From Candidatus Daviesbacteria bacterium (GTDB lineage Bacteria > Patescibacteriota > Microgenomatia > Daviesbacterales > UBA10151): a DNA stretch of 64,000 nt. Made by a program: the position numbers and the translations under genes. The notes beneath the pieces are model-generated. The model searched no databases. It was given only the letters and a program-made list of their open reading frames with translations, and had not been told where the DNA came from. Position 1 is the stretch's first letter, and every line of letters begins with the position of its first letter. Shown piece by piece: positions 1 to 64,000 of the stretch. The stretch spans positions 84,368 through 148,367 of the forward strand of contig CP066688.1 of NCBI GenBank assembly GCA_016432425.1. The letters run 5' to 3'.

Positions 1-2328
1 AATACTTAAGTTATGTCCCTGCTCATTTTTCTCTATAGCAAACTCACCAGCTCCCACCTGTTTAAACTCTGCTTGGCCTTCAAAATCTCCACCTTTAATT
101 AAATTTTTATTATCCAACTGAATACTCAGCCTATGTTTACCGGAAGTTAAATTAATATTTTTAAAATAAACATAAGTATCTGTGACTCGATCTATCTCCC
201 AAGAAGATGGTACTCCATCAAGTTCCAGACTAATCTTTTTCCCCAATTCATAGTTTATCCCAAACTCTTCCAGATGATATCTTTCCAGAATGGGCATATA
301 GACACTTCCATTTTGAATTTCAAATTCAAAGTGGACTTTTGATAAATCATATACAGCAAAACGATCTTTCAGGTTAGACGGTGCACTATTAAATTGATCT
401 AGTGAGGAAAGTTGAGAATTATTTGCTAAAATTAGATCTTCGGTTAAATCCAAAATCTTAGGAATTGATCTAACTTGGTTGTCATCAGGATTTATTAAAA
501 TACTTTTTTCATCCAAAACACCTATAAATTTTTCCCCATTTTTATAAGGATACCCAAAAAACAACTTGTCAGCAGAATAAACTTTGGGCAAAATATCCGC
601 TTGAGGAAACTTATAAAAATACCAATCTCCAAAATGTGAAAGTAGTGATTGCGTAGCTCCATCAGATAGTTTGGGCGATAGACTTTGCTGATCTTTTTTC
701 TCAAAGATCATCCCGATATTTAGTTTAGCTGACAAATTTTTTGCTAAATCTATCTGATTTTTTTTTAAGCTTAAATTAAATTCTTTAACCAATCTGGCAA
801 TAGGCGCATCCGGAGTATTAAGGGAAGAATAAAGAAGTTGTTGGTCGCTCAAGAGGGATAGAATCGATTCTATCCCTCTATAACCCCATTTAAAATTTTC
901 TATTTCATCATCAGGATAGATTATTATTCGACCATTATTTTGATTGTCCAGCCATTGCTTTGCTGAAAAAACATATTGTGGAAACTCAACATAAAAACTA
1001 TCATTTCTTCCTGGTCTAAATATTTTACCTGTTATAAGCGGGTAAGAGTAAATTAAATTAGCCAAAATAAGAACTGACACCGAAACAGGAACCAAAATCT
1101 TTAAAAGAGAAAGTCTTTTAATATTAACTTTACTCAAGTTATAAAAAAAGAGAGAAATTAAACCAGCATAGGAAATTATCACCAATGGTGTAAAGATATA
1201 CCAAGGGCTTCTAAATATTGAAAAGAAAGGTACTCTATTTACCAATTCTCTATAAAAAGTACCCGTTGGCAGATGTGTACCTGCCCCTAAAAAAGATCCC
1301 ACTGCTATCATTATGGCAAAGGCTATATAGTAGTGTTTATTTTTCTTATCAAAAATTAAAAAAGAAATAAAAGCAAGAAAAGGTATCAAAAAGCTAAATA
1401 TAATAAAAGGAATTTTATAAAAATAATTTAGAGCATAGGGAATATACAAAGGAGTATTAGTTACTTCATCAAAAGTATACCAGTCCCACGCACCCTGTAA
1501 TCTTAGTACGTTTAAAAGGCTGGTATTTTCTGAGAGGCTGTCTATCCAGTTGGTAAATCCTAATTTATCTATACTTCCAATAGGAGAAATGTTTCCCAGG
1601 AAAAATAACGCAGTAGGCAAAATCCAAAATAAATTAATCGTAAAAACTAACCCACCAATTAGAAAAAAATTCCGCAACCCATTAATAAATGCCGCCTTAC
1701 TTCTTTCGCTTAAAATCTGGCCTATTAAATAAATAAAAATTGCCAGATAAAACGTAAAAAAATATGATGGATTTATCCCCGCACCCGATAGTATTATACC
1801 TGTTAAGCTAGAGAGGATCACAACATTCGGTAAAGTGATTTTTCCCATCTTTAGAAGAGTTAACAATCCCAGCCCGAGCGGCAAAGCAGCAATCAAGGAT
1901 AAATTGGAAACTTTAACATTCTCCCAAGTATTAAAAAGATAGGTATTGAAAGCGTATAAAGTAACAAACAATAGTTGGATTAATCTATTACCTGGCAAAA
2001 TTAACCTGGCAAAAAAATAAGCCGATAAGCAAATCAGGGTAAACCAAAAAACTAAACTGGTAATTTCAACTAATTGTAAATTAAAACCTAATTTGTAAGG
2101 GATAGCCTGTATTAAATGAAAAAAAATCCCAGCGGTAGAAGAGGAAAAATCTGATCCGGCATTCAATAGATCGTTCCAAACAAACAGTCTTCTGATAAAC
2201 CATAGACCGGGATCAAGAGGAAAATTAGTATCAACACCATTTATTAAAACGTTTCCTTTACCAAAAAACCAAATTAGGGGAGTAAGCCCCAAAATAGCTA
2301 GTGGAAGGAATTCAATTAATTTTTTCAT
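1..2328 (-). CDS. Large polytopic GT-C-type membrane glycosyltransferase, AftD/DUF3367-like N-terminus. Partial: the start codon is at 2328 and the reading frame is open to position 1, so the C-terminus lies outside the window.
   Basis: I translated the minus-strand frame by hand (MKKLIEFLPLAILGLTPLIWFFGKGNVLINGVDTNFPLDPGLWFIRRLFVWNDLLNAGSDF...) and spot-checked it at seven points along 1..2328 with no stop. It is absent from the ORF track because no stop falls inside the window. The D-T-x-F-x-L-DP...F..R....W motif resembles the AftD/DUF3367 N-terminus. It has many TM helices followed by a beta-rich C-terminal part. Confidence 0.6.
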   Translation of the reverse strand, partial: MKKLIEFLPLAILGLTPLIWFFGKGNVLINGVDTNFPLDPGLWFIRRLFVWNDLLNAGSDFSSSTAGIFFHLIQAIPYKLGFNLQLVEITSLVFWFTLICLSAYFFARLILPGNRLIQLLFVTLYAFNTYLFNTWENVKVSNLSLIAALPLGLGLLTLLKMGKITLPNVVILSSLTGIILSGAGINPSYFFTFYLAIFIYLIGQILSERSKAAFINGLRNFFLIGGLVFTINLFWILPTALFFLGNISPIGSIDKLGFTNWIDSLSENTSLLNVLRLQGAWDWYTFDEVTNTPLYIPYALNYFYKIPFIIFSFLIPFLAFISFLIFDKKNKHYYIAFAIMIAVGSFLGAGTHLPTGTFYRELVNRVPFFSIFRSPWYIFTPLVIISYAGLISLFFYNLSKVNIKRLSLLKILVPVSVSVLILANLIYSYPLITGKIFRPGRNDSFYVEFPQYVFSAKQWLDNQNNGRIIIYPDDEIENFKWGYRGIESILSLLSDQQLLYSSLNTPDAPIARLVKEFNLSLKKNQIDLAKNLSAKLNIGMIFEKKDQQSLSPKLSDGATQSLLSHFGDWYFYKFPQADILPKVYSADKLFFGYPYKNGEKFIGVLDEKSILINPDDNQVRSIPKILDLTEDLILANNSQLSSLDQFNSAPSNLKDRFAVYDLSKVHFEFEIQNGSVYMPILERYHLEEFGINYELGKKISLELDGVPSSWEIDRVTDTYVYFKNINLTSGKHRLSIQLDNKNLIKGGDFEGQAEFKQVGAGEFAIEKNEQGHNLSI
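852..879. repeat. 28-bp perfect palindrome agagggatagaatc|gattctatccctct inside the coding sequence of the AftD-like gene
   Basis: Read directly from the sequence. The two 14-nt arms are exact reverse complements with no spacer. It encodes RGIESILS. Confidence 0.85.
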
Positions 2329-4402
2329 ATATTTTTAACTCACTTATAACCCAAGGGGCAAACTGATGATATCCAATTTGGTCAATACGTAAAAATCTGG
2401 CCAAAATATGTGGTAAGTATATCTCAACCACCCCGTTTTGCAAAGGCGGACGTCTTTTATCCCAAAAAACTTCCTGCCAATTTTTACTGTCCAGAGAAGT
2501 TTCTATTTTATAACCCACCTCATTTTGATCTTTATTCTCAAAAGAGTCGACAGTAATTTCTGAAATTTGTACATTTTTCCCTAAATCAATAGTAAAATAT
2601 TGTGGTTTAAAATAAGGTGTTTGAGAATTCCAGTAAGTTTCTCTTTGACCGTCAATAGCTAATCTTGTCTCTTGTTGATTGTAAGAGGCAGCAGAAATCA
2701 CCGACGATAAATCCGTTTCTCTTTTTTTGTCAAAAATACCGGTAATCTCACCCCTTACTCTACCAGTTATGTTAACAATTTTTTTTTGGGTGGAATCATA
2801 GGAAATTCCATATACTGATTCTATGGGTAAATTATTTTTAGTTAGTGTTTTTACCAGATTATCTAAATTCCAAAAGAAACCAAAACCTAAATTATCATAT
2901 TTTTGATAACCTTCATCTTTAATATCCCACAGAAACTCATTGGTAAAAAAAGGAGGAGGAATTTTCTGCGACTGTCTGTAATTGACTAGAAGCGTCTGCC
3001 CTAACCCTGATTGGAAAGGTAATATCCGATCTGTTAAACCATAAAAAGGCTTATCAGATTCGGCAAAAATGACAGTCTCATCTTCTAAGTGCGAAATAAC
3101 AGTTTTAATTTGGGACAAAATATTTTGGCGTTCATGGCCTTCTATAACCAGCCCATTAATAGTTTCCTGAAGTAACAATAGATGGGCTAAAGTTAACAAA
3201 ATTAGTAAAATAACAACTGCGAATTTTAAATATTTAGCATCTTTAAAAGAGCCAACTAAAGCTACTAAAATCATGCTCATCCCCAAAGTAGCAGGATATA
3301 AGTATCTGGAGTCTAGCAGTAAAGACTTATTTACTACCGGCAGTAAAGGAATCGATGTAAAAAAAATTATTAGCCATCCTATTATGGCTAAATCTTTTAA
3401 AAGAAGGTTTCCTTCATTACTTTTTATTTCCGAAGGAAAGAGGGTTCCCCTCATTCTTAAGAGAAGCAATCCGCTTAAGATAAGTAAAATAAAAATGGAT
3501 GTAAAAATTATAATTTGGTCATCAGAAATATTAATATAATATCCTGAATATTTGGTCATTGAATCAGAAATATCAGAAGATTTATCTGTTAATTTAACAT
3601 ACACATTTAACGGTAAAAGGGTTTGGGCAAATAACTGTGGGGGGATGGATAATTGATTATATATTATTCTATCAATGATATTTCTATTTCCAGACACTAC
3701 AGCAGATTGATTATGGACACTAAAAAATCCAAATGACAATCTTAAGATAAAATAAAATCCTAGTATAATAAAAATAGAAAATAATAATTTTCTTTTTTCT
3801 TTTACTTTTGCCATAATTATTAGAGTTATTAAAACCAAAACAAATGTAAAGGCAGTTTCTTTAAAAAGAAAACTTAAAAAGATAGTAAGTAAACTCCATA
3901 TAAAAAATTTAAATTTCCTTTTTTGTCGGTAAAGTACATAAAAAGTAAGCGAGACTATACCAAATAAGGCGGCTCCTTGGGTACCTTCAAAAGTACCCAG
4001 CCAAGTTACTGCCTGGTGATGGCTGCTATTTACCAAAAAAAAGATTGCTGCAAGACTTGCCAGATATTTCTTTGTAGTAAGTAAATAAATTAAACTGTAA
4101 AGAACAATACCGGTTAAAAAATGAAGTAAGATGCTGACATAAAAATAATACTGAGCATTTAAACCTACTATTTTATAAATAATCATTTTGACAGTAAGTG
4201 ATAAAGGAGTAAAATGGCCAAGTTCCCCTCCAGGAAAAACGTTTCTTAAGAAATCGATAGGGGTGAGGGAGTTTAAATAAATATAATGGCCGAAGCTATG
4301 CCATTCATCTTGTTCAAAATAAGCCCATGGCAAATCTTTAAAAACAATAAAAGTAACTACAGCTATCAGCAGAATTGGCCAATATTTTTTGCAGATTTTC
4401 AT
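2312..4402 (-). CDS. GT-C (PMT/ArnT-like) membrane glycosyltransferase with C-terminal F5/8 type C (discoidin) domain
   Basis: 696 aa with about 10 TM helices. Loop-1 acidic motif YFEQDEWHSFGHYIY, compare the PMT motif FDEVHFG. The C-terminus has ...QYFTIDLGKNVQISEITVD...YKIETSLDSKNWQEV..., which matches the discoidin fold. Confidence 0.7.
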   Translation of the reverse strand: MKICKKYWPILLIAVVTFIVFKDLPWAYFEQDEWHSFGHYIYLNSLTPIDFLRNVFPGGELGHFTPLSLTVKMIIYKIVGLNAQYYFYVSILLHFLTGIVLYSLIYLLTTKKYLASLAAIFFLVNSSHHQAVTWLGTFEGTQGAALFGIVSLTFYVLYRQKRKFKFFIWSLLTIFLSFLFKETAFTFVLVLITLIIMAKVKEKRKLLFSIFIILGFYFILRLSFGFFSVHNQSAVVSGNRNIIDRIIYNQLSIPPQLFAQTLLPLNVYVKLTDKSSDISDSMTKYSGYYINISDDQIIIFTSIFILLILSGLLLLRMRGTLFPSEIKSNEGNLLLKDLAIIGWLIIFFTSIPLLPVVNKSLLLDSRYLYPATLGMSMILVALVGSFKDAKYLKFAVVILLILLTLAHLLLLQETINGLVIEGHERQNILSQIKTVISHLEDETVIFAESDKPFYGLTDRILPFQSGLGQTLLVNYRQSQKIPPPFFTNEFLWDIKDEGYQKYDNLGFGFFWNLDNLVKTLTKNNLPIESVYGISYDSTQKKIVNITGRVRGEITGIFDKKRETDLSSVISAASYNQQETRLAIDGQRETYWNSQTPYFKPQYFTIDLGKNVQISEITVDSFENKDQNEVGYKIETSLDSKNWQEVFWDKRRPPLQNGVVEIYLPHILARFLRIDQIGYHQFAPWVISELKIYEKIN

Positions 4403-5103
4403 TTCTGTGCCATTACCATGGCATATGATGCATGCAGATAATCAATTCCTGAAAAAAAATCAGATATAGGAGAAAATAAGGGATAGAAACCTATACCTTT
4501 TTTATAAATAATCTTAAATCTGTAGTTTCTTAAAAGTTGAATAAGGGATTTAAAAGTCATCACATTTATATGCGGATCCATTGGCAAAGTATGCTGATAA
4601 AATTTAGCAGAGGGACGATGCCCAATGGGATATACTTTACTCAAATATGGGCCTGTATATGGTTGATTACCTAAAATTAAAGCCATGATATTGTGGTAGG
4701 CAGCTAAATTTTCTGTAGAAATAATAATTTTCCCGCCCTTTTTTAAGACTCTTTGACTTTCGGAAAAAAAATTATCTAAATTCACCAAATGTTCCACTAC
4801 TTCTGTAGCAGTGATACAGTCAACACTACTATCTCCAAGAGGCCATCTTTCATTTAAATCAGAATTATAGACTTTTATCCCTTTTTCCCTAGCAAGATTA
4901 GCTCTTTCAGAAATATTCTCGAATCCTAAAATTTCATTAGTACTAATAATTTTAGCTCGACTGATAGTCTTTGAACCATTATCACAACCACAATCAAGAT
5001 ATGTTAAATTTTTACCTCTAGGTAAAAATTCTGCCACATGTTTTTCAATATCATCTTCTATTTTAGACGCTAAAAATTTTATATAACTTTGTATAAAACC
5101 CAT
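4399..5103 (-). CDS. Class I SAM-dependent methyltransferase
   Basis: Motif I LDCGCDNG and motif post-II VDCITATEVVEHL. I chose the start at the M of MGFIQSYIKF, giving a TAATG stop/start overlap with the upstream GT2 gene. The longer ORF start at 5181 would overlap the upstream gene by 79 nt. Confidence 0.8.
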   Translation of the reverse strand: MGFIQSYIKFLASKIEDDIEKHVAEFLPRGKNLTYLDCGCDNGSKTISRAKIISTNEILGFENISERANLAREKGIKVYNSDLNERWPLGDSSVDCITATEVVEHLVNLDNFFSESQRVLKKGGKIIISTENLAAYHNIMALILGNQPYTGPYLSKVYPIGHRPSAKFYQHTLPMDPHINVMTFKSLIQLLRNYRFKIIYKKGIGFYPLFSPISDFFSGIDYLHASYAMVMAQK

Positions 5104-6041
5104 TATATAAATTTCCTCTTCAGGAAAACTATTCCATAAGTCATAACTGAGATAAATGACATCAAAGGATGCAGCAACCAAGCTTTATTTCTGGTTTCTA
5201 AATAACCTATTAACCCTTCAATCAAAGGGCCAATAAAAGTTACGCAATAAATAATACTATAAACAAACTTTATTGGCGAAACCCCCTCTAACCAGGTACG
5301 TTTTTTTTCTTCCTTTCTGTTTAAAAACTTGTTGCCAATTTTAAGTCTTTTAGAAATAAAATCTCCCAAGGATGAGATATGGTCATGATAAATGCCATAC
5401 CCGGGGACCCGGGCAAACTTGCGAAACCCTTTTTCCATGGCAAAAAAAGAAAAATTTGATTCTTCAAATTTAGGTTTATATAACCCCACCCCTTCTATCA
5501 CTTTTTTATTCCACAAAAAACCATTAGCGCCTAAAGGATAAACTGAACCCTGAGGAATAGTATATTCAATATAGCCATTTTTATTTCTTTGCCTTAGGTT
5601 AGCAGCCAAACATCTGGAGAAGGGATCGGCAATATGAATTAACATGGAATAAGCATTAAAAATATTGTCATGTTCCCGGGGGAAATACAAAGATTCCACC
5701 CCAAATAAATCCGGATCTTTTAAAAAGGGTTTGACCATGACAGTCAACCAATCTTTTTTGATAATTTCATTATCAGCATCCAACAATACTATCACTTCCC
5801 CTTGAGAATGAATAATCCCCAAAGACTTAGCACTTTCCGGATCTCTTTGGGGATTATCAATCACCTTGGCCCCAAAATCTTTGGCTACCTTTCTGGTTTC
5901 ATCTTCTGACCTACCATCCACTACAAATATTTCCACCAGATTCTTGGGATAATTTTGCTTTTTAATGCTTGCTAAACAAATTGGCAGTTGTTTGGCGGCA
6001 TTATAAGTGGGGATGATAAAACTAACTCTAGAATTTTTCAT
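5103..6041 (-). CDS. GT2 family glycosyltransferase with C-terminal TM segments
   Basis: SFIIPTYNAAKQLPICLASIKKQNYP...VVDGRSEDETR...LLDADN (GT-A fold with a DxD motif). Confidence 0.8.
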   Translation of the reverse strand: MKNSRVSFIIPTYNAAKQLPICLASIKKQNYPKNLVEIFVVDGRSEDETRKVAKDFGAKVIDNPQRDPESAKSLGIIHSQGEVIVLLDADNEIIKKDWLTVMVKPFLKDPDLFGVESLYFPREHDNIFNAYSMLIHIADPFSRCLAANLRQRNKNGYIEYTIPQGSVYPLGANGFLWNKKVIEGVGLYKPKFEESNFSFFAMEKGFRKFARVPGYGIYHDHISSLGDFISKRLKIGNKFLNRKEEKKRTWLEGVSPIKFVYSIIYCVTFIGPLIEGLIGYLETRNKAWLLHPLMSFISVMTYGIVFLKRKFI

Positions 6042-8731
6042 TAATTTTCTTTGAACTCCTTAATCACTCCTGATTTTTGCGCTTCTTCCAGACTAATATT
6101 TCTGGCTTCGGCTAAATCTATTTCCAGTTTAAGCGGCCCCACAGGACCGTCCACAGTAATGTTACTTATTTTCAATCCAACTGGCTTCAATATTACACTA
6201 AATGGAGAAAAAACACTAAGTTCATTTACCGGGACTTTGGTGGTCACTGTCGTTTTATCAGTTATTACACTAACATTAAAGCGTAATAGCGGTGATATTT
6301 GCGAAAGTAAATTGTTCATTTCCAACTCATTTTGAATATTGGCGAAAGGATTCTCCAGAAAATTCAAAGCTGCATTTATATCAACATCGCTGAAACTAGA
6401 ATCAACTACTTCAAATTCCGAAATAGCCGGAGCATCATTGGATAAAGTGCCGGCAATATCCATTCTGACAAATCTAGCTGGGGTACTATCAAAACGATCC
6501 TCTACCCACTCCCCATCTTTTTTCTCCCCCCCTCTTACTTCTTTAACAACTTTCCAACTCTGCCCATCTGGAGAAGCCAATATTGTATAAACTGTGGGAG
6601 TTAGTGTATGGTTCCAATTCATCCATAAAACTCGATTAACATTTTTGACTTCACCTAAATCTATAGTTAATTGTTCTTTTTGATGATCATGCCAGTAAAT
6701 CCGATGACCTCTCCAACTACTTTCTAAGTTATTATCAGCTAAATTGACTTTCTCTTGAAATTTCCATTCTGACAGCGTGTCTACTTTAACATTGGCATAA
6801 TATTTTAATTTCGACAGAAGATAGGCAATCATTTGTAATTTTTCTGATTGAGAAAAAGTGGCTGGACTATTTGTCAGATAGGGATATTTAATTTCCGGCA
6901 AAGGAGAAATCTTAGCTTTAAAGCTAAGATGTATTGGCGCTAGAGGCGATAGTGAATCGGTCAATAAGCTGGCAGAATTTTGGGAAGTTTGTTTCATCAG
7001 TAATATTTGTGCTGAGGACCCATGTTGAAAAAGTTGTCTTGACTTTTCACTAGTATCAACAAGACCTAAAGAAGCGCCATAGTAAAAAGTATAAAGCTGA
7101 TCTATTTTTGTTCTATCCTTGGCCAACTTTGACAACAGTTCCTCGTAATCTGTAACCATGGATAGATCATATCTATCCACTCCATAATAAATTGCTATTG
7201 CCGTAGTTTCCGGCATAGAGCCAACAGAGAAAAAATCCCGAAACTGGCTTTGGGATTTACTGTCACTGGCTATATCAAAATAAAATATAGAGTCTTTTGG
7301 AAAATTCGGCACTTGCATTTTTAAAGTCTCATAGAATTTTTGAGTAGGATGGCTTCTTTCTGTCACAAAAGTATGCTGGTATCTAAAACTGAGCAATGTG
7401 TTCATCAGTATAATTAAAAATATTGGAAGAAAAGGGACAAATGTATAATTTTTAAAAATCTTTTTCTCTTTTAAAATAAAAAAACTTAAATATGTTAGTG
7501 ACCCTAAAATAAGAGCATATCCAACAAAAGCGTAATATAGGTATCTATGTGTAGTGTCAAAAGTAGCTTCCGGATACTGAATAAAATATCCAAAAATCTG
7601 TGTAACAATAATGGATAACCCAAAAAATAATCCCAGCGACAGTAATTTAAAATTCCGCCATAAAGAGAAAGAAAGTATTAATACAAAAACAATAATATAC
7701 ATCCCTAAAGCGCCAGATAATAAATTTTCAGAATTTCTGTACCAATACAGGTTCTGATTGTAAAAGTATTTGTTTAACATAAAGCAGAAAAAAAATAATA
7801 ATAAGGCGATAAATTTCGTTATCTGCTTAAGACCGAAGAAATAATATATTAACCACGCTGATAGAGAAAAAAAGAAAAGAGTTAAATTTTGTATATTATT
7901 TGAGAATAAGTTAATTAGCCAATTTTGAAAGTTAGTGGGGAAAAAAACATTTCCTGCTGTTGCAAAAAGTGTAGAAAAAATTTCTATCTTCCCTTGTATT
8001 AATTGACTTTTTATACCAGAAAAAGCAGTGGCACCAACAGTTTCATTTTTAAGATAGTACATATAAAAAATTATCCAGAAGGGTATTTGTCTTAAGATAA
8101 ATTTAAAAAATTCGGAAATTTTAAAAGGAACTAATCTAAAAATTGCATCTAAAATTAGTACTAAAAAAATCAAACTATGGGAACGTATAAAAACAAAGTG
8201 TACAGAAATAAAAAATAGCAACAAGCTTAGTACAAAAAATTTAAATTGACCGCTTTTAAGAAATTTAACTAGGCTCCAAAGCATTAACACTGCTAAGCTA
8301 AGCCCTAAACTATTTTGCCAAGAATTAGAGATTTTAAACATGGAATGAGAACCAATGTACCCGGCAGCAAAAATCAGAGTAGAAAAAAATGCTATTTTTT
8401 TATTGTCGAAAAAATCCTTTGATAAAAAGTAGATACATACAACTGAAATAAAATAAAGTAATAATCCCACAAAAAAATATCCAAAAGGATTCAACCCAAA
8501 AAATTGATAAAAAGGAATAAACGGGGTGATAGTATATTTGTAAGGACCTTCCCCAAAGGGACCTAACCCATAACTTCCCGCAGGCTCTGCAATATGTTGC
8601 AATTTAAATATCACCGCAGCATCATCCTGCCAGAAATACATAAGTAGTGTCTGCCCATATGAAATTGATACAACCAGGATTATTAAAAAAATAGCCAGCT
8701 GTTTTTTATATTGTCCTATTGCAATTTTCAT
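6041..8731 (-). CDS. GT-C (PMT/ArnT-like) membrane glycosyltransferase with C-terminal F5/8 type C (discoidin) domain
   Basis: 896 aa. N-terminal loop FWQDDAAVIFKL, polytopic. Discoidin-like region ...LTIDLGEVKNVNRVLWMNWN...YTILASPDGQSWKVV.... Confidence 0.7.
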   Translation of the reverse strand: MKIAIGQYKKQLAIFLIILVVSISYGQTLLMYFWQDDAAVIFKLQHIAEPAGSYGLGPFGEGPYKYTITPFIPFYQFFGLNPFGYFFVGLLLYFISVVCIYFLSKDFFDNKKIAFFSTLIFAAGYIGSHSMFKISNSWQNSLGLSLAVLMLWSLVKFLKSGQFKFFVLSLLLFFISVHFVFIRSHSLIFLVLILDAIFRLVPFKISEFFKFILRQIPFWIIFYMYYLKNETVGATAFSGIKSQLIQGKIEIFSTLFATAGNVFFPTNFQNWLINLFSNNIQNLTLFFFSLSAWLIYYFFGLKQITKFIALLLFFFCFMLNKYFYNQNLYWYRNSENLLSGALGMYIIVFVLILSFSLWRNFKLLSLGLFFGLSIIVTQIFGYFIQYPEATFDTTHRYLYYAFVGYALILGSLTYLSFFILKEKKIFKNYTFVPFLPIFLIILMNTLLSFRYQHTFVTERSHPTQKFYETLKMQVPNFPKDSIFYFDIASDSKSQSQFRDFFSVGSMPETTAIAIYYGVDRYDLSMVTDYEELLSKLAKDRTKIDQLYTFYYGASLGLVDTSEKSRQLFQHGSSAQILLMKQTSQNSASLLTDSLSPLAPIHLSFKAKISPLPEIKYPYLTNSPATFSQSEKLQMIAYLLSKLKYYANVKVDTLSEWKFQEKVNLADNNLESSWRGHRIYWHDHQKEQLTIDLGEVKNVNRVLWMNWNHTLTPTVYTILASPDGQSWKVVKEVRGGEKKDGEWVEDRFDSTPARFVRMDIAGTLSNDAPAISEFEVVDSSFSDVDINAALNFLENPFANIQNELEMNNLLSQISPLLRFNVSVITDKTTVTTKVPVNELSVFSPFSVILKPVGLKISNITVDGPVGPLKLEIDLAEARNISLEEAQKSGVIKEFKEN

Positions 8732-8732
8732 T

Positions 8733-8749
8733 TAGTTTATTATAAACTA
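8733..8749. promoter_or_regulatory. 17-bp 8-1-8 palindrome TAGTTTAT-T-ATAAACTA in the 46-nt divergent promoter gap between the minus operon 1..8731 and the C-methyltransferase gene
   Basis: Read directly from the sequence. Confidence 0.25.
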
Positions 8750-8777
8750 CAAAATTGTTATTAGAATAACATAAATT

Positions 8778-10052
8778 ATGACCCAAGAACTAGCAACCAA
8801 ACCAGAAGTTTTACAAGTTGATAATTGTCGGGCTTGTGATAACAAAAACCTAACAACATTTTTACAACTCGGACCAACCCCTATACCAAATGGTTTTTTA
8901 GAAGCATCTGAATTAAATCAAGCAGAAAAATTTTACCCTCTAGACGTGTCTTTTTGTGGCGAGTGTGGAATGGTTCAATTAGGCCATGTCGTTGATCCAA
9001 ATGTTATGTTTAAAAATTATGTCTATGTTCCATCGACCTCAACAACTATGGTTCAACATTTTGGTGAACTGGCAACAGATGCTACCCAAAGAGTTAATCT
9101 TGAAACGGGAGATTTGGTAGTAGATATCGGTAGCAATGACGGTACTCTGCTAAAAGCTTTTAAAAGATACGGCGCGACAATACTTGGAGTAGATCCTGCT
9201 ACTAATTTGGCAACATTGGCTAACGAGCAAGGTGTACCAACAATAAATGAATTATTTGATAAGAATTTAGCTCTTTCTATTCGCAGCCAACATGGTCCAG
9301 CCAGAGTAATATCTGCTACAAACGTAGTTGCTCATGTTCACAATTTGCATGATTTTTTTGAAGGAGTACATGATTTACTTGCTGACAATGGTAAATTGGT
9401 CATGGAGTTTCCATATCTCGTTAACTTAATAGAAGGAGGGGAATTTGATACTATTTATCAAGAACATCTTTCTTACCTTTCCATCAACCCGCTTCAAAAA
9501 TTGCTAGCTCAACATGGCTTGAATTTAACTTCACCACGCTTAATTGATATACACGGAGGTTCAATCAGAGTTTTCGCAACAAAAAGTAAGCCTGAATCAG
9601 ATGACGGAGTTACCGCTTTCATTACTACTGAAAGAGAAAAGGGGATGCTAGATCTAGAAACTTATTCCAGATTTCAAATGGATGTTAATAGAGTAAGACA
9701 TGATTTAGTTGAAGCTCTCTGGTCACTTAGATTTGCAGATAGAAAAGTAGTTGGCTATGGCGCATCCGCCAAAGGAAACATCCTGACAAATTATTGCAGA
9801 ATCGGGGTAGAAAGTTTGCCGTATATTGTAGATTCTATTCCGTATAAACAAGGGAAGTATACCCCGGGGATGCATATTCCTATTTATCCAGAAGACCAAT
9901 TATTAGAAGACCAACCTGATTATGCATTACTTTTAGCTTGGAATTTTGCAGATGAGATTGTTCAAAAACAAGGTACATTTCAAAAAAGAGGTGGGAAATT
10001 TATTAGACCCATACCAGTATTAAAAGTTATCCACCCAAGTAGAAAAGTTTAG
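8778..10052 (+). CDS. NDP-hexose C-methyltransferase-like enzyme (TylC3/TcaB9 family). It has an N-terminal Zn-ribbon, a class I SAM methyltransferase core and a C-methyltransferase C-terminal domain.
   Basis: CRACDN...CGECGMVQL zinc ribbon, then VDIGSNDGTLL, then the family-typical C-terminal domain. Composition looks less AT-skewed than the neighbouring genes. Confidence 0.65.
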   Translation: MTQELATKPEVLQVDNCRACDNKNLTTFLQLGPTPIPNGFLEASELNQAEKFYPLDVSFCGECGMVQLGHVVDPNVMFKNYVYVPSTSTTMVQHFGELATDATQRVNLETGDLVVDIGSNDGTLLKAFKRYGATILGVDPATNLATLANEQGVPTINELFDKNLALSIRSQHGPARVISATNVVAHVHNLHDFFEGVHDLLADNGKLVMEFPYLVNLIEGGEFDTIYQEHLSYLSINPLQKLLAQHGLNLTSPRLIDIHGGSIRVFATKSKPESDDGVTAFITTEREKGMLDLETYSRFQMDVNRVRHDLVEALWSLRFADRKVVGYGASAKGNILTNYCRIGVESLPYIVDSIPYKQGKYTPGMHIPIYPEDQLLEDQPDYALLLAWNFADEIVQKQGTFQKRGGKFIRPIPVLKVIHPSRKV

Positions 10053-10073
10053 ATTAAGGTAGACACTTATCAA

Positions 10074-10874
10074 TTATTTAGACAATTTTTCAACACGCTC
10101 TAGAATATTTTTTTTAGGTTTAAGAAAGATTTTATTTTTTATACCGGCCCTTGTTAAAAGATAAAGAAATAAAATTTTGAATGTACCAAGTGAATAACGA
10201 ATACTATTTTTAAGTGTTGCCCCTCTTTTTTTACCAGTATAATTTGTTTCAACTGGTACTTCATCAATTTTAATGTTCCAAAAGGACGCCTGAGCAATTA
10301 ATTCAAAACTAAAAAGATAATTATTGGAATTATTTTCAAAGCTAACTTTTTCTAAAAGTTCTTTGGTATAGACTCTAAAACCTTGGTGCAAATCACCTAT
10401 TTTTGTTCCTAAAATTAGACTATCAACGGTATTCATCAAAAATATAGGAATAAACTTCCAAAAATACATTCCGCTTTTTAAGGGTTGATTAATATAAGTA
10501 AAACGATTTCCGAGAATAAATTTACTGCCATTTTTTATTTTTTCCAAAGCTAGAGGGATGGCATTTGTTTTATATTCACCGTCTGGGTGAATATCTATAA
10601 AAACATCCCCCCCTCTTTTTATCCCCAAAGCCAGAATTCTCTTTAAATTTCCTCCATACCCTAAATTAATGGGATTCTTATAAGCGTGTATCCCTAAACT
10701 TTTGGCCAACTCATATGAATGATCAAAAGAAGCATCATCAACTAAAATAATATCATCAACTAAATGCCGAGGAAAATTTTCATAAAATTTTCTTAAAGTA
10801 CGGGCGCAGTTATATGCTATAAAAATAGCCACAATTTTCTGTTTTCTTGTTTCTGTAGGTTTCATAAAATTCAA
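10074..10874 (-). CDS. GT2 family glycosyltransferase
   Basis: IVAIFIAYNCARTL...LVDDAS...DIHPDGE (GT-A fold). Confidence 0.75.
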   Translation of the reverse strand: MNFMKPTETRKQKIVAIFIAYNCARTLRKFYENFPRHLVDDIILVDDASFDHSYELAKSLGIHAYKNPINLGYGGNLKRILALGIKRGGDVFIDIHPDGEYKTNAIPLALEKIKNGSKFILGNRFTYINQPLKSGMYFWKFIPIFLMNTVDSLILGTKIGDLHQGFRVYTKELLEKVSFENNSNNYLFSFELIAQASFWNIKIDEVPVETNYTGKKRGATLKNSIRYSLGTFKILFLYLLTRAGIKNKIFLKPKKNILERVEKLSK

Positions 10875-10901
10875 TAGACTATTATAGCTACCATAAAAAT
10901 A

Positions 10902-13106
10902 TTACAAATTTCCGTGGCTATTGGGAAATAATACATTGGTATCTAAATTTATGGAATTAACTTTAACACCTCCATAGTCTACCTTGACATTTGTAGAATA
11001 AAGTTCCAAGGAAGACAATATTACTTGCGATTTAGCAGCATTATAATTCCTAAAACTAATTGTGAAATAATTGGAATTGGTTGGCACGGCACCAATCAAT
11101 TCTAATTGATGTTCTCCAGATCCCTGTAACCTCTTACTTATCCTAACTCCCACCCTATTTAAAGAGTCATTGGCATCTTCTTCATTTTCATAAAAATTAA
11201 CCGCCAAATAAGCATTTTTATCCAATTCTTCCGATTTAGTAACAATATTTGCCTTAATAACAAAACCTGACATTATATTATCTATGGGGGGAGATTCCCA
11301 CCTAATTACCTCCTCTCCTACTGCCTCCCCTCCAATCGACAAACCTTTCTCCCCTACAGGTAATTGAATATTTTTATACACACTTCCTTTGGTTGACCAA
11401 TTTTGATTGCTGTTTCGAAAATTAAAAGATGCTATTTCCTCTAAATTAGAAGCTTTATATTCAGGAATTTTAGCTATTATAAAGTCAGATTCTGGTGCTT
11501 GCCAGGGGTTTATTACTGAATAAACAGTATGCACACTTAATTCTCGCACAGCCATAGCCGCATAAGTTTGTTCTAACCTATTAACAGGTTTTTCGAAATC
11601 TTGATGTGGTTGTCCCGCTTGGGTCATCCAACCATAAAATTGGTTAGTAGCCCAATCTAAATTGGCAATAGCATAATCTGCACCGCTTGCCTTAAACTCA
11701 TCAATTGAAAAATCTTCTTCAAAATCATATAGTAATCTAGAAACAATATAATCTGGAAGAGGTACAGAAGAATGAGCAGCTACCTTACTCCCGGGGGCAA
11801 TATTTTTCCCAATCCATAAAGAAAGAATTTTGTAATTCCAAGGTTTAGTATATTCTTGAGTGACTACCAAGGAATTTGCTAAATTCTCTTTGACTGCTAA
11901 TATTAGCACTACTAAAAACACCATCAAACTCGCTTTGCTTAGATGGCTATTTATTTTAAGATCCCATAATTTTGATAAAACAAACCCAGCGAAGATTAAT
12001 AAAAATGGTATTACAGTAACAAAATTCCTAGTATAGAATCCCCCTGTAGAATAATAAGTGGTAAGATAAAAAAAGGGGATAATAATTGATAAAAGTAATA
12101 AAGATTTTTGAAAAGATTGTTTTATTCCCCAGATTAATCCCCCAATAATTAATAATGAGGTCACCGCTCCTATTCCAATGTGATAAAGGTAAGAATAAGG
12201 ATAAAGGTAAAAAACTTTCGCCCCCATTCCATATTTTAGGGAAACATTATGGATTTGATTTAAAGTTTCCTGGTATCCAGCTATATGATAAGGATTTAAT
12301 ACAACAAAAGTTAGCAGCACCAAAAAAGGTACCAATAAAACTTCCCACCTAAAAAAACAGCGTAAATGACTTTTCCAGTTTTTTTGTTGATAAGTTAAGT
12401 ATAGATGAACCAAAGCAAAAGGAGCCAGTGCAAAAAGTTGGTACTTGGTGGAAAAAGAAAAACCCACTAAAATGGCAGTCAACCAATATTTCATTTTGGT
12501 GGGCTTTTGCCAAAGGTAAACAGCAGATAAGGTTGCTGCCAGCAGAAAAAAGGCATTGTAGATATCAGGCAGACCCAGATGACTGTTTAAAACTTCCCGA
12601 TAATTAATACTAACCAAAAAAGCTGACAATAAACCAATCTGACGGTTAAATAAGGTAGCGGCTAAAAAATAAGTTAATATCACCACCCCGACACCAAAAA
12701 AAGCAGTAACATACCGGCTCCAAAACAGTGCATTAATTTCTCTGGATCCCAAAATTTCTTCCTGGAAAATTTTCTTATATTCTTTTTTCTCCAGGGGCAA
12801 TTTTATTTGCTTATTAATAATCTGATTTAAATTAGTTAAATAAAATTTAGTCCATTGAAGAGGCACAAAAAAAGTTTTATAAAATAAGGCATTAGCTAAA
12901 GGTACTACTGCCGGATAGTCATATCTTAGAGAGTCAATATTACCATTTTTTATCATGGAAGAGGCGGCCGAATAAGAAATTCCTTCATCAGGATGGTAAG
13001 GCTGATATCCGGGGTTTACCCCAGAAAAACGCAAATACACAGCCAAAACTACTATTAGTAAAAACCATCTTTGATCACTTTTAAAAAATTTAATTATTTT
13101 TGACAT
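10902..13106 (-). CDS. GT-C (PMT_2/ArnT-like) membrane glycosyltransferase with beta-rich C-terminal domain
   Basis: 734 aa. YHPDEGISYSAA loop-1 DE motif, polytopic, soluble beta-rich C-terminal domain of roughly 200 aa. Confidence 0.65.
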   Translation of the reverse strand: MSKIIKFFKSDQRWFLLIVVLAVYLRFSGVNPGYQPYHPDEGISYSAASSMIKNGNIDSLRYDYPAVVPLANALFYKTFFVPLQWTKFYLTNLNQIINKQIKLPLEKKEYKKIFQEEILGSREINALFWSRYVTAFFGVGVVILTYFLAATLFNRQIGLLSAFLVSINYREVLNSHLGLPDIYNAFFLLAATLSAVYLWQKPTKMKYWLTAILVGFSFSTKYQLFALAPFALVHLYLTYQQKNWKSHLRCFFRWEVLLVPFLVLLTFVVLNPYHIAGYQETLNQIHNVSLKYGMGAKVFYLYPYSYLYHIGIGAVTSLLIIGGLIWGIKQSFQKSLLLLSIIIPFFYLTTYYSTGGFYTRNFVTVIPFLLIFAGFVLSKLWDLKINSHLSKASLMVFLVVLILAVKENLANSLVVTQEYTKPWNYKILSLWIGKNIAPGSKVAAHSSVPLPDYIVSRLLYDFEEDFSIDEFKASGADYAIANLDWATNQFYGWMTQAGQPHQDFEKPVNRLEQTYAAMAVRELSVHTVYSVINPWQAPESDFIIAKIPEYKASNLEEIASFNFRNSNQNWSTKGSVYKNIQLPVGEKGLSIGGEAVGEEVIRWESPPIDNIMSGFVIKANIVTKSEELDKNAYLAVNFYENEEDANDSLNRVGVRISKRLQGSGEHQLELIGAVPTNSNYFTISFRNYNAAKSQVILSSLELYSTNVKVDYGGVKVNSINLDTNVLFPNSHGNL

Positions 13107-13810
13107 GCTAAAATGATATGTGAAAAAGGTTTACCAGGAGATACGGGTTTGCTGCTTACCTTAAAACCGATTTTTTTGAGTAAGGTTTGCCATTCCTGTT
13201 GAGTTCTATAAAAAATTTCCTTATTATAAAGACGCTTCTCAAAAAGAATCGGCACAATGACTACATCGGTAAACCAGGTAAATAAGTATTTTAGAAAAGG
13301 CTTTTTGCCTATTTCCGCAATAATTAGTTTACCACCCGGCTTTAAAGCTTGATAACTGCTCTTGAGAATTTCTATTTGTTGATCCCTAGAGGTCAAATGA
13401 TGCAGAAGGTGAATCATCAGAATACCATCTGCTTTTGGTATTTTTACCCTGTCGGCGCTACCGTAAATAAACTTGGTATTAGCTAATCCCTTTTTAGCTA
13501 ATTTTAATCTGTCTTTATTAATCTCCACCCCAATCAGTTGGCGGGTTGGTTCTTCAAGTGCCAGTAAATTTACCATTAATCCATCTCCACAACCTAAATC
13601 CGCAATCACTCCTTTGGAGGGGACCAAAGCGGCAATCTCTTCATAAGGAGCATCCCACAACCTGATGCTGGTAAACAACTCACTAAAACCGCCTGATTTA
13701 TAAAGTGAGGTCACTTTGGCTAATTTTCCATTTTCTTCCGGCCTACCATGTATTAAAAACAGTACTTTAAAAAAGATAGTTATCACAGTTTCTGTCACAT
13801 TTTTAATCAT
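13094..13810 (-). CDS. Class I SAM-dependent methyltransferase
   Basis: IADLGCGDG...ILMIHLLHHL...LKPGGKLIIAE. Confidence 0.8.
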   Translation of the reverse strand: MIKNVTETVITIFFKVLFLIHGRPEENGKLAKVTSLYKSGGFSELFTSIRLWDAPYEEIAALVPSKGVIADLGCGDGLMVNLLALEEPTRQLIGVEINKDRLKLAKKGLANTKFIYGSADRVKIPKADGILMIHLLHHLTSRDQQIEILKSSYQALKPGGKLIIAEIGKKPFLKYLFTWFTDVVIVPILFEKRLYNKEIFYRTQQEWQTLLKKIGFKVSSKPVSPGKPFSHIILACQK

Positions 13811-14531
13811 AGAAGCCTTTTAAATTATTAATCTTAATCTGCAGCAATTCACCCAAAGTTTTGGTGACCGCATCAAATATTTTAACCTTCGAGCCGGCAT
13901 AATGTGTCCACTTAACCGGCACTTCCTTTATTTTAAAGTTAAGTTTATCTGCAATAAATAAAACTTCCGCATCATACCCCCAACGGTTAATTTTTTGTCT
14001 GTTAAAAACCGGCTTAATTACTTCCTTAGAAAAAAGTTTAAATCCGCAGTTGGTATCTTTAACAGCCGGAAGTAATATTAATCTTAAAAGTTCATAATAA
14101 ATGTCTCCCAAAAAAGTTCTATATCTCTCCGGTAATCTGCCTAATTTTTTTTCTTTAAGCCTTCGTGAACCGATGACTATATCATGAGATTTAATATATT
14201 GAAGTAGAATTTTCAACTCCTCCATGGGAGTAGAAAGATCACAATCCGTCATTAAAACTAATTTCCCGTTTGAAGCAAGCATACCTGTTTTAACGGCCGC
14301 CCCTTTACCCATGTTTTCTTTATGACGCTTTAATACTGTACTAGGATATAAGTTTTTAAAATCATTTAACACATCCCATGTTTTATCAGTTGATCCATCA
14401 TCAACTAAAATTACCTCATATGAAGCCTTGCCTTTTTTAAGGTAAGTAATAATTTTCTCCAAATTTTTGGGTAACCTTTTCTCTTCATTAAAAACCGGTA
14501 CTACTACTGATAGATTAATTGCTTTTTTCAT
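13803..14531 (-). CDS. GT2 polyprenyl-phosphate glycosyltransferase, DPM1-like (soluble)
   Basis: LSVVVPVFNEEKRL...VILVDDGSTDKT...MTDCDLSTP. Confidence 0.8.
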   Translation of the reverse strand: MKKAINLSVVVPVFNEEKRLPKNLEKIITYLKKGKASYEVILVDDGSTDKTWDVLNDFKNLYPSTVLKRHKENMGKGAAVKTGMLASNGKLVLMTDCDLSTPMEELKILLQYIKSHDIVIGSRRLKEKKLGRLPERYRTFLGDIYYELLRLILLPAVKDTNCGFKLFSKEVIKPVFNRQKINRWGYDAEVLFIADKLNFKIKEVPVKWTHYAGSKVKIFDAVTKTLGELLQIKINNLKGFYD

Positions 14532-15205
14532 TTTTCTGTTTTTTGGGCCACTAAAAATATTTCTTTAATCTTGCCATGCTCATAGCCTAAATCATCTAAT
14601 CTTTCCAAAAAAGAATTTCTCGGTTGAGGAATTCTAAAAATAATTTTCATAATGTAAAACCAAGCAATAAAAAAACAGCTAAATAAACTACCTCTGGTAA
14701 AAATATCGAGAGCTTCAAACCTGTTTTTATCAAACATTTTGATAAGGGTACTTTGTTGATAATGACGGTGTCCAAAATACCAGGCTGGATCAAGTACTTT
14801 TGAGAAAAAATTATCATAGGGGGTAGATAACAATACTTTCCCTTTGGGTTTAAGCACCCTAAAAGCTTCTTTTAAAACTTTTGTTTCTGTACCTACTGGA
14901 ACATGTTCGATAATATCAAATAATATTACTATATCAGCTGCGTTCTCTTTTAGAGGTAAACTCAGTGCATTGCCTAATAAAAATTGCGCTCCTTGAACAT
15001 GTTTTTTAGCAAAGTTTACAGCCTTACTATCTGGTTCGATACCAATAATTTTTTTGGCTCCACTTTTAGCAAGTTCCCTTTCTAACCAGCCAAAAGAACA
15101 ACCCACGTCAACTAAAACTTTATTCCTAAGCTCCATTTTTTTTAGTAATTCTAAACAGACTCTCACTCGGCCAGTTATTGGTACTTCCAGGGGAAAAATT
15201 TTCAT
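14528..15205 (-). CDS. Class I SAM-dependent methyltransferase
   Basis: VLVDVGCSFGW...ILFDIIEHV...LKPKGKVLLSTP. Confidence 0.8.
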   Translation of the reverse strand: MKIFPLEVPITGRVRVCLELLKKMELRNKVLVDVGCSFGWLERELAKSGAKKIIGIEPDSKAVNFAKKHVQGAQFLLGNALSLPLKENAADIVILFDIIEHVPVGTETKVLKEAFRVLKPKGKVLLSTPYDNFFSKVLDPAWYFGHRHYQQSTLIKMFDKNRFEALDIFTRGSLFSCFFIAWFYIMKIIFRIPQPRNSFLERLDDLGYEHGKIKEIFLVAQKTEK

Positions 15206-16224
15206 TTGAAATTTGCCTCCACCTTGCCAAAATGAACCACCATGGCTTTTAGATCAAACGGCTTCATAATTATTTCAAAAATTTTTTTATCTGTTACTCT
15301 TCTCAACTTTTGCACTTTAGCTCTTTTTTGCAATGTTTGATTTAAATTTAAAATATTCCAAAAAATAGCTTGATATACCATCATTCCTTGTCTTATTCTC
15401 ATCCTCAAAAGATAATATAAACTAAGTCCCAACAAAAGAAAAAGATGAAAACCGCCTATTAAAAATAAATTTTTCATTTCAAAGTTTTTTATCATTGATA
15501 GTAACCGGTTTTTTAAAGAGTGATAAAAAACAAATACCTGGTCTTGTTTTTTTGAGGTAAATCCTACTTTGTGATAAATAAATGTTTCAGGGTAATATAA
15601 AACTTGATATCCTAAAAGCCAAACTCTCCAGCAAAAATCGCTCTCTTCAAAATAAGATCCGAAGCTATTATCAAATAAACCAATTTTTTCGATGATATCT
15701 TTTTTGATTAACATACAAGCCCCCTTTGCAGAAAAAATCAGTCGTTCACTATCGAATTCAATGCCGTCCTTTTCCATAAATCCCCAATGCTCTAAAAAAC
15801 CAGTTCTGGTAAGAAAAGATCCAGCATTATCTAAAAGTTCTGGCTTATCCATAATTTTTATTTTTGGCTGAACTACACCAATTTTTGCCTCGGAGTTAAT
15901 TCTCCTGGCTAAAACTGTTAGTAAATTAGGGCTAACTTTAGTATCATTATTAAGAAGTAATATTAATTCTCCTTGAGCAAATTTTAGCCCTACATTATTC
16001 CCTCCTGCAAAACCTAGATTACTGTCATTTTTGACTATTTTTAATTTTGAGATTTTTGATTTATATTTATCTAAAATTTCCAGGCTTTTATCAACTGAAG
16101 CATTATCAACAAATACTAGTTCCCAATTTTTGTAGTCCAGCTGAGTTAAACTTCTAAGACAATCATCAAGAATTTTTTCTCCATTCCAGTTAACAATGAT
16201 TATAGAAACAAGCGGGTTATTCAA
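15202..16224 (-). CDS. GT2 family glycosyltransferase with C-terminal TM
   Basis: VSIIIVNWNGEKIL...FVDNAS...LLLNNDT. Confidence 0.8.
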   Translation of the reverse strand: MNNPLVSIIIVNWNGEKILDDCLRSLTQLDYKNWELVFVDNASVDKSLEILDKYKSKISKLKIVKNDSNLGFAGGNNVGLKFAQGELILLLNNDTKVSPNLLTVLARRINSEAKIGVVQPKIKIMDKPELLDNAGSFLTRTGFLEHWGFMEKDGIEFDSERLIFSAKGACMLIKKDIIEKIGLFDNSFGSYFEESDFCWRVWLLGYQVLYYPETFIYHKVGFTSKKQDQVFVFYHSLKNRLLSMIKNFEMKNLFLIGGFHLFLLLGLSLYYLLRMRIRQGMMVYQAIFWNILNLNQTLQKRAKVQKLRRVTDKKIFEIIMKPFDLKAMVVHFGKVEANFK

Positions 16225-17056
16225 TTTTTAAACTACCTTTCAAATATCCAATGCCACCTCCGATAAACTCTACCGAAAGCATGACCAACATTCCCAAGGA
16301 AACTACTGGATCTGTTAGCAGCATGCGCCAGTTTTTATAGAAAGCTGGTCTTAAAAAATATATTGTCGTTGGACTAATGATGGAAATTTTATGTTTGGTC
16401 AAATATTTACTGGCTGATAAACCATAATACATTTTTTTTCTAAATAAAGTAGAAAGCGAAAGTTCTCCCTCATTATGATTAATAAAACTTTTAATCCGAC
16501 CGATGGTGTAAGTTTTTCTAATCCGTTGCGGCAAATCCCAATCTTCCGGTCCGGTCAAGTTCTCATCATACCCCTTAAAACTCATAAAAATCTTTTTGGG
16601 AAAAAATCTGGCTGACTCAAAAAATCCTTCTCCTCTGTTTATTTCTCGTTCTAAAATTTTAGCTTTGGCCCATAAACCCTGACCAAATGATCTTTCTGGT
16701 ACCACCAATCCTCCCAATTTATTGTTATCTCTTTCAAATGTTTCTACGCAATCTTTTACCACATTATTTGTTAAAACCATATCCGAATCAAGAAACAGTA
16801 AATATTTCCCCCGGGACTTTTGAGCACCAAAATTCCGTTGGGCTGAACGCTCTGGCCCTTTTTGAAAAACAAGACTTGTATATTTCCTCGCAATATCTGC
16901 TGTTTTATCAGTGGAGCGATTATCTACCACAACTGTTTCAATATTTTTATAATTTTGTTCTTTAACACTTTTTAAAAGTGGGTCCATCGTAGGGGCAGAA
17001 TTTTTAGTGGTAATAATGACTGAGACCAGCGGTTTAGTATTCATAGTAAGTTTCAT
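16217..17056 (-). CDS. GT2 family glycosyltransferase
   Basis: VSVIITTKNSAPTM...VVVDNRSTDKT...FLDSDM. Confidence 0.75.
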   Translation of the reverse strand: MKLTMNTKPLVSVIITTKNSAPTMDPLLKSVKEQNYKNIETVVVDNRSTDKTADIARKYTSLVFQKGPERSAQRNFGAQKSRGKYLLFLDSDMVLTNNVVKDCVETFERDNNKLGGLVVPERSFGQGLWAKAKILEREINRGEGFFESARFFPKKIFMSFKGYDENLTGPEDWDLPQRIRKTYTIGRIKSFINHNEGELSLSTLFRKKMYYGLSASKYLTKHKISIISPTTIYFLRPAFYKNWRMLLTDPVVSLGMLVMLSVEFIGGGIGYLKGSLKIE

Positions 17057-17102
17057 CCATTTTTCTGTTTTTTATGATATGATACAATCGTGAATTAAGT
17101 CA
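17057..17102. promoter_or_regulatory. Divergent promoter region with TATAAT-like elements (tatgatatgatacaat)
   Basis: The only non-coding gap between the minus operon ending at 17056 and the plus operon starting at 17103. AT-rich with -10-like hexamers. Confidence 0.25.
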
Positions 17103-18041
17103 ATGAATAATATGTTATCTTTTGTCATACCGGCGAAAAATGAACAGGATTCGCTAATACAATTATATCAAGAAATCTGTCTCACAGTAGCAACACTTAA
17201 AAGACCATTTGAAATTGTGTTCGTGGATGACGGTTCAACAGACGAAACTTTTCAGATCTTAAAATCACTACATGATAAAGATAAAAGAGTTAAAGTAGTA
17301 AAGTTAAGAGGTAATTGGGGGAAATCAATAGCGCTCCAAATAGGCTTTGGTAAAACCAAAGGTGATATTATTTTTACTCTGGATGGAGACTTGCAAGATA
17401 ATCCTCATACCATACCGGCATTTTTAAAAAAATTGGACGAAGGTTACGATCTGGTTTCGGGATGGAAGAAAAATAGACATGATCCCTCGCTCACTAAAGT
17501 CCTACCTTCAAGAATAGTTAATTCCTTGTCCAGAAGATTAACTGGAGTAAAAATTCACGATATTAATTGCGGATTTAAAGCTTACCGAAGAGAGGTAATT
17601 GAAAATTTAAACCTTTACGGAGAATTGTATCGTTTCATACCAATTATAGCTGCTAAACAAAATTACAAAGTAGGAGAAATTATTGTTGACCACAGACCCA
17701 GGATATATGGTAAAACTAAATTTGGCTGGAGCCGAGGAATCAAAGGAATTTTAGATCTTTTAACCATCGTCTTTTTAACAGGATTTAAAAATAGACCAGG
17801 TCATTTTTTTGGTTCGGCTGGTCTGATGTCATTTTCAGCTGGGTTTATAATAGGGGTGTATATTGCTTATCTGCGTCTTACTACAGGTAGTATTCAAAAT
17901 CGCCACCCTTTACTTTTTCTCGGGATGCTCTTAATGATTATTGGTGTTCAACTTATCTCTACTGGCCTTTTGGCAGAGATGATAATTTTTTCCAGGGAGA
18001 AATCAGATTATACTTTCTCTATTAAGGAATATTTAGCGTGA
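17103..18041 (+). CDS. Polyprenyl-phosphate sugar synthase, GtrB/ArnC/DPM1-like. GT2 catalytic domain plus two C-terminal TM helices.
   Basis: SFVIPAKNEQDSL...VFVDDGSTDET...LDGDLQD, followed by a C-terminal pair of TM helices as in GtrB/ArnC. Confidence 0.8.
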   Translation: MNNMLSFVIPAKNEQDSLIQLYQEICLTVATLKRPFEIVFVDDGSTDETFQILKSLHDKDKRVKVVKLRGNWGKSIALQIGFGKTKGDIIFTLDGDLQDNPHTIPAFLKKLDEGYDLVSGWKKNRHDPSLTKVLPSRIVNSLSRRLTGVKIHDINCGFKAYRREVIENLNLYGELYRFIPIIAAKQNYKVGEIIVDHRPRIYGKTKFGWSRGIKGILDLLTIVFLTGFKNRPGHFFGSAGLMSFSAGFIIGVYIAYLRLTTGSIQNRHPLLFLGMLLMIIGVQLISTGLLAEMIIFSREKSDYTFSIKEYLA

Positions 18042-18964
18042 AAAAAATATCCGTAGTCATTCCCTGCTTTAATGAGGTTGAAAACATACCACTTTTAATT
18101 CCTGAAATTATCAAAAATATGCCTCAAAAATATGACTGGGAAATTATTTTTTCCGATGGGGGATCTAAAGATGGCACTTGGTTAGTAATAGAAAAATTTG
18201 CCAGATCAAATAAAAAAATTAAAGGAATTTTGCCTCATAAAGGATTCGGCTATCAAGCCGATCTAAGAACGGGCTTAAGTAAAGCTACGGGTGATGCCGT
18301 CATCACTATGGATGCTGATTTCCAACACCCTCCAGAATTTATTCCCGAGTTAATCTCTTATTGGGAGAAAGGACATGATTTGGTAATGCCTCAAAAGAAA
18401 GAGGACAAATCACTTAATCCCATAAGTAGGATGCTTCGGAAAATTGCTTATCAGGTTTGGGCTTTATCCAGTAGTAAGGGATTAATACCAGGGGTGTCGG
18501 ATTTTCGGCTACTGGATAAAAAAATTTTAGAATATATTCTAAACTCCCAGGAGAATGAGGTTTTTATTAGAGGATTAGTTATGTTAGCTGCTAATAATCC
18601 AATTTTAATACCTTATAAAGTAGGGGAAAGAAAATACGGAAGATCTGCTTTCAATATGTTTAAACTAATCAATATATTTATTATCGGTCTAATTTCATTT
18701 AGCATTGTGCCGCTTCGTATAGCTTGGCTATTTGGATTATTTATTGCCTTTACTGCATCAATTTTTCTAACAGTCGATATTTTACATACTTTAATTATCG
18801 GCAGAAGTATTGTACCGGGGTGGGTAACAGTTATAACCTTGATACTGATTTTGAACGGTTTTATTATTTTTTATATGGGAATTCTAGGAGAATATATCGG
18901 GGTTATATTTAAAGAAGTCAAAAAACGACCCACCTATTTAATTGAAAAAACTGTCAATATTTGA
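18038..18964 (+). CDS. Polyprenyl-phosphate sugar synthase, GtrB/ArnC-like, second tandem copy
   Basis: SVVIPCFNEVENI...FSDGGSKDGT...MDADFQHPP, plus C-terminal TM helices. ATGA overlap with the upstream paralog. Confidence 0.8.
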   Translation: MKKISVVIPCFNEVENIPLLIPEIIKNMPQKYDWEIIFSDGGSKDGTWLVIEKFARSNKKIKGILPHKGFGYQADLRTGLSKATGDAVITMDADFQHPPEFIPELISYWEKGHDLVMPQKKEDKSLNPISRMLRKIAYQVWALSSSKGLIPGVSDFRLLDKKILEYILNSQENEVFIRGLVMLAANNPILIPYKVGERKYGRSAFNMFKLINIFIIGLISFSIVPLRIAWLFGLFIAFTASIFLTVDILHTLIIGRSIVPGWVTVITLILILNGFIIFYMGILGEYIGVIFKEVKKRPTYLIEKTVNI

Positions 18965-19786
18965 ATGAAACTCCTGATTAAGTGTCCGATTTGCCAAACT
19001 AATAGCTGGCAAAAATATTCCCTTAAATTAGTTATTTGCAACAACTGCAGTTTTATTAGAGCCAAAGATACATATTTTAGAGTTAATGCCATCAAACTGT
19101 ATGGACAAGAATATTTTAATGAATCTGATTATGGGGATTATGCTCAAGAAGAAGAGGCCTTGGTAAAAAATTTTACTGACAGAGTCCGCAGAATCAGACA
19201 GTATAAAAAAAGCGGTAAGTTATTGGAAATAGGCTGTGCCTACGGTTATTTTTTAAAATTGGCCCAAAAATATTATCAATGCAGCGGTATTGATTTAAAT
19301 CCCGAAGTAACAAAGATTGCCCAAAAAACAACTAAGGCCAAAATTATAACCGGTGATTTTTTAAACTTAAACATACCAAAAAATTCTTTCGATATTGTTT
19401 GCATGTTTGACACCATCGAACATCTAAAATACCCTGCTCAGTACTTATCTAAAATCAGTCAAATACTAAAACCAAATGGAATTGTAGTTGTGGAAACTGG
19501 GGATATTGGCAGTTTCTTGGCTAAAATACAAGGCAATGGATGGAGGTTAATTACTCCCCCATTTCATCTGCAATATTTCAGCCAAAAAACATTAACTAGG
19601 TTATTTGAAAATTCTCAACTTTCAGTTATCGATGTTAATCGTGTTAGTTTCTACAGAAGCATCCGCCAGATCATTTATAAGTTAGCAAACAATAAACATG
19701 TTTTAGACTCCTCCCATCCGCTCTTATCCAAAACAATTCCTATTAATACTTATGACCTGTTATTTGTTGTTGCCCAAAAAAATTAA
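18965..19786 (+). CDS. Class I SAM-dependent methyltransferase with N-terminal Zn-ribbon
   Basis: CPICQT...CNNCSF, then LLEIGCAYGYF...DIVCMFDTIEHL...LKPNGIVVVE. Confidence 0.75.
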   Translation: MKLLIKCPICQTNSWQKYSLKLVICNNCSFIRAKDTYFRVNAIKLYGQEYFNESDYGDYAQEEEALVKNFTDRVRRIRQYKKSGKLLEIGCAYGYFLKLAQKYYQCSGIDLNPEVTKIAQKTTKAKIITGDFLNLNIPKNSFDIVCMFDTIEHLKYPAQYLSKISQILKPNGIVVVETGDIGSFLAKIQGNGWRLITPPFHLQYFSQKTLTRLFENSQLSVIDVNRVSFYRSIRQIIYKLANNKHVLDSSHPLLSKTIPINTYDLLFVVAQKN

Positions 19787-22204
19787 ACTGGCGGAAATTA
19801 GCTCTAAATCAACCGGGTAAGTTAAACAATCTATAGTGAGAGTTGGCTTATTTATACCCATTGCCGGCAGTATAACTGAATACGTATGAACAGAACCATC
19901 TATTTTAAGAAGTAAATTAACCATACCTTCACCAAACCCTGGACTCTGCCATTTTATACACGAATCTACCCCAAAAAAGGTGTAATTTTTTAAAACTTCT
20001 CTATCTGTCGGAGTCTCAATTGCACCGGCGGGGGAGTGGCGAATCTGGTCGATGGTATCCAAATTAATATCTGAATATCCCGTTGGAATAAAACTAATCT
20101 CCTCTACTAAAGGACTATCTCCCTCTGTTGATAAAATTTTAAGACTTAAGTTTTTGACTTTAGTATTTTTAAACAAAATCTTACTTTTACCATTAGAGTA
20201 TTCCAAGTTATAATCCACCTTTTTACCATCAGTGAAGACTTCAAAACTTTTTGGTATCCGGAATTTGGAACTGGCATAAATAATTACACCATCAATATCT
20301 GTTGGCTCTTTAAGTTTCAAGCTGATTACAGGTTTTATACCCTGAAACCAAGGACTACGTTCTGCTCTCCAGAAACTATTTAAATCAAAATCAATTAAGT
20401 TATTCGGGGTTGTTTCTGTATCGGAATTTGAAACCAAAATTTCCGTCGTTTGCTTAATTGATCTGGAAATTGTAATAGAATTTAAAACCTTTTTAAAAAG
20501 CATTGGGTCTTTTGTGCAATTAAAACAACTTTGAGTATATGGCAGTGGAATTTCCGGATCAGTAGCTTTTAAGATCAATGACAAATGGGTAGGCAAAATT
20601 GGCATAGTATCAAAGGTAAAACTGACTCCATTATTTTTACCGGTCCACATATTTTGGCTATTTTTTATAAATTGTGTTTTACTCGCTACATTCACCTCTG
20701 TAATTATTCCTTGGTGGTTTTGCAAAAAATCTCTTGCTTGGTTAGTAGTGTTAACTAATTTATCTCCATCCCAATAAAAGCTATAAAAAAATTGTCTATC
20801 GAACTTAGGATTATCATAATATCTGATTAAATCACTACTATCTGTCAGCAAGATTAAATTCTCCATCTTAATATTTAACTTAGTGGCTAAAGAAGACTGC
20901 GAAGGATGCATGCCAACTCTCACAAAATCACCCAGCTGAAGTTGTTTTTCCCCTCTGGGAGAGTCAATAAAAATAATGGCCCGATCAGGTTTAATTGGAA
21001 AAAAATCTCTTAATTGTTGATAAAAATGGCTTCTGGACCGATTGTCATTTTCAAAACTGCCAAAAAATTGATTTGTTTGTAATAAGTTCAAAATTAAAAC
21101 TCCTGTTAAAATAATCTGGCCAATTTTGAGATTTCGTAATGCCACCATCCCTAAAGCCAAAACAAAACCTATATAAGGATAGAATATATGCCTATCAGTA
21201 CTACCTAATCCAGTAGTCGTCACTAATCCTTTAGGTATGTATTGAGTAATTATCCAAAGAAAAGCAAAAATACCCAAGCCGAATATTTTTTTGTCTTTTC
21301 TATTGATCCAGATAAAGACAAGAAAAGCTATATTAATAATATAACCAGTCAACAATCTAATCTGGTCTGTATTTTTAATTTTAAAATCTATCCTCAGTTT
21401 ACTTTCGAGATAATCTGTTAGTACAAAAGAACCTGTTGTTTGAATAAAATTAGTAAACTTAAGTTTTATAAACTCTTCAGTAATTTTATGTCCTCCAGCT
21501 CTCTGCCAAAACTGCAACGCTTGCCCACTTTGCTTATATGGTACCCAAATGTAAGTAACAAGTGTAATTAATATAAAAAATGTTAACAAAATTAAGGTTA
21601 ATCTTTTAAAACGACTCCAAAAAAGATACAACGTAATTGGTAGGATGATTAAAATATGTCCTGTTGAATAAATAGGGAATATATATAGGGAGAGAAAAAA
21701 TAACAGACCACTAGCTATTAAATAAATTACCGATTTATTTTCATTAAAACGGTTGATTAGTAAAAGTATTAATAAAAGAAAAGATATGCCAATATTTTCC
21801 GAAATAGAGTAAAAAGAAAGAAGGCTATCTTCTCCCCCTACTGATACTATCAAACTGGCCAGTAGTAAACTTAAAATTTTGTTGCCAAATAGGTTTTTGC
21901 AAAGAAAGAAAGAAAAACAACCTAAAATAAATTTCAAAATAAAACCTAGGATAAAATAAGGTGCCGGATTAAAATTAAACAGCTGATAAAGGTTTTCAAA
22001 AACAGGGCAATAAGAATTAAAAGGCCAATTAAAAGGACAAATTTTATTGGCAGCATTATAAAGAATAGAAAAATCATCATGCCAGAAATAAAAGAAAAAA
22101 GTTTTATGGTAAGCTAAAAAAGTGATGAGGAATATTAAAAAAAGTGGTCCAGCTTGTTTAAAACACCATATTAAGTTGCGCTGACACAATACTTTTTTGA
22201 GCAT
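19760..22204 (-). CDS. GT-C (PMT/ArnT-like) membrane glycosyltransferase with C-terminal discoidin-like beta-sandwich
   Basis: Loop motif FWHDDFSILYNA. Polytopic. The C-terminus has ...FDLNSFWRAERSPW...IDGVIIYASS.... I used the start at MLKKVL (22204) because the longest ORF would overlap the divergent ChbG-like gene start by 18 nt. The start is uncertain. Confidence 0.6.
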   Translation of the reverse strand: MLKKVLCQRNLIWCFKQAGPLFLIFLITFLAYHKTFFFYFWHDDFSILYNAANKICPFNWPFNSYCPVFENLYQLFNFNPAPYFILGFILKFILGCFSFFLCKNLFGNKILSLLLASLIVSVGGEDSLLSFYSISENIGISFLLLILLLINRFNENKSVIYLIASGLLFFLSLYIFPIYSTGHILIILPITLYLFWSRFKRLTLILLTFFILITLVTYIWVPYKQSGQALQFWQRAGGHKITEEFIKLKFTNFIQTTGSFVLTDYLESKLRIDFKIKNTDQIRLLTGYIINIAFLVFIWINRKDKKIFGLGIFAFLWIITQYIPKGLVTTTGLGSTDRHIFYPYIGFVLALGMVALRNLKIGQIILTGVLILNLLQTNQFFGSFENDNRSRSHFYQQLRDFFPIKPDRAIIFIDSPRGEKQLQLGDFVRVGMHPSQSSLATKLNIKMENLILLTDSSDLIRYYDNPKFDRQFFYSFYWDGDKLVNTTNQARDFLQNHQGIITEVNVASKTQFIKNSQNMWTGKNNGVSFTFDTMPILPTHLSLILKATDPEIPLPYTQSCFNCTKDPMLFKKVLNSITISRSIKQTTEILVSNSDTETTPNNLIDFDLNSFWRAERSPWFQGIKPVISLKLKEPTDIDGVIIYASSKFRIPKSFEVFTDGKKVDYNLEYSNGKSKILFKNTKVKNLSLKILSTEGDSPLVEEISFIPTGYSDINLDTIDQIRHSPAGAIETPTDREVLKNYTFFGVDSCIKWQSPGFGEGMVNLLLKIDGSVHTYSVILPAMGINKPTLTIDCLTYPVDLELISASLIFLGNNK

Positions 22205-22225
22205 ATAATGATAGAATAATACACT

Positions 22226-23104
22226 ATGAAAGTAATTACTCACAATGATGATTTTGGTTTAACCTATGGTTTCACCGAAGCTATCAAGGATGCATTTTTA
22301 AAAGGGCTCACTACCAGTACTAGCATTCGTACCAATGGGACTGCCTACCATTTGGCAGTGCAACTGCTAAAAACCAAACTTAAATCAATTGGTTTAGGTT
22401 TGCATTTAAATTTAGTTGATGGAAAATCTCACACTAAAGCTTTAGCAAATCATTCTGGATCCTATAAATATAATTTTTTGCAATATCTTATCTTGAGTTA
22501 TTTTAATAAAAAAATATTAATTGACATTGAAAATGAGCTGGACTGGCAGTTTCAACAAGTTCTCAAAGATAATCTAAAGATAGATCATGTTAGTGGCCAT
22601 AACCACACTTATGCCATCCCTCCTATTTTTAAAATAGTTTGTCGGCTGTGCCAAAAGTATCAAGTAAAAGCTATTCGATTGCCCAAAGAACCGTTTTATT
22701 TAACTACCTCTTTTCTAAAAAATATTACCCCTTTTTTAAACACTAACATAATTAAATTTTTGATATTAAATTTTTTCAGCAGGCAGAATAAAAAGATTGT
22801 TAAAAAATATGGACTTAAAACAACTAATATTTTTTATGGAATTTTATTTACCGGTAATATGGACTTATTAACAATAAAGGCTGCCATAAATGATGCCCAA
22901 AAAAGAGGCTACAGAGTTATAGAAATTTTAACCCATCCGGCTTACCATAGCGACCCCAGGGATAAAATTTATACCAGCAAAACGATCAAAAATTATGTCC
23001 GATCAAAAGATAGAAGAGTGGAAACCGAAGTTTCTCAATCAGAAGAATTAAAGCATTTTTTTTCGCAAAAGAAGATTCTTACTATTAATTATCGAAATTT
23101 ATGA
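22226..23104 (+). CDS. ChbG/HpnK (YdjC) family carbohydrate deacetylase
   Basis: N-terminus MKVITHNDDFGLTYGFTEAIKDAFLKGLTTSTSI matches the family signature (xNADDFGLS...G...STSLM). Confidence 0.7.
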   Translation: MKVITHNDDFGLTYGFTEAIKDAFLKGLTTSTSIRTNGTAYHLAVQLLKTKLKSIGLGLHLNLVDGKSHTKALANHSGSYKYNFLQYLILSYFNKKILIDIENELDWQFQQVLKDNLKIDHVSGHNHTYAIPPIFKIVCRLCQKYQVKAIRLPKEPFYLTTSFLKNITPFLNTNIIKFLILNFFSRQNKKIVKKYGLKTTNIFYGILFTGNMDLLTIKAAINDAQKRGYRVIEILTHPAYHSDPRDKIYTSKTIKNYVRSKDRRVETEVSQSEELKHFFSQKKILTINYRNL

Positions 23105-23694
23105 TTTTTGAGGCTGTTAGAAAGTTAGCCTTACCTTTTGCAGAAATTGAAAAATATGTTCCCCAAAGGGGAAAGATTTTAGACGTGGGCTGTGGTCATG
23201 GGATTTTTAGTGAAATGCTGGCTCAAAAATCACCTACCCGAGAGGTTTTGGGCATAGATCCTGCTATTAATAAAATAAGATTGGCCCAAGCTCATCGTGC
23301 TGGATTACCTAACCTTAAATTTAAGCATGCTTATTTGCCAGAGATTAACAGTAAATTTGATTGCATAATTATTATCGATGTTTTATATCTTCTACCTATA
23401 AAGAAGAAGGTTGAAATTTTAACTAATTGCAAAAAACTGCTTAAGAAAAATGGAATTTTAATATTAAAAGAAGTAGAAAAAACAGGCAGTTTAATGTTTT
23501 TCATCACCAAACTTGAGGAAATTATTATGGTTCAACTTTTAAAATATACTTACTCGGATAAAGGAAACTTATATTTCGTGAATACAGCTTATTATCTTAA
23601 ACTCCTAAGAAAACTAGGATTTAAGAAAGTTAAAAGCCGACAAATTCGAGCAATTATACCCTATCCTCATATGTTATTTGTTTTCAGGGCATAA
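23101..23694 (+). CDS. Class I SAM-dependent methyltransferase
   Basis: ILDVGCGHGIFS...IIIIDVLYLL...LKKNGILILKE. Confidence 0.75.
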   Translation: MIFEAVRKLALPFAEIEKYVPQRGKILDVGCGHGIFSEMLAQKSPTREVLGIDPAINKIRLAQAHRAGLPNLKFKHAYLPEINSKFDCIIIIDVLYLLPIKKKVEILTNCKKLLKKNGILILKEVEKTGSLMFFITKLEEIIMVQLLKYTYSDKGNLYFVNTAYYLKLLRKLGFKKVKSRQIRAIIPYPHMLFVFRA

Positions 23695-25136
23695 ATACTG
23701 GCCCATCCAAAACTTTGTACCCTAGTATAATATTTATCTAAATAAGATCTGATGTAATTAGATTGATAACCATACCCCAAACTTTTGAATCTAGTAAAAT
23801 GATTTTCATCTACTAACCAATAATCAGCTTTTTCTTTTTCTAAAAGGACTTTCATTTCATCAAACGGTTCAAATGCCCAAGGTAAAATATAGGTTCTATT
23901 TATAATAGGTAGCCTATCAGCTTCAAAATAGACAATCATAGTCTCAAAGGAAAAAATTCTTGTCTGAGGGTTAGTATTTGTTTTTATCCAATCGATTGCT
24001 TCATACCCATTATCCCCTGGATGGTGAAGATTATAAATAGCAAACTGTCTTCCTTTAGTCAAAGCATCTTTATACCAAGGAATAATAGTAGTAATACTAT
24101 AAATCGAGAAAGCCAATACTAATAATATGGCAATAAGTTTATAAAATTTTCCAGCAACCTTAATTCGTTGATATTCAATTTCAGAGAGAATTGATAAAAC
24201 TGGTAGTATTAAAAGAAACCTTCTTGGATGAAGTACTGCTATTAAAGTAATAATTATTGAAGTTAATAAAAAAAACCATATTACAATTTCTTGCCAAGTG
24301 TTCTTATCTCCCTTTTTTATCAAAGCCATTTTTTGTTTATTGAGTAATCTTATTGTCAAGAGAATAAATGGAATATTTATAAAAAATAACATTAACATAT
24401 AATTTTGAGGAAAAGATTTATTGAAAGGATAACCACTGCCATTAATATAATAGAGAATATTTTGTTGTATAAACTGATCTATTAAGCCCTGAGAATAAAA
24501 CCATAAAATCATTGGAATGGGTATTAAAATAAAACCAAAAACAAAAGGAAGGATTATTTTATAAACTTCCGCGGACTGAGAATTAAATTTAGAAATTTTA
24601 CTATAGATGATTATAAGAAAAAATAATATTGTAGTGAAAACTAAAGCTATTTGTTCAGAAAAAACTGCCACTGATGAAACAAACCCTATTAAAAAGACTA
24701 ATTCTTTCTTAGGATTTTCTAACCATTTATAGAAAAGAAAAATATCTATTAGCATAAGTAAACCTAAAAAAAGATTAACCTCAAAGGTATTTTGCCTTAA
24801 AATAAATCCAAACCAAATTGTAAAAAAAGTTAAAGATATAAATTGTGCTTCACTCAATCTCTTTGAGATATGATATATGAGTAAAATTGCACAGAAAGCT
24901 AAAATTAATCCTAAAACTATAGTGGTATTGACATCCCAATTTGTCATTTTATCTATTGGGATCATTACTAATTTAAGAAAAGGGAAATACCGACCACCAT
25001 CAAAATCTTGATAGAACTTAAGACCTTTGTCTGTAAACCAAGACATTACAAATGCATCTTCCCATATAAAACCAGGGAATCTAAAATAAAGAATAAGTTG
25101 CCATATTATGGCAAGTAGAAGGGTAAACTTAATCAT
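23667..25136 (-). CDS. Polytopic membrane protein, putative GT-C-type glycosyltransferase. Paralog of 25174..26589.
   Basis: 489 aa with about 11 TM helices and a C-terminal soluble domain. Shares WFTD.GL..Y.D and EAIDW.K.NT...R.Y.LPW motifs with the divergent neighbour. Confidence 0.45.
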   Translation of the reverse strand: MIKFTLLLAIIWQLILYFRFPGFIWEDAFVMSWFTDKGLKFYQDFDGGRYFPFLKLVMIPIDKMTNWDVNTTIVLGLILAFCAILLIYHISKRLSEAQFISLTFFTIWFGFILRQNTFEVNLFLGLLMLIDIFLFYKWLENPKKELVFLIGFVSSVAVFSEQIALVFTTILFFLIIIYSKISKFNSQSAEVYKIILPFVFGFILIPIPMILWFYSQGLIDQFIQQNILYYINGSGYPFNKSFPQNYMLMLFFINIPFILLTIRLLNKQKMALIKKGDKNTWQEIVIWFFLLTSIIITLIAVLHPRRFLLILPVLSILSEIEYQRIKVAGKFYKLIAILLVLAFSIYSITTIIPWYKDALTKGRQFAIYNLHHPGDNGYEAIDWIKTNTNPQTRIFSFETMIVYFEADRLPIINRTYILPWAFEPFDEMKVLLEKEKADYWLVDENHFTRFKSLGYGYQSNYIRSYLDKYYTRVQSFGWASIYALKTNNI

Positions 25137-25173
25137 GCAAAATATAACAACTTAAGCTATTATATTTTGTGGT

Positions 25174-26589
25174 ATGGATAAAAACAAGATAACCTTTATT
25201 ACCTTAATAATCGTTCTTATTTGGCATATATTCATTTTTTTAAAATTACCACATCTTACCTGGTTACCAGGTTTTCTTAATACGTGGTTTACTGATCAGG
25301 GGTTAATTTTATACAAAGACTTAGTCGATCCACATTTTCCTCTTTCTTATGTCATCATGTATCCATTCCTCAAAATTACTAATTGGCATTTTGAAACAGA
25401 TCCAATATTAGCACTGGCAGTAGCTCTTTCAAGCTGTTGGGGAATCTATTATTTTGGCAGGAAAATTTTATCCCCCTTATCAATTATGATTGCTCTTTTC
25501 TTCTTCTCTGTATTTTACTGGTATTTTTCAACTTGGGTGCAAATATCTCAGGAGGGAATACAGGGGTTATTGACTATCCCCTTAGTCTTTTTTTTACTTA
25601 AGCTGCCGCATAAATTAAACTCCACCTCGACCTTATTATTTGGAGTTTATATCATTATCTTAGGGCTTATGGGACAAATAATAACTCCCTTAATCATTAC
25701 AGCCTTAGCGATTTTTATATACTTTCACAGAAGCCATCTTGTTTCGTTAATTATAGGATTATCCATACCCATCGCTCTAATTTCATTATATTTTCTCTAT
25801 CAAGGTGCTTTTTACGACTTTTTCTTCTGGAATATACCTTATTATTTAACCTATGCAAACTTAAACCAAACCACTACTGGATCACTACCTTGGCTTGATA
25901 TACTGGCATTTTTCTTACCTGTGCTCCTACTTTTTATATTGCTCTTAACCAAAATTTCTAAGGTCCCTACTATTATATTGTTACTACTTTCCCTCTCCAC
26001 AGTTCCCATGATCATTTTTAGCGTCTTTCATCCGCATCATTTTCTGTTCGCATTACCCCTCCTCTCAATATCCGCTGGTTATGCTTTGCCTAAATTGATT
26101 AAAATATCTCACTTTAACTTATTAACCTTTATCATTACCATTTCAGTTGTTTTCTATATAACGACTTATACTATACCCTGGCTAACATCTAAATTTATAC
26201 CCGGATGGAATCCCAAAATTTTAACAGCCGAAAAAGATCCTAAACAACAAGAGGCAATTGATTGGCTAAAAATAAATACCGATCTCAATATTAAAATTTT
26301 AGTAGCAGGCGACCCTTTGTTTTATTTTAGAAGTGAACGGCTGCCTGCCAACAACCGGTTTACAGTATTACCCTGGCATTACTTACCCCTCGATCAAACC
26401 CAAAAAGTAATGGTAGAAAAACCGCCGATCTTTTGGGTAATAGATAAAAATTATAGGGAAAGGTTAATTTCCGGCTGGAAAACTCCTCAGATTGATGAGT
26501 TTATTAAAAACGAATTAATATGTTATAAAATGGTTTTTGAAAATTCTGAGTGGGAGATCTGGCAAAAAACTTGCTTAAAGGACAGTTAA
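25174..26589 (+). CDS. Polytopic membrane protein, putative GT-C-type glycosyltransferase. Paralog of 23667..25136.
   Basis: 471 aa with the same architecture and shared motifs as 23667..25136. Confidence 0.45.
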   Translation: MDKNKITFITLIIVLIWHIFIFLKLPHLTWLPGFLNTWFTDQGLILYKDLVDPHFPLSYVIMYPFLKITNWHFETDPILALAVALSSCWGIYYFGRKILSPLSIMIALFFFSVFYWYFSTWVQISQEGIQGLLTIPLVFFLLKLPHKLNSTSTLLFGVYIIILGLMGQIITPLIITALAIFIYFHRSHLVSLIIGLSIPIALISLYFLYQGAFYDFFFWNIPYYLTYANLNQTTTGSLPWLDILAFFLPVLLLFILLLTKISKVPTIILLLLSLSTVPMIIFSVFHPHHFLFALPLLSISAGYALPKLIKISHFNLLTFIITISVVFYITTYTIPWLTSKFIPGWNPKILTAEKDPKQQEAIDWLKINTDLNIKILVAGDPLFYFRSERLPANNRFTVLPWHYLPLDQTQKVMVEKPPIFWVIDKNYRERLISGWKTPQIDEFIKNELICYKMVFENSEWEIWQKTCLKDS

Positions 26590-28599
26590 TTTCGCCACCG
26601 GATCTTTTAAAATACAGGCATTTTCATTATCTGCCACTACTCGAAGATATTTGCTACTTCGTCCGGCAAAATAAAAAACAAAATGGTTAGCGTCGAAGTT
26701 AATTTTTCTTCCAACTTGATCAGTGGGAATAGCATCTTTTTCTCGCTGCCAGTTTTGTCCGTCTTTTGAGGTTTCAATATAAGCTAATTTTAAATTTTGG
26801 CAATCTTTAGTTGAGCTATAATTTAGCTGCAACCTGGATAAAACTACTGCACTATCTAAAGATATCTCTAAAATATTACCTATAATATTTTGCGTGATTG
26901 GCCTTGAATAAGTTTTCTCTTCTGTGCGGAATTCTTCTTTGGTATGTGCTAAATCATTTTTCCAAATTTTTAACAGCGGGGCTCCATCTACTTTCACCTC
27001 ATATACTGGATCCAATAATTTATCAACATATTCCCAAGCATAATGGTATGCTCCCACATCATAGTTATATGTCATCTCCATAATATATTCTCCGCCTCGC
27101 TGTACTCCACTAAAGTGATAGTTAGAATAATTAATATCGGGACGAATTTTAAATAAAGGCAGATTAGAGGTAGTTCCTTGAATAAGGGTAAGTTTTGCCC
27201 CTGATGAGGCATTTTTATTAACCCATTCCAAACCCTCCACATAAACATTACCTAAACTATTCCCAGCTGAAGAGGTTCCTTTGGCAATAGCTCCAGATAA
27301 ACCACCTGTCAGAAAGTTAAAGTATGTATTCTGATAAGGATGAAATTTAATAAGCGGTAAGATCAAAAGATAACCAACAACCAGTAGTAAAATTGAAGCG
27401 GTAATTAACTTTAACTTTTTATCTGTCTTTAAAACATCTTGTATCAACCAATTTGCTCCTATCCCCCCTATCAAAGCCAGTGTCGGAATATATTCCATAA
27501 TTTGTCTGACACCTCCATAAATACTAAATCCTGAAAGCGATACTCGCAATATCGGAATTGTGAACCAGATTAAAATTAATGATAAAATTTTCCAATTATT
27601 AGTCCAAAGTTTGATAGAAGCAAACAGTCCAAAGATAAAAAATAATAACAGTACCGGAGGAGTGGTAAAAATAATCCATTGAAGCGGATAAAGGTTAAAC
27701 GAACCTACAAGATAGCTTGATTGGTAATTCGCCCCGCTCCCGACCTTTTCGTAATATTTAAAAGATTGTAAAGTATGAGAGATGGGGTCAGACCAAAGGT
27801 AAGGCCAAAAGATAAAGAAAATTAAAAACATGATAGGCAGAAAAAAAATTAAGCTAAGAGCGATTTTCTTTGATAAAAATGTATGAATAATTTCTTTTTT
27901 GTTTTTCCAATAATAGACAAAAAGCCAGAGAGTTAATATTAACATGGCAAAAAATATGTTAAATTTTATACCCAAAGCCACTCCGGCAAAAATAGCAGAC
28001 AATATTATCAAGACACTTTTTTTACTAGTGATTCCTTTCCAAAAAAGATAAACCGTTAAGGTAAAAAACGTGGTTTCTGCCGGATCCTTAATATTAAAGT
28101 GAGATTCTGCAAAAAATAATGGATACGTAGCCAAAAAAAGGCTGGCAAAAAACCCTGCTAATATCCCAAATTCGCAAGCTGCAATCCAAAAAATCATTCC
28201 CACTAAAATAGAGCTTGATATAATTTGAAATAGATGATAACTTTCTATATCACCTAAGAGTCCTAACTTTTGATAAAAAATTGTATTTAGGGTGGCAGAG
28301 GTTATATCCCCCAGCGGAGGGTGGCCGCGATCTTCCACCACTGGGTTCTTATTATTATAAAATTGGAATTGTTGATAAAAACTTCTGTCATGATAAGATG
28401 GATTAGTTTGAGCTTCTCGCAGGTTATACGATGTAATACCATTATAATCAAGTTTCCCAGTGAAATAATACCAAAGATAGGCTTGTCCTCTTCTTAAATG
28501 TTCCGGTTCGTCCCAGGAAATACCATAATCATGAATAGTTAGAAGTCCAACCCCAAAAAAGATAAAACCAACTATAACCGATAGAATGATTTTTTTCAT
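26575..28599 (-). CDS. GT-C (PMT_2/ArnT-like) membrane glycosyltransferase with C-terminal discoidin-like domain
   Basis: YGISWDEPEHLRRGQAY loop-1 DE motif. Conserved YGGVRQIMEYIP. The C-terminus has ...ETSKDGQNWQ...RSSKYLRVV.... Confidence 0.7.
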   Translation of the reverse strand: MKKIILSVIVGFIFFGVGLLTIHDYGISWDEPEHLRRGQAYLWYYFTGKLDYNGITSYNLREAQTNPSYHDRSFYQQFQFYNNKNPVVEDRGHPPLGDITSATLNTIFYQKLGLLGDIESYHLFQIISSSILVGMIFWIAACEFGILAGFFASLFLATYPLFFAESHFNIKDPAETTFFTLTVYLFWKGITSKKSVLIILSAIFAGVALGIKFNIFFAMLILTLWLFVYYWKNKKEIIHTFLSKKIALSLIFFLPIMFLIFFIFWPYLWSDPISHTLQSFKYYEKVGSGANYQSSYLVGSFNLYPLQWIIFTTPPVLLLFFIFGLFASIKLWTNNWKILSLILIWFTIPILRVSLSGFSIYGGVRQIMEYIPTLALIGGIGANWLIQDVLKTDKKLKLITASILLLVVGYLLILPLIKFHPYQNTYFNFLTGGLSGAIAKGTSSAGNSLGNVYVEGLEWVNKNASSGAKLTLIQGTTSNLPLFKIRPDINYSNYHFSGVQRGGEYIMEMTYNYDVGAYHYAWEYVDKLLDPVYEVKVDGAPLLKIWKNDLAHTKEEFRTEEKTYSRPITQNIIGNILEISLDSAVVLSRLQLNYSSTKDCQNLKLAYIETSKDGQNWQREKDAIPTDQVGRKINFDANHFVFYFAGRSSKYLRVVADNENACILKDPVAKLTVL

Positions 28600-28600
28600 T

Positions 28601-30289
28601 TCAAATATACTCTATTAAAGGCATACCGATAGTATCAAAAGAGCTTTCTTCTGCTACCGGAATTTCTATAAGGGAATTTTCCGGGATTTGATCTTTTACT
28701 TCAACCTTTTTGCCATCTCTTTTTATCTCTACTGCTGTCATTTTATTATTAATCCAGGCAAAATTGGTATTTTGATCATTCCAATAAAACTTAGGCAAAG
28801 ACCCTATTATTCCTTCTGTAGTAAAAGATGGCAATGTGTAGGTTTTAGTCTGAAACAAACTGGTGACTTCCCCATTTTCCAGATCAAATTGGTTAGCAGA
28901 GACGTCAACCACTAATTTATACAATTCAAATTCCCTGGGAGAGTTAACTTCTATATTTATTCCTTGGTCATTTTTAGAAATATCAACTTCTGACAAAGAC
29001 AAATCCTGACTATGAAGCGCCCCTTTTTCCCTCCAGAAACCTGTTACTTTGCTAAAACCCACCACCTTAAACCCATAGACAGACCTCGGCAGTTGTAAAT
29101 TTCTATTTCCTTTAAGATTGTACTCAATTTTTGCTCCTACCCAACCCTCGTGAGTAAATGCTTTGGCAGTTTTAAGAATATCTTCTAAATAGAATACCTG
29201 CCTGCTGCTGCTATCTGGCAAAAATAATCTTTGAGTGCCTAAATCAAACTTTCTATCAAAGAAGACCCAACCCGGATCTGCAGAAATTATCCCCCGCAAA
29301 CCATTTAATTTTGTCCCCAGAGTAATCCACTGCGTCTTGGTTGAAGTGGTAAACTTTTGAGAATGGGCAATTTTGTCTTTAAAATTTATTGATTGATAAA
29401 TGTATTCACCTGCCAGTTTATCAGCCAAAGCTGAAGGGTGAGGATCAACGGGGTTTAAAACTAAATTAGATTTGTTTTGATAAGTACTGAAAACATCAAA
29501 CAGATCCACTATTTGTACATTATATTTCTTTGCTAATTTTTTAATTTGCTCATGGTACTGTGGATATTTATACTGCTCGTTGGGATTAGATGGATTATAT
29601 TGCGGAAAAACAACAAGCATCAATTCCCCACCTTTTTCTTCAGTTAATTTTTTATTTTTTTTCAATAACTGTTCTGCTTTTTGTAAAGCTTTAGAATTAT
29701 CAGTATAAATACTTTTAATTTCTCTATCAGTCTCTCTGGCTACTCTAGCTCTTTCCAAGTTTCCAAAAGTTATTTGGTATAGTTTTAAATTTCTAATGAC
29801 TTCGTTTTTAATAAAATGGGGTGGAAATTCTTTACCGGCTAAATCTAAAATATTTATCCCGATTACTGTCAAATCCGGATTAAAAAGTACACCTTCGTTT
29901 TCAAATCTTTCAACTTCCGCTGCAAAATTAAATCCCGGTTTGGCCGCATTAATAACTTCAACTGCATCTGCCCCAAATTCCTGTTGTAGTTTTTTTTCTA
30001 ATACTTTAGGGAAAGACTGCGCAGGATTATCAATATACCAACCGTAAGTATACGAATCCCCTAATGTATAAATCCTATACGTCTCCGGCCGCTTTTGAAT
30101 AGTAAAATCTCTATCTCTGTAGCCGAATTTATTAAGATTAACTCCTTTTTCTAGCCAGCTTATATCATCTCTTTGATATTTTGGGTTAAGATAAGGTGGA
30201 TTCCAAAAAATTCTTAAAGTTACTTCAACCAGTAGGATAGTAAAAAAAATTGACGCAAAATTTAAGCCAACCTTACCAGAGATTTTCAT
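28601..30289 (-). CDS. SGNH/GDSL hydrolase family protein with N-terminal TM anchor and C-terminal beta-rich domain
   Basis: Block I YRIYTLGDSYTYGW. N-terminal hydrophobic helix. About 250 aa of beta-rich C-terminal domain. Confidence 0.7.
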   Translation of the reverse strand: MKISGKVGLNFASIFFTILLVEVTLRIFWNPPYLNPKYQRDDISWLEKGVNLNKFGYRDRDFTIQKRPETYRIYTLGDSYTYGWYIDNPAQSFPKVLEKKLQQEFGADAVEVINAAKPGFNFAAEVERFENEGVLFNPDLTVIGINILDLAGKEFPPHFIKNEVIRNLKLYQITFGNLERARVARETDREIKSIYTDNSKALQKAEQLLKKNKKLTEEKGGELMLVVFPQYNPSNPNEQYKYPQYHEQIKKLAKKYNVQIVDLFDVFSTYQNKSNLVLNPVDPHPSALADKLAGEYIYQSINFKDKIAHSQKFTTSTKTQWITLGTKLNGLRGIISADPGWVFFDRKFDLGTQRLFLPDSSSRQVFYLEDILKTAKAFTHEGWVGAKIEYNLKGNRNLQLPRSVYGFKVVGFSKVTGFWREKGALHSQDLSLSEVDISKNDQGINIEVNSPREFELYKLVVDVSANQFDLENGEVTSLFQTKTYTLPSFTTEGIIGSLPKFYWNDQNTNFAWINNKMTAVEIKRDGKKVEVKDQIPENSLIEIPVAEESSFDTIGMPLIEYI

Positions 30290-31059
30290 CTTGGATAACT
30301 TTTCTTTTTGCTTAAAGCGATATAACCAAATCCTAAATCAGTTTTTATAAACAAATCCATTATTTTAAACATGGGGTATAAAATTAATGGGCTGGTGACC
30401 AAAGATTTTAATCTGGGATCATACTCCTGCTGAATACTGCTTTCTTTAGTCTTAGCATCTTTACTTAAGTTCTTACTAAAAGATTTAATCAACCTGCCAG
30501 TCTTGGTTATTCTTCTTAAGATCCATAAAAAGGGGAAACCATAGCTCAAAATAGTCTCAACCAGAAATCCAGCTTTTTCCAGTTTTTCTTTTAATTCTTT
30601 TCTTTCGTACCTTCTAAAATGGCCTTTGATTTCATCCATCTTATCCCATTCTGACATGTGGGCTGGTATTGACATTAAAAAAGTTCCTCCCGGTTTTAAT
30701 AATTGATAGATTTTTTTCATAGCCAGCTGATCATTTTTTATATGTTCTAATGTTTCAAAACTAAAGATCACATCATATTTTTTATTAGATTTAAAGGTAA
30801 AAATATCAGCTTGTTTAATATTAATCCCCTTAGCCCCATTCAATTGACCTCGCGCTATCTTAACCGCCTCTTCTGAAATATCAATATAGTCTCCTTTAAA
30901 TCCCTGTTTCAGAAGATATTTAACAAATTCACCGTTTCCCGCCCCCACATCCAGAAAATAGCTATTTTTATCTAAAACTTGAGAAAATTTTTTATACAAA
31001 TAGTTTCTATATAAAAAGGTAGGGGTAGGTACCCACATAAATTTTTGGTCTCTTTTCAT
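30286..31059 (-). CDS. Class I SAM-dependent methyltransferase
   Basis: FLDVGAGNGEF...DVIFSFETLEHI...LKPGGTFLMS. Confidence 0.8.
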   Translation of the reverse strand: MKRDQKFMWVPTPTFLYRNYLYKKFSQVLDKNSYFLDVGAGNGEFVKYLLKQGFKGDYIDISEEAVKIARGQLNGAKGINIKQADIFTFKSNKKYDVIFSFETLEHIKNDQLAMKKIYQLLKPGGTFLMSIPAHMSEWDKMDEIKGHFRRYERKELKEKLEKAGFLVETILSYGFPFLWILRRITKTGRLIKSFSKNLSKDAKTKESSIQQEYDPRLKSLVTSPLILYPMFKIMDLFIKTDLGFGYIALSKKKSYPR

Positions 31060-31062
31060 AAT

Positions 31063-33180
31063 TTATTTTGTTTCCTTAACATCTGGCAAACTAAATACTT
31101 TTAAACTTTGTATATTAAACAAACAGGCATCAGACGGAGACAATTTTAGTCTAATATACCTAGCTCTTTCCCCTAAAAATGAATAGACAAATCTGCCATC
31201 CTTTGGTTGCTCACCGTACACCGCAATTTGACCGGTGGGCAATTTATCTCCCAGTTCTATCTCCTTGCTACCATCTAAAGAAATACTGACCACACCATAT
31301 TTTAAATCCTGGCAATTTACCAGATCGTAAGCGGAGCTTGAAATTCTCGTTATACTCGAATTATAAAAAGCTTCCAAATAGGATAAAGCAGCCGGTATCT
31401 TGAGGTCAATATCTATCATCCCGTTTAATCTTTTAACTGACACATCTTCTATTAGTTTTTGATTTTTAAATCCCTCTTTTGTATGCGCTGTATCGTTTTC
31501 CCAGATTTTTAAAATTGCTACTCCATCTACTTGTGTCTCATATACAGGATTAACTTGTTGTTCTAAATATTTATCATAATATGAACGGTTAATGACCCCA
31601 TCATAAGTCAAAGTCATGGCATAATCCCCTCTTCTTAAGGGGCCGCTTCTTCTGGAGTTATGAAATAATATATCGGGACGGACCCAAATTAAGGGAATAT
31701 TCGGCATTAGTTCATAGACAAAATCTGCTTCGGCATTTGGTGGCGCATTTTTATTAAGCCAGACTACTCCCTGTCTGTAAGCCGAACCAAAACTATTACC
31801 CCACGAAGGAATTTGTTTTTCCTTGGCCCCAGATAAACCTCCTGTTAAAAAATTAAAATAAACATTTTCATTGGGATGAATTTGAACCAACCTAATAACT
31901 ACTGGGATAAAGGCCAAAAGTATTAAGATACTAATTACCTTCTTATACCGCCATCGTGTTAAAAAAGAAGCGCCCAGCCCAGAAAGTATGGCTAGAGCCG
32001 GAATATATTCCATAATTTGCCTAACACCACCATAAATAGTAGCACCGGGCCAAATTACCCGCAGGATTGGTACTAACAACCATAACAATATTAAAAGAGA
32101 AACCTTATCTTTTTCCGATTTTATTTTAATCAAGGCAAAAATAAAACCAATCAGCGATAAAAGTAAAGTTAAAGGGGGAGTGGTAGATATTATCCATAGA
32201 AGCGGGTAAGTATTCGCTCCTAAAGGTCCTAAGAAATCACGGTTGACATTAACTGTTAAACCAATAGTTTTATAAAAATTAAAAACCCTCCATAAACCAT
32301 ATTCAAAATCCTGCCAAAGATAAGGCCAAGTTGCCAGAAAAATGACAAAACCCACAAGAGGAACTAAAAATAACGAAATCACAAACCGCCTATTAGAAGA
32401 AATCTTCAAAAAAGCATTAATTTTGTTTAAAATATTTTTTTTATATTCTATTGATTTACCAAGCGCCAATACCAAAAACCAAGGAGCAATAACTAAACTG
32501 GAAAATAGAATATTAAACTTGGTTCCAAGTCCTAAACCAAAAACTAATCCTGAAAATAAAATCCACTTTGCCTTTAAGATTTTAACCCCATACCAAATTA
32601 AAAAAAGAAACAACGACCAGTAAAAACTCTCCGGTATATCTTTTTCAGTGTTAAAGTGCATCTCCGAGAAAAAAAGCGGGTAGGTGATGAGTGAAAGTGC
32701 CGCCACAAAACCGGCAAATTTGCCATAAATTTTGCTAGTCCAAAAAAATACCAGTCCGACGAGCAATGAAGCTAGTAAAACTCCATAAACCCGGTAAGAA
32801 TCTACATCGTTAATTAAATGTAATTTTTGAAAAAGAATTAAATTAAATCCGGCACTTAAAATATCGCTAATGGGCGGGTGTCCATCTCCATCGATTTTCA
32901 TATAAGTCTCAAAAGTGACAGAATCATTCTGGTAATAACTTCTTTTAGTTATATCGGAGATATCTTTGTCTGCATCAATCCTTAGAGTCTCTGGATTTTG
33001 GTAATACTTTTGAAAAGAAGGCAGATCATTATAATCTTTTCTACCTGTTAAAAAATAATGCAGATAAGCTTGTCCTCTGGGTAAATGATTAATGGTATCC
33101 CAATTAATTCCATAATGAGGTAAGGTAACTAAACCCAATATAAAAACAAAAAGACAAATTAGTAGTGTTAATTTTTTCAC
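31063..33180 (-). CDS. GT-C (PMT_2-like) membrane glycosyltransferase, paralog of 26575..28599, with the loop-1 DE motif changed to DT
   Basis: YGINWDTINHLPRGQAY versus YGISWDEPEHLRRGQAY in the paralog. Conserved YGGVRQIMEYIP. Beta-rich C-terminal domain. Confidence 0.65.
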   Translation of the reverse strand: MKKLTLLICLFVFILGLVTLPHYGINWDTINHLPRGQAYLHYFLTGRKDYNDLPSFQKYYQNPETLRIDADKDISDITKRSYYQNDSVTFETYMKIDGDGHPPISDILSAGFNLILFQKLHLINDVDSYRVYGVLLASLLVGLVFFWTSKIYGKFAGFVAALSLITYPLFFSEMHFNTEKDIPESFYWSLFLFLIWYGVKILKAKWILFSGLVFGLGLGTKFNILFSSLVIAPWFLVLALGKSIEYKKNILNKINAFLKISSNRRFVISLFLVPLVGFVIFLATWPYLWQDFEYGLWRVFNFYKTIGLTVNVNRDFLGPLGANTYPLLWIISTTPPLTLLLSLIGFIFALIKIKSEKDKVSLLILLWLLVPILRVIWPGATIYGGVRQIMEYIPALAILSGLGASFLTRWRYKKVISILILLAFIPVVIRLVQIHPNENVYFNFLTGGLSGAKEKQIPSWGNSFGSAYRQGVVWLNKNAPPNAEADFVYELMPNIPLIWVRPDILFHNSRRSGPLRRGDYAMTLTYDGVINRSYYDKYLEQQVNPVYETQVDGVAILKIWENDTAHTKEGFKNQKLIEDVSVKRLNGMIDIDLKIPAALSYLEAFYNSSITRISSSAYDLVNCQDLKYGVVSISLDGSKEIELGDKLPTGQIAVYGEQPKDGRFVYSFLGERARYIRLKLSPSDACLFNIQSLKVFSLPDVKETK

Positions 33181-33181
33181 T

Positions 33182-34327
33182 TTAATTTAAGCTTTTAATT
33201 TCTTTAAGAAAATTATCTACTATCCTATTTAATTGAAAATCTTTAACTAAAACTTTTATTTTTTTGGCATTTTGCTTTTTTATTTTTTTACCATTTTCTA
33301 TCATTTTACTCATCATTTCAGACAACTGCAGGGGGTCTTCTCTATTGAAGATATACCCTAATTTGTTTTCCGGAATAAAGGTGGGCATATCCCCTACTGA
33401 AGAACCCACTATCGGTAAATTCGCTTGTAGTGCCTCTGTGATCACCAGCGGAAAACTCTCACTCCGGGAAGGAATTATTAAAGCATCGCAAGCTAATAAA
33501 TAGCCATTGACCAAATCTTGATCTTCAATATAACCTAAAAGCGAAACTACTTTTAAGTTTTCATCTCTTAATTTATACTTAAGCTGATCAAACATAGATC
33601 CACCACCTATCATAGAAACCGTAAAATCAGATCTTTTACTTGACAATATTTTTACTGCTTCTATTAATATATCAGGGCCTTTAACTGACTCTAGTCTGCC
33701 CAAAAACAAAAAGTTAAATTTATCTTGGGGAAGATTAATTTTTTTTGAGGCAGCTAATTTTAAGCTATTGGCAGTAGGCAAAAATTTTGCGTTTACTTTA
33801 CTGATATTTTTTATTCTGCTACAAATATCTAAACTATTACCAAATGCTTTATTGGTATTTTGTAAAACAGAGACAACCAGCATTTTGAGAAGAGGCAGCT
33901 TCCCATAAACGTAAATATCAGAACCCAAGGCCCAAGTTACATAGGGTGTTCCTAATTTATCCTTAGCACTCATGGCAAAAACACCTCCCGGAATATTCCA
34001 AAAACTTAAAACTGTATCAATTTGATTTTCTTTGATAAACTTTAATATTTCTCTGCGTCCAGTAAATAAAAGATTAGCTGTTAAAAGTAGGTCAAAAGGA
34101 TTCCACCATTTAGAATTGCCTAATTTTTGGTTTCCTCCCCACCAATTAAACCAGGTCACTGGTATATCTTGATAATCTTCTTTTTTGCCAGCATAATTCG
34201 GACAAAAAACAAAAACTTTTTCTACTTTTTTAGAAAGTTCGTGGGCAAAATGGTAGATGAAGTTGCCCGCGTCTTTGCTTTGTCCTTTATATAAAGGATA
34301 ATTATGAGTCACTATTCCTATTCTCAT
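33182..34327 (-). CDS. GT4 family (GT-B) glycosyltransferase
   Basis: C-terminal Glycos_transf_1 signature ...IIPSRSESFPLVITEALQANLPIV.... Confidence 0.8.
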   Translation of the reverse strand: MRIGIVTHNYPLYKGQSKDAGNFIYHFAHELSKKVEKVFVFCPNYAGKKEDYQDIPVTWFNWWGGNQKLGNSKWWNPFDLLLTANLLFTGRREILKFIKENQIDTVLSFWNIPGGVFAMSAKDKLGTPYVTWALGSDIYVYGKLPLLKMLVVSVLQNTNKAFGNSLDICSRIKNISKVNAKFLPTANSLKLAASKKINLPQDKFNFLFLGRLESVKGPDILIEAVKILSSKRSDFTVSMIGGGSMFDQLKYKLRDENLKVVSLLGYIEDQDLVNGYLLACDALIIPSRSESFPLVITEALQANLPIVGSSVGDMPTFIPENKLGYIFNREDPLQLSEMMSKMIENGKKIKKQNAKKIKVLVKDFQLNRIVDNFLKEIKSLN

Positions 34328-34328
34328 T

Positions 34329-35180
34329 TTAAGAGGCTGAGAGGGTTAATTTAAGACCTTCGTCGATGTTCATTTTGGGCTCCCAACCTAGTTTTCTTTT
34401 AGCTTGCGAAATATCTGCCAAAGTCTCAGGAATATCATTTGGTCTTTCCTCGTGCTTATCTATCAAAGATGCCTCATCTAATCCTGCGGCCTGTATTAAC
34501 TTTCTGGCAATTTCTGCTATTGAGTAACTTTCACCAGAACCGATATTTATAGCATCAAACCCTGTATTGCCCGCTTCCAAAGCTTTTAGATAGGCCGAAA
34601 CCACATCTGAAATATAAACAAAATCTCTTTTAGGCCTCCCGTCTAAAATAGTTACCTTCCCATCTCTTTTTAGTTCTCCTATCATTTGGGAGATAACCAT
34701 ATTTTCCGCCTGTCCCGGGCCATAAATATTAAAAAATCGCAGAGAAATAACAGGGATATCATATCTTCCAGAGTAGATTCTGCAAAGTGCCTCAGCACTT
34801 AATTTACTTAAACCATAGGGATTTTCTGCTGACAGTGGATGTTCCTCTGTAATGGGAAGTTTTTGGGGAATACCATATAAATAAGAAGCAGCAAAAATAA
34901 CTTTCGCTTTTACTTTCCGGGCAAATTCTAAAACATTTAAAGTCCCTAACAAATTAACCTTCAAAACTTCCTCTGGTTTTTCCCAAGACAAAGGCACATT
35001 AGCTATGGCAGCCAAATGGATAACAGTTGCGATATCAGAGGGTAAATTATCAAAATCTTGCTTTTTAGTAACATCTTTTCCTTGAGATAAATTAAACTCC
35101 ACAATATCTCTTCCCCTTAAACCTGCTGCTAAATGTTGACCAACAAAACCATGACTTCCAGTAATTAATATTTTCTCCAT
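34329..35180 (-). CDS. NAD-dependent epimerase/dehydratase (SDR) family protein
   Basis: ILITGSHGFVGQHL Rossmann motif and the catalytic YGLSK (YxxxK). Confidence 0.75.
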   Translation of the reverse strand: MEKILITGSHGFVGQHLAAGLRGRDIVEFNLSQGKDVTKKQDFDNLPSDIATVIHLAAIANVPLSWEKPEEVLKVNLLGTLNVLEFARKVKAKVIFAASYLYGIPQKLPITEEHPLSAENPYGLSKLSAEALCRIYSGRYDIPVISLRFFNIYGPGQAENMVISQMIGELKRDGKVTILDGRPKRDFVYISDVVSAYLKALEAGNTGFDAINIGSGESYSIAEIARKLIQAAGLDEASLIDKHEERPNDIPETLADISQAKRKLGWEPKMNIDEGLKLTLSAS

Positions 35181-35181
35181 T

Positions 35182-36183
35182 TTAGATGTTATAAATCTCC
35201 GGCTTATATTTATCTAAATTCTCGCGAATGTAGTCAATTGTCTCTCGAAGCCCCTCTTCAAAAGTAGTTTCTGGTTGCCAGTTAGTTAAATCAACTAAGT
35301 TTTTATTGGAACAAATCAATTTCCAAACTTCACTTTTTTCTGGCCTAATTCTTTCATCGTCTGTAATTACTTCTTTTTTTATATTAGTTAACTTACAAAT
35401 CATCTGATAAATTTCTTCGATACTGTAACCTTTACCCACTCCAATATTGAAAACTTTCCCTATAGTTTCGTCGGTGAGAGCAATTTTAATCATGGCTTTG
35501 GCGCTGTCTCTGGCAAAGGTATAATCCCTCACCGGTTTTAATGAACCAAGTTTAATTTTTTTAATTTTATCTGATAAGATTTGTGAAATTATTGTTGGTA
35601 TAACGGCTCTGGCTGATTGTCTGGGTCCAAAATTATTAAAAGGCCTGACTATGGTAACAGGCAGGCCAAATGATAAAAAGTAGCTCATGGCTGCCTTATC
35701 AGACCCGACCTTCGAAGCAGCATACGGGGATTGAGCTTGCTGGGGATGGTTTTCATCCATGGGTTCATAAAGGGCGGTCCCATAGACCTCACTGGTCGAG
35801 GTATTAAGAAAACGTTTCACTTTTGCTTTTCTGGCCGCTTCTAAAAGATTAACCGTTCCTAAAACATTTGTTTGAAAATAACTACTGGGTGCGATATACG
35901 AATAAGGTATGGCTATCAAAGCTGCCAGATGAAAAATAATTTCTTGATCCTCTAGAAGTCTTTCGCAAAAATGCGGGTCATTGATATCACCCAAAACCAC
36001 CTCAAGGTTTTTATGGGATTTTAAATTTTTAATATTTTCTAGAAGACCCCATTTACCTTCAGAATTGTAGTAAACCAAGGCTCGTACTTTAGCTCCTTGT
36101 TTTAGTAATTCTTCCACTAAGTGGCTGCCAATAAAACCATCAGCGCCGGTCACTAAACATCTAACGTTTTTAATATCTTTCAT
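35182..36183 (-). CDS. NAD-dependent NDP-sugar dehydratase/decarboxylase-like SDR (UXS/4,6-dehydratase-like)
   Basis: LVTGADGFIGSHL...NTSTSEVYG...YAASK. Confidence 0.75.
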   Translation of the reverse strand: MKDIKNVRCLVTGADGFIGSHLVEELLKQGAKVRALVYYNSEGKWGLLENIKNLKSHKNLEVVLGDINDPHFCERLLEDQEIIFHLAALIAIPYSYIAPSSYFQTNVLGTVNLLEAARKAKVKRFLNTSTSEVYGTALYEPMDENHPQQAQSPYAASKVGSDKAAMSYFLSFGLPVTIVRPFNNFGPRQSARAVIPTIISQILSDKIKKIKLGSLKPVRDYTFARDSAKAMIKIALTDETIGKVFNIGVGKGYSIEEIYQMICKLTNIKKEVITDDERIRPEKSEVWKLICSNKNLVDLTNWQPETTFEEGLRETIDYIRENLDKYKPEIYNI

Positions 36184-36268
36184 AAATAGAATTATATCTT
36201 GAATTTAACTTAAAGAGCAAGCGAGTAAGCTTATTTACTTTCAAAATCATGTATAATCTTTATACAAG
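36184..36268. promoter_or_regulatory. Divergent promoter region. Contains an extended -10-like TGTATAAT at 36250..36257, upstream of the ATG at 36269.
   Basis: Read directly from the sequence: an 85-nt AT-rich gap between a minus operon and a plus operon. The short distance to the ATG implies a near-leaderless transcript. Confidence 0.3.
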
Positions 36269-37027
36269 ATGAAAAACAGAAAATATCAATTAAATTATGC
36301 CGCTGACAGACCACAAATGTATGACCAAGCCTCCCGCATCAAAAAAGCAGAGAGAATAGTAAAACTTTTAGCAGATTTTTTTGGTAAAAATAATTTAAAA
36401 AATCTATCAGTACTTGATATTGGTGCTTCCAGTGGCATCATTGATCATTTCTTAGCCCAACATTTTAAAGAGGTAACCGGAGCAGATATCGATGAAAAAG
36501 CTATTAAATTTGCTAAAGAATCTTTTAAAAGAAAAAATCTTAAATTTGAAATTGCAGATGCTATGAATCTAAAATATAAAAACAACAGTTTTGATGTAGT
36601 CATCTGTACCCATGTTTATGAACATGTTCCCCATCCTAAAAAATTATTTACAGAAATCAGAAGGGTTTTAACTCCAAACGGAGTTTGTTATTTAGCAGCT
36701 GTCAATAAGTTATGGCCACTTGAGCCTCATTACGACTTACCTTTTTTATCGTGGTTACCCAAAAGCCTGGCGAATTATTATGTTAGATTTACAGGCAAAG
36801 CCAATCAATATTACGAAACTTTATTTTCTTATTGGACTCTTAAAAAACTTACGAAAGAATTTAATGTCTTTGAGTTTACCGATAAAATACTGCGTGAACC
36901 AACTAAATTTGGGTTTAATGATACTTTACCAGAAGAAGGAATTATTAGTTTAATAGTTAAAATATTATCTCCCTTGGGAAAATATTTTGCCCCAACTTTT
37001 TTTTGGGTACTTCAAAAAACAACATGA
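36269..37027 (+). CDS. Class I SAM-dependent methyltransferase
   Basis: VLDIGASSGI...DVVICTHVYEHV...LTPNGVCYLA. Confidence 0.8.
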   Translation: MKNRKYQLNYAADRPQMYDQASRIKKAERIVKLLADFFGKNNLKNLSVLDIGASSGIIDHFLAQHFKEVTGADIDEKAIKFAKESFKRKNLKFEIADAMNLKYKNNSFDVVICTHVYEHVPHPKKLFTEIRRVLTPNGVCYLAAVNKLWPLEPHYDLPFLSWLPKSLANYYVRFTGKANQYYETLFSYWTLKKLTKEFNVFEFTDKILREPTKFGFNDTLPEEGIISLIVKILSPLGKYFAPTFFWVLQKTT

Positions 37028-37827
37028 AAAAAGGAGTTCTTTGCATTTCCATTGATACAGAGCTTTTGTGGGGTAGATGGGATAAAAATTATCAGCCATT
37101 CATAGAACGTACTAAAAAAGAAAGAGCTGTTATCCGAAATCTTTTATCGCTTTTTAAAAAATATCAGATACCAGTAACCTGGGCAGTAGTGGGAAACTTA
37201 TTTTTAGAACAAAAAAATAAAGATGCAAAGCTTTGGTCAGGAAAAGATATTATTAAATTAATTCAAGAAAATAAAATACACGAAATAGCCTCTCATTCCT
37301 TTTCTCATATAGAATTTGACAAAGCTACCAAAGATGAAGCTGAAAGTGAAATATCAAAATCAGTTAAAATAGCCCGGGAGAATAATGTTAATCTTACTTC
37401 ATTTGTTTTTCCTAGAAATAAAACTGGTCACTTAAGATTACTTAAAAAATATGGTTTTAAATCATTCCGGGGGCCCGACAAAAGAATTTGGGAGTTGATT
37501 TCCCCAACTATTCCTCCAGTTTATGAACCATATATTCAGTCAGGATTAGTTGTGATACCTGGGTCGATGTATTTTGTTTCAACTAGAGGGATGAAAAAAT
37601 ATATACCTCCAAATTTACGGTTTTTAAAAGCAAAATTAGGGATAGAAAATGCTATTAAAAACAAAAAAGTTTTTCATCTTTGGACACATCCAATAGATTT
37701 GGTAGATAATAATAACCAGTTACTTTGTGAACTGGAAAAAATATTAATTTATGCAACAGAGAAAAAGACTCAAGGTCAGTTGGAAATAAAAAACATGGGG
37801 GAGATTGCACAAGATTTTAATAATTAA
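37024..37827 (+). CDS. Polysaccharide deacetylase (CE4/NodB-like) family protein
   Basis: ISIDTE (variant of motif 1) and HSFSH (motif 2, H-S/T-x-x-H). I chose the start at MKKGVL, giving an ATGA overlap with the upstream methyltransferase. Confidence 0.55.
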   Translation: MKKGVLCISIDTELLWGRWDKNYQPFIERTKKERAVIRNLLSLFKKYQIPVTWAVVGNLFLEQKNKDAKLWSGKDIIKLIQENKIHEIASHSFSHIEFDKATKDEAESEISKSVKIARENNVNLTSFVFPRNKTGHLRLLKKYGFKSFRGPDKRIWELISPTIPPVYEPYIQSGLVVIPGSMYFVSTRGMKKYIPPNLRFLKAKLGIENAIKNKKVFHLWTHPIDLVDNNNQLLCELEKILIYATEKKTQGQLEIKNMGEIAQDFNN

Positions 37828-38714
37828 TCTTTTAATCGAGCCAAAATATACAGACCTAAAAAAGACAGCGCCTCGGAAGAAAGTAACACTACCCTAAAAA
37901 TAATTGCTAACAAAGTTGCTGTTGGCAGTGGCATATAGAAAGAAAGTAAAAAAGCTAAAACCGCTTCCATGACCCCAAAACCGCCGGGAGCAAAAATTGA
38001 CAAATACCCTACCATCCAAGAAAAAGCATACATTCCTAAAACTGTTGGTAATTTAGTGATATCTAAGTTAGACAAGGCAAAAAGTGTTAAACCGGGAAAG
38101 ATAAAAGTGGAGGAAAAAGCTAAGGCCAAAAGGAACAAACGACTAGTAGGCAAATTTAAACTTTCGAGTGCCTGATATTCCGGTCTTTTTAATTTTTTAA
38201 GAACTTTACTGAATATATTTATAAGTTGGCGATTACCGAATGATAAGGGAACAAAAAATAGCAACAATATTAAAAGTGGTATCTGGAACTTTGATAATGC
38301 CTCATCTTGGGAAATAATAGTTAATATGCTTAAGGAGAAAATACCACCAACCCCTAAACTAAAAAGAAGCTCTAAAAGTATCGCCATCAAACTTTTTAAG
38401 TGAGAAACTTTTTGTTTGGTTAATAAAAAAATTCTACTCGGATATTGGAAGATTCCTCCCGGTAAAAATCTGGAAATATTAGAATACATCCAAATTTGAG
38501 CATCGGTCAACAAATCAATCTTAAAGTTTAACACTCTGGTTGTTGCATGCCAAGCCAAAATATTAAAGAGGTATATCGGGAGGGCAAAAAGTGTAACTAA
38601 TAGAAAATTAATACTTCCCCAAAAATTTACTAAATCATTTTTGTAATGAGAAATATTCCATAAAAGATATCCAAAAATTAATAAAACTATTAAAGCAGAG
38701 ATTTTCTTCACCAC
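37824..38714 (-). CDS. Flippase-like integral membrane protein (UPF0104 / LPG-synthase TM-domain family)
   Basis: 296 aa with about 8 TM helices. RFLPGGIFQYPSRIFLL and a C-terminal PGGFGVMEAVL motif typical of the family. Paralog of 45400..46335. Confidence 0.6.
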   Translation of the reverse strand: MVKKISALIVLLIFGYLLWNISHYKNDLVNFWGSINFLLVTLFALPIYLFNILAWHATTRVLNFKIDLLTDAQIWMYSNISRFLPGGIFQYPSRIFLLTKQKVSHLKSLMAILLELLFSLGVGGIFSLSILTIISQDEALSKFQIPLLILLLFFVPLSFGNRQLINIFSKVLKKLKRPEYQALESLNLPTSRLFLLALAFSSTFIFPGLTLFALSNLDITKLPTVLGMYAFSWMVGYLSIFAPGGFGVMEAVLAFLLSFYMPLPTATLLAIIFRVVLLSSEALSFLGLYILARLKD

Positions 38715-39236
38715 TCAAGTATTATTAAGTTTATCAGAGTAAATTTTAGTAGCAGCAACATCCTGATCTAACAATAGCCACCAGCCAGACTCCACCGGAA
38801 AATGGTCTCTTAAACCTTCCAAAATCTTCCGGTGTCTGTCAAAAAGGGCTGTCATGTCTTTTCTTTTTTCATTTAGATGATTGTTAATAATAAAATCAGT
38901 CAACACTCCCAAATAGCTGGTATATCTGCTGGTAGTATCCTCCAAGAGATAATCTTTATCAGTATAACTTTCTGAATTAATTACAAATTTTAGTTCAGCT
39001 AATCTTTTTTCAGTTAAGTTTTGATGGTAACTAACTTTGTCTTGATTGTTAAATTTTAAAAATAGTTGTAATTTCTCTGCGATTTTTTCAAAAAATCCTG
39101 CCACATGATTTACCTGTATGTTTATTGAAGAATTTCCCGATTCTTGTGCATATGCACTATTATTCAACACCAAGCCAAAAATAAAAATTATGGCAGTTAA
39201 AAAAATAAGCAAAAAATAACTTTTGATACTTCTCAT
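38715..39236 (-). CDS. Secreted hypothetical protein (signal peptide, alpha-helical)
   Basis: N-terminal hydrophobic segment ending in AYA-QE. No recognisable catalytic motif. Confidence 0.5.
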   Translation of the reverse strand: MRSIKSYFLLIFLTAIIFIFGLVLNNSAYAQESGNSSINIQVNHVAGFFEKIAEKLQLFLKFNNQDKVSYHQNLTEKRLAELKFVINSESYTDKDYLLEDTTSRYTSYLGVLTDFIINNHLNEKRKDMTALFDRHRKILEGLRDHFPVESGWWLLLDQDVAATKIYSDKLNNT

Positions 39237-39274
39237 TGATTGATTAATACCATTTTATTATACTTGCCCTACTG

Positions 39275-41302
39275 ATGAGAAGTAAACTAGACAAATTAAA
39301 GAAACTTATTAAACAAAATCCCGGATTTGCGATTATCACCTTTATCTATTTAGCAACTTTCTTCTATATGATGCCTTTAAAAAATCAATGTTTTCAGGAT
39401 GATTGGGCTTATTCCCAATCGGTGAGAAATTTTCTACAAACAGGTAATTTTAAAATCTCCGAATGGTCATCAGCTTCATTAATTTTTCAAATGCTTTGGG
39501 GCAGTTTATTTGCCAAAATTGCTGGCGGATTTTCTTTGAAAATTTTACATCTATCTACTATATCAATTATGTACATAGGATTAATCTTTTTTTACTTAAC
39601 TTTAAAACGGTTAATCTCCGATGAAACCAGAGCTGTTATTTTTACACTATCTCTATTATTTTTCCCTTGGGTATTTCAGTTTACATATAGTTTTTTAACT
39701 GATGTTCCTTATATATCATTAATGTTTATAGCGTTATATTTTTATATAGCTGCCTTACAAACCAATAAAAAAATCCTTTTTTTGCTGGGTAGTTTATTTG
39801 CTGGTTTTGCATATCTGATTAGGCAACTTGGTATTGTTTTACCAGCAGCTATATTTTTAACTCTAATTTATCAAAGTTTGGTTAACAAAAAAATAAAGCT
39901 AATGGAAATAATTACTGCCCTAACACCTTTTTTGATTATCTCTTTTTTATATAACCAATGGTTAACAAATGGAGGCATCACCCTCTCACAGTACCAATCA
40001 GGTTTTGATCAGAGATTTAAAATCTCTACTGCGCCTTATCTATTACCAATTAGACTTGGCTTTGCCGGCATTACTAATATGGTCTATGCAGAGTTTATTA
40101 AACGGGGTGTTTTCTTCTTTCACCATATTATCGGATACCTTTTCCCGATATTTTTTATTTTTGCCATTAATTTAAAGGGGATTAAAAATTTCTTTATTCA
40201 CCATCACCAACCCATTTTGATGACAACCCTAATTTATCTTTTTTTTCTCATGATTGAAAATGTTTTTCATTTTGGCCGTCAAGAATTTAGTATAGGGATA
40301 CCCAGGCTAGTTACTAATTGGGCCCATGTTGGACCTATTGATTGGGTAAATAGCTGGATTTATCTAGTATTTATATCCTTAATATTTTTTTTGCCAGTCA
40401 TGGGAGCCACCTTCAAACATTTATCAAATTTATTATTTGCCAAAAGAAATAAACCTGCTAAGTCTGCTTTTAAAACATTGATAATTTTATTACTGTTAGT
40501 TTTTATCGTGAGAATTATTCAGGAATTTATCGCTATTTTTAAACCTCGCGTACCACAAGAGACATCTTTTTTAGAAAGCATTAAAATATATTTCCACGCC
40601 ACCTTTACTACGGCAGGTGGCGACATTGTTTATAATAATTGGATTGTTTTCTTTATATTATTCTTATTGAGTTTAATCATTATCTATTCCTTAACACATC
40701 TTAAGTTTAAGACTGAAGGAAAAACGATTGATAAAGCAATACTGTTTTTGTGGTTAGCTTTTTTTATACAAAATTGTATTCTAATATTTTTTATGTATTT
40801 TTATTGGGGACAATATATCATTGCAATTGTTCCTTTTATTATTCTATGGATAGCCTATTTTACTAGATTCTGGAAAATTAATTTGATGCAAGCAATAATA
40901 GTAATTTGCTTAATGGCTATTTTTTCAGTATCAGCTACTAAAGCTAGATACGATGATATCGGTATGCAGTGGGAAATTGGCACTCAAATGGTCCAAAAGG
41001 GAATTGAGCCTGTCAGTGTCTTTGTGGGTGAAGAATCCTGGTTGCCATGGTGGTATTATGAAGAAACACTAAAACAAGCTGTTGAACAACTAGGTGGGGA
41101 TAAATTTAAATTACCCATGAGAAGCACCTGGAGAGTGGTAAAACCAAACACTTTAAACTCCTATGGTATTATGGAGGTTCCTTTGAACTTTAAGCCCTCA
41201 GATAATCCTGACTTGAATATTATTGTAGATTCTGGTATTTATTATTCAGGTATTTTCACCCAAAAAAGAGCCATTGGTTATCAAAGTGCACCACAAAAGT
41301 AG
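39275..41302 (+). CDS. GT-C (PMT/ArnT-like) membrane glycosyltransferase
   Basis: 675 aa, polytopic. Loop motif CFQDDWAYSQSV. Soluble C-terminal domain. Confidence 0.6.
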   Translation: MRSKLDKLKKLIKQNPGFAIITFIYLATFFYMMPLKNQCFQDDWAYSQSVRNFLQTGNFKISEWSSASLIFQMLWGSLFAKIAGGFSLKILHLSTISIMYIGLIFFYLTLKRLISDETRAVIFTLSLLFFPWVFQFTYSFLTDVPYISLMFIALYFYIAALQTNKKILFLLGSLFAGFAYLIRQLGIVLPAAIFLTLIYQSLVNKKIKLMEIITALTPFLIISFLYNQWLTNGGITLSQYQSGFDQRFKISTAPYLLPIRLGFAGITNMVYAEFIKRGVFFFHHIIGYLFPIFFIFAINLKGIKNFFIHHHQPILMTTLIYLFFLMIENVFHFGRQEFSIGIPRLVTNWAHVGPIDWVNSWIYLVFISLIFFLPVMGATFKHLSNLLFAKRNKPAKSAFKTLIILLLLVFIVRIIQEFIAIFKPRVPQETSFLESIKIYFHATFTTAGGDIVYNNWIVFFILFLLSLIIIYSLTHLKFKTEGKTIDKAILFLWLAFFIQNCILIFFMYFYWGQYIIAIVPFIILWIAYFTRFWKINLMQAIIVICLMAIFSVSATKARYDDIGMQWEIGTQMVQKGIEPVSVFVGEESWLPWWYYEETLKQAVEQLGGDKFKLPMRSTWRVVKPNTLNSYGIMEVPLNFKPSDNPDLNIIVDSGIYYSGIFTQKRAIGYQSAPQK

Positions 41303-41303
41303 A

Positions 41304-42680
41304 ATGAAGAACATACAAAAAGCAATAAAATCTTTCTCCCAAAAAAAGATCCTCGTCGTCGGTGATTTAATGCTAGATTTATATACCTATGGCACCGTTA
41401 ATCGTATATCCCCTGAAGCACCTGTACCAATTTTACTAAAAACTGACGAAAAATACTCACCTGGAGGCGCAGCCAATGTAGCTAATAATTTAAGGGGATT
41501 AGGAGCGGAAGTAGCTGTTTGTGGAATAGCAGGTGAGGATTCTAACGGGGAGAGATTATTGGTTTTATTAAATGAACTAGGCATTGATACCAAAGCAGTC
41601 ATTAAAACTCCAGATTTTCCGACTACATTAAAACAAAGATTAATCGCCGAAAATCGCCAAATAGTTAGGGTCGACGAAGAAAACATCCAAGAATTAAATC
41701 CTAAGGAGCAAAAAGATATTTTAACTTGGATAGAATTTTTAGTTGGTAAATACGATGCCATCATTTTGTCAGATTATGCCAAGGGTGTATTCACTAAAAA
41801 CTTAACATCTGAAATTATTAAATTAGCAAAAAAACATAATAAGTTGATAACTGCAGATATCAAACCTGTCAACAAATCGCTATTTAAAGGCGCCCATCTA
41901 ATTTTTCCGAATTTGAAAGAAGCAGAAGAAATGACCGGAGGTAACACCATTAATGAAATGGGGGCTCATCTAGTGAAATATTTTAACTGTGATGTAGTAA
42001 TCACTAAAGGAGCAGAAGGAATGGCAGTCTTTCAGCGCGACAACATTTATTTTGAGATACCTGGAAGAAAAATTGAAGTTTTTGATGTGAGTGGTGCAGG
42101 GGATACAGTAATAGCCGTTATTACGCTAGGTTTAATTAGTAATCTGAACCTCAACGACTCTGCCAATTTGGCAAATTTTGCAGGTAGTATCGTAGTACAA
42201 AAAGCTGGTACTGCCTCTATTAAGCTAGAAGAACTAGAGGCTTACATCAACATAGGTAAGTATCATATTGATAATGTTGAAATAGTACCAAAAGTTTGGG
42301 GGTATGAGAAATGGCTAGAAAATAATAGCCGGTATTGCTCTAAATTGCTTTTTTTAAAACAGGATTATCAATGTAGTTTGCACTATCATAAAGTTAAAGA
42401 TGAGCTATTTTTGGTCACCTCTGGACATGTCCGATTTGAACTGGGAAAAGAGATTATACATCTGATGCCTGGTAGTTTTATCAGAGTTCCTCCTAAAACT
42501 TTACACCGATATAGAGGAATTGTAGACTCAGAAATACTGGAAGTAAGTACTCACCATAGCGAAAAAGACTCCTACAGATTAGAACCCAGTAGAAAAATCG
42601 AAATAGACAATACTAAATCTTTTCATAAGGCTGTGATTGTTGACAGCAAGGCTATCATTCCAGATGAAAGTACACTTTAA
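41304..42680 (+). CDS. Fusion protein. N-terminal D-glycero-beta-D-manno-heptose-7-phosphate kinase (HldE domain I, PfkB family). C-terminal PMI-type-II-like cupin domain replacing the usual adenylyltransferase domain.
   Basis: Kinase domain: ILVVGDLMLDLYTYG..RISPEAPVP...GGAANVANN...DVSGAGDTVIAV. Cupin domain: WGYEKW...SLHYHKVKDELFLVTSGH...LMPGSFIRVPPKTLHRYRG...ILEVSTHHSEKDSYRLE. This aligns motif for motif with the AlgA/ManC C-terminal PMI cupin (WG..HHHR.EHW.VVSG...GES..IP.G..HRL.N.G...EV..G.Y..EDDI.R.ED). Confidence 0.8.
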   Translation: MKNIQKAIKSFSQKKILVVGDLMLDLYTYGTVNRISPEAPVPILLKTDEKYSPGGAANVANNLRGLGAEVAVCGIAGEDSNGERLLVLLNELGIDTKAVIKTPDFPTTLKQRLIAENRQIVRVDEENIQELNPKEQKDILTWIEFLVGKYDAIILSDYAKGVFTKNLTSEIIKLAKKHNKLITADIKPVNKSLFKGAHLIFPNLKEAEEMTGGNTINEMGAHLVKYFNCDVVITKGAEGMAVFQRDNIYFEIPGRKIEVFDVSGAGDTVIAVITLGLISNLNLNDSANLANFAGSIVVQKAGTASIKLEELEAYINIGKYHIDNVEIVPKVWGYEKWLENNSRYCSKLLFLKQDYQCSLHYHKVKDELFLVTSGHVRFELGKEIIHLMPGSFIRVPPKTLHRYRGIVDSEILEVSTHHSEKDSYRLEPSRKIEIDNTKSFHKAVIVDSKAIIPDESTL

Positions 42681-43239
42681 AACGCCCCAGAAAACCCTGG
42701 TCAAAGCTGTTTTCTTAGATCGCGATGGAACTATCAACAATAATCAAACGGGGTATACTTATAAAATTAACGATTTTGTCTGCCTACCAGGAGTCATAGA
42801 ATCATTAGTTAAGTTTTCAAAGACTTCCTACAAAATTATCATTCTTACTAACCAATCTGGAATAGGCAGAAAATATTTTAGTTTCTCTCAATTCCATAAA
42901 TTAAATAATTGGATGCTAAAAGAGTTTAAAAAAAATAATGTTAGAATAGATAAAGTTTTTTTCTGCCCTCATCATCCACAAAATAACTGCTCTTGCCGCA
43001 AACCAAAACCTGGTCTAATAATACAAGCTGTACAAACTTTTGGAATATCTTTAGAAGAAAGTTGGCTAATCGGGGATGACGAAAGGGATATTATTTTAGC
43101 CAAAACAGTTAACTTACGGTCAATTAAAATAGGCGCCAAGATAAGTAGAAAATTAAAGTTAGAGCCCAATTATTATGTAAAAAATTTGCCGGAAGCCTTG
43201 GATATAATTACCAATCAAGATAGACTAAGTTTGTTATAA
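42664..43239 (+). CDS. gmhB: D-glycero-D-manno-heptose 1,7-bisphosphate phosphatase (HAD-IIIA family)
   Basis: KAVFLDRDGTIN, ILTNQSGIGR, CxC RKPKPG, LIGDDERD. These are the GmhB/HisB-N family signatures. Start chosen at MKVHFK. Confidence 0.75.
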   Translation: MKVHFKTPQKTLVKAVFLDRDGTINNNQTGYTYKINDFVCLPGVIESLVKFSKTSYKIIILTNQSGIGRKYFSFSQFHKLNNWMLKEFKKNNVRIDKVFFCPHHPQNNCSCRKPKPGLIIQAVQTFGISLEESWLIGDDERDIILAKTVNLRSIKIGAKISRKLKLEPNYYVKNLPEALDIITNQDRLSLL

Positions 43240-44510
43240 GCATTTATATGAGCAAGCAAATCTTTCATATTATAAGTGGTCACATCAGTCATTTTAGGTT
43301 TCGGCAAACCCATTATTTTATACATGTACGGTAGAACCTCTTTAACCTTTAACTCTGACATACATAAATTATCTATACAGGGAGACCTCCTGGCATTATA
43401 AGTATTAATACAAGGATCACAAGCTAAACCTGCAGACAAAGAAACGTTTCTGGTACTTAAGGGGGCATATAATAAGGGAGTTTCCGGACCAAATAAAGAA
43501 ATTATATAAATTGGAGTCATGGCAGCAAAATGGGCCGGGCCGCTATCATTGGTTACCATTAAATGCGAGATGTTGTAAAGGGTAAGCAATTCATAAATAT
43601 CAGTTTGTCCGGCAAAATTTATACAAAGAGGGTGATTAATTTTATTTTCTACATCTTGAATATAATTAATCTCTTTGGCAGTTCCAATTAAAATAATTGC
43701 CGTGTTGCCTTGTTTTAATATTTCCTGAGCTAATTTAGCAAAATACTCTTTTGGCCATTTTCTTTCGGGAACAAAATCACTGGCATGAGTGTTAAAAATA
43801 ACTAACTTCATGGAAGGATTAATTTTCGGATTTAAAGATTGTATTTTCTTCCATAAATTTTCAATTTCATTTTTAGAAGATTTGTAGCGGGGTACCCTCA
43901 GGTTACCAGTTAATCTCTTTTTTAATAGAGGTATAGAATTAAATGGCTCTTTAATAGATTTTGCTAAAGTTAAAAAAGCTAAACTGGTATGTAAATAATG
44001 ATTATAGATTACCTTATGAGTAAAAAAATCTCCTCTATACAATCCTTCCATGTGGTATTTATAAAACCCAATATGGATGGGTGATTTTATCAAATAACCC
44101 AGTATAGCTGATATTCGAGAGAATAATTCAAAATCTACAATTACATCGATTTTTTGATCTCTTAACATTTTAGCTGCTTTCAAAGTATCAAATATCAAAT
44201 GGGGAATTGACGAATTATTAATTAAGTAGATATTTTTTTCTGGAAAAGATTTTAATATTTTAACAATCTCCTCATTTCCTGAGAATGTTAAAAAATACAA
44301 TTGCGCCTCTGGATATTCTTTTTTAATAAAATTAATTGCCGGGAAAGATAAAATTGTACTACCCATTTCCGAAATTTTAATAAATAAAATTTTTTTTATT
44401 TTCTTTGGCTCTCTTCTTCTTCTGGTAACTCTAGACCATTGGCTTAAAAACCAGCAAATTCTGGAACCGATAATTCTGTCTATATTTCTGACTCTATTAG
44501 GATCGATCAT
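43215..44510 (-). CDS. GT9 family glycosyltransferase (heptosyltransferase-like)
   Basis: ILFIKISEMGSTILSFPAI at the N-terminus. C-terminal VTNDSGPAHFAAMTPIYIISLFGP, which is the WaaC/WaaF-family signature. Confidence 0.75.
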   Translation of the reverse strand: MIDPNRVRNIDRIIGSRICWFLSQWSRVTRRRREPKKIKKILFIKISEMGSTILSFPAINFIKKEYPEAQLYFLTFSGNEEIVKILKSFPEKNIYLINNSSIPHLIFDTLKAAKMLRDQKIDVIVDFELFSRISAILGYLIKSPIHIGFYKYHMEGLYRGDFFTHKVIYNHYLHTSLAFLTLAKSIKEPFNSIPLLKKRLTGNLRVPRYKSSKNEIENLWKKIQSLNPKINPSMKLVIFNTHASDFVPERKWPKEYFAKLAQEILKQGNTAIILIGTAKEINYIQDVENKINHPLCINFAGQTDIYELLTLYNISHLMVTNDSGPAHFAAMTPIYIISLFGPETPLLYAPLSTRNVSLSAGLACDPCINTYNARRSPCIDNLCMSELKVKEVLPYMYKIMGLPKPKMTDVTTYNMKDLLAHINAYNKLSLS

Positions 44511-44533
44511 GAAATTCGACTAGTATATCATAG

Positions 44534-44548
44534 TGATAATGATTATCA
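44534..44548. promoter_or_regulatory. Perfect 7-1-7 inverted repeat TGATAAT-G-ATTATCA, a Fur-box-like operator, in the divergent promoter region between the GT9 gene and a methyltransferase gene
   Basis: Read directly from the sequence. It matches the 7-1-7 Fur box description tGATAATnATTATCa exactly. Confidence 0.35.
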
Positions 44549-44570
44549 GTATGGTATTATTTGATGAAGT

Positions 44571-45434
44571 ATGCAGCCAAAATGTCCATTTTGCAAGAGT
44601 AGAAATAACAAAAAGTTAAGACAACTAACTTACAACTGCGTCTTTTTTTGTCACAACTGCCGATTAGGTTTTCAATATCCACTTTTAAAAAAGAACTCCA
44701 TAAAAAAATACTATAAAGAATCTATCTATCCGCAAGTATGGGGAGACCATACGGGTTCTTTTGGTGAAATGAAAAAAATAACTTACCAGTGGATTTTCAA
44801 ACACTTGGGTAAAGGTCGCGGTGAAAAATTATTAGATATTGGCACTGGATATGGTTTTGCCCTCTTAGAAGCCAAGAGGAAAGGATACCAACCAGTTGGT
44901 ATAGAACCATCACCTGAATTATCTAAAATCGCAAGCAAAGCTCACGGTGTAAAAGTGATTAATGATTTTTTTGAGAATGTAAAATTTCCCATAGAAAGTT
45001 TTCATCTCGTTTCAATGTTTGATTCAATAGAGCATATGCTAAACCCACAGGCCAGTCTTAAAAAGGCAGCTGCGCTGGTAAAACCTGGGGGTTTTTTAGT
45101 TATTACCACACCTGATATTAATAGTTTGTCAGCAAAATTATTCTATAAATACTGGTTCCATTTAAAAAATGAGCACTATTATTATTTCAATAAAGAAATC
45201 TTGAAAAATCTCCTATTAAAAAATGGGTTTACTGTCAAAATTAGTATGGGGCAAAAAAGACCTTTAACGCTAAAGTATATCGAGAATCATTTCCGAATTT
45301 ATCCCATCCCCTTTTTATCTATTACATTTCGCCATTTATTATCTTTGGTTCCTACAAAGATCAAAAATAAAATATTCACTATTTATGATGGTAATCTTTT
45401 TATGGTCGCTCAAAAATCCGTGAAAATAGCATAG
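44571..45434 (+). CDS. Class I SAM-dependent methyltransferase with N-terminal Zn-ribbon, paralog of 18965..19786
   Basis: CPFCKS...CHNCRL, then LLDIGTGYGF...HLVSMFDSIEHM...VKPGGFLVITTP. Confidence 0.75.
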   Translation: MQPKCPFCKSRNNKKLRQLTYNCVFFCHNCRLGFQYPLLKKNSIKKYYKESIYPQVWGDHTGSFGEMKKITYQWIFKHLGKGRGEKLLDIGTGYGFALLEAKRKGYQPVGIEPSPELSKIASKAHGVKVINDFFENVKFPIESFHLVSMFDSIEHMLNPQASLKKAAALVKPGGFLVITTPDINSLSAKLFYKYWFHLKNEHYYYFNKEILKNLLLKNGFTVKISMGQKRPLTLKYIENHFRIYPIPFLSITFRHLLSLVPTKIKNKIFTIYDGNLFMVAQKSVKIA

Positions 45435-46335
45435 TCATTAGAAAAAATATTCCTTCTGTCAGTAAGGTAGAAACTCTAAATAAAATAGCCACTAAAGATG
45501 AGACGGGTAAAGTTAAGTAAGGCGCCAAAAAGGTGGCCAAAGAAAGCTCCGTCACTCCCAGTCCTGCCGGGGCAAAAGGAGAGATATAACCTAAAAGCCA
45601 GGAGATTGAGAAAGCTCCTACAAAAGTAGGTAAAAGAGAAATATCGACATTGACCACAGAATTAGCTAGATAAAACAATACTAAACCCCAAAGCCAAAAC
45701 CTGATAAAAAAGATTGTTAAAATTAGCATAATCCATCCGGGCTTAAATTTTATTTTTTGGAGGTCAGGCATTTTTTTACCCATTAAGCTCAACAGTTTTC
45801 CGATCAATTGAATTGTCTTCTCGTTGGCAAATAAAATAAGTAGTACTGGTAACATTGCAAAAATTAACAGCATTGGTTTAAGTCTTGTTATCAGGGGTAG
45901 GGTAGAAATTTCAGCAGGTAATTGCCAAAACAAAAAAGAAATTAAAACAACTACCGCTCCCAAACTTAAATTAAGCATCACCTCTCCAGCAATAGCCGTT
46001 CCCATCGCCACTGGCGGAATTTTTTCCTCTGATAATAGATACACTCTAGTCGGATATTGCCAAATTTTTCCCGGCAAAAAACGGGTGACACTGGAAAAAA
46101 TCCAAGCTTTCAAGTTAGTTCTAAAAGAAATATTTAAATTTAAGCCGTTAGTTAAAAAATGCCAGGAAACAATATTTAGTAAATACCCCAGGAAAATTAA
46201 TATAATAGTCAATATAAAATTGAAGGGATTAAATCGTAGTGTTGATAAAGTGATCTCTGACCATTGGCTAAAGATTTGTTTGATTAAAAATCCAAAAGCC
46301 CCAATAATTAAAATATAAATTATTTTTTTGCGCAT
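45400..46335 (-). CDS. Flippase-like integral membrane protein (UPF0104 / LPG-synthase TM-domain family)
   Basis: 311 aa with about 8 TM helices. RFLPGKIWQYPTRVYLL...PFAPAGLGVTE. Paralog of 37824..38714. Confidence 0.6.
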   Translation of the reverse strand: MRKKIIYILIIGAFGFLIKQIFSQWSEITLSTLRFNPFNFILTIILIFLGYLLNIVSWHFLTNGLNLNISFRTNLKAWIFSSVTRFLPGKIWQYPTRVYLLSEEKIPPVAMGTAIAGEVMLNLSLGAVVVLISFLFWQLPAEISTLPLITRLKPMLLIFAMLPVLLILFANEKTIQLIGKLLSLMGKKMPDLQKIKFKPGWIMLILTIFFIRFWLWGLVLFYLANSVVNVDISLLPTFVGAFSISWLLGYISPFAPAGLGVTELSLATFLAPYLTLPVSSLVAILFRVSTLLTEGIFFLMTMLFSRIFERP

Positions 46336-47429
46336 TTTATTATTAGTTCATTACTTTGTTTTCTGGAATTTTCCCAAGAAAATTGCCTGCTCCAAAAGAT
46401 AGCACCCTTTTTCAGCTTTTCATATAAAGTTTGATCCTGCAAAAGACTCATCACATTGGCCGCTAAATCTTGTGGTGAATTTTCCTGGCAAAGTATCCCA
46501 CTGATACCATCTTTAACAGAGTCAATAAGTCCAGAACTTTTGTAAGCCACAACCGGAGTCCCCACGCCATTAGCTTCTATATTAACCAAACCCCACCCTT
46601 CCCTAACTGAAGGATTAACTAAAATATGAGCTTTAGATAAAAGTTCAAACTTTTTATCTTGAGAGACAAAGCCAAAAAAAGTAATTTTATTTTTTAACAT
46701 CTTAGTTTTCTCTTTTAGATAGGCTAGATAATTTGGGTCTCCTTTACCCACTACCCAAAAATTAAATTGCCCACTTTTATCTAAAATTTTAAAAGCCTCA
46801 ATTGCGCTTTCAATACCTTTATCTTTAGCCAAAGCTCCCAAAAAAATTATGGTGTTAATTTTTTCCTTAATAATCTGATTGGGTATTTTTACAATAACGC
46901 CATGGTGAACTATGTTGATATTTTTAAGGTTGATACCCATTTTTATTAAATCTTCTTTGGCTGAGGCCGAACCGGTCATAAAAGGGATATTTTTGTAAAA
47001 CAAAAAAATAATCGGTTCGGTAATAAAACCAACAAAACCTATGATCCAATTTAGGGGCCAGGATAGATGGTTTAAAAACCAAACTTCTTTGGCTACTTCC
47101 TGGATTAAAGCCAGCTTCTTCGCTTTGACATAAAAAGGGGTAAAAAGGGGGATACCATGGAAAGAGTCTATTACCAAATCAAATTTTTTGTGTCTACCAA
47201 ACAAATACCAAAAAAAAGCAGCTATCTGTACCCCAATAAATTGGCTGCCTTGCCTTATGATATGGACACCATCCAAAGTTTCTTCTTTTGGCCCCCCAAA
47301 ATCAGAGGAAAATAAAGTCACAGAGTGCCCGGCTTTAATCCAACCTTTAGAGTGTTCATGGACAACCTGCTCTGCCCCCCCATTTAATGGATGTTTAGGA
47401 TCACGCCAAGAAAGTATAAGAATATTCAT
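46320..47429 (-). CDS. GT4 family (GT-B) glycosyltransferase
   Basis: ILVNPSVREGWGLVNIEANGVGTPVVAYKSSG (Glycos_transf_1). Confidence 0.8.
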   Translation of the reverse strand: MNILILSWRDPKHPLNGGAEQVVHEHSKGWIKAGHSVTLFSSDFGGPKEETLDGVHIIRQGSQFIGVQIAAFFWYLFGRHKKFDLVIDSFHGIPLFTPFYVKAKKLALIQEVAKEVWFLNHLSWPLNWIIGFVGFITEPIIFLFYKNIPFMTGSASAKEDLIKMGINLKNINIVHHGVIVKIPNQIIKEKINTIIFLGALAKDKGIESAIEAFKILDKSGQFNFWVVGKGDPNYLAYLKEKTKMLKNKITFFGFVSQDKKFELLSKAHILVNPSVREGWGLVNIEANGVGTPVVAYKSSGLIDSVKDGISGILCQENSPQDLAANVMSLLQDQTLYEKLKKGAIFWSRQFSWENSRKQSNELIIKCAKK

Positions 47430-47436
47430 GAGGTTT

Positions 47437-48225
47437 CTAACCTACATTTACCCTAAATTGCAAGTCCGGATCGTAAACCCAATTACGTTGGTTGCGGTCA
47501 TTATAATAATGCAAAACTCGCAGGCGATAAAAAACAGTCAGAGAGTCCCACACCATCTTAAAAATAGTGGACCATTTAATCCGGCTGGTGCGGGCATCAA
47601 AAGTTACCTCAATCGGCGCTTCATAAATTCTTCTAAATCCTAAATTAAAAGCTACTGCCAGCATTTCAATATCCATGGCGTATCTTTTAACCAGCAACCT
47701 GGGCAACACTTTTTCTAGCACTTCCCTTTTAAAAATTTTTAGCCCGCTTTGGGTATCAGTAATGGGAATGCTAAATAAAATTTTGACCCCTAGATGGTAA
47801 CCAATACTTAAAATGTGCCTAAACAAGGGGTAATTTACATGAGAAACCGGGTGTCTCTTTGATCCGACGATAATGTCGGCATTATACCATTCCATATGGG
47901 CCATCAGCATCATAATCCCCTTGGGAGAAATATCCATTCCGGCATCTAAAAATGAGACCAACTCCCCTTGTGAACGAACCATCCCAAACCTCACCGCATA
48001 ACCCTTGCCTTTATTGTGTTCATAACCTACCACCTTTACCTTAGGATATTTAACTTTTTGGGCCTGCTCATATGTCTTATCCAAAAACCCGTCCACCACA
48101 CAAATAATTTCATAATCCATCTCTTTTAAACCCATCTTTAAGGTGTGGTTGATATTTTCCAAATCCTTTTTGATGGTATGCTCTTGTTTGTAGGCTGGGA
48201 CGATTACTGATAACAATTTTTTCAT
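47437..48225 (-). CDS. GT2 polyprenyl-phosphate glycosyltransferase, DPM1-like
   Basis: LSVIVPAYKQEHTI...VVDGFLDKT...FLDAGMD. Start chosen at MKKLLS, giving an ATGA overlap with the upstream wzx-like gene. Confidence 0.8.
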   Translation of the reverse strand: MKKLLSVIVPAYKQEHTIKKDLENINHTLKMGLKEMDYEIICVVDGFLDKTYEQAQKVKYPKVKVVGYEHNKGKGYAVRFGMVRSQGELVSFLDAGMDISPKGIMMLMAHMEWYNADIIVGSKRHPVSHVNYPLFRHILSIGYHLGVKILFSIPITDTQSGLKIFKREVLEKVLPRLLVKRYAMDIEMLAVAFNLGFRRIYEAPIEVTFDARTSRIKWSTIFKMVWDSLTVFYRLRVLHYYNDRNQRNWVYDPDLQFRVNVG

Positions 48226-49493
48226 TTTTTTGAAAAATAGAGATAAAAGAAGTATACAATTAAGCACAAATCCAGTAAAGCGGCAGTTAGTATGGAAAGT
48301 TGGATTACTGTTAATAAGTCAGGATGGATAAACCAGATTAAAGCTATTTGCGCTATGGCAGCGATTAAAAATAATAGTATTATTTTTGTTTTTCCAATGG
48401 ACAGATAAAACTGGGTTATTAGCATTGCGACAGCCAAAAATGCCATAAAAAGAGCAAACCACCACAAAATAGGAGAACCCACCAAATAAGCTGTTCCATA
48501 GAGCAAACCGATAGCTAGCTGAGGAAAAAATAGGTAAAACAATAAGACAATAAGGGAAAAGCCTGTTACCAGGAGTAAACTTAAGTAAAAGATCTTAATA
48601 TAGCCTTCTCCCAAGTGATGTTTTCTGGCGATCACCGGAAACATCACATGAGTTATCGGAGAAGCTCCAAAAAAAACTACTCTGCCCAAAACCGCCAAAG
48701 AAGCATAAATTCCCGCCTCCTCAGGAGGGAAAAAATGTTTGACTAATAAAAGATCCATTGAATACATGGAGGTTAAAGCTAAGCCCTGAATAAAAACAAA
48801 AAATGAGTATTTAAGCAGCGGCAAGATGTTGGGTTTTTTGTCAATACCACCCCTTAGATAGTCTGCAACTGAATATCTGACGATTAAAAAAGCTGCCACC
48901 ACACTAAGCACTAGTGCAGCTACAGTTCCCAGCAGAGCATAACCTAGGAGTATAAAAATAATCGCTAGAATAATTTTAACTGCCGACTCAGCTATTAAAC
49001 TAGTTACATAACTATTGAATCGCAGTAGCCCCTGCAGAATTGATCTGCCAGTAGTAGCAATGATAAAGAAAAAAAGTAATGGTGGCAGCAAATACACTGA
49101 TAATGGTTGTTGCAAATTAAGAAAAGTGGCCAGCGAGTGAGAAAAAAGTAAGGTTAACAAAGAGACTGCAAGTGCTATTTTGACACTCCATCCATAAACC
49201 CATTTAATAAAATCAGCCAAGATTTTTTTCTCTTTATGGGAAGATAGGTATTTAACAATGGTCAGACCGAAAGCTAGTTGAATAATTCCTACAATACCCA
49301 AAATAGAAATTAAAGCAGCTAAATCACTATAAAAAACTTTTCCTAAAAACCTGCCTGATAGAAAATGATAGACGAACTGCCCTAAATTATATAAATTACT
49401 GCCGACTACCATTACCAGGCTGCTGGAAAAAAATGGATTTTTAATTACCAATCTAATTAAATTAATAACTTTAAATTTCATCATGCCACCCAA
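48222..49493 (-). CDS. Wzx-like oligosaccharide flippase (MOP superfamily polysaccharide biosynthesis protein)
   Basis: 423 aa with 12 predicted TM helices. Typical Wzx layout with N-terminal LG..V...L.GRFLG. Confidence 0.65.
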   Translation of the reverse strand: MGGMMKFKVINLIRLVIKNPFFSSSLVMVVGSNLYNLGQFVYHFLSGRFLGKVFYSDLAALISILGIVGIIQLAFGLTIVKYLSSHKEKKILADFIKWVYGWSVKIALAVSLLTLLFSHSLATFLNLQQPLSVYLLPPLLFFFIIATTGRSILQGLLRFNSYVTSLIAESAVKIILAIIFILLGYALLGTVAALVLSVVAAFLIVRYSVADYLRGGIDKKPNILPLLKYSFFVFIQGLALTSMYSMDLLLVKHFFPPEEAGIYASLAVLGRVVFFGASPITHVMFPVIARKHHLGEGYIKIFYLSLLLVTGFSLIVLLFYLFFPQLAIGLLYGTAYLVGSPILWWFALFMAFLAVAMLITQFYLSIGKTKIILLFLIAAIAQIALIWFIHPDLLTVIQLSILTAALLDLCLIVYFFYLYFSKK

Positions 49494-50620
49494 TATCCCC
49501 TCAAAAATAAGGCTGTTTCAAAGACCAGCCAAAATAAGCTGGCAGTCAACCAGACAATTTTAAGTTTTGGGAAACTTGTCAAAAAAATGGCCAGTATCAA
49601 AAAAGCAGGGAAAAATACCATCACATAACGCGGTACGGAGGATAAGCTTCCCTGTAGGGTAGGTAATAAAAATCCTGCTGCAGCATAGAAGAGATACGAC
49701 CATCTGACTTTTTTAAAAAACCCCAAAATCGGCAGGATAAAAAATAATATCCCGGTAAAAAACTCTAAAATCATGGTTGAATAAATTGGATTAGTAGGAT
49801 CAACGCTAAAAAGTATCTTGAGATAACGAAAGTAAACTTGAGGCAATGGTGTCACTCCTGACTGATGTTGCTCTCCCACTATTTTTTGTAGTTTGTAAAA
49901 AGCTAATGGGTCCCCCACACTGATGTATTGATAATACATATAAGCCAACAGTCCTAAAGGAATAAAAATAATCCACCAGAAATTCTTAAATTTTTCCCGC
50001 TCTTGCCAGGCTTCCAGAAAAAAAGCCGGCAACAACAAAAAACCAAAAACTCTGGTAGCTGAGGCTAAAATTGCGAAAATAGTAGCCCAAACCCAATGTT
50101 TACCTCTGGCAAAATAAAAAGCTGCCAGTGAAACTAATAAGAAGATCGATTCAGAATAAACTGCTCCAAAATAAAAAGAGGTGGGGAAAACTAATAACAA
50201 AAAAATAGTTAAATAAACTATTTTTTTACGGTAATCAATTAATAACAGTTTCCATAATAAAAAAAGTGATAATAAAAACGATAAGTTGGAAATTAATAAT
50301 CCACTGATAGTTAAATTAGTTAAGTTGATACCTACCCCCACAGATAAAATATGCATCAATAACGGATAAATCGGAAAAAAAGCCTGTTCTAATCCTTTAT
50401 AACCGATATTAGCAATTGAAAGATAATGCTCCCCGTCAAAATTAGCCCAGGCAAAAAGCCAAGGAGTATTTAAATAATTCTGCAGTCCTCCACCCAGAAA
50501 ATTTCTTCCCGCCAGCGGCAACTGTAAAGATACAAAAAATACCAGCAGGAGTAGCAGTCTCCAGCTTAAAAAAATCAAAAAAATAACCTTAAAATTACTT
50601 ATCGGCCAAAACTTTTTCAT
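49481..50620 (-). CDS. GT-C membrane mannosyltransferase-like protein, PIG-V/GT76-like
   Basis: ANFDGEHYLSIANIGYKGLEQAFFPIYPLLM resembles the PIG-V family W..WDS.HYL.IA..GY...AFFPLYP motif. About 10 TM helices. Confidence 0.5.
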   Translation of the reverse strand: MKKFWPISNFKVIFLIFLSWRLLLLLVFFVSLQLPLAGRNFLGGGLQNYLNTPWLFAWANFDGEHYLSIANIGYKGLEQAFFPIYPLLMHILSVGVGINLTNLTISGLLISNLSFLLSLFLLWKLLLIDYRKKIVYLTIFLLLVFPTSFYFGAVYSESIFLLVSLAAFYFARGKHWVWATIFAILASATRVFGFLLLPAFFLEAWQEREKFKNFWWIIFIPLGLLAYMYYQYISVGDPLAFYKLQKIVGEQHQSGVTPLPQVYFRYLKILFSVDPTNPIYSTMILEFFTGILFFILPILGFFKKVRWSYLFYAAAGFLLPTLQGSLSSVPRYVMVFFPAFLILAIFLTSFPKLKIVWLTASLFWLVFETALFLRGYWVA

Positions 50621-51662
50621 ATACTTTAATTGTTTCCTGAGCTGTTTTTTCCCAAGAAAATTTTTTAGCCCGCTCTAATCCTAACTGAGACATTTTTTGT
50701 AAGATTGTTTTATCATTTAATACTGCTGTTAAAATATTAACTAACTTGTCCTGATCCCGAGGATCAAAAACTATTCCTGCCTCACCCACCACTTCCGGTA
50801 GGGCTCCGGCATTAGAGGAAATCACCGGGCAGCCACAGGCAAATGCCTGCAGTACGGGAAAACCAAAACCTTCATACAGTGAGGGCTGGATATACAAAGT
50901 AGCTAAATTGTAAAATCCCACCAACTCATCATCACTAATCCACCCTGGCCTAAATACTTTATCTTCCAAACCAAAATCTTTAATTTTTTGGCTGGTTTCC
51001 TTGAGGCTCCTAAGCTCCGGATGGTCAATGTTTTCTACTTTTTTTAAAAAAACTTCCCCAACTAAACTCAATTTTAAATCCGGAAATTTTTCAGTTATTT
51101 TTTTGAAACTGTCAATTAAAAAAGGTAAATTTTTAGAATAATTAGCATCCCCTACAAATAGTAAAAATTTATCCTGTAAATTAAATTTATTTTTAATTTT
51201 TAATTTCTGGGACTCAGATAAAATTTTAAAATCGCGAGAGTAAGCTAAGTAAGTTACTGTAATTTTATTGGGCGGGACAGCTAAATATTTGGTGACATTT
51301 TTTTTCGAATCCTGCGAGTTAACAATAATGGCCTTGCACTCCTGCAAAGACAATTTTTGTAACCATAAATTAATTTTTCCTCGGAGACCTGCCGGAAATC
51401 CTTCTTTAAAAATCAGAGGGATGGTATCATGAATTGTCACCACAGTGGGTTTCTTTTTAAAAAAGGGTAGGGTTCTAAAATAAAAATCAAACCAGGGGTA
51501 ATGGACCAGATCGACATTTGGCGGAGGGTTAATGGTTTCAAATTCCACTACTTTAAGATCTGGATTTTGTTTAAATTGGGCTAACAAATTACTGGTATAA
51601 ACTCCAATTCCTCTATTTTTGTGTCCAGTTTTTAAAGGTAGCGTACAAAAACCTACTGTCAT
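50595..51662 (-). CDS. GT4 family (GT-B) glycosyltransferase
   Basis: [37 protein letters not shown]. Confidence 0.8.
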
Positions 51663-52528
51663 AATCTTTTTCCTGTTAAATATCGAAAATATGCCCTGGG
51701 AAAACGTAAGGCAGAAAAAAAAGAAAAGATTAGCCCTTGGAAACCGTCCAATATTCCTTTATGACGAAACAAAGTCAGTAAAAACCACCAGCTAGATTTA
51801 ATAAAATAAAAATTGATCAGCTGCCAGATATTTTTCCCCACCTTAGTTTTTTCAAGATCATCAGCAATTAAATTAATATAGCGGCTATTTCTTTTTAAAT
51901 ACCTTTCAAAAGTTGGGTCAGCCATATGATAAAGATCATTTTGCAGCCAGCCTACTTTACCATCAACCGTAATCTGCTCGTGAACATCAAGACAGGGGAA
52001 ATAAGCTTTATTTTTACGGACTAACCTAATCACTCCATCCGGATAAACTCCGCCATAGCGTAAATATTTCCCCAAGAAATAATTTAGACGGGGTATAAAA
52101 AAAGCAGCATATTCCTTTGAACTATCGCCAATGCGGCCATCCCGCTCTTCCAGTAATTTTTGATGCCTCAAAAAGAGTCTCCTATTTTTTAAATCTCGCT
52201 GGTAAATTTCCACCTCTTCATTTGTCATCTCAATTACCTTTCTTATTTCCTGTGCCAAAGCTTTAGAAACTCGCTCATCCGCATCAAGCTGTAAAATCCA
52301 TTCATTTTGAGCCAAATCCAGCGCCTTTTGTTTGTTGATATGAAAAATCGGCGGGTTGTCTTTGATTAAAACTTTGGCTCCAAAGGAGCGGGCAATCTCA
52401 ACTGTTTTGTCAGCAGAGCTTCCGTCTACAATCACAATCTCATCGGTAATTTCTTTAATAGAATTCAGACAAGCCGGCAGATTTTTTTCTTCGTTAAAAG
52501 TGGCCAGGACTACTGATAATTTTTTCAA
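51659..52528 (-). CDS. GT2 family glycosyltransferase
   Basis: LSVVLATFNEEKNL...IVDGSSADKT...QLDADE. Confidence 0.75.
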   Translation of the reverse strand: MKKLSVVLATFNEEKNLPACLNSIKEITDEIVIVDGSSADKTVEIARSFGAKVLIKDNPPIFHINKQKALDLAQNEWILQLDADERVSKALAQEIRKVIEMTNEEVEIYQRDLKNRRLFLRHQKLLEERDGRIGDSSKEYAAFFIPRLNYFLGKYLRYGGVYPDGVIRLVRKNKAYFPCLDVHEQITVDGKVGWLQNDLYHMADPTFERYLKRNSRYINLIADDLEKTKVGKNIWQLINFYFIKSSWWFLLTLFRHKGILDGFQGLIFSFFSALRFPRAYFRYLTGKRL

Positions 52529-54192
52529 AACTGCCCTCCTTCAATCATGACAAAAGCCGGCTCTCCGCTAGGAAAGTCTACCTGATCTAAGATTTTAACA
52601 TTTTTTGGGGATGCCTCACCTGACATGATAAATAAAGTTCCGGGTGAATTTAGCTCTGGCAGAGTTGCTTCATGAAATTCGTATTTGTCAAAAGACCTCA
52701 CCGTCCCAAAATTAAATTGATCCCGGGGAGAAAGTGCTGCTTGGGGCTGATACTTTCTGGGATCGTATTGTTTGTAAAATAACACCAAAATATAGGGCTG
52801 GTCGAAGCGGTCGGTAATTACTACTTTTTCGTATTTACTTTCATATTGATTTAATTTTTGAACCATTTCGGAAAATCCATATTCCCAAGCCAAAGGGTAT
52901 CTTTGAGGATAAATTATGTAATAAGACTGCATAAAACGAACAAATTCAAAAACCAATACAGTCGTAATTAACCCCACCCCTAAAATCCGCCAGTGACTTT
53001 TTAACCAATTAATAGTTTCCCCCATCCCCAACCCCATTATTAAGGTTAAAGGAACGACCAAATTAAGTGCCCGCAGGGCATGAGGAGTCTGGTAAGTCAT
53101 TGCTGAGGCCAGGGGAGCAACCAAAATCCAAATCAGCAGAATTTTTTTATGAGCGAATTGCTTTTTAATTACAGCTATTCCTCCCATTGTTAAAAACAAA
53201 AATTCAATTAAATAAAACTGGCCAACTTCGGGTACTTTATTGCGAATTAGCGGATCACCATTAATAAATAAAAAGCTACCGCTAAAATGGTCCAGGTAAT
53301 GGCCTAAAAATGCCGGAATAAAGGCAGTTAATTTATTGTGCAAAGAAACGCTTAATTTTGACTTAGGGTTCTCATGCTCTCCCCTGAGCTGCTGAATACG
53401 GGAAATAAGTCCTTGGTCAGAGAAAAAAGTGAGCCCGGTGAATCTGGCGCTACCGGTGCCGGAAAGAAATTGCCCGGTTAAAGGCAGCGTCAAAATTAGT
53501 AACAAAACTACTATAATAACCAGCTTAAATTTATATTTTAGTGAAGGGAACCTTCTTTCCTTTAAAAATAAAGATCGCACTGCTTTAATTAGCGGCTGAT
53601 AGTAAAAAATTAATAACATTAACCCCAATACCGGCACTATTAATCTGGGACTTTGGTAGGTATACATCGAAGCCAAAAACGAAATGAGACTAAATAAAAG
53701 TAAGCCATAATTTTTTAAACCTTTGATAAATAGTAATATACCCAAAGTGATAAAAAAGGTAGCTACATTAGTTTCCCAACCTCCCCGGGAAAATTGCAGG
53801 TGCCAGGGGGAAATCGCCAAAAGGAAGGCACTCCAGAGACCAAAAATTTTGTGTTGAAAAATTTCTCTGCCCAGAAGAAAAGTTAGATAAACAGTTAAAA
53901 TCCCCAAAAGGGCTGAAGGGAGCCTGACTGCCCATTCATTTAAACCAAAAAGGGCGACAAATGGCATGACCATATAAAAATACAGGCCTGGTTTCCAGTC
54001 TCCGAAGGATTTAAAAGTCAAAGGAAGAAAACTGCCATATTCATCCTTGCCGGTTTGCAAAAGTGAATAAGCATTGTAACCAATTGAAGCCTCGTCAGCA
54101 TTTAAACCGGCCGGAAAATTATTTAAAGCAACCAGCCGCAAAACTGCTGCCAAGACAATAATTAAAATTAGTATTATTTTTGGTTTAACCAT
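52525..54192 (-). CDS. GT-C glycosyltransferase, GT39/PMT_2 (ArnT-like) family, tandem paralog 1 of 5
   Basis: LNADEASIGYNAYSLLQTGKDEYGSFLP...PFVALFGLNEWAVRLPSA...ISPWHLQFSR. Confidence 0.75.
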   Translation of the reverse strand: MVKPKIILILIIVLAAVLRLVALNNFPAGLNADEASIGYNAYSLLQTGKDEYGSFLPLTFKSFGDWKPGLYFYMVMPFVALFGLNEWAVRLPSALLGILTVYLTFLLGREIFQHKIFGLWSAFLLAISPWHLQFSRGGWETNVATFFITLGILLFIKGLKNYGLLLFSLISFLASMYTYQSPRLIVPVLGLMLLIFYYQPLIKAVRSLFLKERRFPSLKYKFKLVIIVVLLLILTLPLTGQFLSGTGSARFTGLTFFSDQGLISRIQQLRGEHENPKSKLSVSLHNKLTAFIPAFLGHYLDHFSGSFLFINGDPLIRNKVPEVGQFYLIEFLFLTMGGIAVIKKQFAHKKILLIWILVAPLASAMTYQTPHALRALNLVVPLTLIMGLGMGETINWLKSHWRILGVGLITTVLVFEFVRFMQSYYIIYPQRYPLAWEYGFSEMVQKLNQYESKYEKVVITDRFDQPYILVLFYKQYDPRKYQPQAALSPRDQFNFGTVRSFDKYEFHEATLPELNSPGTLFIMSGEASPKNVKILDQVDFPSGEPAFVMIEGGQF

Positions 54193-55825
54193 CTCCTCTT
54201 TCCACTAATTTAAAGACTTCTTCTCCATTTAGAAATTTAACTCTATTTAAAATATTAAATTCTTTAAACGGCACAATATCTTTATCCGGCAGCTCATCCG
54301 GACTGCCCACAAATAAAGTATTTTTTAGATTTCGATCGGCCGGCCAATAAAGATGACGGAATTCTATCTTGCCGATTTTTTTGACCGTCCCAACATCACT
54401 ACCAAATTGATCCAAATTGTATTGGCCTTGGAAATTTAATCTGTCAGGATTGTAGAATAAATAATAAATATAAGGTTGCCCGTAAACGTCAGTGACTATA
54501 ATTTTTGGATAATTATTTTGAATTTTGTAGACTTGTTCAAATGTTTGCTTGTATCCATACAACCAATAGTTAGAATATTCAACAGGAGCATGCACAAAAT
54601 AACGGTCTAAATAAATAATAAAATTGGAAAGCATGACAACTATGACAACTCCATAAACTAAAGACCGCCAACTTACCCTTAACCTATTGATTAGAGTTAA
54701 TAAATAATACAGCCCGGCCGCTTCCAATATAACATAAGGGACTACCATGTTCAGGGCCCGTAAAATGCTAATCAAATCCCGCGATAATACAGCTGGCAGA
54801 GGTGCTATTAAAAGCCAACCAAATATTAAACCCACTCCCTTTTGATTTTTAAGCAAATGGAATATTCCCAGCGGAATCAATAAGGCACTATAATAGTAAA
54901 AAAATCCCAAGTCCGGAATCCGATGTCTTTCTTCTAAAGTTCCTTTGACAAATAAGGTGGATGGGGAAAAGTAAATGGAATATCGCTCCACAAGTCCCCG
55001 GGCATAACTCCACCACTCTCCATATAGAATTTGAAACTGGGCACTGTTAGCAGGTAACTTACTCTCTAAAGAGAGTTTTTGAATTTCATTCTGAGAACGC
55101 TGATAAGCAAAAAAATTAAAAGTTTTAAGTCTTGTTGCCTGGCCGCTAAAAAGAGTTACCATTAGTAGCAATAAAAAGACTGTTATTACCACAGCTGCCG
55201 GCATTAAACTACGCCAGCGAATTTGACGATAACTGGTTATTACCAAAAGTAGGATAAACAGTGGGACAAACAAACGGGATGCTTGATAAGTAAATAAGGA
55301 TAAACCAAAAATTAAGGCAGAAAAGATGAGCAGTTTTCTGCTCTTTAATCCCTTTAAAAACAAATATGCCCCCAATACATTCATGGTTAAAGCTGCATTT
55401 GCCTCAAAGGCAGCCCGGGAAAATTGCAGGTGCCAGGGGGAAATCGCCAAAGTAAAACTGGCTAACAAACCCAGAGTTTTGTTTTGCAAGAGTTCTTTAA
55501 CCAAAGAAAAAATCAACCAGACTAAGGCTACCCCCAAGATGGCTGAAGGGAGCCTGACTGCCCATTCATTTAAACCAAAGAGGGCGACAAAGGGAACTGT
55601 CAAATAAATATAAGCTGCCGGTTTCCAGTCACCAAAAGATTTTAAGTTGTCAGGTAAGAAATTACCATATTCATCACGGCCAGTTTGGGAAATATCATAA
55701 GCATTAACTCCAATTGAGGCCTCATCCCAAGTCAGCCCCGGAGGATTGGAATTAAGTTGCCAAAATCGCAGTACTACACTGAGTAAAATAATTAGCACTA
55801 AAGAGTATTTTTTAACTAGTTCCAC
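54185..55825 (-). CDS. GT-C glycosyltransferase, GT39/PMT_2 family, tandem paralog 2 of 5
   Basis: LTWDEASIGVNAYDISQTGRDEYGNFLP...PFVALFGLNEWAVRLPSAILGVALVWLIFSLVK. Confidence 0.75.
   Translation of the reverse strand: MELVKKYSLVLIILLSVVLRFWQLNSNPPGLTWDEASIGVNAYDISQTGRDEYGNFLPDNLKSFGDWKPAAYIYLTVPFVALFGLNEWAVRLPSAILGVALVWLIFSLVKELLQNKTLGLLASFTLAISPWHLQFSRAAFEANAALTMNVLGAYLFLKGLKSRKLLIFSALIFGLSLFTYQASRLFVPLFILLLVITSYRQIRWRSLMPAAVVITVFLLLLMVTLFSGQATRLKTFNFFAYQRSQNEIQKLSLESKLPANSAQFQILYGEWWSYARGLVERYSIYFSPSTLFVKGTLEERHRIPDLGFFYYYSALLIPLGIFHLLKNQKGVGLIFGWLLIAPLPAVLSRDLISILRALNMVVPYVILEAAGLYYLLTLINRLRVSWRSLVYGVVIVVMLSNFIIYLDRYFVHAPVEYSNYWLYGYKQTFEQVYKIQNNYPKIIVTDVYGQPYIYYLFYNPDRLNFQGQYNLDQFGSDVGTVKKIGKIEFRHLYWPADRNLKNTLFVGSPDELPDKDIVPFKEFNILNRVKFLNGEEVFKLVERGDG
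55496..55615. repeat. 120-nt tract identical to 57126..57245, inside adjacent tandem PMT_2 paralogs (gene-conversion tract)
   Basis: Read directly from the sequence: tttaaccaaagaaaaaatcaaccagactaaggctacccccaagatggctgaagggagcctgactgcccattcatttaaaccaaagagggcgacaaagggaactgtcaaataaatataagc occurs twice. A 38-nt identical tract also links paralogs 1 and 2, at 53784..53821 and 55413..55450. Confidence 0.85.
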
Positions 55826-55841
55826 TATCTAATTGTACAAA

Positions 55842-57449
55842 TTACAGCTCGACGATATCAAATGCCGGATCTCCATTTAAAAATTTAATTTGTTGCAAGA
55901 GTTTTCCTTGATCAAAATTAGTCGGGCTGGTAATTAATAAACACCGCTCAGTTTCTTTACAGTTAGCTTTTTGTTTAACTTCCCAATCGTTAAGGAAGTA
56001 ATATTTGCTGAAACGGTCCACCCAATACCAATCACTACGGAAGTATCTAATTAAATTTGGATCGCTCAAATATTTTGCAGGATCGTATGGCAGATAAAAT
56101 AACAAAAACTCGTGCGGCTCACCGTAAGCTTTAGTCAGGTAAATTTTATGATAATTACTACCTTCTTTTTTAATAAACTCGACTGCTTCTTTATACCCAT
56201 ACTGCCAGGCCCAAGAATAGTTTTTTCTATAACTACCGCTGTAATTTTGCCAAAAGAGGACCAAACTAATTAACAAACCAGCAATTATAATTAAGTTTAA
56301 CCCAATTTTAAATCGGGAAGCCTGGTTGGCTAATCCGGCAACGGCATAAGCACTAATAAATGCTAAAGGTACAGTGGCGGTGAGGCTCCGCAAAGCATGG
56401 GGGGCATCCCGGGTCACCGCTGCCGGAATAAAAGAAAAAAAGAGCCACATTAAAGTAATCCACTGCCATTTTTTTCTTTCTTTTAAAAACAAAAAAACAC
56501 CATAGATTAAAAAAGGTAAGAGCAATGGATAAACCAACCCTATTCCCGGAATACTGAATTGAAAATTAGAGCCACCGTTTAAAAAAAGAAAATTAGGGTG
56601 AAAATGACTAAAATAATTTTGTATTACCTGGGGGATAAAATAAGTTACTTTGTTGTAGACCAAAGTTACGGCAGGAGGGGGCAAAGCAGAACTTCCCCGC
56701 AATTCATTAATCTGATTAATTGCACCTTGGTCTAAAATCGTGGTCCATTTATATCGGGCAGAGGAATCTTGCAACAAAGCCTTAGGCAAAGCCAGTGCAA
56801 AAAAAGTCAAAAAAATAACTAATGACATAACAGTAATTTTTTTATATTTTGCCAGTTGCGGATAATGAATTAACCCTAAACTTAAAACTAGCAGTGGAAT
56901 AATGATCCGGCTGCTATTGTAAGAAAAAATGGTTAAACCAAAAGTAATGGCACTAAACACTAAAAAGTATTTACTCTTTACACCTCTCACAAAAAAATAT
57001 ACCCCTAAAGTAGTTAAAAAAAGTGATAGCTGAGCCTCCAGAGCAATTCGGGATAAAATAATTGGCCAGGGCAGGACAGCAGCTACAAAAGCGGCCCAAA
57101 GAGCGGTTTTTTCTTCGCTCCATTGTTTAACCAAAGAAAAAATCAACCAGACTAAGGCTACCCCCAAGATGGCTGAAGGGAGCCTGACTGCCCATTCATT
57201 TAAACCAAAGAGGGCGACAAAGGGAACTGTCAAATAAATATAAGCCGGCAGTTTATAATCGCCATAAATTCTAAAAGTTAAAGGCATAAACTCTCCCCAT
57301 TCATCCCGTCCGGTTCTTAAAATTGAAGCAGCATTATATCCAATAGAAACTTCATCCCAATTTAATGAAGGCGGCAGCTGTGGTAGCTGCCAAAACCGCA
57401 ACACGGCAGCCAAAATTACAATCATGATTAACAATAATTTTGCTCTCAT
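55842..57449 (-). CDS. GT-C glycosyltransferase, GT39/PMT_2 family, tandem paralog 3 of 5
   Basis: LNWDEVSIGYNAASILRTGRDEWGEFMP...PFVALFGLNEWAVRLPSAILGVALVWLIFSLVK. Confidence 0.75.
   Translation of the reverse strand: MRAKLLLIMIVILAAVLRFWQLPQLPPSLNWDEVSIGYNAASILRTGRDEWGEFMPLTFRIYGDYKLPAYIYLTVPFVALFGLNEWAVRLPSAILGVALVWLIFSLVKQWSEEKTALWAAFVAAVLPWPIILSRIALEAQLSLFLTTLGVYFFVRGVKSKYFLVFSAITFGLTIFSYNSSRIIIPLLVLSLGLIHYPQLAKYKKITVMSLVIFLTFFALALPKALLQDSSARYKWTTILDQGAINQINELRGSSALPPPAVTLVYNKVTYFIPQVIQNYFSHFHPNFLFLNGGSNFQFSIPGIGLVYPLLLPFLIYGVFLFLKERKKWQWITLMWLFFSFIPAAVTRDAPHALRSLTATVPLAFISAYAVAGLANQASRFKIGLNLIIIAGLLISLVLFWQNYSGSYRKNYSWAWQYGYKEAVEFIKKEGSNYHKIYLTKAYGEPHEFLLFYLPYDPAKYLSDPNLIRYFRSDWYWVDRFSKYYFLNDWEVKQKANCKETERCLLITSPTNFDQGKLLQQIKFLNGDPAFDIVEL
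57126..57245. repeat. Second copy of the 120-nt identical tract (partner of 55496..55615)
   Basis: Read directly from the sequence. Confidence 0.85.
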
Positions 57450-59086
57450 TGATTAGTGGGTACTAAACGATACAATATCTTGCCGGAAGGTGAATAAACA
57501 TCCAAAATTGACTGAACCTGAGAGGGAAAATCTTCCGGCTCTGAAACTATCAAGGCATCTTTCCTGAGACTGTCTTTTTTGCGCCAATCTATTCCCTCAA
57601 AATAAAAATTGCCCAAATTCCAACTCTCCAGCTGATCTACATATAATTTATTGGATTTTTCATATCTTAACCAATTCGGGGAAGATTTTTGAAAAACTTT
57701 GGGGTCCATTTTCTCGTAAAAAGCGACAAATATTTGCGGTTCAGTAAAATGTTTAGAGATAACAATCTGGCTGTAGCGATCCTTCACAGATAAAATTTTT
57801 TCAAAGACTGTATCATAACCAAAACGCACATTATCAATTGGTCGTTGAGGTAATTTAATAAAGTAAAAGTGTAAGAAAAAAATAAACTGGGTAAACAGTA
57901 TCACTGTGACAATTCTTCCCCATGGTAAATTGGCAAATTTAGTCTTTAGGTAATCAATTAGACTAGCTGCACCAATCGCCGATATTATAACGGTTAGAGG
58001 GAGAAATGTCGGCACCCGATTAGCATTCAGACTTCCGGTAGCCAAAGCTGCACCTACTGGAGAGACTAAAAACCACCAAATTATTATTTCTTTATTAGCT
58101 AGTTTTTTAAAGAAAATTTCCTTAATAGCAAATATCCAAAAAATAAGCTCTACTGTATAAAGCAGCGCAAACCTGGGAAAATTTAAATAGGTGTTATCCG
58201 GCCTTCCTCCGGTAAAAAAGAAAGTAGGAGAAAAATAAGACAGGTAATTTTCTGTTAAATTATTTTTGATAAATAAAAATTTATTGTCAAAAATTTTATC
58301 TAATAAAGGAGGCAGTGGAGAAGTACCTTTGGATTTAAAATAACTCATGATTTGTTCACTGCTAAAAATTCCTACATCGGAAGCTCTGGTGGAAATGTTT
58401 CCCCAATTAATAAGGAGGGGGGATAAGAAAATAAAAAGACCCAAACTTAAATAAATAATTCGCTTTTTAGATTCTGCCCGCAGAAAAAATGCACCTAATA
58501 TAAACAATACCAGCAAGACTCGAAAAGAGTGGTAGGTATAAAAAGTTAACCCCCAAAATATAATGGTGGGAAGAAAAAATTTGTTTTCTTTTTTTAATTT
58601 TAGAAAAAATAATAACCCCAAACTGAAAGTTAAAATTCCTAATCCACCTTCCCAGGCAGTACGGGAAATTTGTATAGACCAGGGGGAAATAGCCAGCAAA
58701 AATGCTGCCCACAAAGCAATATTTTCTTTTTGGAAAAGTTCCTTAGTTAAAAAATATGCTACCAAAACAGTGAGTATGCCTACCAGGGCAGCAGGTAACC
58801 TGACCGAGACCATGTTCAAATCAAAAATGAGTAGCGAGGGAACTGTTAAATAAGTATAAAGAGGCGGCTTAAAATCTCCAAACCCCCGAGGATTAATCGG
58901 TAAAGTTTCTCCCCATTCATCCTTGCCGGTTTGCAAAAGCGAATAAGCGCTGTAACCTTGTTGAGCTTCATCACCGGTAAAACCATTGGGGAATTTATCC
59001 AAACTAATTAGTCTGACAGCTGCAGCTAAAATAATTATTAACAATAAGATAATTTTACTCGTAGAGAAGATTTGCTTAATTTTCAT
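57446..59086 (-). CDS. GT-C glycosyltransferase, GT39/PMT_2 family, tandem paralog 4 of 5
   Basis: FTGDEAQQGYSAYSLLQTGKDEWGETLP...ISPWSIQISR. Confidence 0.75.
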   Translation of the reverse strand: MKIKQIFSTSKIILLLIIILAAAVRLISLDKFPNGFTGDEAQQGYSAYSLLQTGKDEWGETLPINPRGFGDFKPPLYTYLTVPSLLIFDLNMVSVRLPAALVGILTVLVAYFLTKELFQKENIALWAAFLLAISPWSIQISRTAWEGGLGILTFSLGLLFFLKLKKENKFFLPTIIFWGLTFYTYHSFRVLLVLFILGAFFLRAESKKRIIYLSLGLFIFLSPLLINWGNISTRASDVGIFSSEQIMSYFKSKGTSPLPPLLDKIFDNKFLFIKNNLTENYLSYFSPTFFFTGGRPDNTYLNFPRFALLYTVELIFWIFAIKEIFFKKLANKEIIIWWFLVSPVGAALATGSLNANRVPTFLPLTVIISAIGAASLIDYLKTKFANLPWGRIVTVILFTQFIFFLHFYFIKLPQRPIDNVRFGYDTVFEKILSVKDRYSQIVISKHFTEPQIFVAFYEKMDPKVFQKSSPNWLRYEKSNKLYVDQLESWNLGNFYFEGIDWRKKDSLRKDALIVSEPEDFPSQVQSILDVYSPSGKILYRLVPTNQ

Positions 59087-60737
59087 TTGGATTAGCCGTT
59101 ACTAAATAAAAAATTACTTCCCCGCTGGGGGAGCGAATTGTCTTTACTAATCTCAAATTAGGGTTATCTAAAATTTTAGGATTAGTAACATCCTCTCTAC
59201 TGGAAGCCAGGAAAAGCTGTCCATTTTTTAAATTATTTTCAAATGGTCCAGCGAACTTTCCAAAATAATATTTTTTCTCTAAAGCAAATCCGTCAAAATT
59301 AGTAGTAATATCTTGAATAACTTTATCACCGGAAAATTGCTGATGAAATTTATTGGGATCATATTTCGTCCAAAATAAAAACCTAATTAAAGATGGCTCA
59401 TAACTATTATTAATATAAATTTGGGAGTATTGGTCCTCCTTTGCAGCTAAGTATTGCATTGGCTCTTTAAATCCAAAATTCCATGCCCTCCACGACTCTT
59501 TAGGGTAATGTTCAAAATAGCGATGCAGGAAAAAGGTAAAATTCACTATTCCTAAAATAATTAGACCCAATGCCAAATACCTTCTGAAAGATCCCTGATT
59601 TATTTTAGCAAGTAAATCATTTATCCCCCAGCCAATTAAAATAGACAACGGTGCCAACATTAAAAAATTCCTGGTAGCATGGAATCCCCCATCAAAAGTT
59701 AAAGCTGCCGGGATGGGGGAAATTAGTAGCCAACCAAATACCACCCATTTTTCTTTTTCTTTTTTATACAATAGAAACCAAATCCCCGCTATTAATGGAA
59801 TTAATTCATAAAAGTAAAATTGCCCCATTCCATGGACAGATTGGCGGAAATTAGGATCTCCATTTAAAAATAAAAACTCCGGAGAAAAAGCCCGTAAATA
59901 ATTTAAGGTAAACACTTGCAAATAAACCACTGGTTTATTGTGAAACACTTTTTCCAGATTGAAAGGGAGATTTTCATTTTGCTGGGCGAGTTGGACTTGA
60001 TCTTTTAATGATTGTTCGGAAAAAATACTAATTAAATTAAATCTTGCTCCGGCAGTTCCCGAAAGCCAATTACTTCCATAAGGAGCTAGTACTACCAAAA
60101 ATATTAGACCTGCCAAAAGATATTTGGGGAGGTTTTTAAATAATTCATTTCGATAAAGATAAACTAGCATTAGCACCAGTAGCGGCATGAATAAAGTAGC
60201 CGTACTATAAATATAAGGCGTTAAAGCAAATAATATGGCTGAAAAATAAAACCAGAGGTAATTTTTGACTCCCTTAAGAAAAAGAAAAGTTGCCCAAATT
60301 AAAAATGCCAGCAGCATGGTAACTTCAAAACCGGCCCGGGAAAAATGTATGTGCCAGGGAGAAATAGTAAGGATTAGGGCGGCGAATAGTCCTATTTTCT
60401 CACCAAATAAATGTTTTGCTAAGAAGAATAATCCTCCAATACCTAAAATCCCCCAGAACGCGGCTGGAATTCGCACTCCCCATTCGTTTAAACCAAAAAG
60501 TCCAATTGTGGGCACAGCTGAATATAAAAATAGAGGCGCCCGATATTCTGACAGAGAATGGAAAAATACCGGCAATTTTTGGCCGTACAGATCTTGCCCT
60601 GTTTTTAAAATGGAATAAGCCTGGTAACCTACGTCCAGTTCATCTCCAAACAGCTCAACCGGCACTTTATCCAGTTGATAAACCCGCAGGGTGATAGCCA
60701 GGATTAAACTTACAAGTAACAGGAAATATTTTTTCAA
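59076..60737 (-). CDS. GT-C glycosyltransferase, GT39/PMT_2 family, tandem paralog 5 of 5
   Basis: LFGDELDVGYQAYSILKTGQDLYGQKLP...GLFGLNEWGVRIPAA...ISPWHIHFSR. Confidence 0.75.
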   Translation of the reverse strand: MKKYFLLLVSLILAITLRVYQLDKVPVELFGDELDVGYQAYSILKTGQDLYGQKLPVFFHSLSEYRAPLFLYSAVPTIGLFGLNEWGVRIPAAFWGILGIGGLFFLAKHLFGEKIGLFAALILTISPWHIHFSRAGFEVTMLLAFLIWATFLFLKGVKNYLWFYFSAILFALTPYIYSTATLFMPLLVLMLVYLYRNELFKNLPKYLLAGLIFLVVLAPYGSNWLSGTAGARFNLISIFSEQSLKDQVQLAQQNENLPFNLEKVFHNKPVVYLQVFTLNYLRAFSPEFLFLNGDPNFRQSVHGMGQFYFYELIPLIAGIWFLLYKKEKEKWVVFGWLLISPIPAALTFDGGFHATRNFLMLAPLSILIGWGINDLLAKINQGSFRRYLALGLIILGIVNFTFFLHRYFEHYPKESWRAWNFGFKEPMQYLAAKEDQYSQIYINNSYEPSLIRFLFWTKYDPNKFHQQFSGDKVIQDITTNFDGFALEKKYYFGKFAGPFENNLKNGQLFLASSREDVTNPKILDNPNLRLVKTIRSPSGEVIFYLVTANPNEN

Positions 60738-60807
60738 CCTAAAGTTATTTTAGCACGAAGTGGTGAATCAAGCTTTGCTTAGTGCAAAGCACCAAGCAGA
60801 GCTTATT

Positions 60808-61599
60808 TTAGCCTAAGGTTAGTTTACGGCGCAATCTGGCAATCAAGAAGATTAAATTTAAAATTGAACCTTCAATAAAACCATGGTAAATGTAAAGAGA
60901 TTTTCTGTTTAACAATGCCCGATCTAAACTAGATTTAGAACCTCCCACCAGATGTTTAATGTAAACTCCGGGGAAATAATAAACATGCTTTCCAGCTCTT
61001 TTGATTTTTCTGCACAAATCAATGTCTTCATAATAAAGAAAATATCTTTCATCAAACCCCTTAATTTCCTCAAATAATTTTTTACTGACTAACATGGCCG
61101 CCCCATAAACCGCCCCTACTTCAATAGGATGATTAACTGCTGGAACATATTGACCAAACTTATGTTTAATTCCTAAAATATATTCCCTAAAAGCTTCCCA
61201 GATGGTGGGTAAATTTCTAACAGAAGCTTGTATGGTGCCACTACTTTCGATTAATTTCGGCCCGACTAACCCCGCGTCTTTATCTTCATAAAAGCTAACC
61301 AGCTCATCCAAAATTGGTTTCTCCATTTGGGTATCAGGGTTTAGGAAAAATAAATACTGTCCCCTGGCCGATTTAACTCCCAAATTATTGCCTTTGGAAA
61401 ATCCCAAATTTTTATCTGATAATATTAGCTTAACATTTTTAAAATTTTTAATTTTTAAAGCTGTATCGTCATTGGAATGGTTGTCCACAATAATTAGCTC
61501 ATCCTTTGGAGAAATATTTTTTTGCACTGAAGAAATAAAGTTTTCAATTGAGCTGCCGTTGTTAAAACTGACAGAGATGATAGAAACTCTAATCGGCAT
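60808..61599 (-). CDS. GT2 family glycosyltransferase
   Basis: VSIISVSFNNGSSI...IVDNHSNDDT...FLNPDT. Confidence 0.8.
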   Translation of the reverse strand: MPIRVSIISVSFNNGSSIENFISSVQKNISPKDELIIVDNHSNDDTALKIKNFKNVKLILSDKNLGFSKGNNLGVKSARGQYLFFLNPDTQMEKPILDELVSFYEDKDAGLVGPKLIESSGTIQASVRNLPTIWEAFREYILGIKHKFGQYVPAVNHPIEVGAVYGAAMLVSKKLFEEIKGFDERYFLYYEDIDLCRKIKRAGKHVYYFPGVYIKHLVGGSKSSLDRALLNRKSLYIYHGFIEGSILNLIFLIARLRRKLTLG

Positions 61600-62449
61600 A
61601 ATTAATCACCTCTAAATCTGATCTTGTACCGCCGGTTGTTTTTTTAATCTCACCTTTTTTGATAAAAGCCCACCCAAAAGGAATCCAATAACCTATTCCC
61701 AGTCCCCCCAATAATCTTTTGATTAAATTAATGCGGTGCTCAGTTAATAAATTTTTATCGGTAATATTTTTCCAGATAAATAATAGTTGGTTACGCTCTT
61801 GGACTTTTGCTACAAATTTGCTGGAGTGAGTTTTGCCAATAGTGGTACCGTGCTGATGATAAACTAAAGATTTTGGCTCCCATAAAATATTGAAACCTGT
61901 CTTTAAAGCCCTAAAAGAAAGGTCAATATCTTCCCAATAAAAAGGAGCAAACAGTCTGTCAAGCCCTCCTAAGCTTTGCCAGATTTTTTTATTAAAAGCA
62001 GCTGATCCCCCGGAAGCCCAGGCACTTTGATGCATTCTACTATCTTCTTCTGTTTTGACAAATTCATAATAACCATTTTTCCAGCAACTTTTCCCCCACC
62101 CCTGGCCCTCCTCATGGCAATTAACGGCAAATATTTTTGAGTCTCTAAAATGTTTTAGTAGTGGTTTTAAAAAATTTTTATCTACCAAAACATCGTTATT
62201 TAGCAGCACCACTATTTCTCCACTGGCCTCATTAAACAATTTGTTAACCGAGCTAACAAAACCCTTGTTTTGTTGATTAATCAATAATTTAACTTGGGGA
62301 AAATTTTCTTGAATAATTTTAATGCTCTCATCTTTTGAGGCATCATCATTAACCAAAACCTCATCTGCACCGGCAGCTAAAATATTGGGTAAGTTTTTGG
62401 GCAATAATTCTTCCCCGTTATAGTTAGGAATGGCAATTGTTACTTTCAT
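61589..62449 (-). CDS. GT2 family glycosyltransferase
   Basis: VTIAIPNYNGEELL...LVNDDASKDES...LLNNDV. Start chosen at MKVTIA, giving an ATGA overlap with the upstream gene. Confidence 0.75.
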   Translation of the reverse strand: MKVTIAIPNYNGEELLPKNLPNILAAGADEVLVNDDASKDESIKIIQENFPQVKLLINQQNKGFVSSVNKLFNEASGEIVVLLNNDVLVDKNFLKPLLKHFRDSKIFAVNCHEEGQGWGKSCWKNGYYEFVKTEEDSRMHQSAWASGGSAAFNKKIWQSLGGLDRLFAPFYWEDIDLSFRALKTGFNILWEPKSLVYHQHGTTIGKTHSSKFVAKVQERNQLLFIWKNITDKNLLTEHRINLIKRLLGGLGIGYWIPFGWAFIKKGEIKKTTGGTRSDLEVINYAD

Positions 62450-63654
62450 GAATTTTTTAAGGTTCGCCAACTTAAGCTTAAGGCTGAGGCGGCAAAAATA
62501 GTGGCAGCAAAGCTCCTGACCAGCTGTAACTTATCAGCACTTAATATTTCCGCCAAACCATTTACTTTATCTAAACCGGGCCAAAGGGGAGCAAATAATT
62601 TTAACTGCAGAGAACCGTCAAAAGAAAAAAACATGATCAAAAGACCCAAAAGCAGTCCTAAAATAGGCAGCAGTTTATTTCTATTTTGCTCACCGACAAA
62701 CCAGAGGATTAGGAGCGGGGTAATCCATAAAAACCATTGGATATGAAAATGGGTAAATGCTAAAACCGCTGTTAAACTGATGAGGGAAAAATTTAAAAAA
62801 TCTCTGTACTGTCTTTTTTTAAAAAAGAAGATAAAATATAAACCTAAAATTATGATGGGCACAATTAAAATATTTTCACTGCTGGAAAGGGGCAAGCTAG
62901 CATATAAAGACTTATCCAACTGGGGAGCAAATAAAGCACGGGTGCGAAATTCTGGAGAGTTCAGATAAGGAATAACGGTAATTAGAAAAGGAACCAGCGC
63001 TAAAGCAGTGAGCTTTAATCTTTGGCCCCAAGAGGTAGCCATTCCTAATAAATAAGGCAGCAGCAAAATGGGGGCGGACTTAATTGCCCCTCCCAAACCT
63101 AAAGATAAAGCTCCCAAATCTAGTCGGGATTTTTTAATTAATAACAAAGTTAAAACAATAAAGAAGGTCGCATAAACATCTGCCTGGCCAATTCCGGAAG
63201 AAACCCATAAGGAAACCGGATTAAAAATCCACAACACTGTGACTTTTTTTCTATCTGCAAAATTTACTATCTGTAACAGCAAAAAAGCAATCAGTAAATC
63301 AAAAATAATAAACGGCAGTTTGACGTATACTAAATATAACCATAAGGAAGGATTGCCAAAAAGAACACCTTGACTGCGTAAAAATAAATCTTCCGTTTTT
63401 TGATCAACTAAAATTCTGCCGATCATATGTCCGGGCAAGGAAATAAAATAGCTGAGTGGCAAATCATCTAAAATATCCTGGTTAGAAATTTTTGGCGCTA
63501 CTTCATAAAAATTTAAACTTGTCCTTTGAAATAAAACTGCGCTGGAGAGGGCTGGAGTACGGACATCAGGATGAAAAGTAAAAGCAGCAATAAATAGCCG
63601 CAATATTAAACCAATTAAAAAAAGGTACCACAGCCTATTAATTTTTTCCACCAA
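62446..63654 (-). CDS. Polytopic membrane protein of unknown function (possible GT-C or Wzy/ligase-like)
   Basis: 402 aa with about 11 TM helices. No diagnostic motif recognised. Confidence 0.45.
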   Translation of the reverse strand: MVEKINRLWYLFLIGLILRLFIAAFTFHPDVRTPALSSAVLFQRTSLNFYEVAPKISNQDILDDLPLSYFISLPGHMIGRILVDQKTEDLFLRSQGVLFGNPSLWLYLVYVKLPFIIFDLLIAFLLLQIVNFADRKKVTVLWIFNPVSLWVSSGIGQADVYATFFIVLTLLLIKKSRLDLGALSLGLGGAIKSAPILLLPYLLGMATSWGQRLKLTALALVPFLITVIPYLNSPEFRTRALFAPQLDKSLYASLPLSSSENILIVPIIILGLYFIFFFKKRQYRDFLNFSLISLTAVLAFTHFHIQWFLWITPLLILWFVGEQNRNKLLPILGLLLGLLIMFFSFDGSLQLKLFAPLWPGLDKVNGLAEILSADKLQLVRSFAATIFAASALSLSWRTLKNS

Positions 63655-64000
63655 TGATCCTTTCTATACGTAGACAGAAATTTTCCTTACTAAAAAACTT
63701 AGCTTTTTCAATGGCATTTTGGGCCAGCTGCCCTCTTAAAGAAGTATCTTTGACTAATTTAATGGTCTGATTTTCTAATTCTTCTAAATCATTCCACAAA
63801 AAACCGTTTTTGCTTTGTTCGACTATTTCTCTTTGCCCCCCCTTATTAATAACTACCGGAACACAACCAGCTGCCATAGCCTCTACTGTAGTAATGCCAA
63901 AATGTTCCATCTCTACCGGATCTTCCACCCCAAACCCCGCGCTATGCCAGTAAATACTGGACTGTTTATACAGCTTTAATAATTTCTCATAAGGATAGTT
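63638..64000 (-). CDS. GT4 family glycosyltransferase, C-terminal part only. The N-terminus lies beyond the window edge.
   Basis: EHFGITTVEAMAAGCVPVVINKGGQREIV (Glycos_transf_1). The frame is open through position 64000. The GTG start the ORF track gives at 63928 is internal. Confidence 0.7.
   Translation of the reverse strand, partial: NYPYEKLLKLYKQSSIYWHSAGFGVEDPVEMEHFGITTVEAMAAGCVPVVINKGGQREIVEQSKNGFLWNDLEELENQTIKLVKDTSLRGQLAQNAIEKAKFFSKENFCLRIERIIGGKN

Follow-up and report, generated by a model that had tools for sequence, protein, structure and literature searches.

The fusion of a GT-C membrane glycosyltransferase to a lectin-like tail is an already familiar design, also found in mycobacterial cell-wall enzymes. 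The C-terminal CBM of EmbC binds the acceptor polysaccharide and affects the amount and length of the product (Alderwick et al. 2011, as relayed in PMC11127046), and the same paper describes the CBMs of EmbC and AftD as binding acceptor arabinan (PMC11127046). In a cryo-EM study, the calcium-binding CBMs of AftD were compared with CBM32 entry 4A45 as a structural homolog (Tan et al. 2020). The GT136 enzyme ORF12 has a CBM with affinity for its acceptor O-polysaccharide; under the assay conditions used, the enzyme was active without this CBM (Kelly et al. 2024, PMC11127046).

We analyzed a 64,000-nucleotide stretch of DNA (the window) from a Candidatus Daviesbacteria (CPR/Microgenomates) genome. 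The bacterium is uncultured and was found in groundwater. The window is a single large locus for glycan assembly. It encodes at least 13 membrane glycosyltransferases of GT-C type and also contains genes for NDP-sugar dehydratases/epimerases and a sugar C-methyltransferase, along with many GT2 genes. Our preferred explanation, which taken as a whole we regard as probable, is that this is a large surface-glycan assembly cluster in which five of many GT-C-type enzymes have, at the C terminus, a beta-sandwich of the discoidin type (F5/8 type C, CBM32-like). These belong to two lineages (B, C, and E, a PMT_2-related family without an earlier model; H and J, a GT39/PMT_2 family) and would use lipid-linked donors and tether their acceptors through the tails.

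Two GT-C-type proteins end in canonical discoidin domains

The five proteins and their tails are as follows.

2312..4402, minus strand: B, 696-aa GT-C-like membrane protein with an alpha/beta domain and a C-terminal discoidin domain (ORF, TM pattern, family profiles)
2348..2689, minus strand: B discoidin/CBM32-type domain, residues 572-685 (PF00754, PF22633)
6041..8731, minus strand: C, 896 aa, GT-C-like TM domain, alpha/beta domain, discoidin domain, and extra C-terminal beta-sandwich (AlphaFold, hhalign)
6416..6754, minus strand: C discoidin/CBM32-type domain, residues 660-772 (PF00754, Foldseek)
19760..22243, minus strand: E, paralog of C with a degenerate discoidin domain, 827 aa (GTG 22243) or 814 aa (ATG 22204) (blastp)
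20099..20431, minus strand: E degenerate discoidin domain, residues 605-715 (PF00754 below threshold, NADase_discoid)
26575..28599, minus strand: H, 674 aa, GT-C of GT39/PMT_2 type whose discoidin tail is abbreviated (PMT_2, 32.2 bits)
26578..26874, minus strand: H abbreviated discoidin-type tail, residues ~576-674, two conserved Cys (family-level PF00754, hhalign)
31063..33180, minus strand: J, 705 aa, GT39/PMT_2-type paralog of H whose tail is the same but for an insertion (PMT_2, 30.1 bits)
31066..31443, minus strand: J divergent discoidin-type tail, residues ~580-705 (homology to the H tail)

All five reading frames, each on the minus strand, exist as named in the sequence-only reading, except for the start of E: the mechanical ORF begins at GTG 22243, and the ATG 22204 chosen earlier is its 14th codon. 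From that ATG, E does not overlap the divergent gene at 22226..23104. In all five the N-terminal half is polytopic, its last hydrophobic segment ending near residue 400-450 (~412 in B), and the 250-450 aa that follow form a soluble tail.

That reading credited all five with clear discoidin signatures. Against the Pfam F5_F8_type_C gathering score of 28.2, this holds for B (PF00754, 57.3 bits, E 2e-15, residues 572-685; PF22633, 48.2 bits) and C (PF00754, 49.9 bits, E 5e-13, residues 660-772), but not for E (18.3 bits, E 0.003) and H (14-18 bits for its own sequence; 14.2 bits, E 0.05), which fall below threshold, or J, whose tail has no Pfam match of its own. The motif QYFTIDLG..ISEITVD..YKIETSLDSKNWQ occurs literally in 2312..4402, and B and C both keep the canonical CBM32 motifs DG/DN..T/S.W, IDLG, SxDGxxW, ARFxR, and ISE.E. 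In the PDB, B matched CBM32 modules 4lks, 2j1a, and 2j7m (phmmer), and C also matched CBM32 sequences. PF00754 is present in nearly all of 67 C homologs.

The AlphaFold model of C (pLDDT 90.1, pTM 0.83) had CBM32 modules 4a44, 2v72, 4zz5, and 2j1e as its top Foldseek matches, and the tail superimposed on CBM32 with a target TM of 0.73-0.82 and an rmsd of 2.2-2.8 Å. Pfam, PDB, hhalign, and this model together bear out the fusion of GT-C-type enzymes to C-terminal discoidin/CBM32-type beta-sandwiches. The model also matched AftD 6W98 (Foldseek, E 8e-6); with 4A45 cited for the AftD CBMs, the comparison with AftD drawn earlier is apt.

Family profiles place the E, H, and J tails in the discoidin superfamily

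Although individually below the Pfam threshold, the tails of E, H, and J are assigned to the discoidin superfamily by family profiles. The E tail aligns with the C tail along its whole length (blastp, 1e-18), keeps the family-invariant D/W/R/W columns of the C-family alignment (A3), and matches NCBIfam NADase_discoid (23.5 bits, E 5e-5). Its domain is shorter than the family consensus and lacks the SxDGxxW tryptophan; having lost conserved discoidin residues, E may no longer bind sugar.

The H sequence alone found nothing in the PDB. The H-tail profile had significant PDB matches to discoidin/CBM32 chains only. Within the H family, 20 of 28 tails matched PF00754 at E <= 1 (best, 2.4e-7), and other families received only stray single matches. 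Pairwise hhalign of the B, C, and H tail profiles gave probabilities of 96.4-97.7% (E 1e-9 to 2e-12), with H scoring 96.5% and 96.4% against the B and C discoidin profiles. J is assigned to the same fold because its tail is homologous to that of H (blastp, 7.6e-53) and aligns within the family alignment (A2). The H/J domain is alignable only from the "xIDLG" strand onward; the N-terminal DG..T.W segment is missing, leaving it without the N-terminal third of a canonical discoidin domain. C600 and C662 are nearly invariant in the H family; such a conserved pair of cysteines would fit placement of the H/J tail outside the cytoplasm.

The discoidin fusions have at most two origins

The full-length B and C families align by hhalign at 99.9% (E 6e-34), and their N-terminal halves at 99.1%. 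E and C are paralogs over their full length (blastp, 6.5e-23 and 1.8e-12), and B, C, and E form one superfamily with the TM, alpha/beta, and discoidin domains common to all three. H and J share 38% identity over their full length (E 1e-133). Because B/C/E are one superfamily and H/J are paralogs, the five fusions reflect at most two origins plus duplication, and the earlier description as recurrent fusion overstates their independence. Each of the two lineages was expanded by duplication and is conserved across Microgenomates. About 30 B-family clusters of ~555 aa each stop exactly before the discoidin domain, which argues that the tail is a modular add-on.

Architecture and neighborhood are conserved in other Microgenomates, where contigs carry the same gene families side by side, and NCBI already labels B and C "discoidin domain-containing protein"; the description of the locus as unusual therefore needs tempering. 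The analysis shows directly which domains are present, how the proteins are related by homology, and in which gene context they lie.

H, J, D, and A exceed Pfam thresholds for PMT_2, PMT, or GT-C_AftD, and H, which has 492 homologs, is named "glycosyltransferase family 39 protein" by NCBI. PMT_2 is matched by 10 of 30 B-family members (best, 3e-10), and the B N-terminal half aligns with the PMT-positive D family (hhalign, 88%, E 3e-6), and their DE motifs line up. After TM1, the B (Q31-D32-E33-W34), C (D36-D37), and D (D40-E41) families each have an invariant acidic pair; the H family has an invariant W29-D30 and a nearly invariant E31. The membrane domains of B, C, E, H, and J gave insignificant hhalign matches to the A family.

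The tail of D is not a discoidin domain, and that of A gives no discoidin signal

Two further proteins had been described as having analogous beta-rich tails.

10902..13106, minus strand: D, 734-aa PMT/PMT_2 GT-C with a CBM4/9/16/22-like tail (PMT, 34.4 bits; PMT_2, 29.5 bits)
10977..11483, minus strand: D beta jelly-roll domain, residues ~542-710 (tail model, Foldseek)
1..2328, minus strand: A, N-terminal 776 aa of a 1,020-aa AftD-type GT-C, cut by the window edge (GT-C_AftD, 33 bits)

The analogy fits D, whose tail is a confident jelly roll (model pLDDT 89.2, pTM 0.90) with Foldseek matches to CBM22 (2wys), CBM16 (2zex), CBM4 (1gu3), a porphyran CBM (8xmz), and an Eph LBD (E ~1e-4). CBM_4_9 was matched by 2 of 24 D homologs, and the tail is conserved among 2,384 relatives (E <= 1e-3). 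The D tail showed no profile similarity to the discoidin tails and was rejected as one, since its jelly roll resembles CBM22/16/4. Full-length A, recovered at L001:12075-15137, ends in a TM helix; its tail gave no discoidin signal, and one of 14 homologs matched CBM_4_9 (1.5e-5). A count of seven or more discoidin-tailed enzymes was thus too high, the sixth and seventh tails being those of D and A.

Putative donor supply and a model for tail function

Two GT2 genes are candidates for supplying the GT-C enzymes.

17103..18041, plus strand: GT2 of ArnC/GtrB/PgfS type, putative polyprenyl-phosphate-sugar synthase and donor supplier (ArnC, PgfS models)
18038..18964, plus strand: second ArnC/GtrB/PgfS-type GT2 (full-length matches to NCBIfam PgfS at 212 bits and ArnC at 156 bits)

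The first matched NCBIfam ArnC over nearly its full length (184 bits), PgfS (137 bits), and Glycos_transf_2 (116 bits), and its sequence has two C-terminal hydrophobic helices. These neighbors could provide lipid-linked sugar donors. We infer that the tails face the outside, that the enzymes use lipid-linked donors, and that the tails bind carbohydrate and tether the acceptors. In this model, cytoplasmic enzymes of the locus would make and modify nucleotide sugars, and the ArnC/PgfS-type enzymes would attach these to polyprenyl phosphate. Once the lipid-linked sugars were flipped, each GT-C enzyme would transfer its sugar on the outer side of the membrane, with the acidic pair that is invariant after TM1 serving in catalysis. 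The lectin-like tail would bind the acceptor glycan or glycoprotein and hold it near the active site, raising local substrate concentration and giving each paralog acceptor specificity. By analogy with AftD, EmbC, and GT136 ORF12, whose CBMs have this function demonstrated, such tethering is the likeliest role of the tails, in line with the acceptor recognition proposed from sequence.

Alternative roles for the tails

The tails may instead be structural or anchoring modules and not lectins for their own acceptors; by binding phospholipid of the membrane, a protein of the S-layer or cell wall, or neighboring GT-C paralogs, they would organize a multi-enzyme assembly platform. Discoidin domains elsewhere bind phospholipid or protein, not sugar, and the fold serves both ligands in factor V/VIII C domains and lactadherin C2 (phospholipid) and in APC10/DOC (protein). 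Pseutarin C and lactadherin are among the H-tail profile matches, APC10 is among the C-model Foldseek matches, E retains its domain although degenerate, and the H/J domain is truncated. The dispensability of the ORF12 CBM for catalysis points the same way (PMC11127046). We nevertheless consider this unlikely: the closest matches of B and C, in sequence and structure, are bacterial carbohydrate-binding CBM32 modules and not C2 or DOC domains, the canonical motifs are kept in both, and the GT-C-linked CBMs tested experimentally bind glycans (PMC11127046).

Distinctly improbable is that the tails recognize foreign host-cell glycans for attachment of a presumably episymbiotic bacterium, with the membrane domain mainly an anchor. 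CPR bacteria are widely described as epibionts, and CBM32 typically binds Gal-, GalNAc-, and GlcNAc-type ligands common on cell surfaces. But the catalytic-type acidic pairs and other polar residues of the membrane domains are invariant across hundreds of homologs, which argues for active enzymes; the genes lie in a biosynthetic locus with donor-making enzymes; and the short linker and small size (110-130 aa) of the tail keep it from extending far beyond the membrane.

That E, H, and J are unrelated beta-sandwiches resembling discoidin by chance, leaving only two fusions, would suit their subthreshold or absent Pfam scores and the lack of PDB matches for H alone but is hardly credible given the PF00754 matches across H-family tails with only stray matches elsewhere, the exclusively discoidin/CBM32 profile matches with hhalign E of 1e-9, and the whole-tail alignment of E with C.

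Comparison with known systems

The proposed acceptor tethering by discoidin-tailed GT-C enzymes has partial counterparts in several systems. The Clostridium perfringens CBM32 modules (such as 4A44, 2J1E, 2V72, and 4LKS) are the best matches of the B and C tails, with identical motifs and fold, but sequence identity is only 17-26%, and they are attached to secreted, glycan-degrading glycoside hydrolases, not to membrane glycosyltransferases. ArnT (GT83, PDB 5EZM), PMT (GT39), and TMEM260, all GT-C enzymes of PMT_2 type, share the acidic motif after TM1; H, J, and D match PMT_2 or PMT, and the H-family profile weakly matched ArnT and TMEM260 chains. These enzymes have no discoidin domain; MIR domains are present in PMTs, and TPR repeats in TMTC and TMEM260.

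The arabinosyltransferases EmbC, EmbA, and EmbB likewise combine a GT-C enzyme with a C-terminal lectin-like CBM, but they belong to GT53, their CBM is of another family, and no sequence relation to the locus proteins was detected. GT136 ORF12 of Citrobacter youngae is the GT-C member of a three-component system in which it works with a polyprenyl-P-sugar synthase and a flippase, and its C-terminal beta-sandwich CBM binds the unmodified acceptor glycan. The ArnC/PgfS-type genes fit this logic; no GtrA-type flippase was identified in the locus. The ORF12 CBM is described as immunoglobulin-like, not discoidin, and ORF12 is a single O-antigen-decorating enzyme, in contrast to the battery of paralogs here.

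AftD (mycobacterial arabinofuranosyltransferase D, PDB 6W98) differs in size (~1,400 aa) and, besides its three CBMs, has one more beta-sandwich, further TM helices at the C terminus, and a bound ACP. In B, C, E, H, and J, by contrast, the membrane domain is of PMT_2 type and there is a single discoidin domain; most of them lack a C-terminal TM helix. Yet AftD too is a membrane-embedded GT-C enzyme, and its beta-sandwich CBMs lie outside the cytoplasm and bind the acceptor glycan; it already contains a CBM32-like module, and protein A of the locus matches Pfam GT-C_AftD.

Discoidin domains of B and C

The sequence-only reading described five GT-C proteins that end in a discoidin (F5/8 type C) domain: ORFs B, C, E, H and J. 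All five ORFs exist, and the quoted motif string is found in B. In each protein the N-terminal half is hydrophobic and gives way to a soluble tail of 250-450 residues. They are listed here with A and D, two ORFs of similar build.

1..2328, minus strand: A, polytopic protein with soluble tail, partial
2312..4402, minus strand: B, polytopic protein with discoidin tail
6041..8731, minus strand: C, polytopic protein with discoidin tail
10902..13106, minus strand: D, polytopic protein with soluble tail
19760..22243, minus strand: E, polytopic protein, tail reported as discoidin
26575..28599, minus strand: H, polytopic protein, tail reported as discoidin
31063..33180, minus strand: J, polytopic protein, tail reported as discoidin

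In a Pfam search, B (57.3 bits) and C (49.9 bits) scored well above the gathering score of PF00754 (28.2 bits). Both contain a complete discoidin domain, including the N-terminal DG..T.W segment, and in a phmmer search of the PDB both matched YeCBM32 as well as CBM32 modules from hydrolases of Clostridium perfringens. The discoidin profiles of B and C matched each other with 97.7% probability (hhalign). NCBI names both proteins no more specifically than "discoidin domain-containing protein".

The superposition on CBM32 that the sequence-only reading had proposed was carried out for C, the one discoidin protein modelled. The AlphaFold model, built with 34 homologs as input (pLDDT 90, pTM 0.83), contains an eight-stranded beta-sandwich jelly roll, and in Foldseek its residues ~650-778 superimpose on the CBM32 structures 4a44, 2v72, 4zz5 and 2j1e with target TM scores of 0.73-0.82 and rmsd of 2.2-2.8 Å. 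Past the discoidin domain, C and its family continue with a pair of helices and another small beta-sandwich (residues ~785-896 of C; strands 817-878, pLDDT about 90).

Divergent tails of E, H and J

Against PF00754, E (18.3 bits) and H (14.2 bits, or 18.5 bits for the isolated tail) fell below the gathering score and J had no match, so the Pfam check upheld the discoidin assignment for B and C and withheld it from the other three. E, H and J are placed by family-level profiles and not by the curated threshold.

E is paralogous to C along its full length; blastp aligns the two tails across 438 residues (E-value 1e-18), and the invariant columns of the C family are also present in E. It matches NADase_discoid in NCBIfam (E-value 5e-5) and has a trace match to CBM_AftD (E-value 0.07). 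The discoidin domain of E is shorter and has lost the tryptophan of the SxDGxxW motif, which marks it as a degenerate copy. The longest ORF for E begins at a GTG at 22243 and overlaps a YdjC-like gene, divergently oriented, whose start is at 22226. A start at the ATG at 22204, as chosen in the sequence-only reading, is more plausible.

H and J share 38% identity along their entire length. The H family, named GT39 at NCBI, comprises 492 relatives, and its C-terminal module is ~115 aa long with two conserved cysteines. PF00754 was matched by 20 of 28 H-family tails (best E-value 2.4e-7) and no other family competed; against the PDB, the H-tail profile matched solely discoidin/CBM32 chains. When aligned with the discoidin profiles of B and C, the H tail scored 96.5% and 96.4% (hhalign, E-value 1e-9). 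We consider it unlikely that tails with such subthreshold scores resemble discoidin by chance. The N-terminal DG..T.W segment is missing from the H/J module: in Pfam the aligned part of the profile is positions 36-114 of 127, and against the B and C profiles the alignment begins at the "IDLG" strand. As judged from these profile comparisons, the H/J module is an abbreviated discoidin-type domain, not a textbook one, and J is assigned to discoidin solely via H.

Membrane halves

We looked for a polytopic N-terminal domain of about 8-13 transmembrane helices, as expected of GT-C enzymes. By hydropathy, B, C, D, H and J have their last hydrophobic segment near residue 400-450, and the model of C has ~13 long helices in the stretch from residue 9 to residue 473. 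The curated GT-C profiles used were PF13231, PF02366 and PF11847. H (32.2 bits), J (30.1 bits) and D (34.4 and 29.5 bits) scored above threshold for PMT_2 or PMT, and A passed GT-C_AftD (PF11847) with 33.1 bits. B, C and E matched no curated membrane-domain family in Pfam or NCBIfam. Among their relatives, PMT_2 was matched by 10 of 30 B-family members (best E-value 3e-10), and one C-family member has a precomputed PF13231 match. Using hhalign, B and C matched each other in their N-terminal halves with 99.1% probability, and B matched the PMT-positive D family with 88%, the QDEW of B lining up with the HPDEG of D.

An acidic motif after TM1 is the catalytic signature of GT-C enzymes such as ArnT, PMT and PglB. 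All four families carry one at this position: Q31-D32-E33-W34 is invariant in the B family, D36-D37 in the C family and D40-E41 in the D family, while in the H family W29 and D30 are invariant and E31 is nearly so. In searches of the PDB, the H-family profile gave weak matches to ArnT and TMEM260, and the B-family and A-family profiles found no GT-C chain. On this sequence evidence, the assignment of the B, C and E membrane halves to GT-C is well supported, not proven.

Number of fusions and their spread

The full-length profiles of the B and C families align over 624 columns (hhalign, 99.9%, E-value 6e-34), taking in the transmembrane domain, an alpha/beta domain and the discoidin domain. B, C and E therefore form one superfamily with a common architecture, to which C and E add an insertion and the extra C-terminal beta-sandwich. 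H and J are a second lineage. Since B, C and E are homologous in all three domains and H and J are paralogs, five independent fusions are ruled out; the fusion is "recurrent", as originally described, only in the sense of two lineages with duplication and modular loss or gain. In the B lineage, ~30 clusters of roughly 555 aa end just where the discoidin domain would start, so the domain was gained or lost at least once there.

The window also contains a run of short GT-C genes:

52525..60737, minus strand: five tandem PMT_2-type GT-C paralogs, 535-555 aa

These share 30-39% mutual identity and lack a discoidin tail; they make up a family of their own, to which none of B, C, D, E, H and J belongs. 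They are not the short, discoidin-less relatives of B, as the short B-family proteins match B alone.

The same families adjoin each other in another groundwater contig and are also present in Woesebacteria, Blackburnbacteria and further Microgenomates, so that the arrangement characterises the clade.

Tails of D and A

The tails of D and A had been called beta-rich and analogous to the discoidin tails. This description suits D in part. The D-tail model (24 homologs as input; pLDDT 89, pTM 0.90) predicts an alpha/beta subdomain and a lectin-like beta jelly roll. For the jelly roll, Foldseek ranked CBM22, CBM16, CBM4, a porphyran-binding CBM, Eph ligand-binding domains and tailspike CBM-like domains highest, all of them as moderate matches (E-value about 1e-4, target TM score 0.5-0.64, rmsd 5-8 Å). 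CBM_4_9 of Pfam was matched by 2 of 24 D homologs and not by D itself. Neither tail is discoidin: against three discoidin profiles, the D profile and both the sequence and profile of A gave less than 2% probability (hhalign). The model thus portrays the D tail as a lectin-like analogue of the discoidin tails that belongs to a different family.

The full-length A (1020 aa) was recovered from a sister contig. Like AftD, A ends in a transmembrane helix. Its tail gave no discoidin or CBM_AftD signal; PF24607 (CBM_AftD) matched neither A nor its 13 homologs, and CBM_4_9 was matched by 1 of 14 A homologs. Close A homologs (36-57% identity) lie on nine contigs (L004, L005, L008, L010, L011, L013, L014, L016 and L017) titled "uncultured Gammaproteobacteria bacterium". 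The nearest named relatives of these contigs are Woesebacteria, Daviesbacteria and Patescibacteria, so the titles look mislabelled. A further contig, L012, is titled Woesearchaeota archaeon.

Composition of the locus

Three proteins encoded in the window have 100% identical NCBI records from a Candidatus Daviesbacteria MAG, which places the window in a CPR/Microgenomates genome. Glycan biosynthesis accounts for nearly all ORFs of the 64-kb window, which encodes numerous GT2 and GT4 enzymes, two NDP-sugar dehydratase/epimerases, a YdjC protein, a polysaccharide deacetylase and a Wzx-like flippase. The GC content stays at 30-39% along the window without a compositional break, and a tRNA search found no tRNA genes in it; nothing points to a mobile island. 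Beyond window position 1, the glycan locus goes on in the sister contig (L001:15156..22091) with a carbamoyltransferase (Carbam_trans_N/C), a TMEM260_N/PMT_2 protein and two large proteins without a Pfam match.

Polytopic GT-C-type proteins are very numerous, and the total of GT-C-like genes may reach 17 when further polytopic proteins are counted. Other polytopic proteins, a hydrolase and the methyltransferases are as follows.

23667..25136 (minus strand) and 25174..26589 (plus strand): divergently transcribed polytopic paralog pair (blastp 1e-31)
28601..30289, minus strand: membrane-anchored SGNH/GDSL hydrolase (Lipase_GDSL_2, 56 bits; weak AlgX match)
39275..41302, plus strand: polytopic protein (PMT_2, 39 bits)
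49481..50620, minus strand: polytopic protein, no match
62446..63654, minus strand: polytopic protein (weak GT87 match, 18 bits)
4399..5181, 8778..10052, 13094..13810, 14528..15205, 18965..19786: SAM-dependent methyltransferases
23101..23694, 30286..31059, 36269..37027, 44571..45434: SAM-dependent methyltransferases (the last by eye only)

The divergent paralogs, which have no Pfam or NCBIfam match, may be additional, unmodelled GT-C-like enzymes. The protein at 23667..25136 has a W-E-D motif directly after TM1. The SGNH/GDSL hydrolase sits between H and J, has an uncharacterised C-terminal extension of ~260 aa and may act in this pathway as a glycan O-acetyl esterase or transferase. The SAM methyltransferases, at least nine including one NDP-sugar C-methyltransferase, are interspersed among the glycosyltransferases, and their abundance suggests that the product glycan is heavily methylated.

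A possible role for the tails

Two adjacent genes bear on the sugar donor:

17103..18041 and 18038..18964: GT2 genes matching the ArnC and PgfS models at full length (184 and 212 bits)

These models describe GtrB-type enzymes, which load sugars onto undecaprenyl phosphate, and both sequences have the typical two C-terminal transmembrane helices. Based on this gene context, the GT-C enzymes would use a polyprenyl-phosphate-sugar donor at the outer face of the membrane, and the GT2 pair may be the donor-supply arm of the three-component logic of GT-C side-chain glycosylation (PMC11127046). In ORF12, a GT-C enzyme of Citrobacter youngae (GT136), the C-terminal CBM binds the unmodified acceptor polysaccharide (PMC11127046). 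According to the summary in that paper, acceptor arabinan is bound by the EmbC and AftD CBMs, and mutating the CBM of EmbC lowers both the amount and the length of the product. The cryo-EM paper on AftD compared its calcium-binding CBMs with 4A45, a CBM32.

A tethering role is best supported: the discoidin tails would hold the acceptor, a glycan or glycoprotein, beside an extracytoplasmic active site and help set the specificity of each paralog. We infer four elements of this picture, namely an outside location of the tails, lipid-linked donors, the binding of sugar and the nature of the acceptor. The tails could also be structural or anchoring modules, or adhesins for host glycans; we consider both less likely than acceptor tethering.

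A bolder picture is doubtful in our view. B, C and E would be a Microgenomates-restricted GT-C family outside the curated Pfam and NCBIfam models and a candidate new CAZy GT family, with CBM32 integral and ancestral. Together with H, J, D and A they would form a combinatorial extracytoplasmic assembly line, each lectin tail reading the product of the prior step, so that a complex, heavily methylated surface heteroglycan is made in ordered steps outside a minimal-genome cell.

Significance and comparison with known systems

GT-C enzymes make envelope glycans in mycobacteria, archaea and eukaryotes, and little is understood of how they choose their acceptors. The locus offers a natural paralog series that joins a compact PMT_2-type GT-C to one well-defined CBM32-like module. 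With module-free relatives also occurring naturally, it is a simple system in which to ask whether acceptor specificity or product length is governed by appended lectin domains. The density of GT-C genes, at least 13 within 64 kb of a genome of <1 Mb, is also striking as natural history. A CPR bacterium whose genome is ~0.8 Mb here gives 64 kb or more over to assembling surface glycans, an investment that bears on how these episymbionts present themselves to their hosts.

In the literature searched, we found no paper tying discoidin/CBM32 to CPR bacteria or, beyond AftD, to GT-C enzymes, and on CPR mannosyltransferases it yielded just unrelated Saccharibacteria annotations. Appending a CBM to a GT-C enzyme is a design already established for AftD, EmbC and GT136, and a CBM32-like module is already present in AftD. 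New here are the compact PMT_2-type enzyme with a single discoidin domain, the B/C/E family without a curated model and the H/J tail, previously unrecognised as discoidin-type.

Follow-up and report, generated by a model that had tools for sequence, protein, structure and literature searches.

How does a bacterium with a tiny genome build its sugar coat from a locus that encodes 17 glycosyltransferases predicted to work on the outer face of the membrane, without the usual starter enzyme? The combination suggests an unusual and unstudied way of building such a coat. The locus belongs to a groundwater bacterium, Candidatus Daviesbacteria (CPR/Patescibacteria; assembly GCA_016432425.1, contig CP066688.1, positions 84,368-148,367), and we call this whole stretch of 64 kb the window. 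All products of the 53 open reading frames that tile it were scanned against Pfam, with the gathering score as cutoff. Glycosyltransferases make up 33 of the 53 genes (17 GT-C, 11 GT2, 4 GT4 and 1 GT9), which confirms the core observation of an earlier note on this DNA, a glycosylation supercluster dominated by GT-C enzymes. A further 11 genes have carbohydrate- or lipid-carrier-related domains; the note's figure of about 50 glycan enzymes is generous, as the remainder are eight generic class-I SAM methyltransferases, which lack a glycan-specific signature, and one DUF5667 protein. The island continues beyond the window edge and takes up ~8% of the 820-kb contig. Its left flank (7.7 kb of the true source contig) encodes 2-3 further GT-Cs and a carbamoyltransferase, bringing the GT-C total to at least 19-20. 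We read the locus, with a probability of roughly 60%, as a conserved island of very large size that builds a cell-envelope glycan, mainly by a GT-C route with lipid-monophosphate sugar carriers. The GT-C enzymes of the window are:

1..2325, minus strand: g01, AftD-like GT-C with ~10 TM helices (Pfam GT-C_AftD, 33 bits against a cutoff of 26); clipped by the window edge, 1020 aa when complete on the source contig
2312..4402, minus strand: g02, divergent PMT_2-type GT-C (hhalign) with a C-terminal CBM32 (discoidin; F5/8-C) domain
6041..8731, minus strand: g05, g02-family GT-C with CBM32 (F5/8-C domain; PDB CBM32 matches)
10902..13106, minus strand: g08, PMT/PMT_2 GT-C (Pfam), Asp after TM1
19760..22243, minus strand: g17, g02-family GT-C with a weak discoidin/CBM-like C-terminus (weak F5/8-C and CBM_AftD matches, also NADase_discoid)
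23667..25136, minus strand: g20, highly divergent PMT_2-superfamily GT-C of a rare family (hhalign, distant relatives)
25174..26589, plus strand: g21, divergent GT-C, paralog of g20 (25% identity; profile comparison)
26575..28599, minus strand: g22, PMT_2 GT-C (Pfam)
31063..33180, minus strand: g25, PMT_2 GT-C (Pfam), paralog of g22 (38% identity)
39275..41302, plus strand: g33, PMT_2 GT-C (Pfam), ~14 TM helices
49481..50620, minus strand: g42, PIG-V/Gpi18-like GT-C, identical to NCBI protein HYW45_00630
52525..60737, minus strand: g45-g49, five tandem ArnT-sized PMT_2 GT-C paralogs (Pfam), at 52525-54192, 54185-55825, 55842-57449, 57446-59086 and 59076-60737
62446..63654, minus strand: g52, GT87-family (PimE-like) GT-C

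Ten of these exceed the Pfam gathering score, namely g01 (GT-C_AftD) and g08, g22, g25, g33 and g45-g49 (PMT/PMT_2). With the others backed by homologue families or profile comparison, the previously estimated number of about 17 is reproduced exactly. By hhalign, PMT_2 has divergent relatives in g02, g05, g17, g20 and g21: g02 matches the PMT_2 array with a probability of 97.5% (E 5e-12), g05 and g17 match the g02 family (99.5% and 98.7%), and g20/g21 match PMT_2 (93%). We found only six close homologues of g20, which has no direct Pfam match, and 33 of 40 distant relatives match PMT_2. GT2::GT-C fusion proteins occur among the relatives of the g20 family and link the steps of donor synthesis and transfer. 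The C-terminal domain of g02 resembles CBM32 structures in the PDB, and among the 50 PDB matches listed for its AF2 model (pLDDT 90.7) only AftD (6W98) aligned across most of the model. The tandem paralogs g45-g49 share 30-39% identity, and g49 has a single PDB sequence match, ArnT (5EZM). An acidic motif after TM1 is conserved in three sets of alignments, as an invariant Asp (within a DE motif in most copies) in the PMT_2 paralogs, an invariant QDEW in the g02 family and an invariant FHPD in the g52 family.

The enzymes that would supply these GT-Cs with donors, and the flippase candidates, are:

10074..10874, minus strand: g07, DPM1-like soluble GT2, polyprenyl-P sugar synthase type (best NCBIfam matches PpgS, Dol-P-hexose transferase, AglJ)
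13803..14531, minus strand: g10, DPM1-like soluble GT2 (best PDB match Pyrococcus Dol-P-Man synthase 5MLZ, E 2e-20, then GtrB and ArnC)
17103..18041, plus strand: g14, ArnC/GtrB-like polyprenyl-phosphate glycosyltransferase with C-terminal TM helices (NCBIfam: ArnC full-length, E 3e-54; PgfS 7e-40; AglJ 5e-25)
18038..18964, plus strand: g15, GtrB/PgfS-like polyprenyl-phosphate glycosyltransferase with C-terminal TM helices (full length; PgfS E 1e-62, ArnC 1e-45)
37824..38714, minus strand: g31, UPF0104/LPG_synthase_TM flippase-like protein (Pfam, 50 bits against a cutoff of 33)
45400..46335, minus strand: g38, UPF0104 flippase-like protein (Pfam, 59 bits); within the window it closes the minus-strand run from g53 to g38, which we read as one operon
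47437..48267, minus strand: g40, DPM1-like GT2 (best PDB match Dol-P-Man synthase 5MLZ, E 6e-15)
48222..49493, minus strand: g41, Wzx-type MOP flippase (Polysacc_synt, 59 bits)

The NCBIfam, PDB and Pfam matches uphold the family assignments of the earlier note, which had named two GtrB/ArnC-like and three DPM1-like GT2s, two UPF0104/LPG-synthase-TM proteins and one Wzx. To our knowledge, flipping of polyprenyl-P-sugars by a UPF0104 protein has never been demonstrated; phospholipids or glycolipids are the substrates of the best-studied relatives. The UPF0104 proteins g31 and g38 may act on glycolipids instead of polyprenyl-P-sugars. Archaeal gene neighbourhoods in which UPF0104 occurs with PMT/STT3-like and AglD-like genes led to its prediction as a glycosylation flippase (PMC5898192).

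The remaining genes encode soluble glycosyltransferases and enzymes of sugar synthesis and tailoring:

4399..5181, minus strand: g03, class-I SAM methyltransferase (Pfam; the gene caller puts the start at 5103)
5103..6041, minus strand: g04, GT2 with two C-terminal TM helices (Pfam; NCBIfam matches the N-terminal part only)
8778..10052, plus strand: g06, NDP-hexose C-methyltransferase type (Methyltransf_13 and Methyltransf_14, 192 bits)
13094..13810, minus strand: g09, SAM methyltransferase (Pfam)
14528..15205, minus strand: g11, SAM methyltransferase (Pfam)
15202..16224, minus strand: g12, GT2 (Pfam; NCBIfam)
16217..17056, minus strand: g13, GT2 (Pfam)
18965..19786, plus strand: g16, SAM methyltransferase (Pfam)
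22226..23104, plus strand: g18, YdjC-family carbohydrate deacetylase, HpnK-like (Pfam YdjC, 156 bits)
23101..23694, plus strand: g19, SAM methyltransferase (Pfam)
28601..30289, minus strand: g23, membrane-anchored SGNH/GDSL acyl-hydrolase (Pfam)
30286..31059, minus strand: g24, SAM methyltransferase (Pfam)
33182..34327, minus strand: g26, GT4 (Pfam)
34329..35180, minus strand: g27, SDR nucleotide-sugar epimerase/reductase (Pfam; NCBIfam)
35182..36183, minus strand: g28, LegB-like NAD-dependent nucleotide-sugar 4,6-dehydratase (TIGR04180, 425 bits, short of the cutoff of 475)
36269..37027, plus strand: g29, SAM methyltransferase (Pfam)
37003..37827, plus strand: g30, polysaccharide deacetylase/DUF2334 (Pfam)
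38715..39236, minus strand: g32, DUF5667 membrane-anchored protein (Pfam)
41274..42680, plus strand: g34, heptose-7-phosphate kinase (HldE domain I; TIGR02198, 340 bits) fused to a PMI-like cupin (Pfam Cupin_2 and MannoseP_isomer; PDB cupin matches)
42637..43239, plus strand: g35, GmhB-like heptose-1,7-bisphosphate phosphatase (NF006506, 176 bits)
43215..44510, minus strand: g36, GT9 heptosyltransferase-family protein (Glyco_transf_9, 78 bits; TIGR02195, 100 bits, below cutoff)
44571..45434, plus strand: g37, SAM methyltransferase (Pfam)
46320..47429, minus strand: g39, GT4 (Pfam)
50595..51662, minus strand: g43, GT4 (Pfam)
51659..52528, minus strand: g44, GT2 (Pfam)
60808..61599, minus strand: g50, GT2 (Pfam)
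61589..62470, minus strand: g51, GT2 (Pfam)
63641..64000, minus strand: g53, GT4, C-terminal part only (Pfam; N-terminus outside the window, partial extension recovered)

Two gene pairs in this inventory recall the P. aeruginosa gpgSDF genes, which encode exactly the domain types GT4, deacetylase and UPF0104, make GlcN-phosphatidylglycerol and set a precedent for glycolipid flipping by UPF0104 (PMC12713373). The GT4 g39 adjoins the UPF0104 protein g38 on the same strand, and the deacetylase g30 abuts the UPF0104 protein g31, as would be expected if the island contained glycolipid-modification modules of the gpgSDF/hexSDF type, with UPF0104 flipping aminosugar glycolipids rather than polyprenyl-P-sugars. 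However, the GlcNAc-PG synthase model gives g39, g26 and g43 only 50-56 bits against a cutoff of 480, g30 and g31 are convergent and thus not co-transcribed, and such modules would cover no more than 4-5 of the window's 53 genes. We regard this reading as very unlikely; it is compatible with our main explanation if the glycolipid is the primer.

The starter enzyme and its usual partners are missing. None of the 53 window products matches Bac_transf, Glycos_transf_4, Wzy_C, Wzz, STT3 or GtrA in Pfam, in line with the earlier statement that the window has no phosphoglycosyltransferase (PGT), Wzy or Wzz, and there is no space for extra genes in the window because it is 99.3% coding with a widest gap of 85 nt. 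That note had also allowed that these three might lie just outside. The 7.7-kb left flank, the 10 kb past the g53 homologue in two relatives and two related core loci likewise lack all five (PGT, Wzy, Wzz, STT3 and GtrA); an ABC exporter is absent from all of this sequence and from the window. A PGT, STT3 or GtrA may be encoded elsewhere in the genome, for instance in the other ~750 kb of the contig.

These absences bear on whether this is instead a conventional Wzx-dependent surface polysaccharide locus (capsule, O-antigen-like or teichoic-acid-like), with its PGT and possibly its polymerase encoded elsewhere and the GT-Cs merely decorating the product. The Wzx g41 does sit among soluble GT4 and GT2 enzymes (g39, g40, g43 and g44), and a Wzx beside several of these classically points to an Und-PP-linked repeat unit, for which a PGT is needed. 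A PGT gene sometimes lies apart from the locus that it serves, as with wecA in E. coli, and the equivalent flank of one relative has a second Wzx. However, no PGT, Wzy, Wzz or ABC exporter was found in the window, the left flank or the flanks and core loci of relatives, and both potential Wzy membrane proteins are GT-Cs: homologues of g42 carry PF04188 of the PIG-V family, and g52, put forward in the earlier note as the Wzy/ligase candidate, is rejected as such, since GT87 is matched by six of six members of its family (best E 1e-9), one of which also matches the PIG-M model. Seventeen GT-Cs against one Wzx also far exceed normal decoration needs, and we consider a conventional locus unlikely.

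The most likely mechanism is stepwise extracytoplasmic glycan assembly, with polyprenyl-phosphate sugars as donors and an acceptor of lipid or glycan type. Activated sugars would be made in the cytoplasm by the 4,6-dehydratase/reductase pair (6-deoxy sugars), the heptose-7-P kinase/phosphatase pair and the C-methyltransferase, and the five GT2s g14, g15 (ArnC/GtrB-like), g07, g10 and g40 (DPM1-like) would load single sugars onto polyprenyl phosphate. Soluble GT4, GT2 and GT9 enzymes would assemble a short primer on a lipid in the membrane; as this lipid would be polyprenyl monophosphate or a glycerolipid, a PGT would be dispensable. The UPF0104 proteins g31 and g38 and the Wzx g41 would carry lipid-linked sugars across the membrane, where the 17 GT-Cs would act on the outer face, adding one sugar at a time, probably from polyprenyl-P-sugars, as all characterised GT-C enzymes do. 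CBM32-type sugar-binding domains on 2-3 of the GT-Cs may hold the growing glycan, and the methyltransferases, deacetylases and SGNH esterase would tailor the product. With its 15 strand-defined gene blocks, the island may also house several systems that work independently, and not a single pathway.

The island encodes no candidate acceptor protein. We favour a lipid-anchored or wall glycan as the acceptor, with surface proteins possible too, since the CBM32 domains of g02 and g05 (weaker in g17), together with enzymes of the GT87, PIG-V and AftD types, favour such glycans at least as strongly as proteins. Were the island devoted mainly to protein O-glycosylation of the PMT/TMEM260 type, each PMT_2 paralog would mannosylate or glycosylate its own set of secreted or surface-exposed proteins (S-layer, pili, adhesins), with elongation of the glycans left to other enzymes. 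This fits the top-scoring families, PMT/PMT_2, which are those of protein O-mannosyltransferases, the DPM1-like donor synthases, and a TMEM260_N/PMT_2 protein encoded in the left flank; TMEM260 is described as a protein-specific O-mannosyltransferase (PMC10214176). However, PMT_2 also includes lipid and glycan glycosyltransferases of the ArnT type, the only PDB sequence match of g49, and the AftD-, GT87- and PIG-V-type enzymes, the CBM32 domains and the want of an acceptor gene all make a mainly protein-directed island improbable.

The proposed mechanism resembles the mycobacterial LM/LAM, GPI-anchor and haloarchaeal Agl pathways. The mycobacterial and corynebacterial PIM-LM-LAM and arabinogalactan systems (Ppm1; PimA/B; PimE of GT87; MptA/B; Emb; AftA-D) likewise extend glycans outside the cell with many GT-Cs, take polyprenyl-monophosphate sugar donors from a DPM1-like GT2 and prime a membrane lipid inside the cell with GT4s, so that the lipoglycan branch has no PGT; the AftD-like g01, GT87-like g52 and CBM-bearing GT-Cs add to the likeness. 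However, our host is a CPR bacterium and not an actinobacterium, its genes are packed in one island rather than scattered, the window has no inositol/PI-synthase genes or decaprenyl-P-arabinose pathway, the GT4s are generic with none reaching the PimA/B model, and heptose genes and nine methyltransferases are added. In haloarchaeal Agl N-glycosylation (AglJ, AglD with a UPF0104 domain, Wzx-like AglR, GT-C AglS, methyltransferase AglP, AglB), a DPM1/AglJ-like GT2 starts the glycan on a lipid monophosphate, and thus without a PGT. That pathway also has a UPF0104 domain tied to a Dol-P-sugar synthase, a Wzx-like flippase, a PMT-like GT-C that attaches the final sugar outside, and SAM methyltransferases for tailoring. 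The island's g14 matches the AglJ model (E 5e-25), but its scores fall far short of equivalog cutoffs, the window has no STT3/AglB oligosaccharyltransferase, the host is bacterial and the GT-Cs are far more numerous. The run from g53 to g38, with its GT4s, DPM1-like GT2, PIG-V-like g42 and GT87-like g52, recalls eukaryotic and archaeal GPI-anchor mannosylation (PIG-A GT4, de-N-acetylase, PIG-M, PIG-V, DPM1). This likeness is at family level only: the island's deacetylases lie outside the run and are of the YdjC and CE4/DUF2334 families, not PIG-L, and transamidase and ethanolamine-phosphate transferases are absent from the island.

The earlier note had likened the locus to the three-component GtrA/GtrB/GtrC and CsbB-GtcA-YfhO systems. 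These too pair a GtrB/ArnC-like GT2 with C-terminal TM helices (as g14 and g15) with GT-Cs acting outside, and use an Und-P-monosaccharide donor that requires no PGT. However, the strict analogy fails on one defining part, since the island has no GtrA/GtcA-family flippase; we assume that the UPF0104 and Wzx proteins take that role. The island also has at least 17 GT-Cs for five donor synthases rather than a one-to-one pairing, and many soluble glycosyltransferases. The earlier interpretation is thus partly supported, in its families and window absences but not in this analogy or in g52. ArnC-ArnT lipid A modification is matched by the full-length ArnC-like g14 and g15, by the ArnT-sized tandem PMT_2 proteins and by the ArnT match of g49, but the island lacks ArnA, ArnB, ArnD, ArnE and ArnF. 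As a member of the CPR, the bacterium is not expected to possess lipid A.

The core operon, including the five tandem PMT_2 paralogs, has one-to-one orthologs in a related species. In a related genome each of g45-g49 has a single ortholog, 54-63% identical, compared with ~30-39% between paralogs, so each paralog has probably retained a separate role. Other Daviesbacteria repeat the core run of PMT_2 array, GT2, GT4, PIG-V-like GT-C, Wzx, DPM1-like GT2 and GT4; the array is broken up in one genome, and in one UPF0104 comes next, in the position of g38. The equivalent right flank in two relatives encodes GT4, GT2, methyltransferase, YfhO and second Wzx proteins.

The island is unusual in the number and density of its GT-C glycosyltransferases, a superfamily of polytopic membrane enzymes, and in their concentration at a single conserved locus in a reduced genome; every one of its parts comes from a known family. 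The window is tiled by 53 genes (g01 to g53, left to right) at about 33% G+C, with 99.3% of the sequence coding, 15 strand-defined blocks and no gap longer than 85 nt, and tRNA and Rfam scans found neither tRNA nor Rfam RNA in it. Glycosyltransferases account for 33 of the 53 genes: 17 GT-C, 11 GT2, four GT4 and one GT9. All 53 products were scanned against Pfam, and the other genes encode the following.

g31 and g38: UPF0104 (LPG_synthase_TM) flippase-like proteins, two
g41: Wzx-type MOP protein, one
g28, g27, g34 and g35: sugar-precursor enzymes, four (LegB-like 4,6-dehydratase, SDR epimerase/reductase, heptose-7-P kinase and GmhB-like phosphatase, respectively)
g06: NDP-hexose C-methyltransferase-type enzyme, one
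g18 (YdjC) and g30 (CE4/DUF2334): carbohydrate deacetylases, two
g23: membrane-anchored SGNH/GDSL hydrolase, one
g03, g09, g11, g16, g19, g24, g29 and g37: generic class-I SAM methyltransferases, eight
g32, 38715-39236: DUF5667 protein with an N-terminal membrane anchor

Counting g06, the window encodes nine SAM methyltransferases in its 64 kb, and sugar-specific domains occur in g06 only; this may mean that the product carries an unusual amount of methylation, or that some of the nine act on other substrates. Every gene of the window except g32 encodes an enzymatic or transport domain, and a DUF5667 gene is also present in a related island, on contig L018. Plus-strand ORFs of at least 150 aa at 45824-46318 (inside g38/g39) and 47188-47643 (inside g39/g40) were taken as spurious.

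The earlier note had put the GT-C proteins at about 17, and Pfam, homologue scans and hhalign arrive at the same 17, with g20 and g21 the least certain. Ten pass a Pfam gathering score, namely g01 (GT-C_AftD) and the PMT/PMT_2 proteins g08, g22, g25, g33 and g45-g49. The GT-Cs have 6-14 hydrophobic segments per protein. An Asp after TM1 is invariant in 14/14 aligned PMT_2 sequences, as DE in most, and is kept in g45-g49, g08, g22, g25 and g33; an acidic motif at this position is likewise seen in the alignments of the g02 and g52 families and is not invariant in that of g20/g21.

Part of what makes the set unusual is its CBM32-fused and very divergent PMT_2 subfamilies. g02 has only about 50 relatives, and all those named by their sources come from Microgenomates. 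Its family profile matches the PMT_2 array with an hhalign probability of 97.5% (E 5e-12), the family's invariant QDEW falling on the PMT_2 DE motif, and g05 and g17 belong to the same family (99.5% and 98.7% probability). An AlphaFold model of g02 (pLDDT 90.7, pTM 0.89) ends in a C-terminal CBM32 domain, and CBM32 matches dominate its Foldseek comparison with the PDB; among the 50 PDB matches listed, mycobacterial AftD is the only one that spans most of the model, with a poor superposition (rmsd ~19 Å). Sequence searches of the PDB matched no membrane domain, whether run with g02, g05 or g20 singly, with the profile of the g02 family or with g01 at full length; they matched CBM32 domains alone. 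The sole PDB sequence match of g49 was ArnT.

Two membrane proteins were considered as Wzy and rejected. g52 (62446-63654), which the earlier note had singled out as the Wzy/ligase candidate, matches GT87 only weakly by itself; taken with five homologues from related genomes, GT87 is matched in 6/6 (best E 1e-9), and FHPD is invariant directly after TM1 in the family. It is thus a GT87 GT-C, and the ligase assignment falls. g42 adjoins Wzx and has no Pfam match of its own. Its homologues number over 1,500; among the 120 listed, PF04188 (PIG-V/Gpi18 mannosyltransferases) is present in about half, and several are named accordingly by their sources, making g42 a PIG-V-like GT-C.

The five tandem PMT_2 paralogs g45-g49 share 30-39% identity among themselves. 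L006, a contig of a related genome, encodes one clear ortholog for each of them (54-63% identity); identity to the remaining L006 copies is 27-37%. The five-fold duplication is therefore old and every copy has been kept, a retention that argues for five distinct specificities.

The enzymes expected to feed these transferases are encoded alongside them. The matches of g14 and g15 to ArnC and the GtrB-type enzyme PgfS are full-length (E 1e-45 to 1e-62), and both proteins end in TM helices, so that GtrB/CsbB-type GT2s with C-terminal TM helices are present in the window. For g10 and g40 the top match is Pyrococcus dolichol-phosphate-mannose synthase, with GtrB and ArnC next, and the best matches of g07 are PpgS, a Dol-P-hexose transferase and AglJ; the two GtrB/ArnC-like and three DPM1-like GT2s reported from first reading were thereby reproduced. 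No GT2, GT4 or GT9 of the window reaches an NCBIfam equivalog cutoff, and sugar specificities are therefore unassignable. ArnC, GtrB and DPM1-type GT2s make polyprenyl-monophosphate sugars. Every GT-C enzyme characterised so far, to our knowledge, takes its sugar from a lipid-phosphate-linked donor and works on the non-cytoplasmic side of the membrane. Because of this, and because ArnC/GtrB- and DPM1-like GT2s are co-located with them, we infer that the GT-Cs of the window use polyprenyl-phosphate-linked donors; they would act on the outer face.

Flipping could be served by two kinds of protein, and the presence of UPF0104 and Wzx proteins in place of GtrA is itself unusual. The Wzx flippase g41 scores 59 bits against Polysacc_synt (cutoff 28). 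A flippase role for UPF0104 has been predicted from archaeal gene neighbourhoods with PMT/STT3-like and AglD-like genes (PMC5898192), and the experimentally closest bacterial case is gpgSDF, in which a GT4, a deacetylase and a UPF0104 protein make a glycolipid (PMC12713373). The domain types of gpgSDF/hexSDF occur in the window in g39-g38, g30/g31 and g26 and are not arranged as one operon; g39-g38 and g30 beside g31 are neighbour pairs of matching types. The window GT4s score 50-56 bits against NF053787, whose cutoff is 480. By analogy with these systems, the UPF0104 proteins may flip a glycolipid, which would fit a lipid-anchored product.

Several components of conventional loci are missing. 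No match to the Bac_transf, Glycos_transf_4, Wzy_C, Wzz, STT3, GtrA or ABC-exporter models was found by Pfam in any of the 53 products, and at 99.3% coding the window has no space for an unlisted gene, including a small GtrA. The statement that the locus lacks an initiating phosphoglycosyltransferase (PGT), Wzz and Wzy was thus borne out by Pfam on the 53 products and by the assignment of g42 and g52 to GT-Cs. PGTs of both types (WbaP/PglC, Bac_transf; WecA/MraY, Glycos_transf_4) are also absent from the left flank, the flanks of relatives and two related core loci, and STT3/AglB has no match in the window or the flanks examined. Across about 72 kb there is no PGT, polymerase or oligosaccharyltransferase, another unusual feature of the island.

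The flanks bear on this directly, since a PGT, Wzy and Wzz adjacent just outside the window had been named by the earlier note as evidence against its own reading. Two proteins tie the window to its genome, g42 being identical to HYW45_00630 and g20 to HYW45_00520, both NCBI proteins of a Candidatus Daviesbacteria MAG with a contig of 820,589 bp, of which the window alone is about 8%. These identities place the host among the CPR/Patescibacteria (Microgenomates), and the window corresponds to roughly HYW45_00425-00685. On the left, the identical Logan contig L001 reaches 7.7 kb beyond the window edge (L001 15156-22091) and encodes the following.

the remainder of g01, 1020 aa in all
an additional g02-family GT-C, 485 aa (hhalign 99.4%)
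a TMEM260_N/PMT_2 GT-C, 474 aa
a polytopic protein, 650 aa
a carbamoyltransferase (Carbam_trans_N/C) with DUF5989 and two tiny single-TM membrane proteins

The island therefore continues beyond the window and holds at least 19-20 GT-Cs. From the carbamoyltransferase sequence, the glycan may be carbamoylated. There is no PGT in the 7.7-kb left flank or in the equivalent flanks of relatives. The TMEM260 match, with those to PMT, would also fit a rival reading in which the island is purely a protein O-mannosylation system, into which its AftD, GT87, PIG-V and CBM32 features do not fit.

On the right, three independent Logan assemblies (contigs L003, L014 and L015) break at the identical base, 476 bp past window position 64000 and inside the GT4 gene g53, and the five-paralog PMT_2 region likewise fragments assemblies. 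Together these breaks suggest a repeat or strain-variable junction immediately right of the window. JGI metagenomes, searched for exact DNA matches, gave none, and right-flank content was judged from relatives as a proxy. L006 keeps gene order from the g52 homologue through the start of the g44 homologue at 50-65% identity. In two other related contigs, L005 and L009, glycosyltransferases (GT4, GT2s and a YfhO GT-C), a methyltransferase, a second Wzx and two large unassigned proteins are encoded within 10 kb past the g53 homologue, and no PGT is among them. The core run of PMT_2 array, GT2, GT4, PIG-V-like GT-C, Wzx, DPM1-like GT2 and GT4 is kept in two further Daviesbacteria genomes; a UPF0104 gene follows it in one, and in the other the PMT_2 array is broken by unrelated genes. 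Loci syntenic with the island, at 43-65% protein identity, also occur on L005, L006 and L007 (CAYMZD01, CAYIDT01 and CAZFVS01), from MAGs titled 'uncultured Gammaproteobacteria bacterium', titles that look like placeholders or errors.

The island might instead make a conventional Wzx-dependent polymer whose PGT is encoded at another locus: Wzx sits among soluble glycosyltransferases, and the sequence known to be free of a PGT is the window and the flanks examined. For this reading, Wzy and Wzz are missing from the same sequence, and 17-20 GT-Cs are left unexplained. Should a PGT be encoded elsewhere in the genome, the locus would be mechanistically ordinary, though still a polysaccharide island unusually rich in GT-Cs. 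The earlier reading stands largely in its gene content and in the lack of a PGT in the examined sequence, and gives way at g52, a GT-C in place of the Wzy/ligase candidate.

The island shares GtrB-type GT2s (g14 and g15) and GT-C transferases with the three-component Gtr and CsbB-GtcA-YfhO systems, but their GtrA/GtcA flippase (PF04138) has no match in the 53 products, so the proposed likeness to GtrA/B/C logic holds for two components of three. Wzx (g41) is shared with Wzx/Wzy O-antigen and capsule loci, whereas their PGT, Wzy/ligase and Wzz were not found in the window. The Ppm1/DPM1-like (g07, g10 and g40), GT87 PimE-type (g52) and AftD-type (g01) proteins recall mycobacterial PIM/LM/LAM synthesis in family-level matches only; the four GT4s match NCBIfam only generically when set against the PimA/PimB-type GT4s, and Pfam found no PI-synthase-type domain in the 53 products. 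AglJ/AglD-like GT2, UPF0104, Wzx-like AglR and AglS-like GT-C types of the haloarchaeal Agl system are all in the window, at scores far below equivalog cutoffs (AglJ 88 bits, cutoff 325), but its STT3/AglB oligosaccharyltransferase was not found there. Both of the latter systems start without a PGT: mycobacterial PIM/LM/LAM, like GPI anchors, by GT4s acting on phosphatidylinositol, and haloarchaeal Agl glycans by a DPM1-like GT2 acting on dolichol monophosphate.

From the observed family identities, gene order, conservation and absences in the examined sequence, we infer an assembly scheme in which the five GT2s would charge polyprenyl phosphate with sugars and soluble GT4, GT2 and GT9 enzymes would build a primer on a membrane lipid. 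The UPF0104 proteins and Wzx would flip the lipid-linked species, and the GT-Cs would extend the product outside the membrane, those bearing CBM32 holding a glycan acceptor. Methyl, carbamoyl, acetyl and deacetyl tailoring would complete it. The genes may well belong to several independent systems rather than to a single pathway. Taking the single assembly pathway further, we give roughly one chance in four to the following: that the main coat of Daviesbacteria, and perhaps of many Microgenomates, is a lipid-anchored, heavily methylated LM/LAM- or GPI-like heteroglycan, assembled almost entirely outside the membrane by about 20 GT-Cs fed with polyprenyl-phosphate sugars, without a PGT, polymerase or oligosaccharyltransferase, and that the UPF0104 proteins are the long-sought polyprenyl-phosphate-sugar flippases. 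If true, this would be a third major route by which bacteria outside Actinobacteria assemble surface glycans; for a reduced symbiont genome it would be the largest single investment.

CPR/Patescibacteria are ultrasmall bacteria, most of them uncultured, with a lifestyle regarded as largely episymbiotic and surfaces that mediate attachment to the host. About 8% of the 0.82-Mb main contig is devoted to this one glycosylation island, and the whole Mycobacterium tuberculosis genome has about as many GT-Cs as the island. If the assembly scheme is right, it would define the logic of the CPR surface coat, provide a compact conserved operon (DPM1-like GT2, GT4, UPF0104, Wzx and GT-Cs) for testing UPF0104 proteins as lipid-linked sugar flippases, and offer a natural set of diverged GT-C paralogs, some with CBM32, for the study of acceptor specificity. 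Full-text searches, including searches of CPR papers for glycan terms, found no description of GT-C-rich islands in CPR; PIM-like synthesis, predicted for one Saccharibacterium (PMC6031116), and EPS genes, mentioned for Southlakia (PMC10633639), were the only related items.

A kinase, a GmhB phosphatase and a GT9 of the nucleotide-activated heptose pathway lie together at 41274-44510. g34 (340 bits against TIGR02198, cutoff 345) and g35 (176 bits against NF006506, cutoff 178) fall just below their equivalog cutoffs, and g36 scores 78 bits against Pfam GT9 (cutoff 22). g34 joins a heptose-7-phosphate kinase (HldE domain I) to a PMI-like cupin at the C-terminus, where an adenylyltransferase domain is usual, and is adjoined by g35 (GmhB) and the GT9 heptosyltransferase g36. 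Pfam found neither a GmhA (SIS) isomerase domain nor a heptose-1-P nucleotidyltransferase domain in the 53 products; the cupin of g34 might substitute for GmhA as sedoheptulose-7-P isomerase. The presence of a GT9 is odd, since the organism is expected to have no LPS.

g20 and g21 (23667-26589) are divergently transcribed paralogs with 25% identity to each other, no direct Pfam or NCBIfam match and only six close homologues among 5.8 billion clustered proteins. An exhaustive profile search returned 772 remote relatives; 33 of the 40 scanned match PMT_2 (best E 8e-19), and three of the 40 carry an N-terminal GT2 fusion. Direct hhalign comparison with PMT_2 gives 93% probability, and by these sequence comparisons g20 and g21 are assigned to a very divergent GT-C subfamily; the AlphaFold model of g20, built from a shallow alignment, was too poor for use (pLDDT 54). 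Three of the remote relatives, P0211, P0243 and P0251, are about 710-730 aa long with an N-terminal extension of about 240 aa, and are probably the three GT2-domain carriers. Such an extension would unite a donor synthase and a GT-C transferase in one polypeptide.

Follow-up and report, generated by a model that had tools for sequence, protein, structure and literature searches.

The synthesis of ADP-heptose is a textbook four-enzyme pathway and an antibiotic target, the product of which ALPK1 senses as an agonist of innate immunity. A recent cross-kingdom survey of heptose enzymes took the intersection of homologues of four known activities, namely isomerase, kinase, phosphatase, and nucleotidyltransferase (PMC11461863). 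The kinase HldA and domain I of HldE share the PfkB fold, the second domain of HldE being a cytidylyltransferase-fold adenylyltransferase, and tridomain NDP-heptose enzymes uniting isomerase, kinase, and nucleotidyltransferase have been described (Tang et al., Science 2024, as summarised in PMC11461863 and PMC11573728), in which the isomerase domain is reportedly GmhA-like (SIS). Described isomerases of the cupin fold include the type II phosphomannose isomerase (PMI) domain at the C-terminus of ManC/AlgA, the partner of which is an NTP_transferase domain; the archaeal cupin-type sugar-phosphate isomerases cPGI (PF06560; Verhees 2001, Hansen 2005, cited in PMC7304191) and the small Thermococcus PMIs (PDB entry IDs, 7zvy and 7zvm), which are stand-alone enzymes of central metabolism unlinked to heptose genes; and the D-lyxose/D-mannose isomerases (PF07385; PDB entry IDs, 7nzo, 3kmh, and 2y0o), metal cupins of about 180–220 aa that catalyse a manno-specific aldose–ketose isomerisation.

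Here we describe a gene in a 64-kb stretch of DNA from a Candidatus Daviesbacteria bacterium (the window), in which an HldA-type heptose-7-phosphate kinase is joined to a PMI-type cupin. It is likely (probability, ~0.65) that this cupin acts as a sedoheptulose-7-P isomerase that is not orthologous to the SIS-fold GmhA and replaces it; both activity and substrate are inferred, as no biochemistry is available for the family.

The fusion gene and its neighbours

The fusion gene (41304..42680, + strand) is an open reading frame of 458 codons plus stop from an ATG; a TTG at 41274 is another possible start of the same frame, but the upstream gene stops at 41302. An identical 458-aa record from a Daviesbacteria MAG (P0001) is named 'cupin domain-containing protein [Candidatus Daviesbacteria bacterium]'. 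The N-terminal kinase domain (aa 1–316; 41304..42251, + strand) is of the HldA/HldE domain I type, with a PfkB match at aa 14–305 (Pfam; E, 6e-46) and a match of aa 8–315 to TIGR02198 (rfaE_dom_I) over practically the full model (NCBIfam; model positions 2–314 of 315; 340.4 bits), which falls 5 bits under the equivalog cut-off of 345. The motifs RISPEAPVP, GGAANVA, and DVSGAGDT are all present, at positions that do not vary in an alignment of 30 sequences, in which the PfkB catalytic motifs are likewise invariant (Gly54 and Gly55 of GGAAN, Asn203 and Glu206 of NxxE, and Asp261–Thr268 of DVSGAGDT, containing GAGD). The domain identity is shown, and phosphorylation of D,D-heptose-7-P at O1 is inferred. 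In contrast to HldE, the protein has no CTP_transf_like/adenylyltransferase domain (TIGR02199) in Pfam and NCBIfam scans, and the HldE model (NF008454; NCBIfam) covers it only at model positions 3–313 of 475. Also not found were an NTP_transferase domain (Pfam and NCBIfam) and a SIS or SIS_2 domain (Pfam).

The place of the adenylyltransferase is taken by the cupin domain (aa ~326–432; 42279..42599, + strand), a proposed metal-dependent sedoheptulose-7-P isomerase, which matches Cupin_2 at aa 356–405 (Pfam; E, 2e-8) and MannoseP_isomer (PF01050) at aa 328–425, the latter above the gathering score (Pfam; 26.0 versus 23.6 bits). Its putative metal ligands are His360 (42381–42383), His362 (42387–42389), Glu367 (42402–42404), and His401 (42504–42506), all on the + strand. 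An AF2 model of the full-length protein is confident in both domains (mean pLDDT, 89.4); the C-terminal tail (aa 436–458; 42609..42677, + strand) has pLDDT <50, is predicted to be disordered, and appears lineage-specific, being seen in the sequence alignment only in the closest relatives (P0002–P0004). An earlier note, made from the sequence alone, had read the gene as a heptose-7-P kinase carrying a PMI-type cupin instead of the adenylyltransferase, and this reading held in the Pfam and NCBIfam scans and in the alignment.

The end of the fusion gene is overlapped by gmhB (42637..43239, + strand; likely start, ATG at 42664), encoding a heptose 1,7-bisphosphate 7-phosphatase of the HAD-IIIA type that stands alone, without an HldC domain. 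Its product scores 176 bits against NF006506 (cut-off, 178), 141.9 bits against TIGR00213 (NCBIfam), and 303 bits with a local GmhB HMM, and its translation shows the motifs DRDGT and C-x-H...C-x-C. Convergent with gmhB is a GT9 heptosyltransferase gene (43215..44510, − strand; PF01075; E, 7e-22), the product of which reaches 99.9 bits with TIGR02195 (heptosyltransferase II), under its cut-off; a GT9 gene is present in 12 of the 24 fusion-bearing loci counted. The gmhB and GT9 gene that the earlier note had placed downstream were thus confirmed, as was the lack of a SIS-family GmhA in the 64 kb, no such gene being found by Pfam scans of the open reading frames or by a GmhA HMM on six-frame frames of ≥50 aa, which recovers 13 GmhA genes and a CPR SIS protein in other loci. 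This absence carries little weight, because a gene for the obligatory adenylyltransferase HldC was not found in the window either, nor within about 74 kb, and the isomerase claim was for that reason only weakly justified from the window. HldC was likewise not found nearby in L131, so that in both cases the pathway looks locally incomplete. Several SDR epimerase/dehydratase genes lie in the window, which as a whole forms a large glycosylation island. Extending the window by ~10 kb gave only further glycosylation genes on the left and, on the right, a single 7.3-kb contig that added little past the window end. Scans of the window for tRNA genes and Rfam families gave no matches.

Family resemblance and conservation of the cupin domain

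The four putative metal ligands are invariant and align with the H-x-H...E...H motif of Thermococcus PMI (7zvy). The first metal ligand is Gln in PMIs, and it is His in the window cupin. Invariance extends to several Lys, Arg, Glu, and Asp residues, among them Lys330, Lys347, Lys365, Arg402, and Arg425; about 25 polar residues are invariant, and the mean pairwise identity of the cupin half (69%) exceeds that of the kinase half (49%). Like the type II PMI cupin of ManC/AlgA, the domain is a single-barrel metal cupin fused to another enzyme of what would be the same sugar-nucleotide pathway, and it contains what we take to be the ManC-like blocks WG-x-E/Y, S-L-x-x-H, H-R, and a terminal D-x-x-R. 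It differs in its partner, which is a PfkB kinase rather than an NTP_transferase domain, and in its proposed substrate, which has seven carbons.

Among family models, TIGR01479 (GMP/PMI) reached only 17 bits, its cut-off being 373 (NCBIfam), and Lyx_isomer (PF07385) gave weak Pfam matches in many family members. No match to the fusion protein was obtained with cPGI (PF06560; Pfam), or with RmlC (PF00908) and FdtA (PF05523) at E ≤ 0.01 (Pfam), and AraC_binding reached 19 bits, under its cut-off (Pfam). Sequence searches of the PDB returned only generic cupin motif matches, headed by the quercetinase YxaG, and were uninformative on function. The top Foldseek match of the cupin is Thermococcus PMI; however, Pac13 and KdgF score as high in structure comparison, showing that fold matches barely discriminate among small cupins. 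Ranked by sequence identity, the leading structural neighbours (23–26%) are sugar aldose–ketose isomerases, foremost the D-lyxose/D-mannose isomerases (24–26%), which differ from the proposed enzyme in acting on unphosphorylated sugars, in their larger size, and in being unlinked to heptose genes; cPGI, the small Thermococcus PMIs, and characterised PMIs in general are only about 22% identical. The best family matches are manno-specific aldose–ketose isomerases, namely PMI-II, D-lyxose isomerase, and Thermococcus PMI; the resemblance is shown, and the activity is inferred.

These data bear on readings of the cupin as something other than a heptose isomerase. The RmlC, FdtA, and AraC-type readings were rejected, since no such model matches above cut-off and the metal site is conserved; correspondingly, in the comparison of PMI-II and RmlC-like models on the C-terminal domain that the earlier note had proposed, none of the models for RmlC, FdtA, or transcription-factor cupins ranked above PMI/lyxose isomerase. 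A broader form of this alternative, that the domain is an ordinary PMI or acts on a nucleotide sugar in the manner of RmlC or FdtA, with the fusion reflecting loose co-regulation of glycan genes, could draw on the named matches (PF01050 and TIGR01479) and on the setting in a glycosylation island. It is nevertheless very unlikely: the cupin is repeatedly and specifically linked to HldA, HldC, GmhB, and HldD (see below), not to mannose-1-P guanylyltransferase or phosphomannomutase, and the low identity to characterised PMIs and the missing RmlC and FdtA matches count against it. RmlC-type epimerases are not known to have the His/Glu metal site that is conserved here.

A closer alternative is that the cupin is a heptose-pathway sugar-phosphate isomerase or epimerase with a different reaction or product, such as D-glycero-D-gluco-heptose-7-P (with PGI-like stereochemistry), the interconversion of manno and gluco heptose phosphates, or ring opening/anomerisation giving the β-anomer for HldA. 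We regard this as unlikely, because the best family matches (PF01050 and Lyx_isomer) are manno-specific and cPGI is unmatched, the downstream enzymes have the scores of standard HldA, HldC, HldD, and GT9 proteins, and otherwise complete cassettes would still be left without their first step.

Fusions, operons, and the GmhA position

The kinase–cupin architecture is common to all of the 120 best-scoring 90%-identity clusters, which are from Patescibacteria wherever named, and most of these homologues carry PF01050. It is frequent in sequence databases, under generic names; the proposal that the architecture is undescribed held for the literature searched, in which nothing relevant to a cupin heptose isomerase was found. 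Fusions of the cupin family comprise PfkB-cupin, cupin-PfkB, PfkB-CTP_transf_like-cupin (HldE-cupin), CTP_transf_like-cupin (HldC-cupin), and cupin-HAD phosphatase (GmhB-like) types. With inferred isomerase function, the window protein resembles the tridomain NDP-heptose enzymes in holding isomerase and heptose kinase in one polypeptide, and P0156 (PfkB-CTP_transf_like-cupin) would be their three-function analogue.

Baseline loci were obtained by a profile scan of genome contigs with the full-length alignment; the pattern DVSGAGDT drew ordinary HldA/HldE loci, among which only L001 is a fusion. In six CPR loci (L081, L083, L086, L087, L094, and L095), the fusion is accompanied by HldC-GmhB, an HldD-like SDR, and GT9, and a transketolase gene adjoins it in L001, L084, and L085, together with a transaldolase gene in L001. 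L085 encodes the cupin twice, unexpectedly for an enzyme of one isomerase step, and this counts against the main reading. In DPANN archaea, the cupin is the stand-alone first gene of cupin-HldD-HldA-GmhB-HldC operons, as exemplified by L021 (cupin-HldD-HldA-HldC) and by L133 (cupin-SDR-PfkB-HAD-CTP_transf_like), in which stops and starts overlap. The best NCBIfam matches of the neighbours of the cupin are rfaE_dom_I, rfaE_dom_II, and heptose_epim, the kinase of L021 scoring 362.9 bits with TIGR02198. The window cupin is 48–50% identical to those of L021 and L133 over 105 aa (E, 1e-35 to 1e-39) and shares their invariant motifs, showing it to be orthologous to the free-standing cupin at the head of the archaeal operons for ADP-heptose.

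These DPANN and CPR cupin cassettes hold every step of ADP-heptose synthesis except the SIS isomerase GmhA, with which the cupin shares the proposed reaction and the position in ADP-heptose gene clusters but, as a β-barrel against a Rossmann-like SIS fold, no sequence or fold relationship. Where HldA, HldC, and GmhB are clustered, a SIS GmhA is present in all four loci without the cupin and in none of the 14 with it (Fisher p = 3e-4). The depletion is significant only in this subset: over all loci of ≥6 kb, GmhA is near in 12 of 70 cupin-less loci and one of 29 cupin loci (p = 0.10, not significant). Nor does every genome carrying the fusion lack a SIS GmhA-like gene, a pattern that the earlier note had proposed to check. 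In L092, a SIS GmhA-like gene lies 5.5 kb from the fusion, inside an HddA-SIS-HddC trio (a separate GDP-heptose-type module), and a second fusion-bearing genome (with P0064 and P0338) is likely to have one as well, on indirect evidence only. The cupin is therefore not strictly a GmhA substitute, since at least one, and probably two, fusion-bearing genomes encode both.

Such genes leave room for a further alternative, in which the cupin is a non-catalytic ligand-binding domain that controls either the kinase or the pathway, with ADP-heptose or a sugar phosphate as a possible feedback signal, and GmhA is encoded elsewhere in the genome. Cupins are often sensor domains, and the weak AraC_binding match would fit this view. 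SIS GmhA-like genes are frequent in CPR (a search with a CPR SIS protein gave 1,528 matches), and in many bacteria gmhA lies apart from hldE, only 13 of 78 non-cupin loci having it nearby. We nonetheless consider a regulatory role very unlikely. The metal site and about 25 polar residues are invariant in a domain more conserved than the catalytic kinase; the cupin also stands first in operons, as a gene of its own that is translationally coupled; and it is joined to four different enzymes in either order, as pathway enzymes typically are, unlike regulators of a single step.

Proposed pathway and implications

The reading of the cupin as a sedoheptulose-7-P isomerase was the central hypothesis of the earlier note, which had the fusion protein as a bifunctional isomerase/kinase, and it is strongly supported by the comparative data, with the activity still inferred. 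A role as the isomerase of a heptose pathway is indicated by the fusions to all the other ADP-heptose enzyme classes in variable order, and replacement of GmhA by the cassettes that are complete except for GmhA and by the clustered loci in which either the cupin or a SIS protein fills the slot. Isomerase chemistry is suggested by the PMI/lyxose-isomerase resemblance, the intact metal site, and the high conservation, and sedoheptulose-7-P as the substrate by the transketolase and transaldolase genes often found nearby, which would supply it. Domain identities, metal-site conservation, fusions, and operon contexts are shown; product stereochemistry and the acceptor are, like the activity and the substrate, inferred.

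By analogy with PMI-type cupins acting on fructose-6-P/mannose-6-P, the C-terminal cupin would bind a divalent metal through His360, His362, Glu367, and His401 and convert sedoheptulose-7-P to D-glycero-D-manno-heptose-7-P through a metal-stabilised cis-enediol. The N-terminal PfkB domain would then phosphorylate O1 to give heptose-1,7-bisphosphate, from which the adjacent GmhB would remove the 7-phosphate. Nucleotide activation would be carried out by HldC, which is encoded next door in relatives and was not found near the window gene, and the GT9 enzyme may finally transfer the heptose onto a cell-surface glycan or glycoprotein of the host, a CPR bacterium and as such not expected to make LPS.

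We lean, by a modest margin, towards a bolder reading as well: that these proteins are unrecognised cupin-fold sedoheptulose-7-P isomerases, fused in CPR and stand-alone in DPANN, that GmhA-independent nucleotide-heptose synthesis is widespread in both of these groups of ultra-small organisms, and that screens requiring GmhA have missed them. A homology search seeded with GmhA would overlook cupin-based cassettes. If the assignment is true, EC 5.3.1.28 would have in the cupin its second enzyme family, analogous to the first, and hundreds of annotations as 'cupin domain-containing', 'quercetin dioxygenase-like', or 'PfkB family carbohydrate kinase' would be corrected. Predicted heptose synthesis would then reach many CPR and DPANN genomes, raising the question of what role heptose glycans may play on the surface of episymbiotic, LPS-free cells.

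Domain composition and fold of the kinase–cupin protein

The gene at 41304–42680 of the window (plus strand), whose ATG start lies 1 base past the stop of the preceding PMT_2 gene, encodes a protein of 458 aa; an identical database record is named 'MAG: cupin domain-containing protein [Candidatus Daviesbacteria bacterium]'. Pfam assigned PfkB to residues 14–305 (E, 6e-46), Cupin_2 to residues 356–405 (E, 2e-8), and the C-terminal MannoseP_isomer family PF01050 to residues 328–425 (26.0 bits; gathering score, 23.6), with only weak matches to Lyx_isomer and AraC_binding and without a cytidylyltransferase domain. The NCBIfam model TIGR02198 (rfaE_dom_I) aligned end-to-end with residues 8–315 (340.4 bits; cut-off, 345), and the fusion protein matched the kinase half alone of the bifunctional HldE model. 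The AlphaFold pLDDT was 93.5 for the cupin domain alone and 89.4 for the full-length fusion, in which the lineage-specific tail of residues 436–458 is the sole disordered part. The next gene encodes a GmhB-type phosphatase (42637–43239, plus strand; 176 bits with NF006506 against a cut-off of 178), followed convergently by a GT9 heptosyltransferase gene (43215–44510, minus strand; Pfam/NCBIfam). The earlier note had described a heptose-7-phosphate kinase joined to a phosphomannose isomerase (PMI)-type cupin, lacking the adenylyltransferase and with gmhB and GT9 downstream, which held in every particular. The GT9 protein is of the 'LPS heptosyltransferase' type although LPS is not expected in this organism, which leaves its acceptor unidentified.

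The PfkB and Cupin_2 (plus PF01050) architecture is common to all of the 120 best-scoring 90%-identity clusters (45–66% identity), which carry names such as Paceibacterota and Patescibacteria. Database entries bear unspecific names ('cupin domain-containing', 'PfkB family carbohydrate kinase', 'quercetin dioxygenase-like', 'mannose-6-phosphate isomerase-like', and 'rfaE bifunctional protein kinase chain/domain'). Across 30 aligned sequences, pairwise identity averages 69% in the cupin half versus 49% in the kinase half. The metal set at the canonical cupin positions (His360, His362, Glu367, and His401) is invariant, as are the polar cupin residues Lys330, Glu335, Glu339, Asn340, Asn341, Lys347, Gln356, Lys365, Asp366, Glu379, Arg402, Glu413, His418, Asp422, and Arg425.

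No close solved structure of the cupin was found by sequence search. Foldseek placed two small Thermococcus phosphomannose isomerases first (7zvy and 7zvm; TM, 0.75–0.82), and D-lyxose isomerases also ranked high. Those structural neighbours that reach the highest sequence identity (23–26%) are without exception sugar aldose-ketose isomerases, namely TkPMI, D-lyxose isomerases, and L-ribose isomerase. A better match to an RmlC-type or transcription-factor cupin, which would have refuted the isomerase reading, was not borne out, as the Pfam models of RmlC and FdtA did not match the fusion protein and AraC_binding did so only weakly. The fold and family evidence thus makes a manno-type isomerase the likely assignment without proving it, the activity being inferred.

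The window, assigned to a Patescibacteria (CPR) genome through the identical protein record and consistent with this in its G+C (30–39%), is a very large glycosylation island, containing by Pfam scans of its ORFs many GT2 and GT4 enzymes, SDR epimerase/dehydratases, at least 9 PMT_2/GT-C proteins, at least 10 SAM methyltransferases, a flippase-like protein, and LPG_synthase_TM proteins. A GT-C AftD-like protein and a carbamoyltransferase are also present in the window together with L129, which reaches ~10 kb past its left end. Five consecutive paralogous genes of ~535–555 aa each lie on the minus strand at 52525–60737, three of which show a PMT_2/PMT match (52525–54192, and the counterparts of 3737–5398 and 5388–7028 in the compared locus L130); this run may represent a tandem expansion of GT-C glycosyltransferases. 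In the large proteins encoded at 2312–4402 (696 aa) and 6041–8731 (896 aa), both surrounded by glycosyltransferases, the only domain recognised is an F5/8 type C (discoidin, galactose-binding-like) domain at the C-terminus.

The cupin in heptose operons and other fusions

Among the loci of relatives (L numbers), a recurrent CPR operon consists of the fusion, an HldC–GmhB fusion (~335 aa), an HldD-like SDR, and GT9, and is complete in L081, L083, L086, L087, L094, and L095, with partial versions on short contigs. The CPR adenylyltransferase (CTP_transf_like) is joined to the GmhB phosphatase (L081, 11293–12294; L083, 11307–12317; L085, 11289–12299; L086, 11314–12384), whereas that of Escherichia coli HldE is joined to the kinase. 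A 774-aa open frame (L098, 5976–8297) seems to add a GT9 domain to CTP_transf_like–GmhB. In L132, the closest relative of the window protein, a 355-aa ORF without a Pfam match (11307–12374) lies between the fusion and the HldC–GmhB gene.

A search with the cupin alone against 1.8 billion cluster representatives gave 1,034 matches at E ≤ 1e-10, the best 150 of which include numerous stand-alone proteins of 110–150 aa. Pfam on the longer matches (P numbers, protein cluster representatives) revealed cupin–PfkB (P0142, P0145, P0164, and P0176), PfkB–CTP_transf_like–cupin (P0156), CTP_transf_like–cupin (P0161), and cupin–HAD phosphatase (P0131). The CTP_transf_like–cupin form also occurs at L085 5998–6822 (274 aa, with an HldC-like domain and adjoining a GT9 gene) as the second cupin of a cluster that also contains the kinase–cupin fusion and the HldC–GmhB gene. 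The stand-alone cupins retrieved from metagenomes adjoin PfkB, CTP_transf_like, and SDR genes, whose best NCBIfam matches are rfaE_dom_I, rfaE_dom_II, and heptose_epim. Some of the adjoining PfkB kinases are short (~250–265 aa; L105, 1110–1886; L114, 502–1284; L119, 1742–2536; L126, 418–1164), matching the HldA model in two pieces with an internal segment apparently missing, and GmhB was not detected beside them.

The stand-alone orthologue of DPANN archaea is 48–50% identical to the window cupin domain (66–79% within the group). In a 322-kb Woesearchaeota contig (L133), the operon reads cupin (118 aa)–SDR–PfkB–HAD–CTP_transf_like–GT2 with overlapping stops and starts, an arrangement found on at least 24 contigs; the order in L021 is cupin–HldD–HldA–HldC, its kinase exceeding the TIGR02198 cut-off. 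By gene content, all ADP-heptose steps but the first have a recognisable enzyme, and the sole extra conserved component is the cupin.

Three alternatives may be considered: that the cupin isomerises or epimerises heptose phosphates in some other way (forming a gluco product or interconverting anomers), that it is a regulatory ligand-binding domain, or that it is an ordinary PMI or NDP-sugar cupin. All are unlikely, considering the invariant metal site and very high conservation, the occurrence of the cupin as a separate first operon gene and in fusion with four different partners, and its specific linkage to heptose rather than mannose genes.

Relation to SIS-type GmhA and substrate supply

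Pfam scans of ORFs detected neither a SIS domain protein nor a nucleotidyltransferase in the window, and a GmhA HMM (built from an E. coli seed and retrieving 13 GmhA genes in other loci) and an HldC HMM gave zero matches in its six-frame ORFs of ≥50 aa. Neither gene was found in ~10 kb past the left end; on the right, a single 7.3-kb contig was recovered, adding little sequence past the window end. The earlier note's argument from the lack of gmhA in 64 kb is therefore correct as an observation but weak taken alone, because HldC, a later enzyme that the pathway cannot do without, is absent from this stretch as well. GmhB of the window (42637–43239) has no HldC partner there or in the recovered flanking sequence, and the relative L131 (P0003) likewise has GT9, the fusion, and GmhB alone (11466–12047), unlike most relatives, including L132, in which HldC–GmhB is present. 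The activation of heptose-1-phosphate in the window/L131 lineage is not explained by the genes recovered locally.

Among HldA-containing loci of ≥6 kb, SIS GmhA occurs in 12/70 without and 1/29 with the cupin (Fisher p, 0.10); when HldA, HldC, and GmhB are clustered, it occurs in 4/4 without and 0/14 with the cupin (p, 3e-4), although the numbers are small and the loci are not independent of one another phylogenetically. The one cupin locus with SIS is L092, where 5.5 kb separate a SIS_2 protein from the fusion, but this protein belongs to a GHMP-kinase/SIS/NTP_transferase trio (14874–17240) that corresponds to the GDP-alpha-heptose route. This SIS family (1,528 matches) is common in Parcubacteria-type CPR and very conserved (72–91% identity over at least 120 clusters). 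In L092, GT9 is joined to a Glyco_trans_1_2 domain (790 aa). Fusion P0064 and SIS gene P0338 are also likely to share a contig, solely on the basis that the longest contig of both clusters is 47,267 bp. The expectation that fusion genomes systematically lack gmhA thus held only in part: clustered loci with the cupin are without SIS, but the two are not strictly exclusive at the genome level, because L092 (and probably P0064/P0338) has both. Separate isomerases for separate heptose modules exist, and Campylobacter jejuni has two gmhA copies.

Enzymes that produce sedoheptulose-7-phosphate are encoded beside the fusion in several CPR loci (L001, 8334–10005 and 19451–20206; L084, 6043–9985; L085, 17040–18699). 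Split transketolase genes adjoin the fusion in L001, L084 (together with RpiB, Rpe, and GAPDH), and L085, and a transaldolase is in the same L001 cluster.

Proposed reaction and novelty

The chemistry of PMI and cPGI leads to the prediction, by analogy, that the cupin binds a divalent metal and converts sedoheptulose-7-phosphate to D-glycero-D-manno-heptose-7-phosphate by C1/C2 ketose-aldose isomerisation. The fused PfkB domain would trap the product as the 1,7-bisphosphate, a step assigned from the type of the domain, its catalytic motifs, and an equivalog score close to the cut-off. Synthesis and transfer would then be finished by GmhB, HldC, HldD, and GT9. The fusion may channel a thermodynamically disfavoured intermediate. 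Several lines of comparative evidence, independent of one another, favour the isomerase interpretation, and we consider it likely (probability, ~0.65), with the activity and product stereochemistry inferred without biochemistry and SIS co-occurring in some genomes.

The full-text literature searched contained no relevant report on a cupin-type heptose/sedoheptulose-7-phosphate isomerase, on HldE in Patescibacteria, or on sedoheptulose 7-phosphate isomerase in the Candidate Phyla Radiation. Commentaries (PMC11461863, PMC11573728) on Tang et al. (Science 2024) report heptose nucleotidyltransferases with one, two, or three domains, among them isomerase/kinase/nucleotidyltransferase fusions, as well as a survey in which homologues of the four known enzyme types were intersected. 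They do not mention a cupin isomerase, which such a screen would miss. A cupin-type PGI has been noted in some CPR genomes (PMC7304191), so that cupin isomerases are not unprecedented in CPR. Altogether, the pathway and the class of cupin sugar-phosphate isomerases are known, while the substrate, as inferred without biochemistry, the family, and its architecture would be new.
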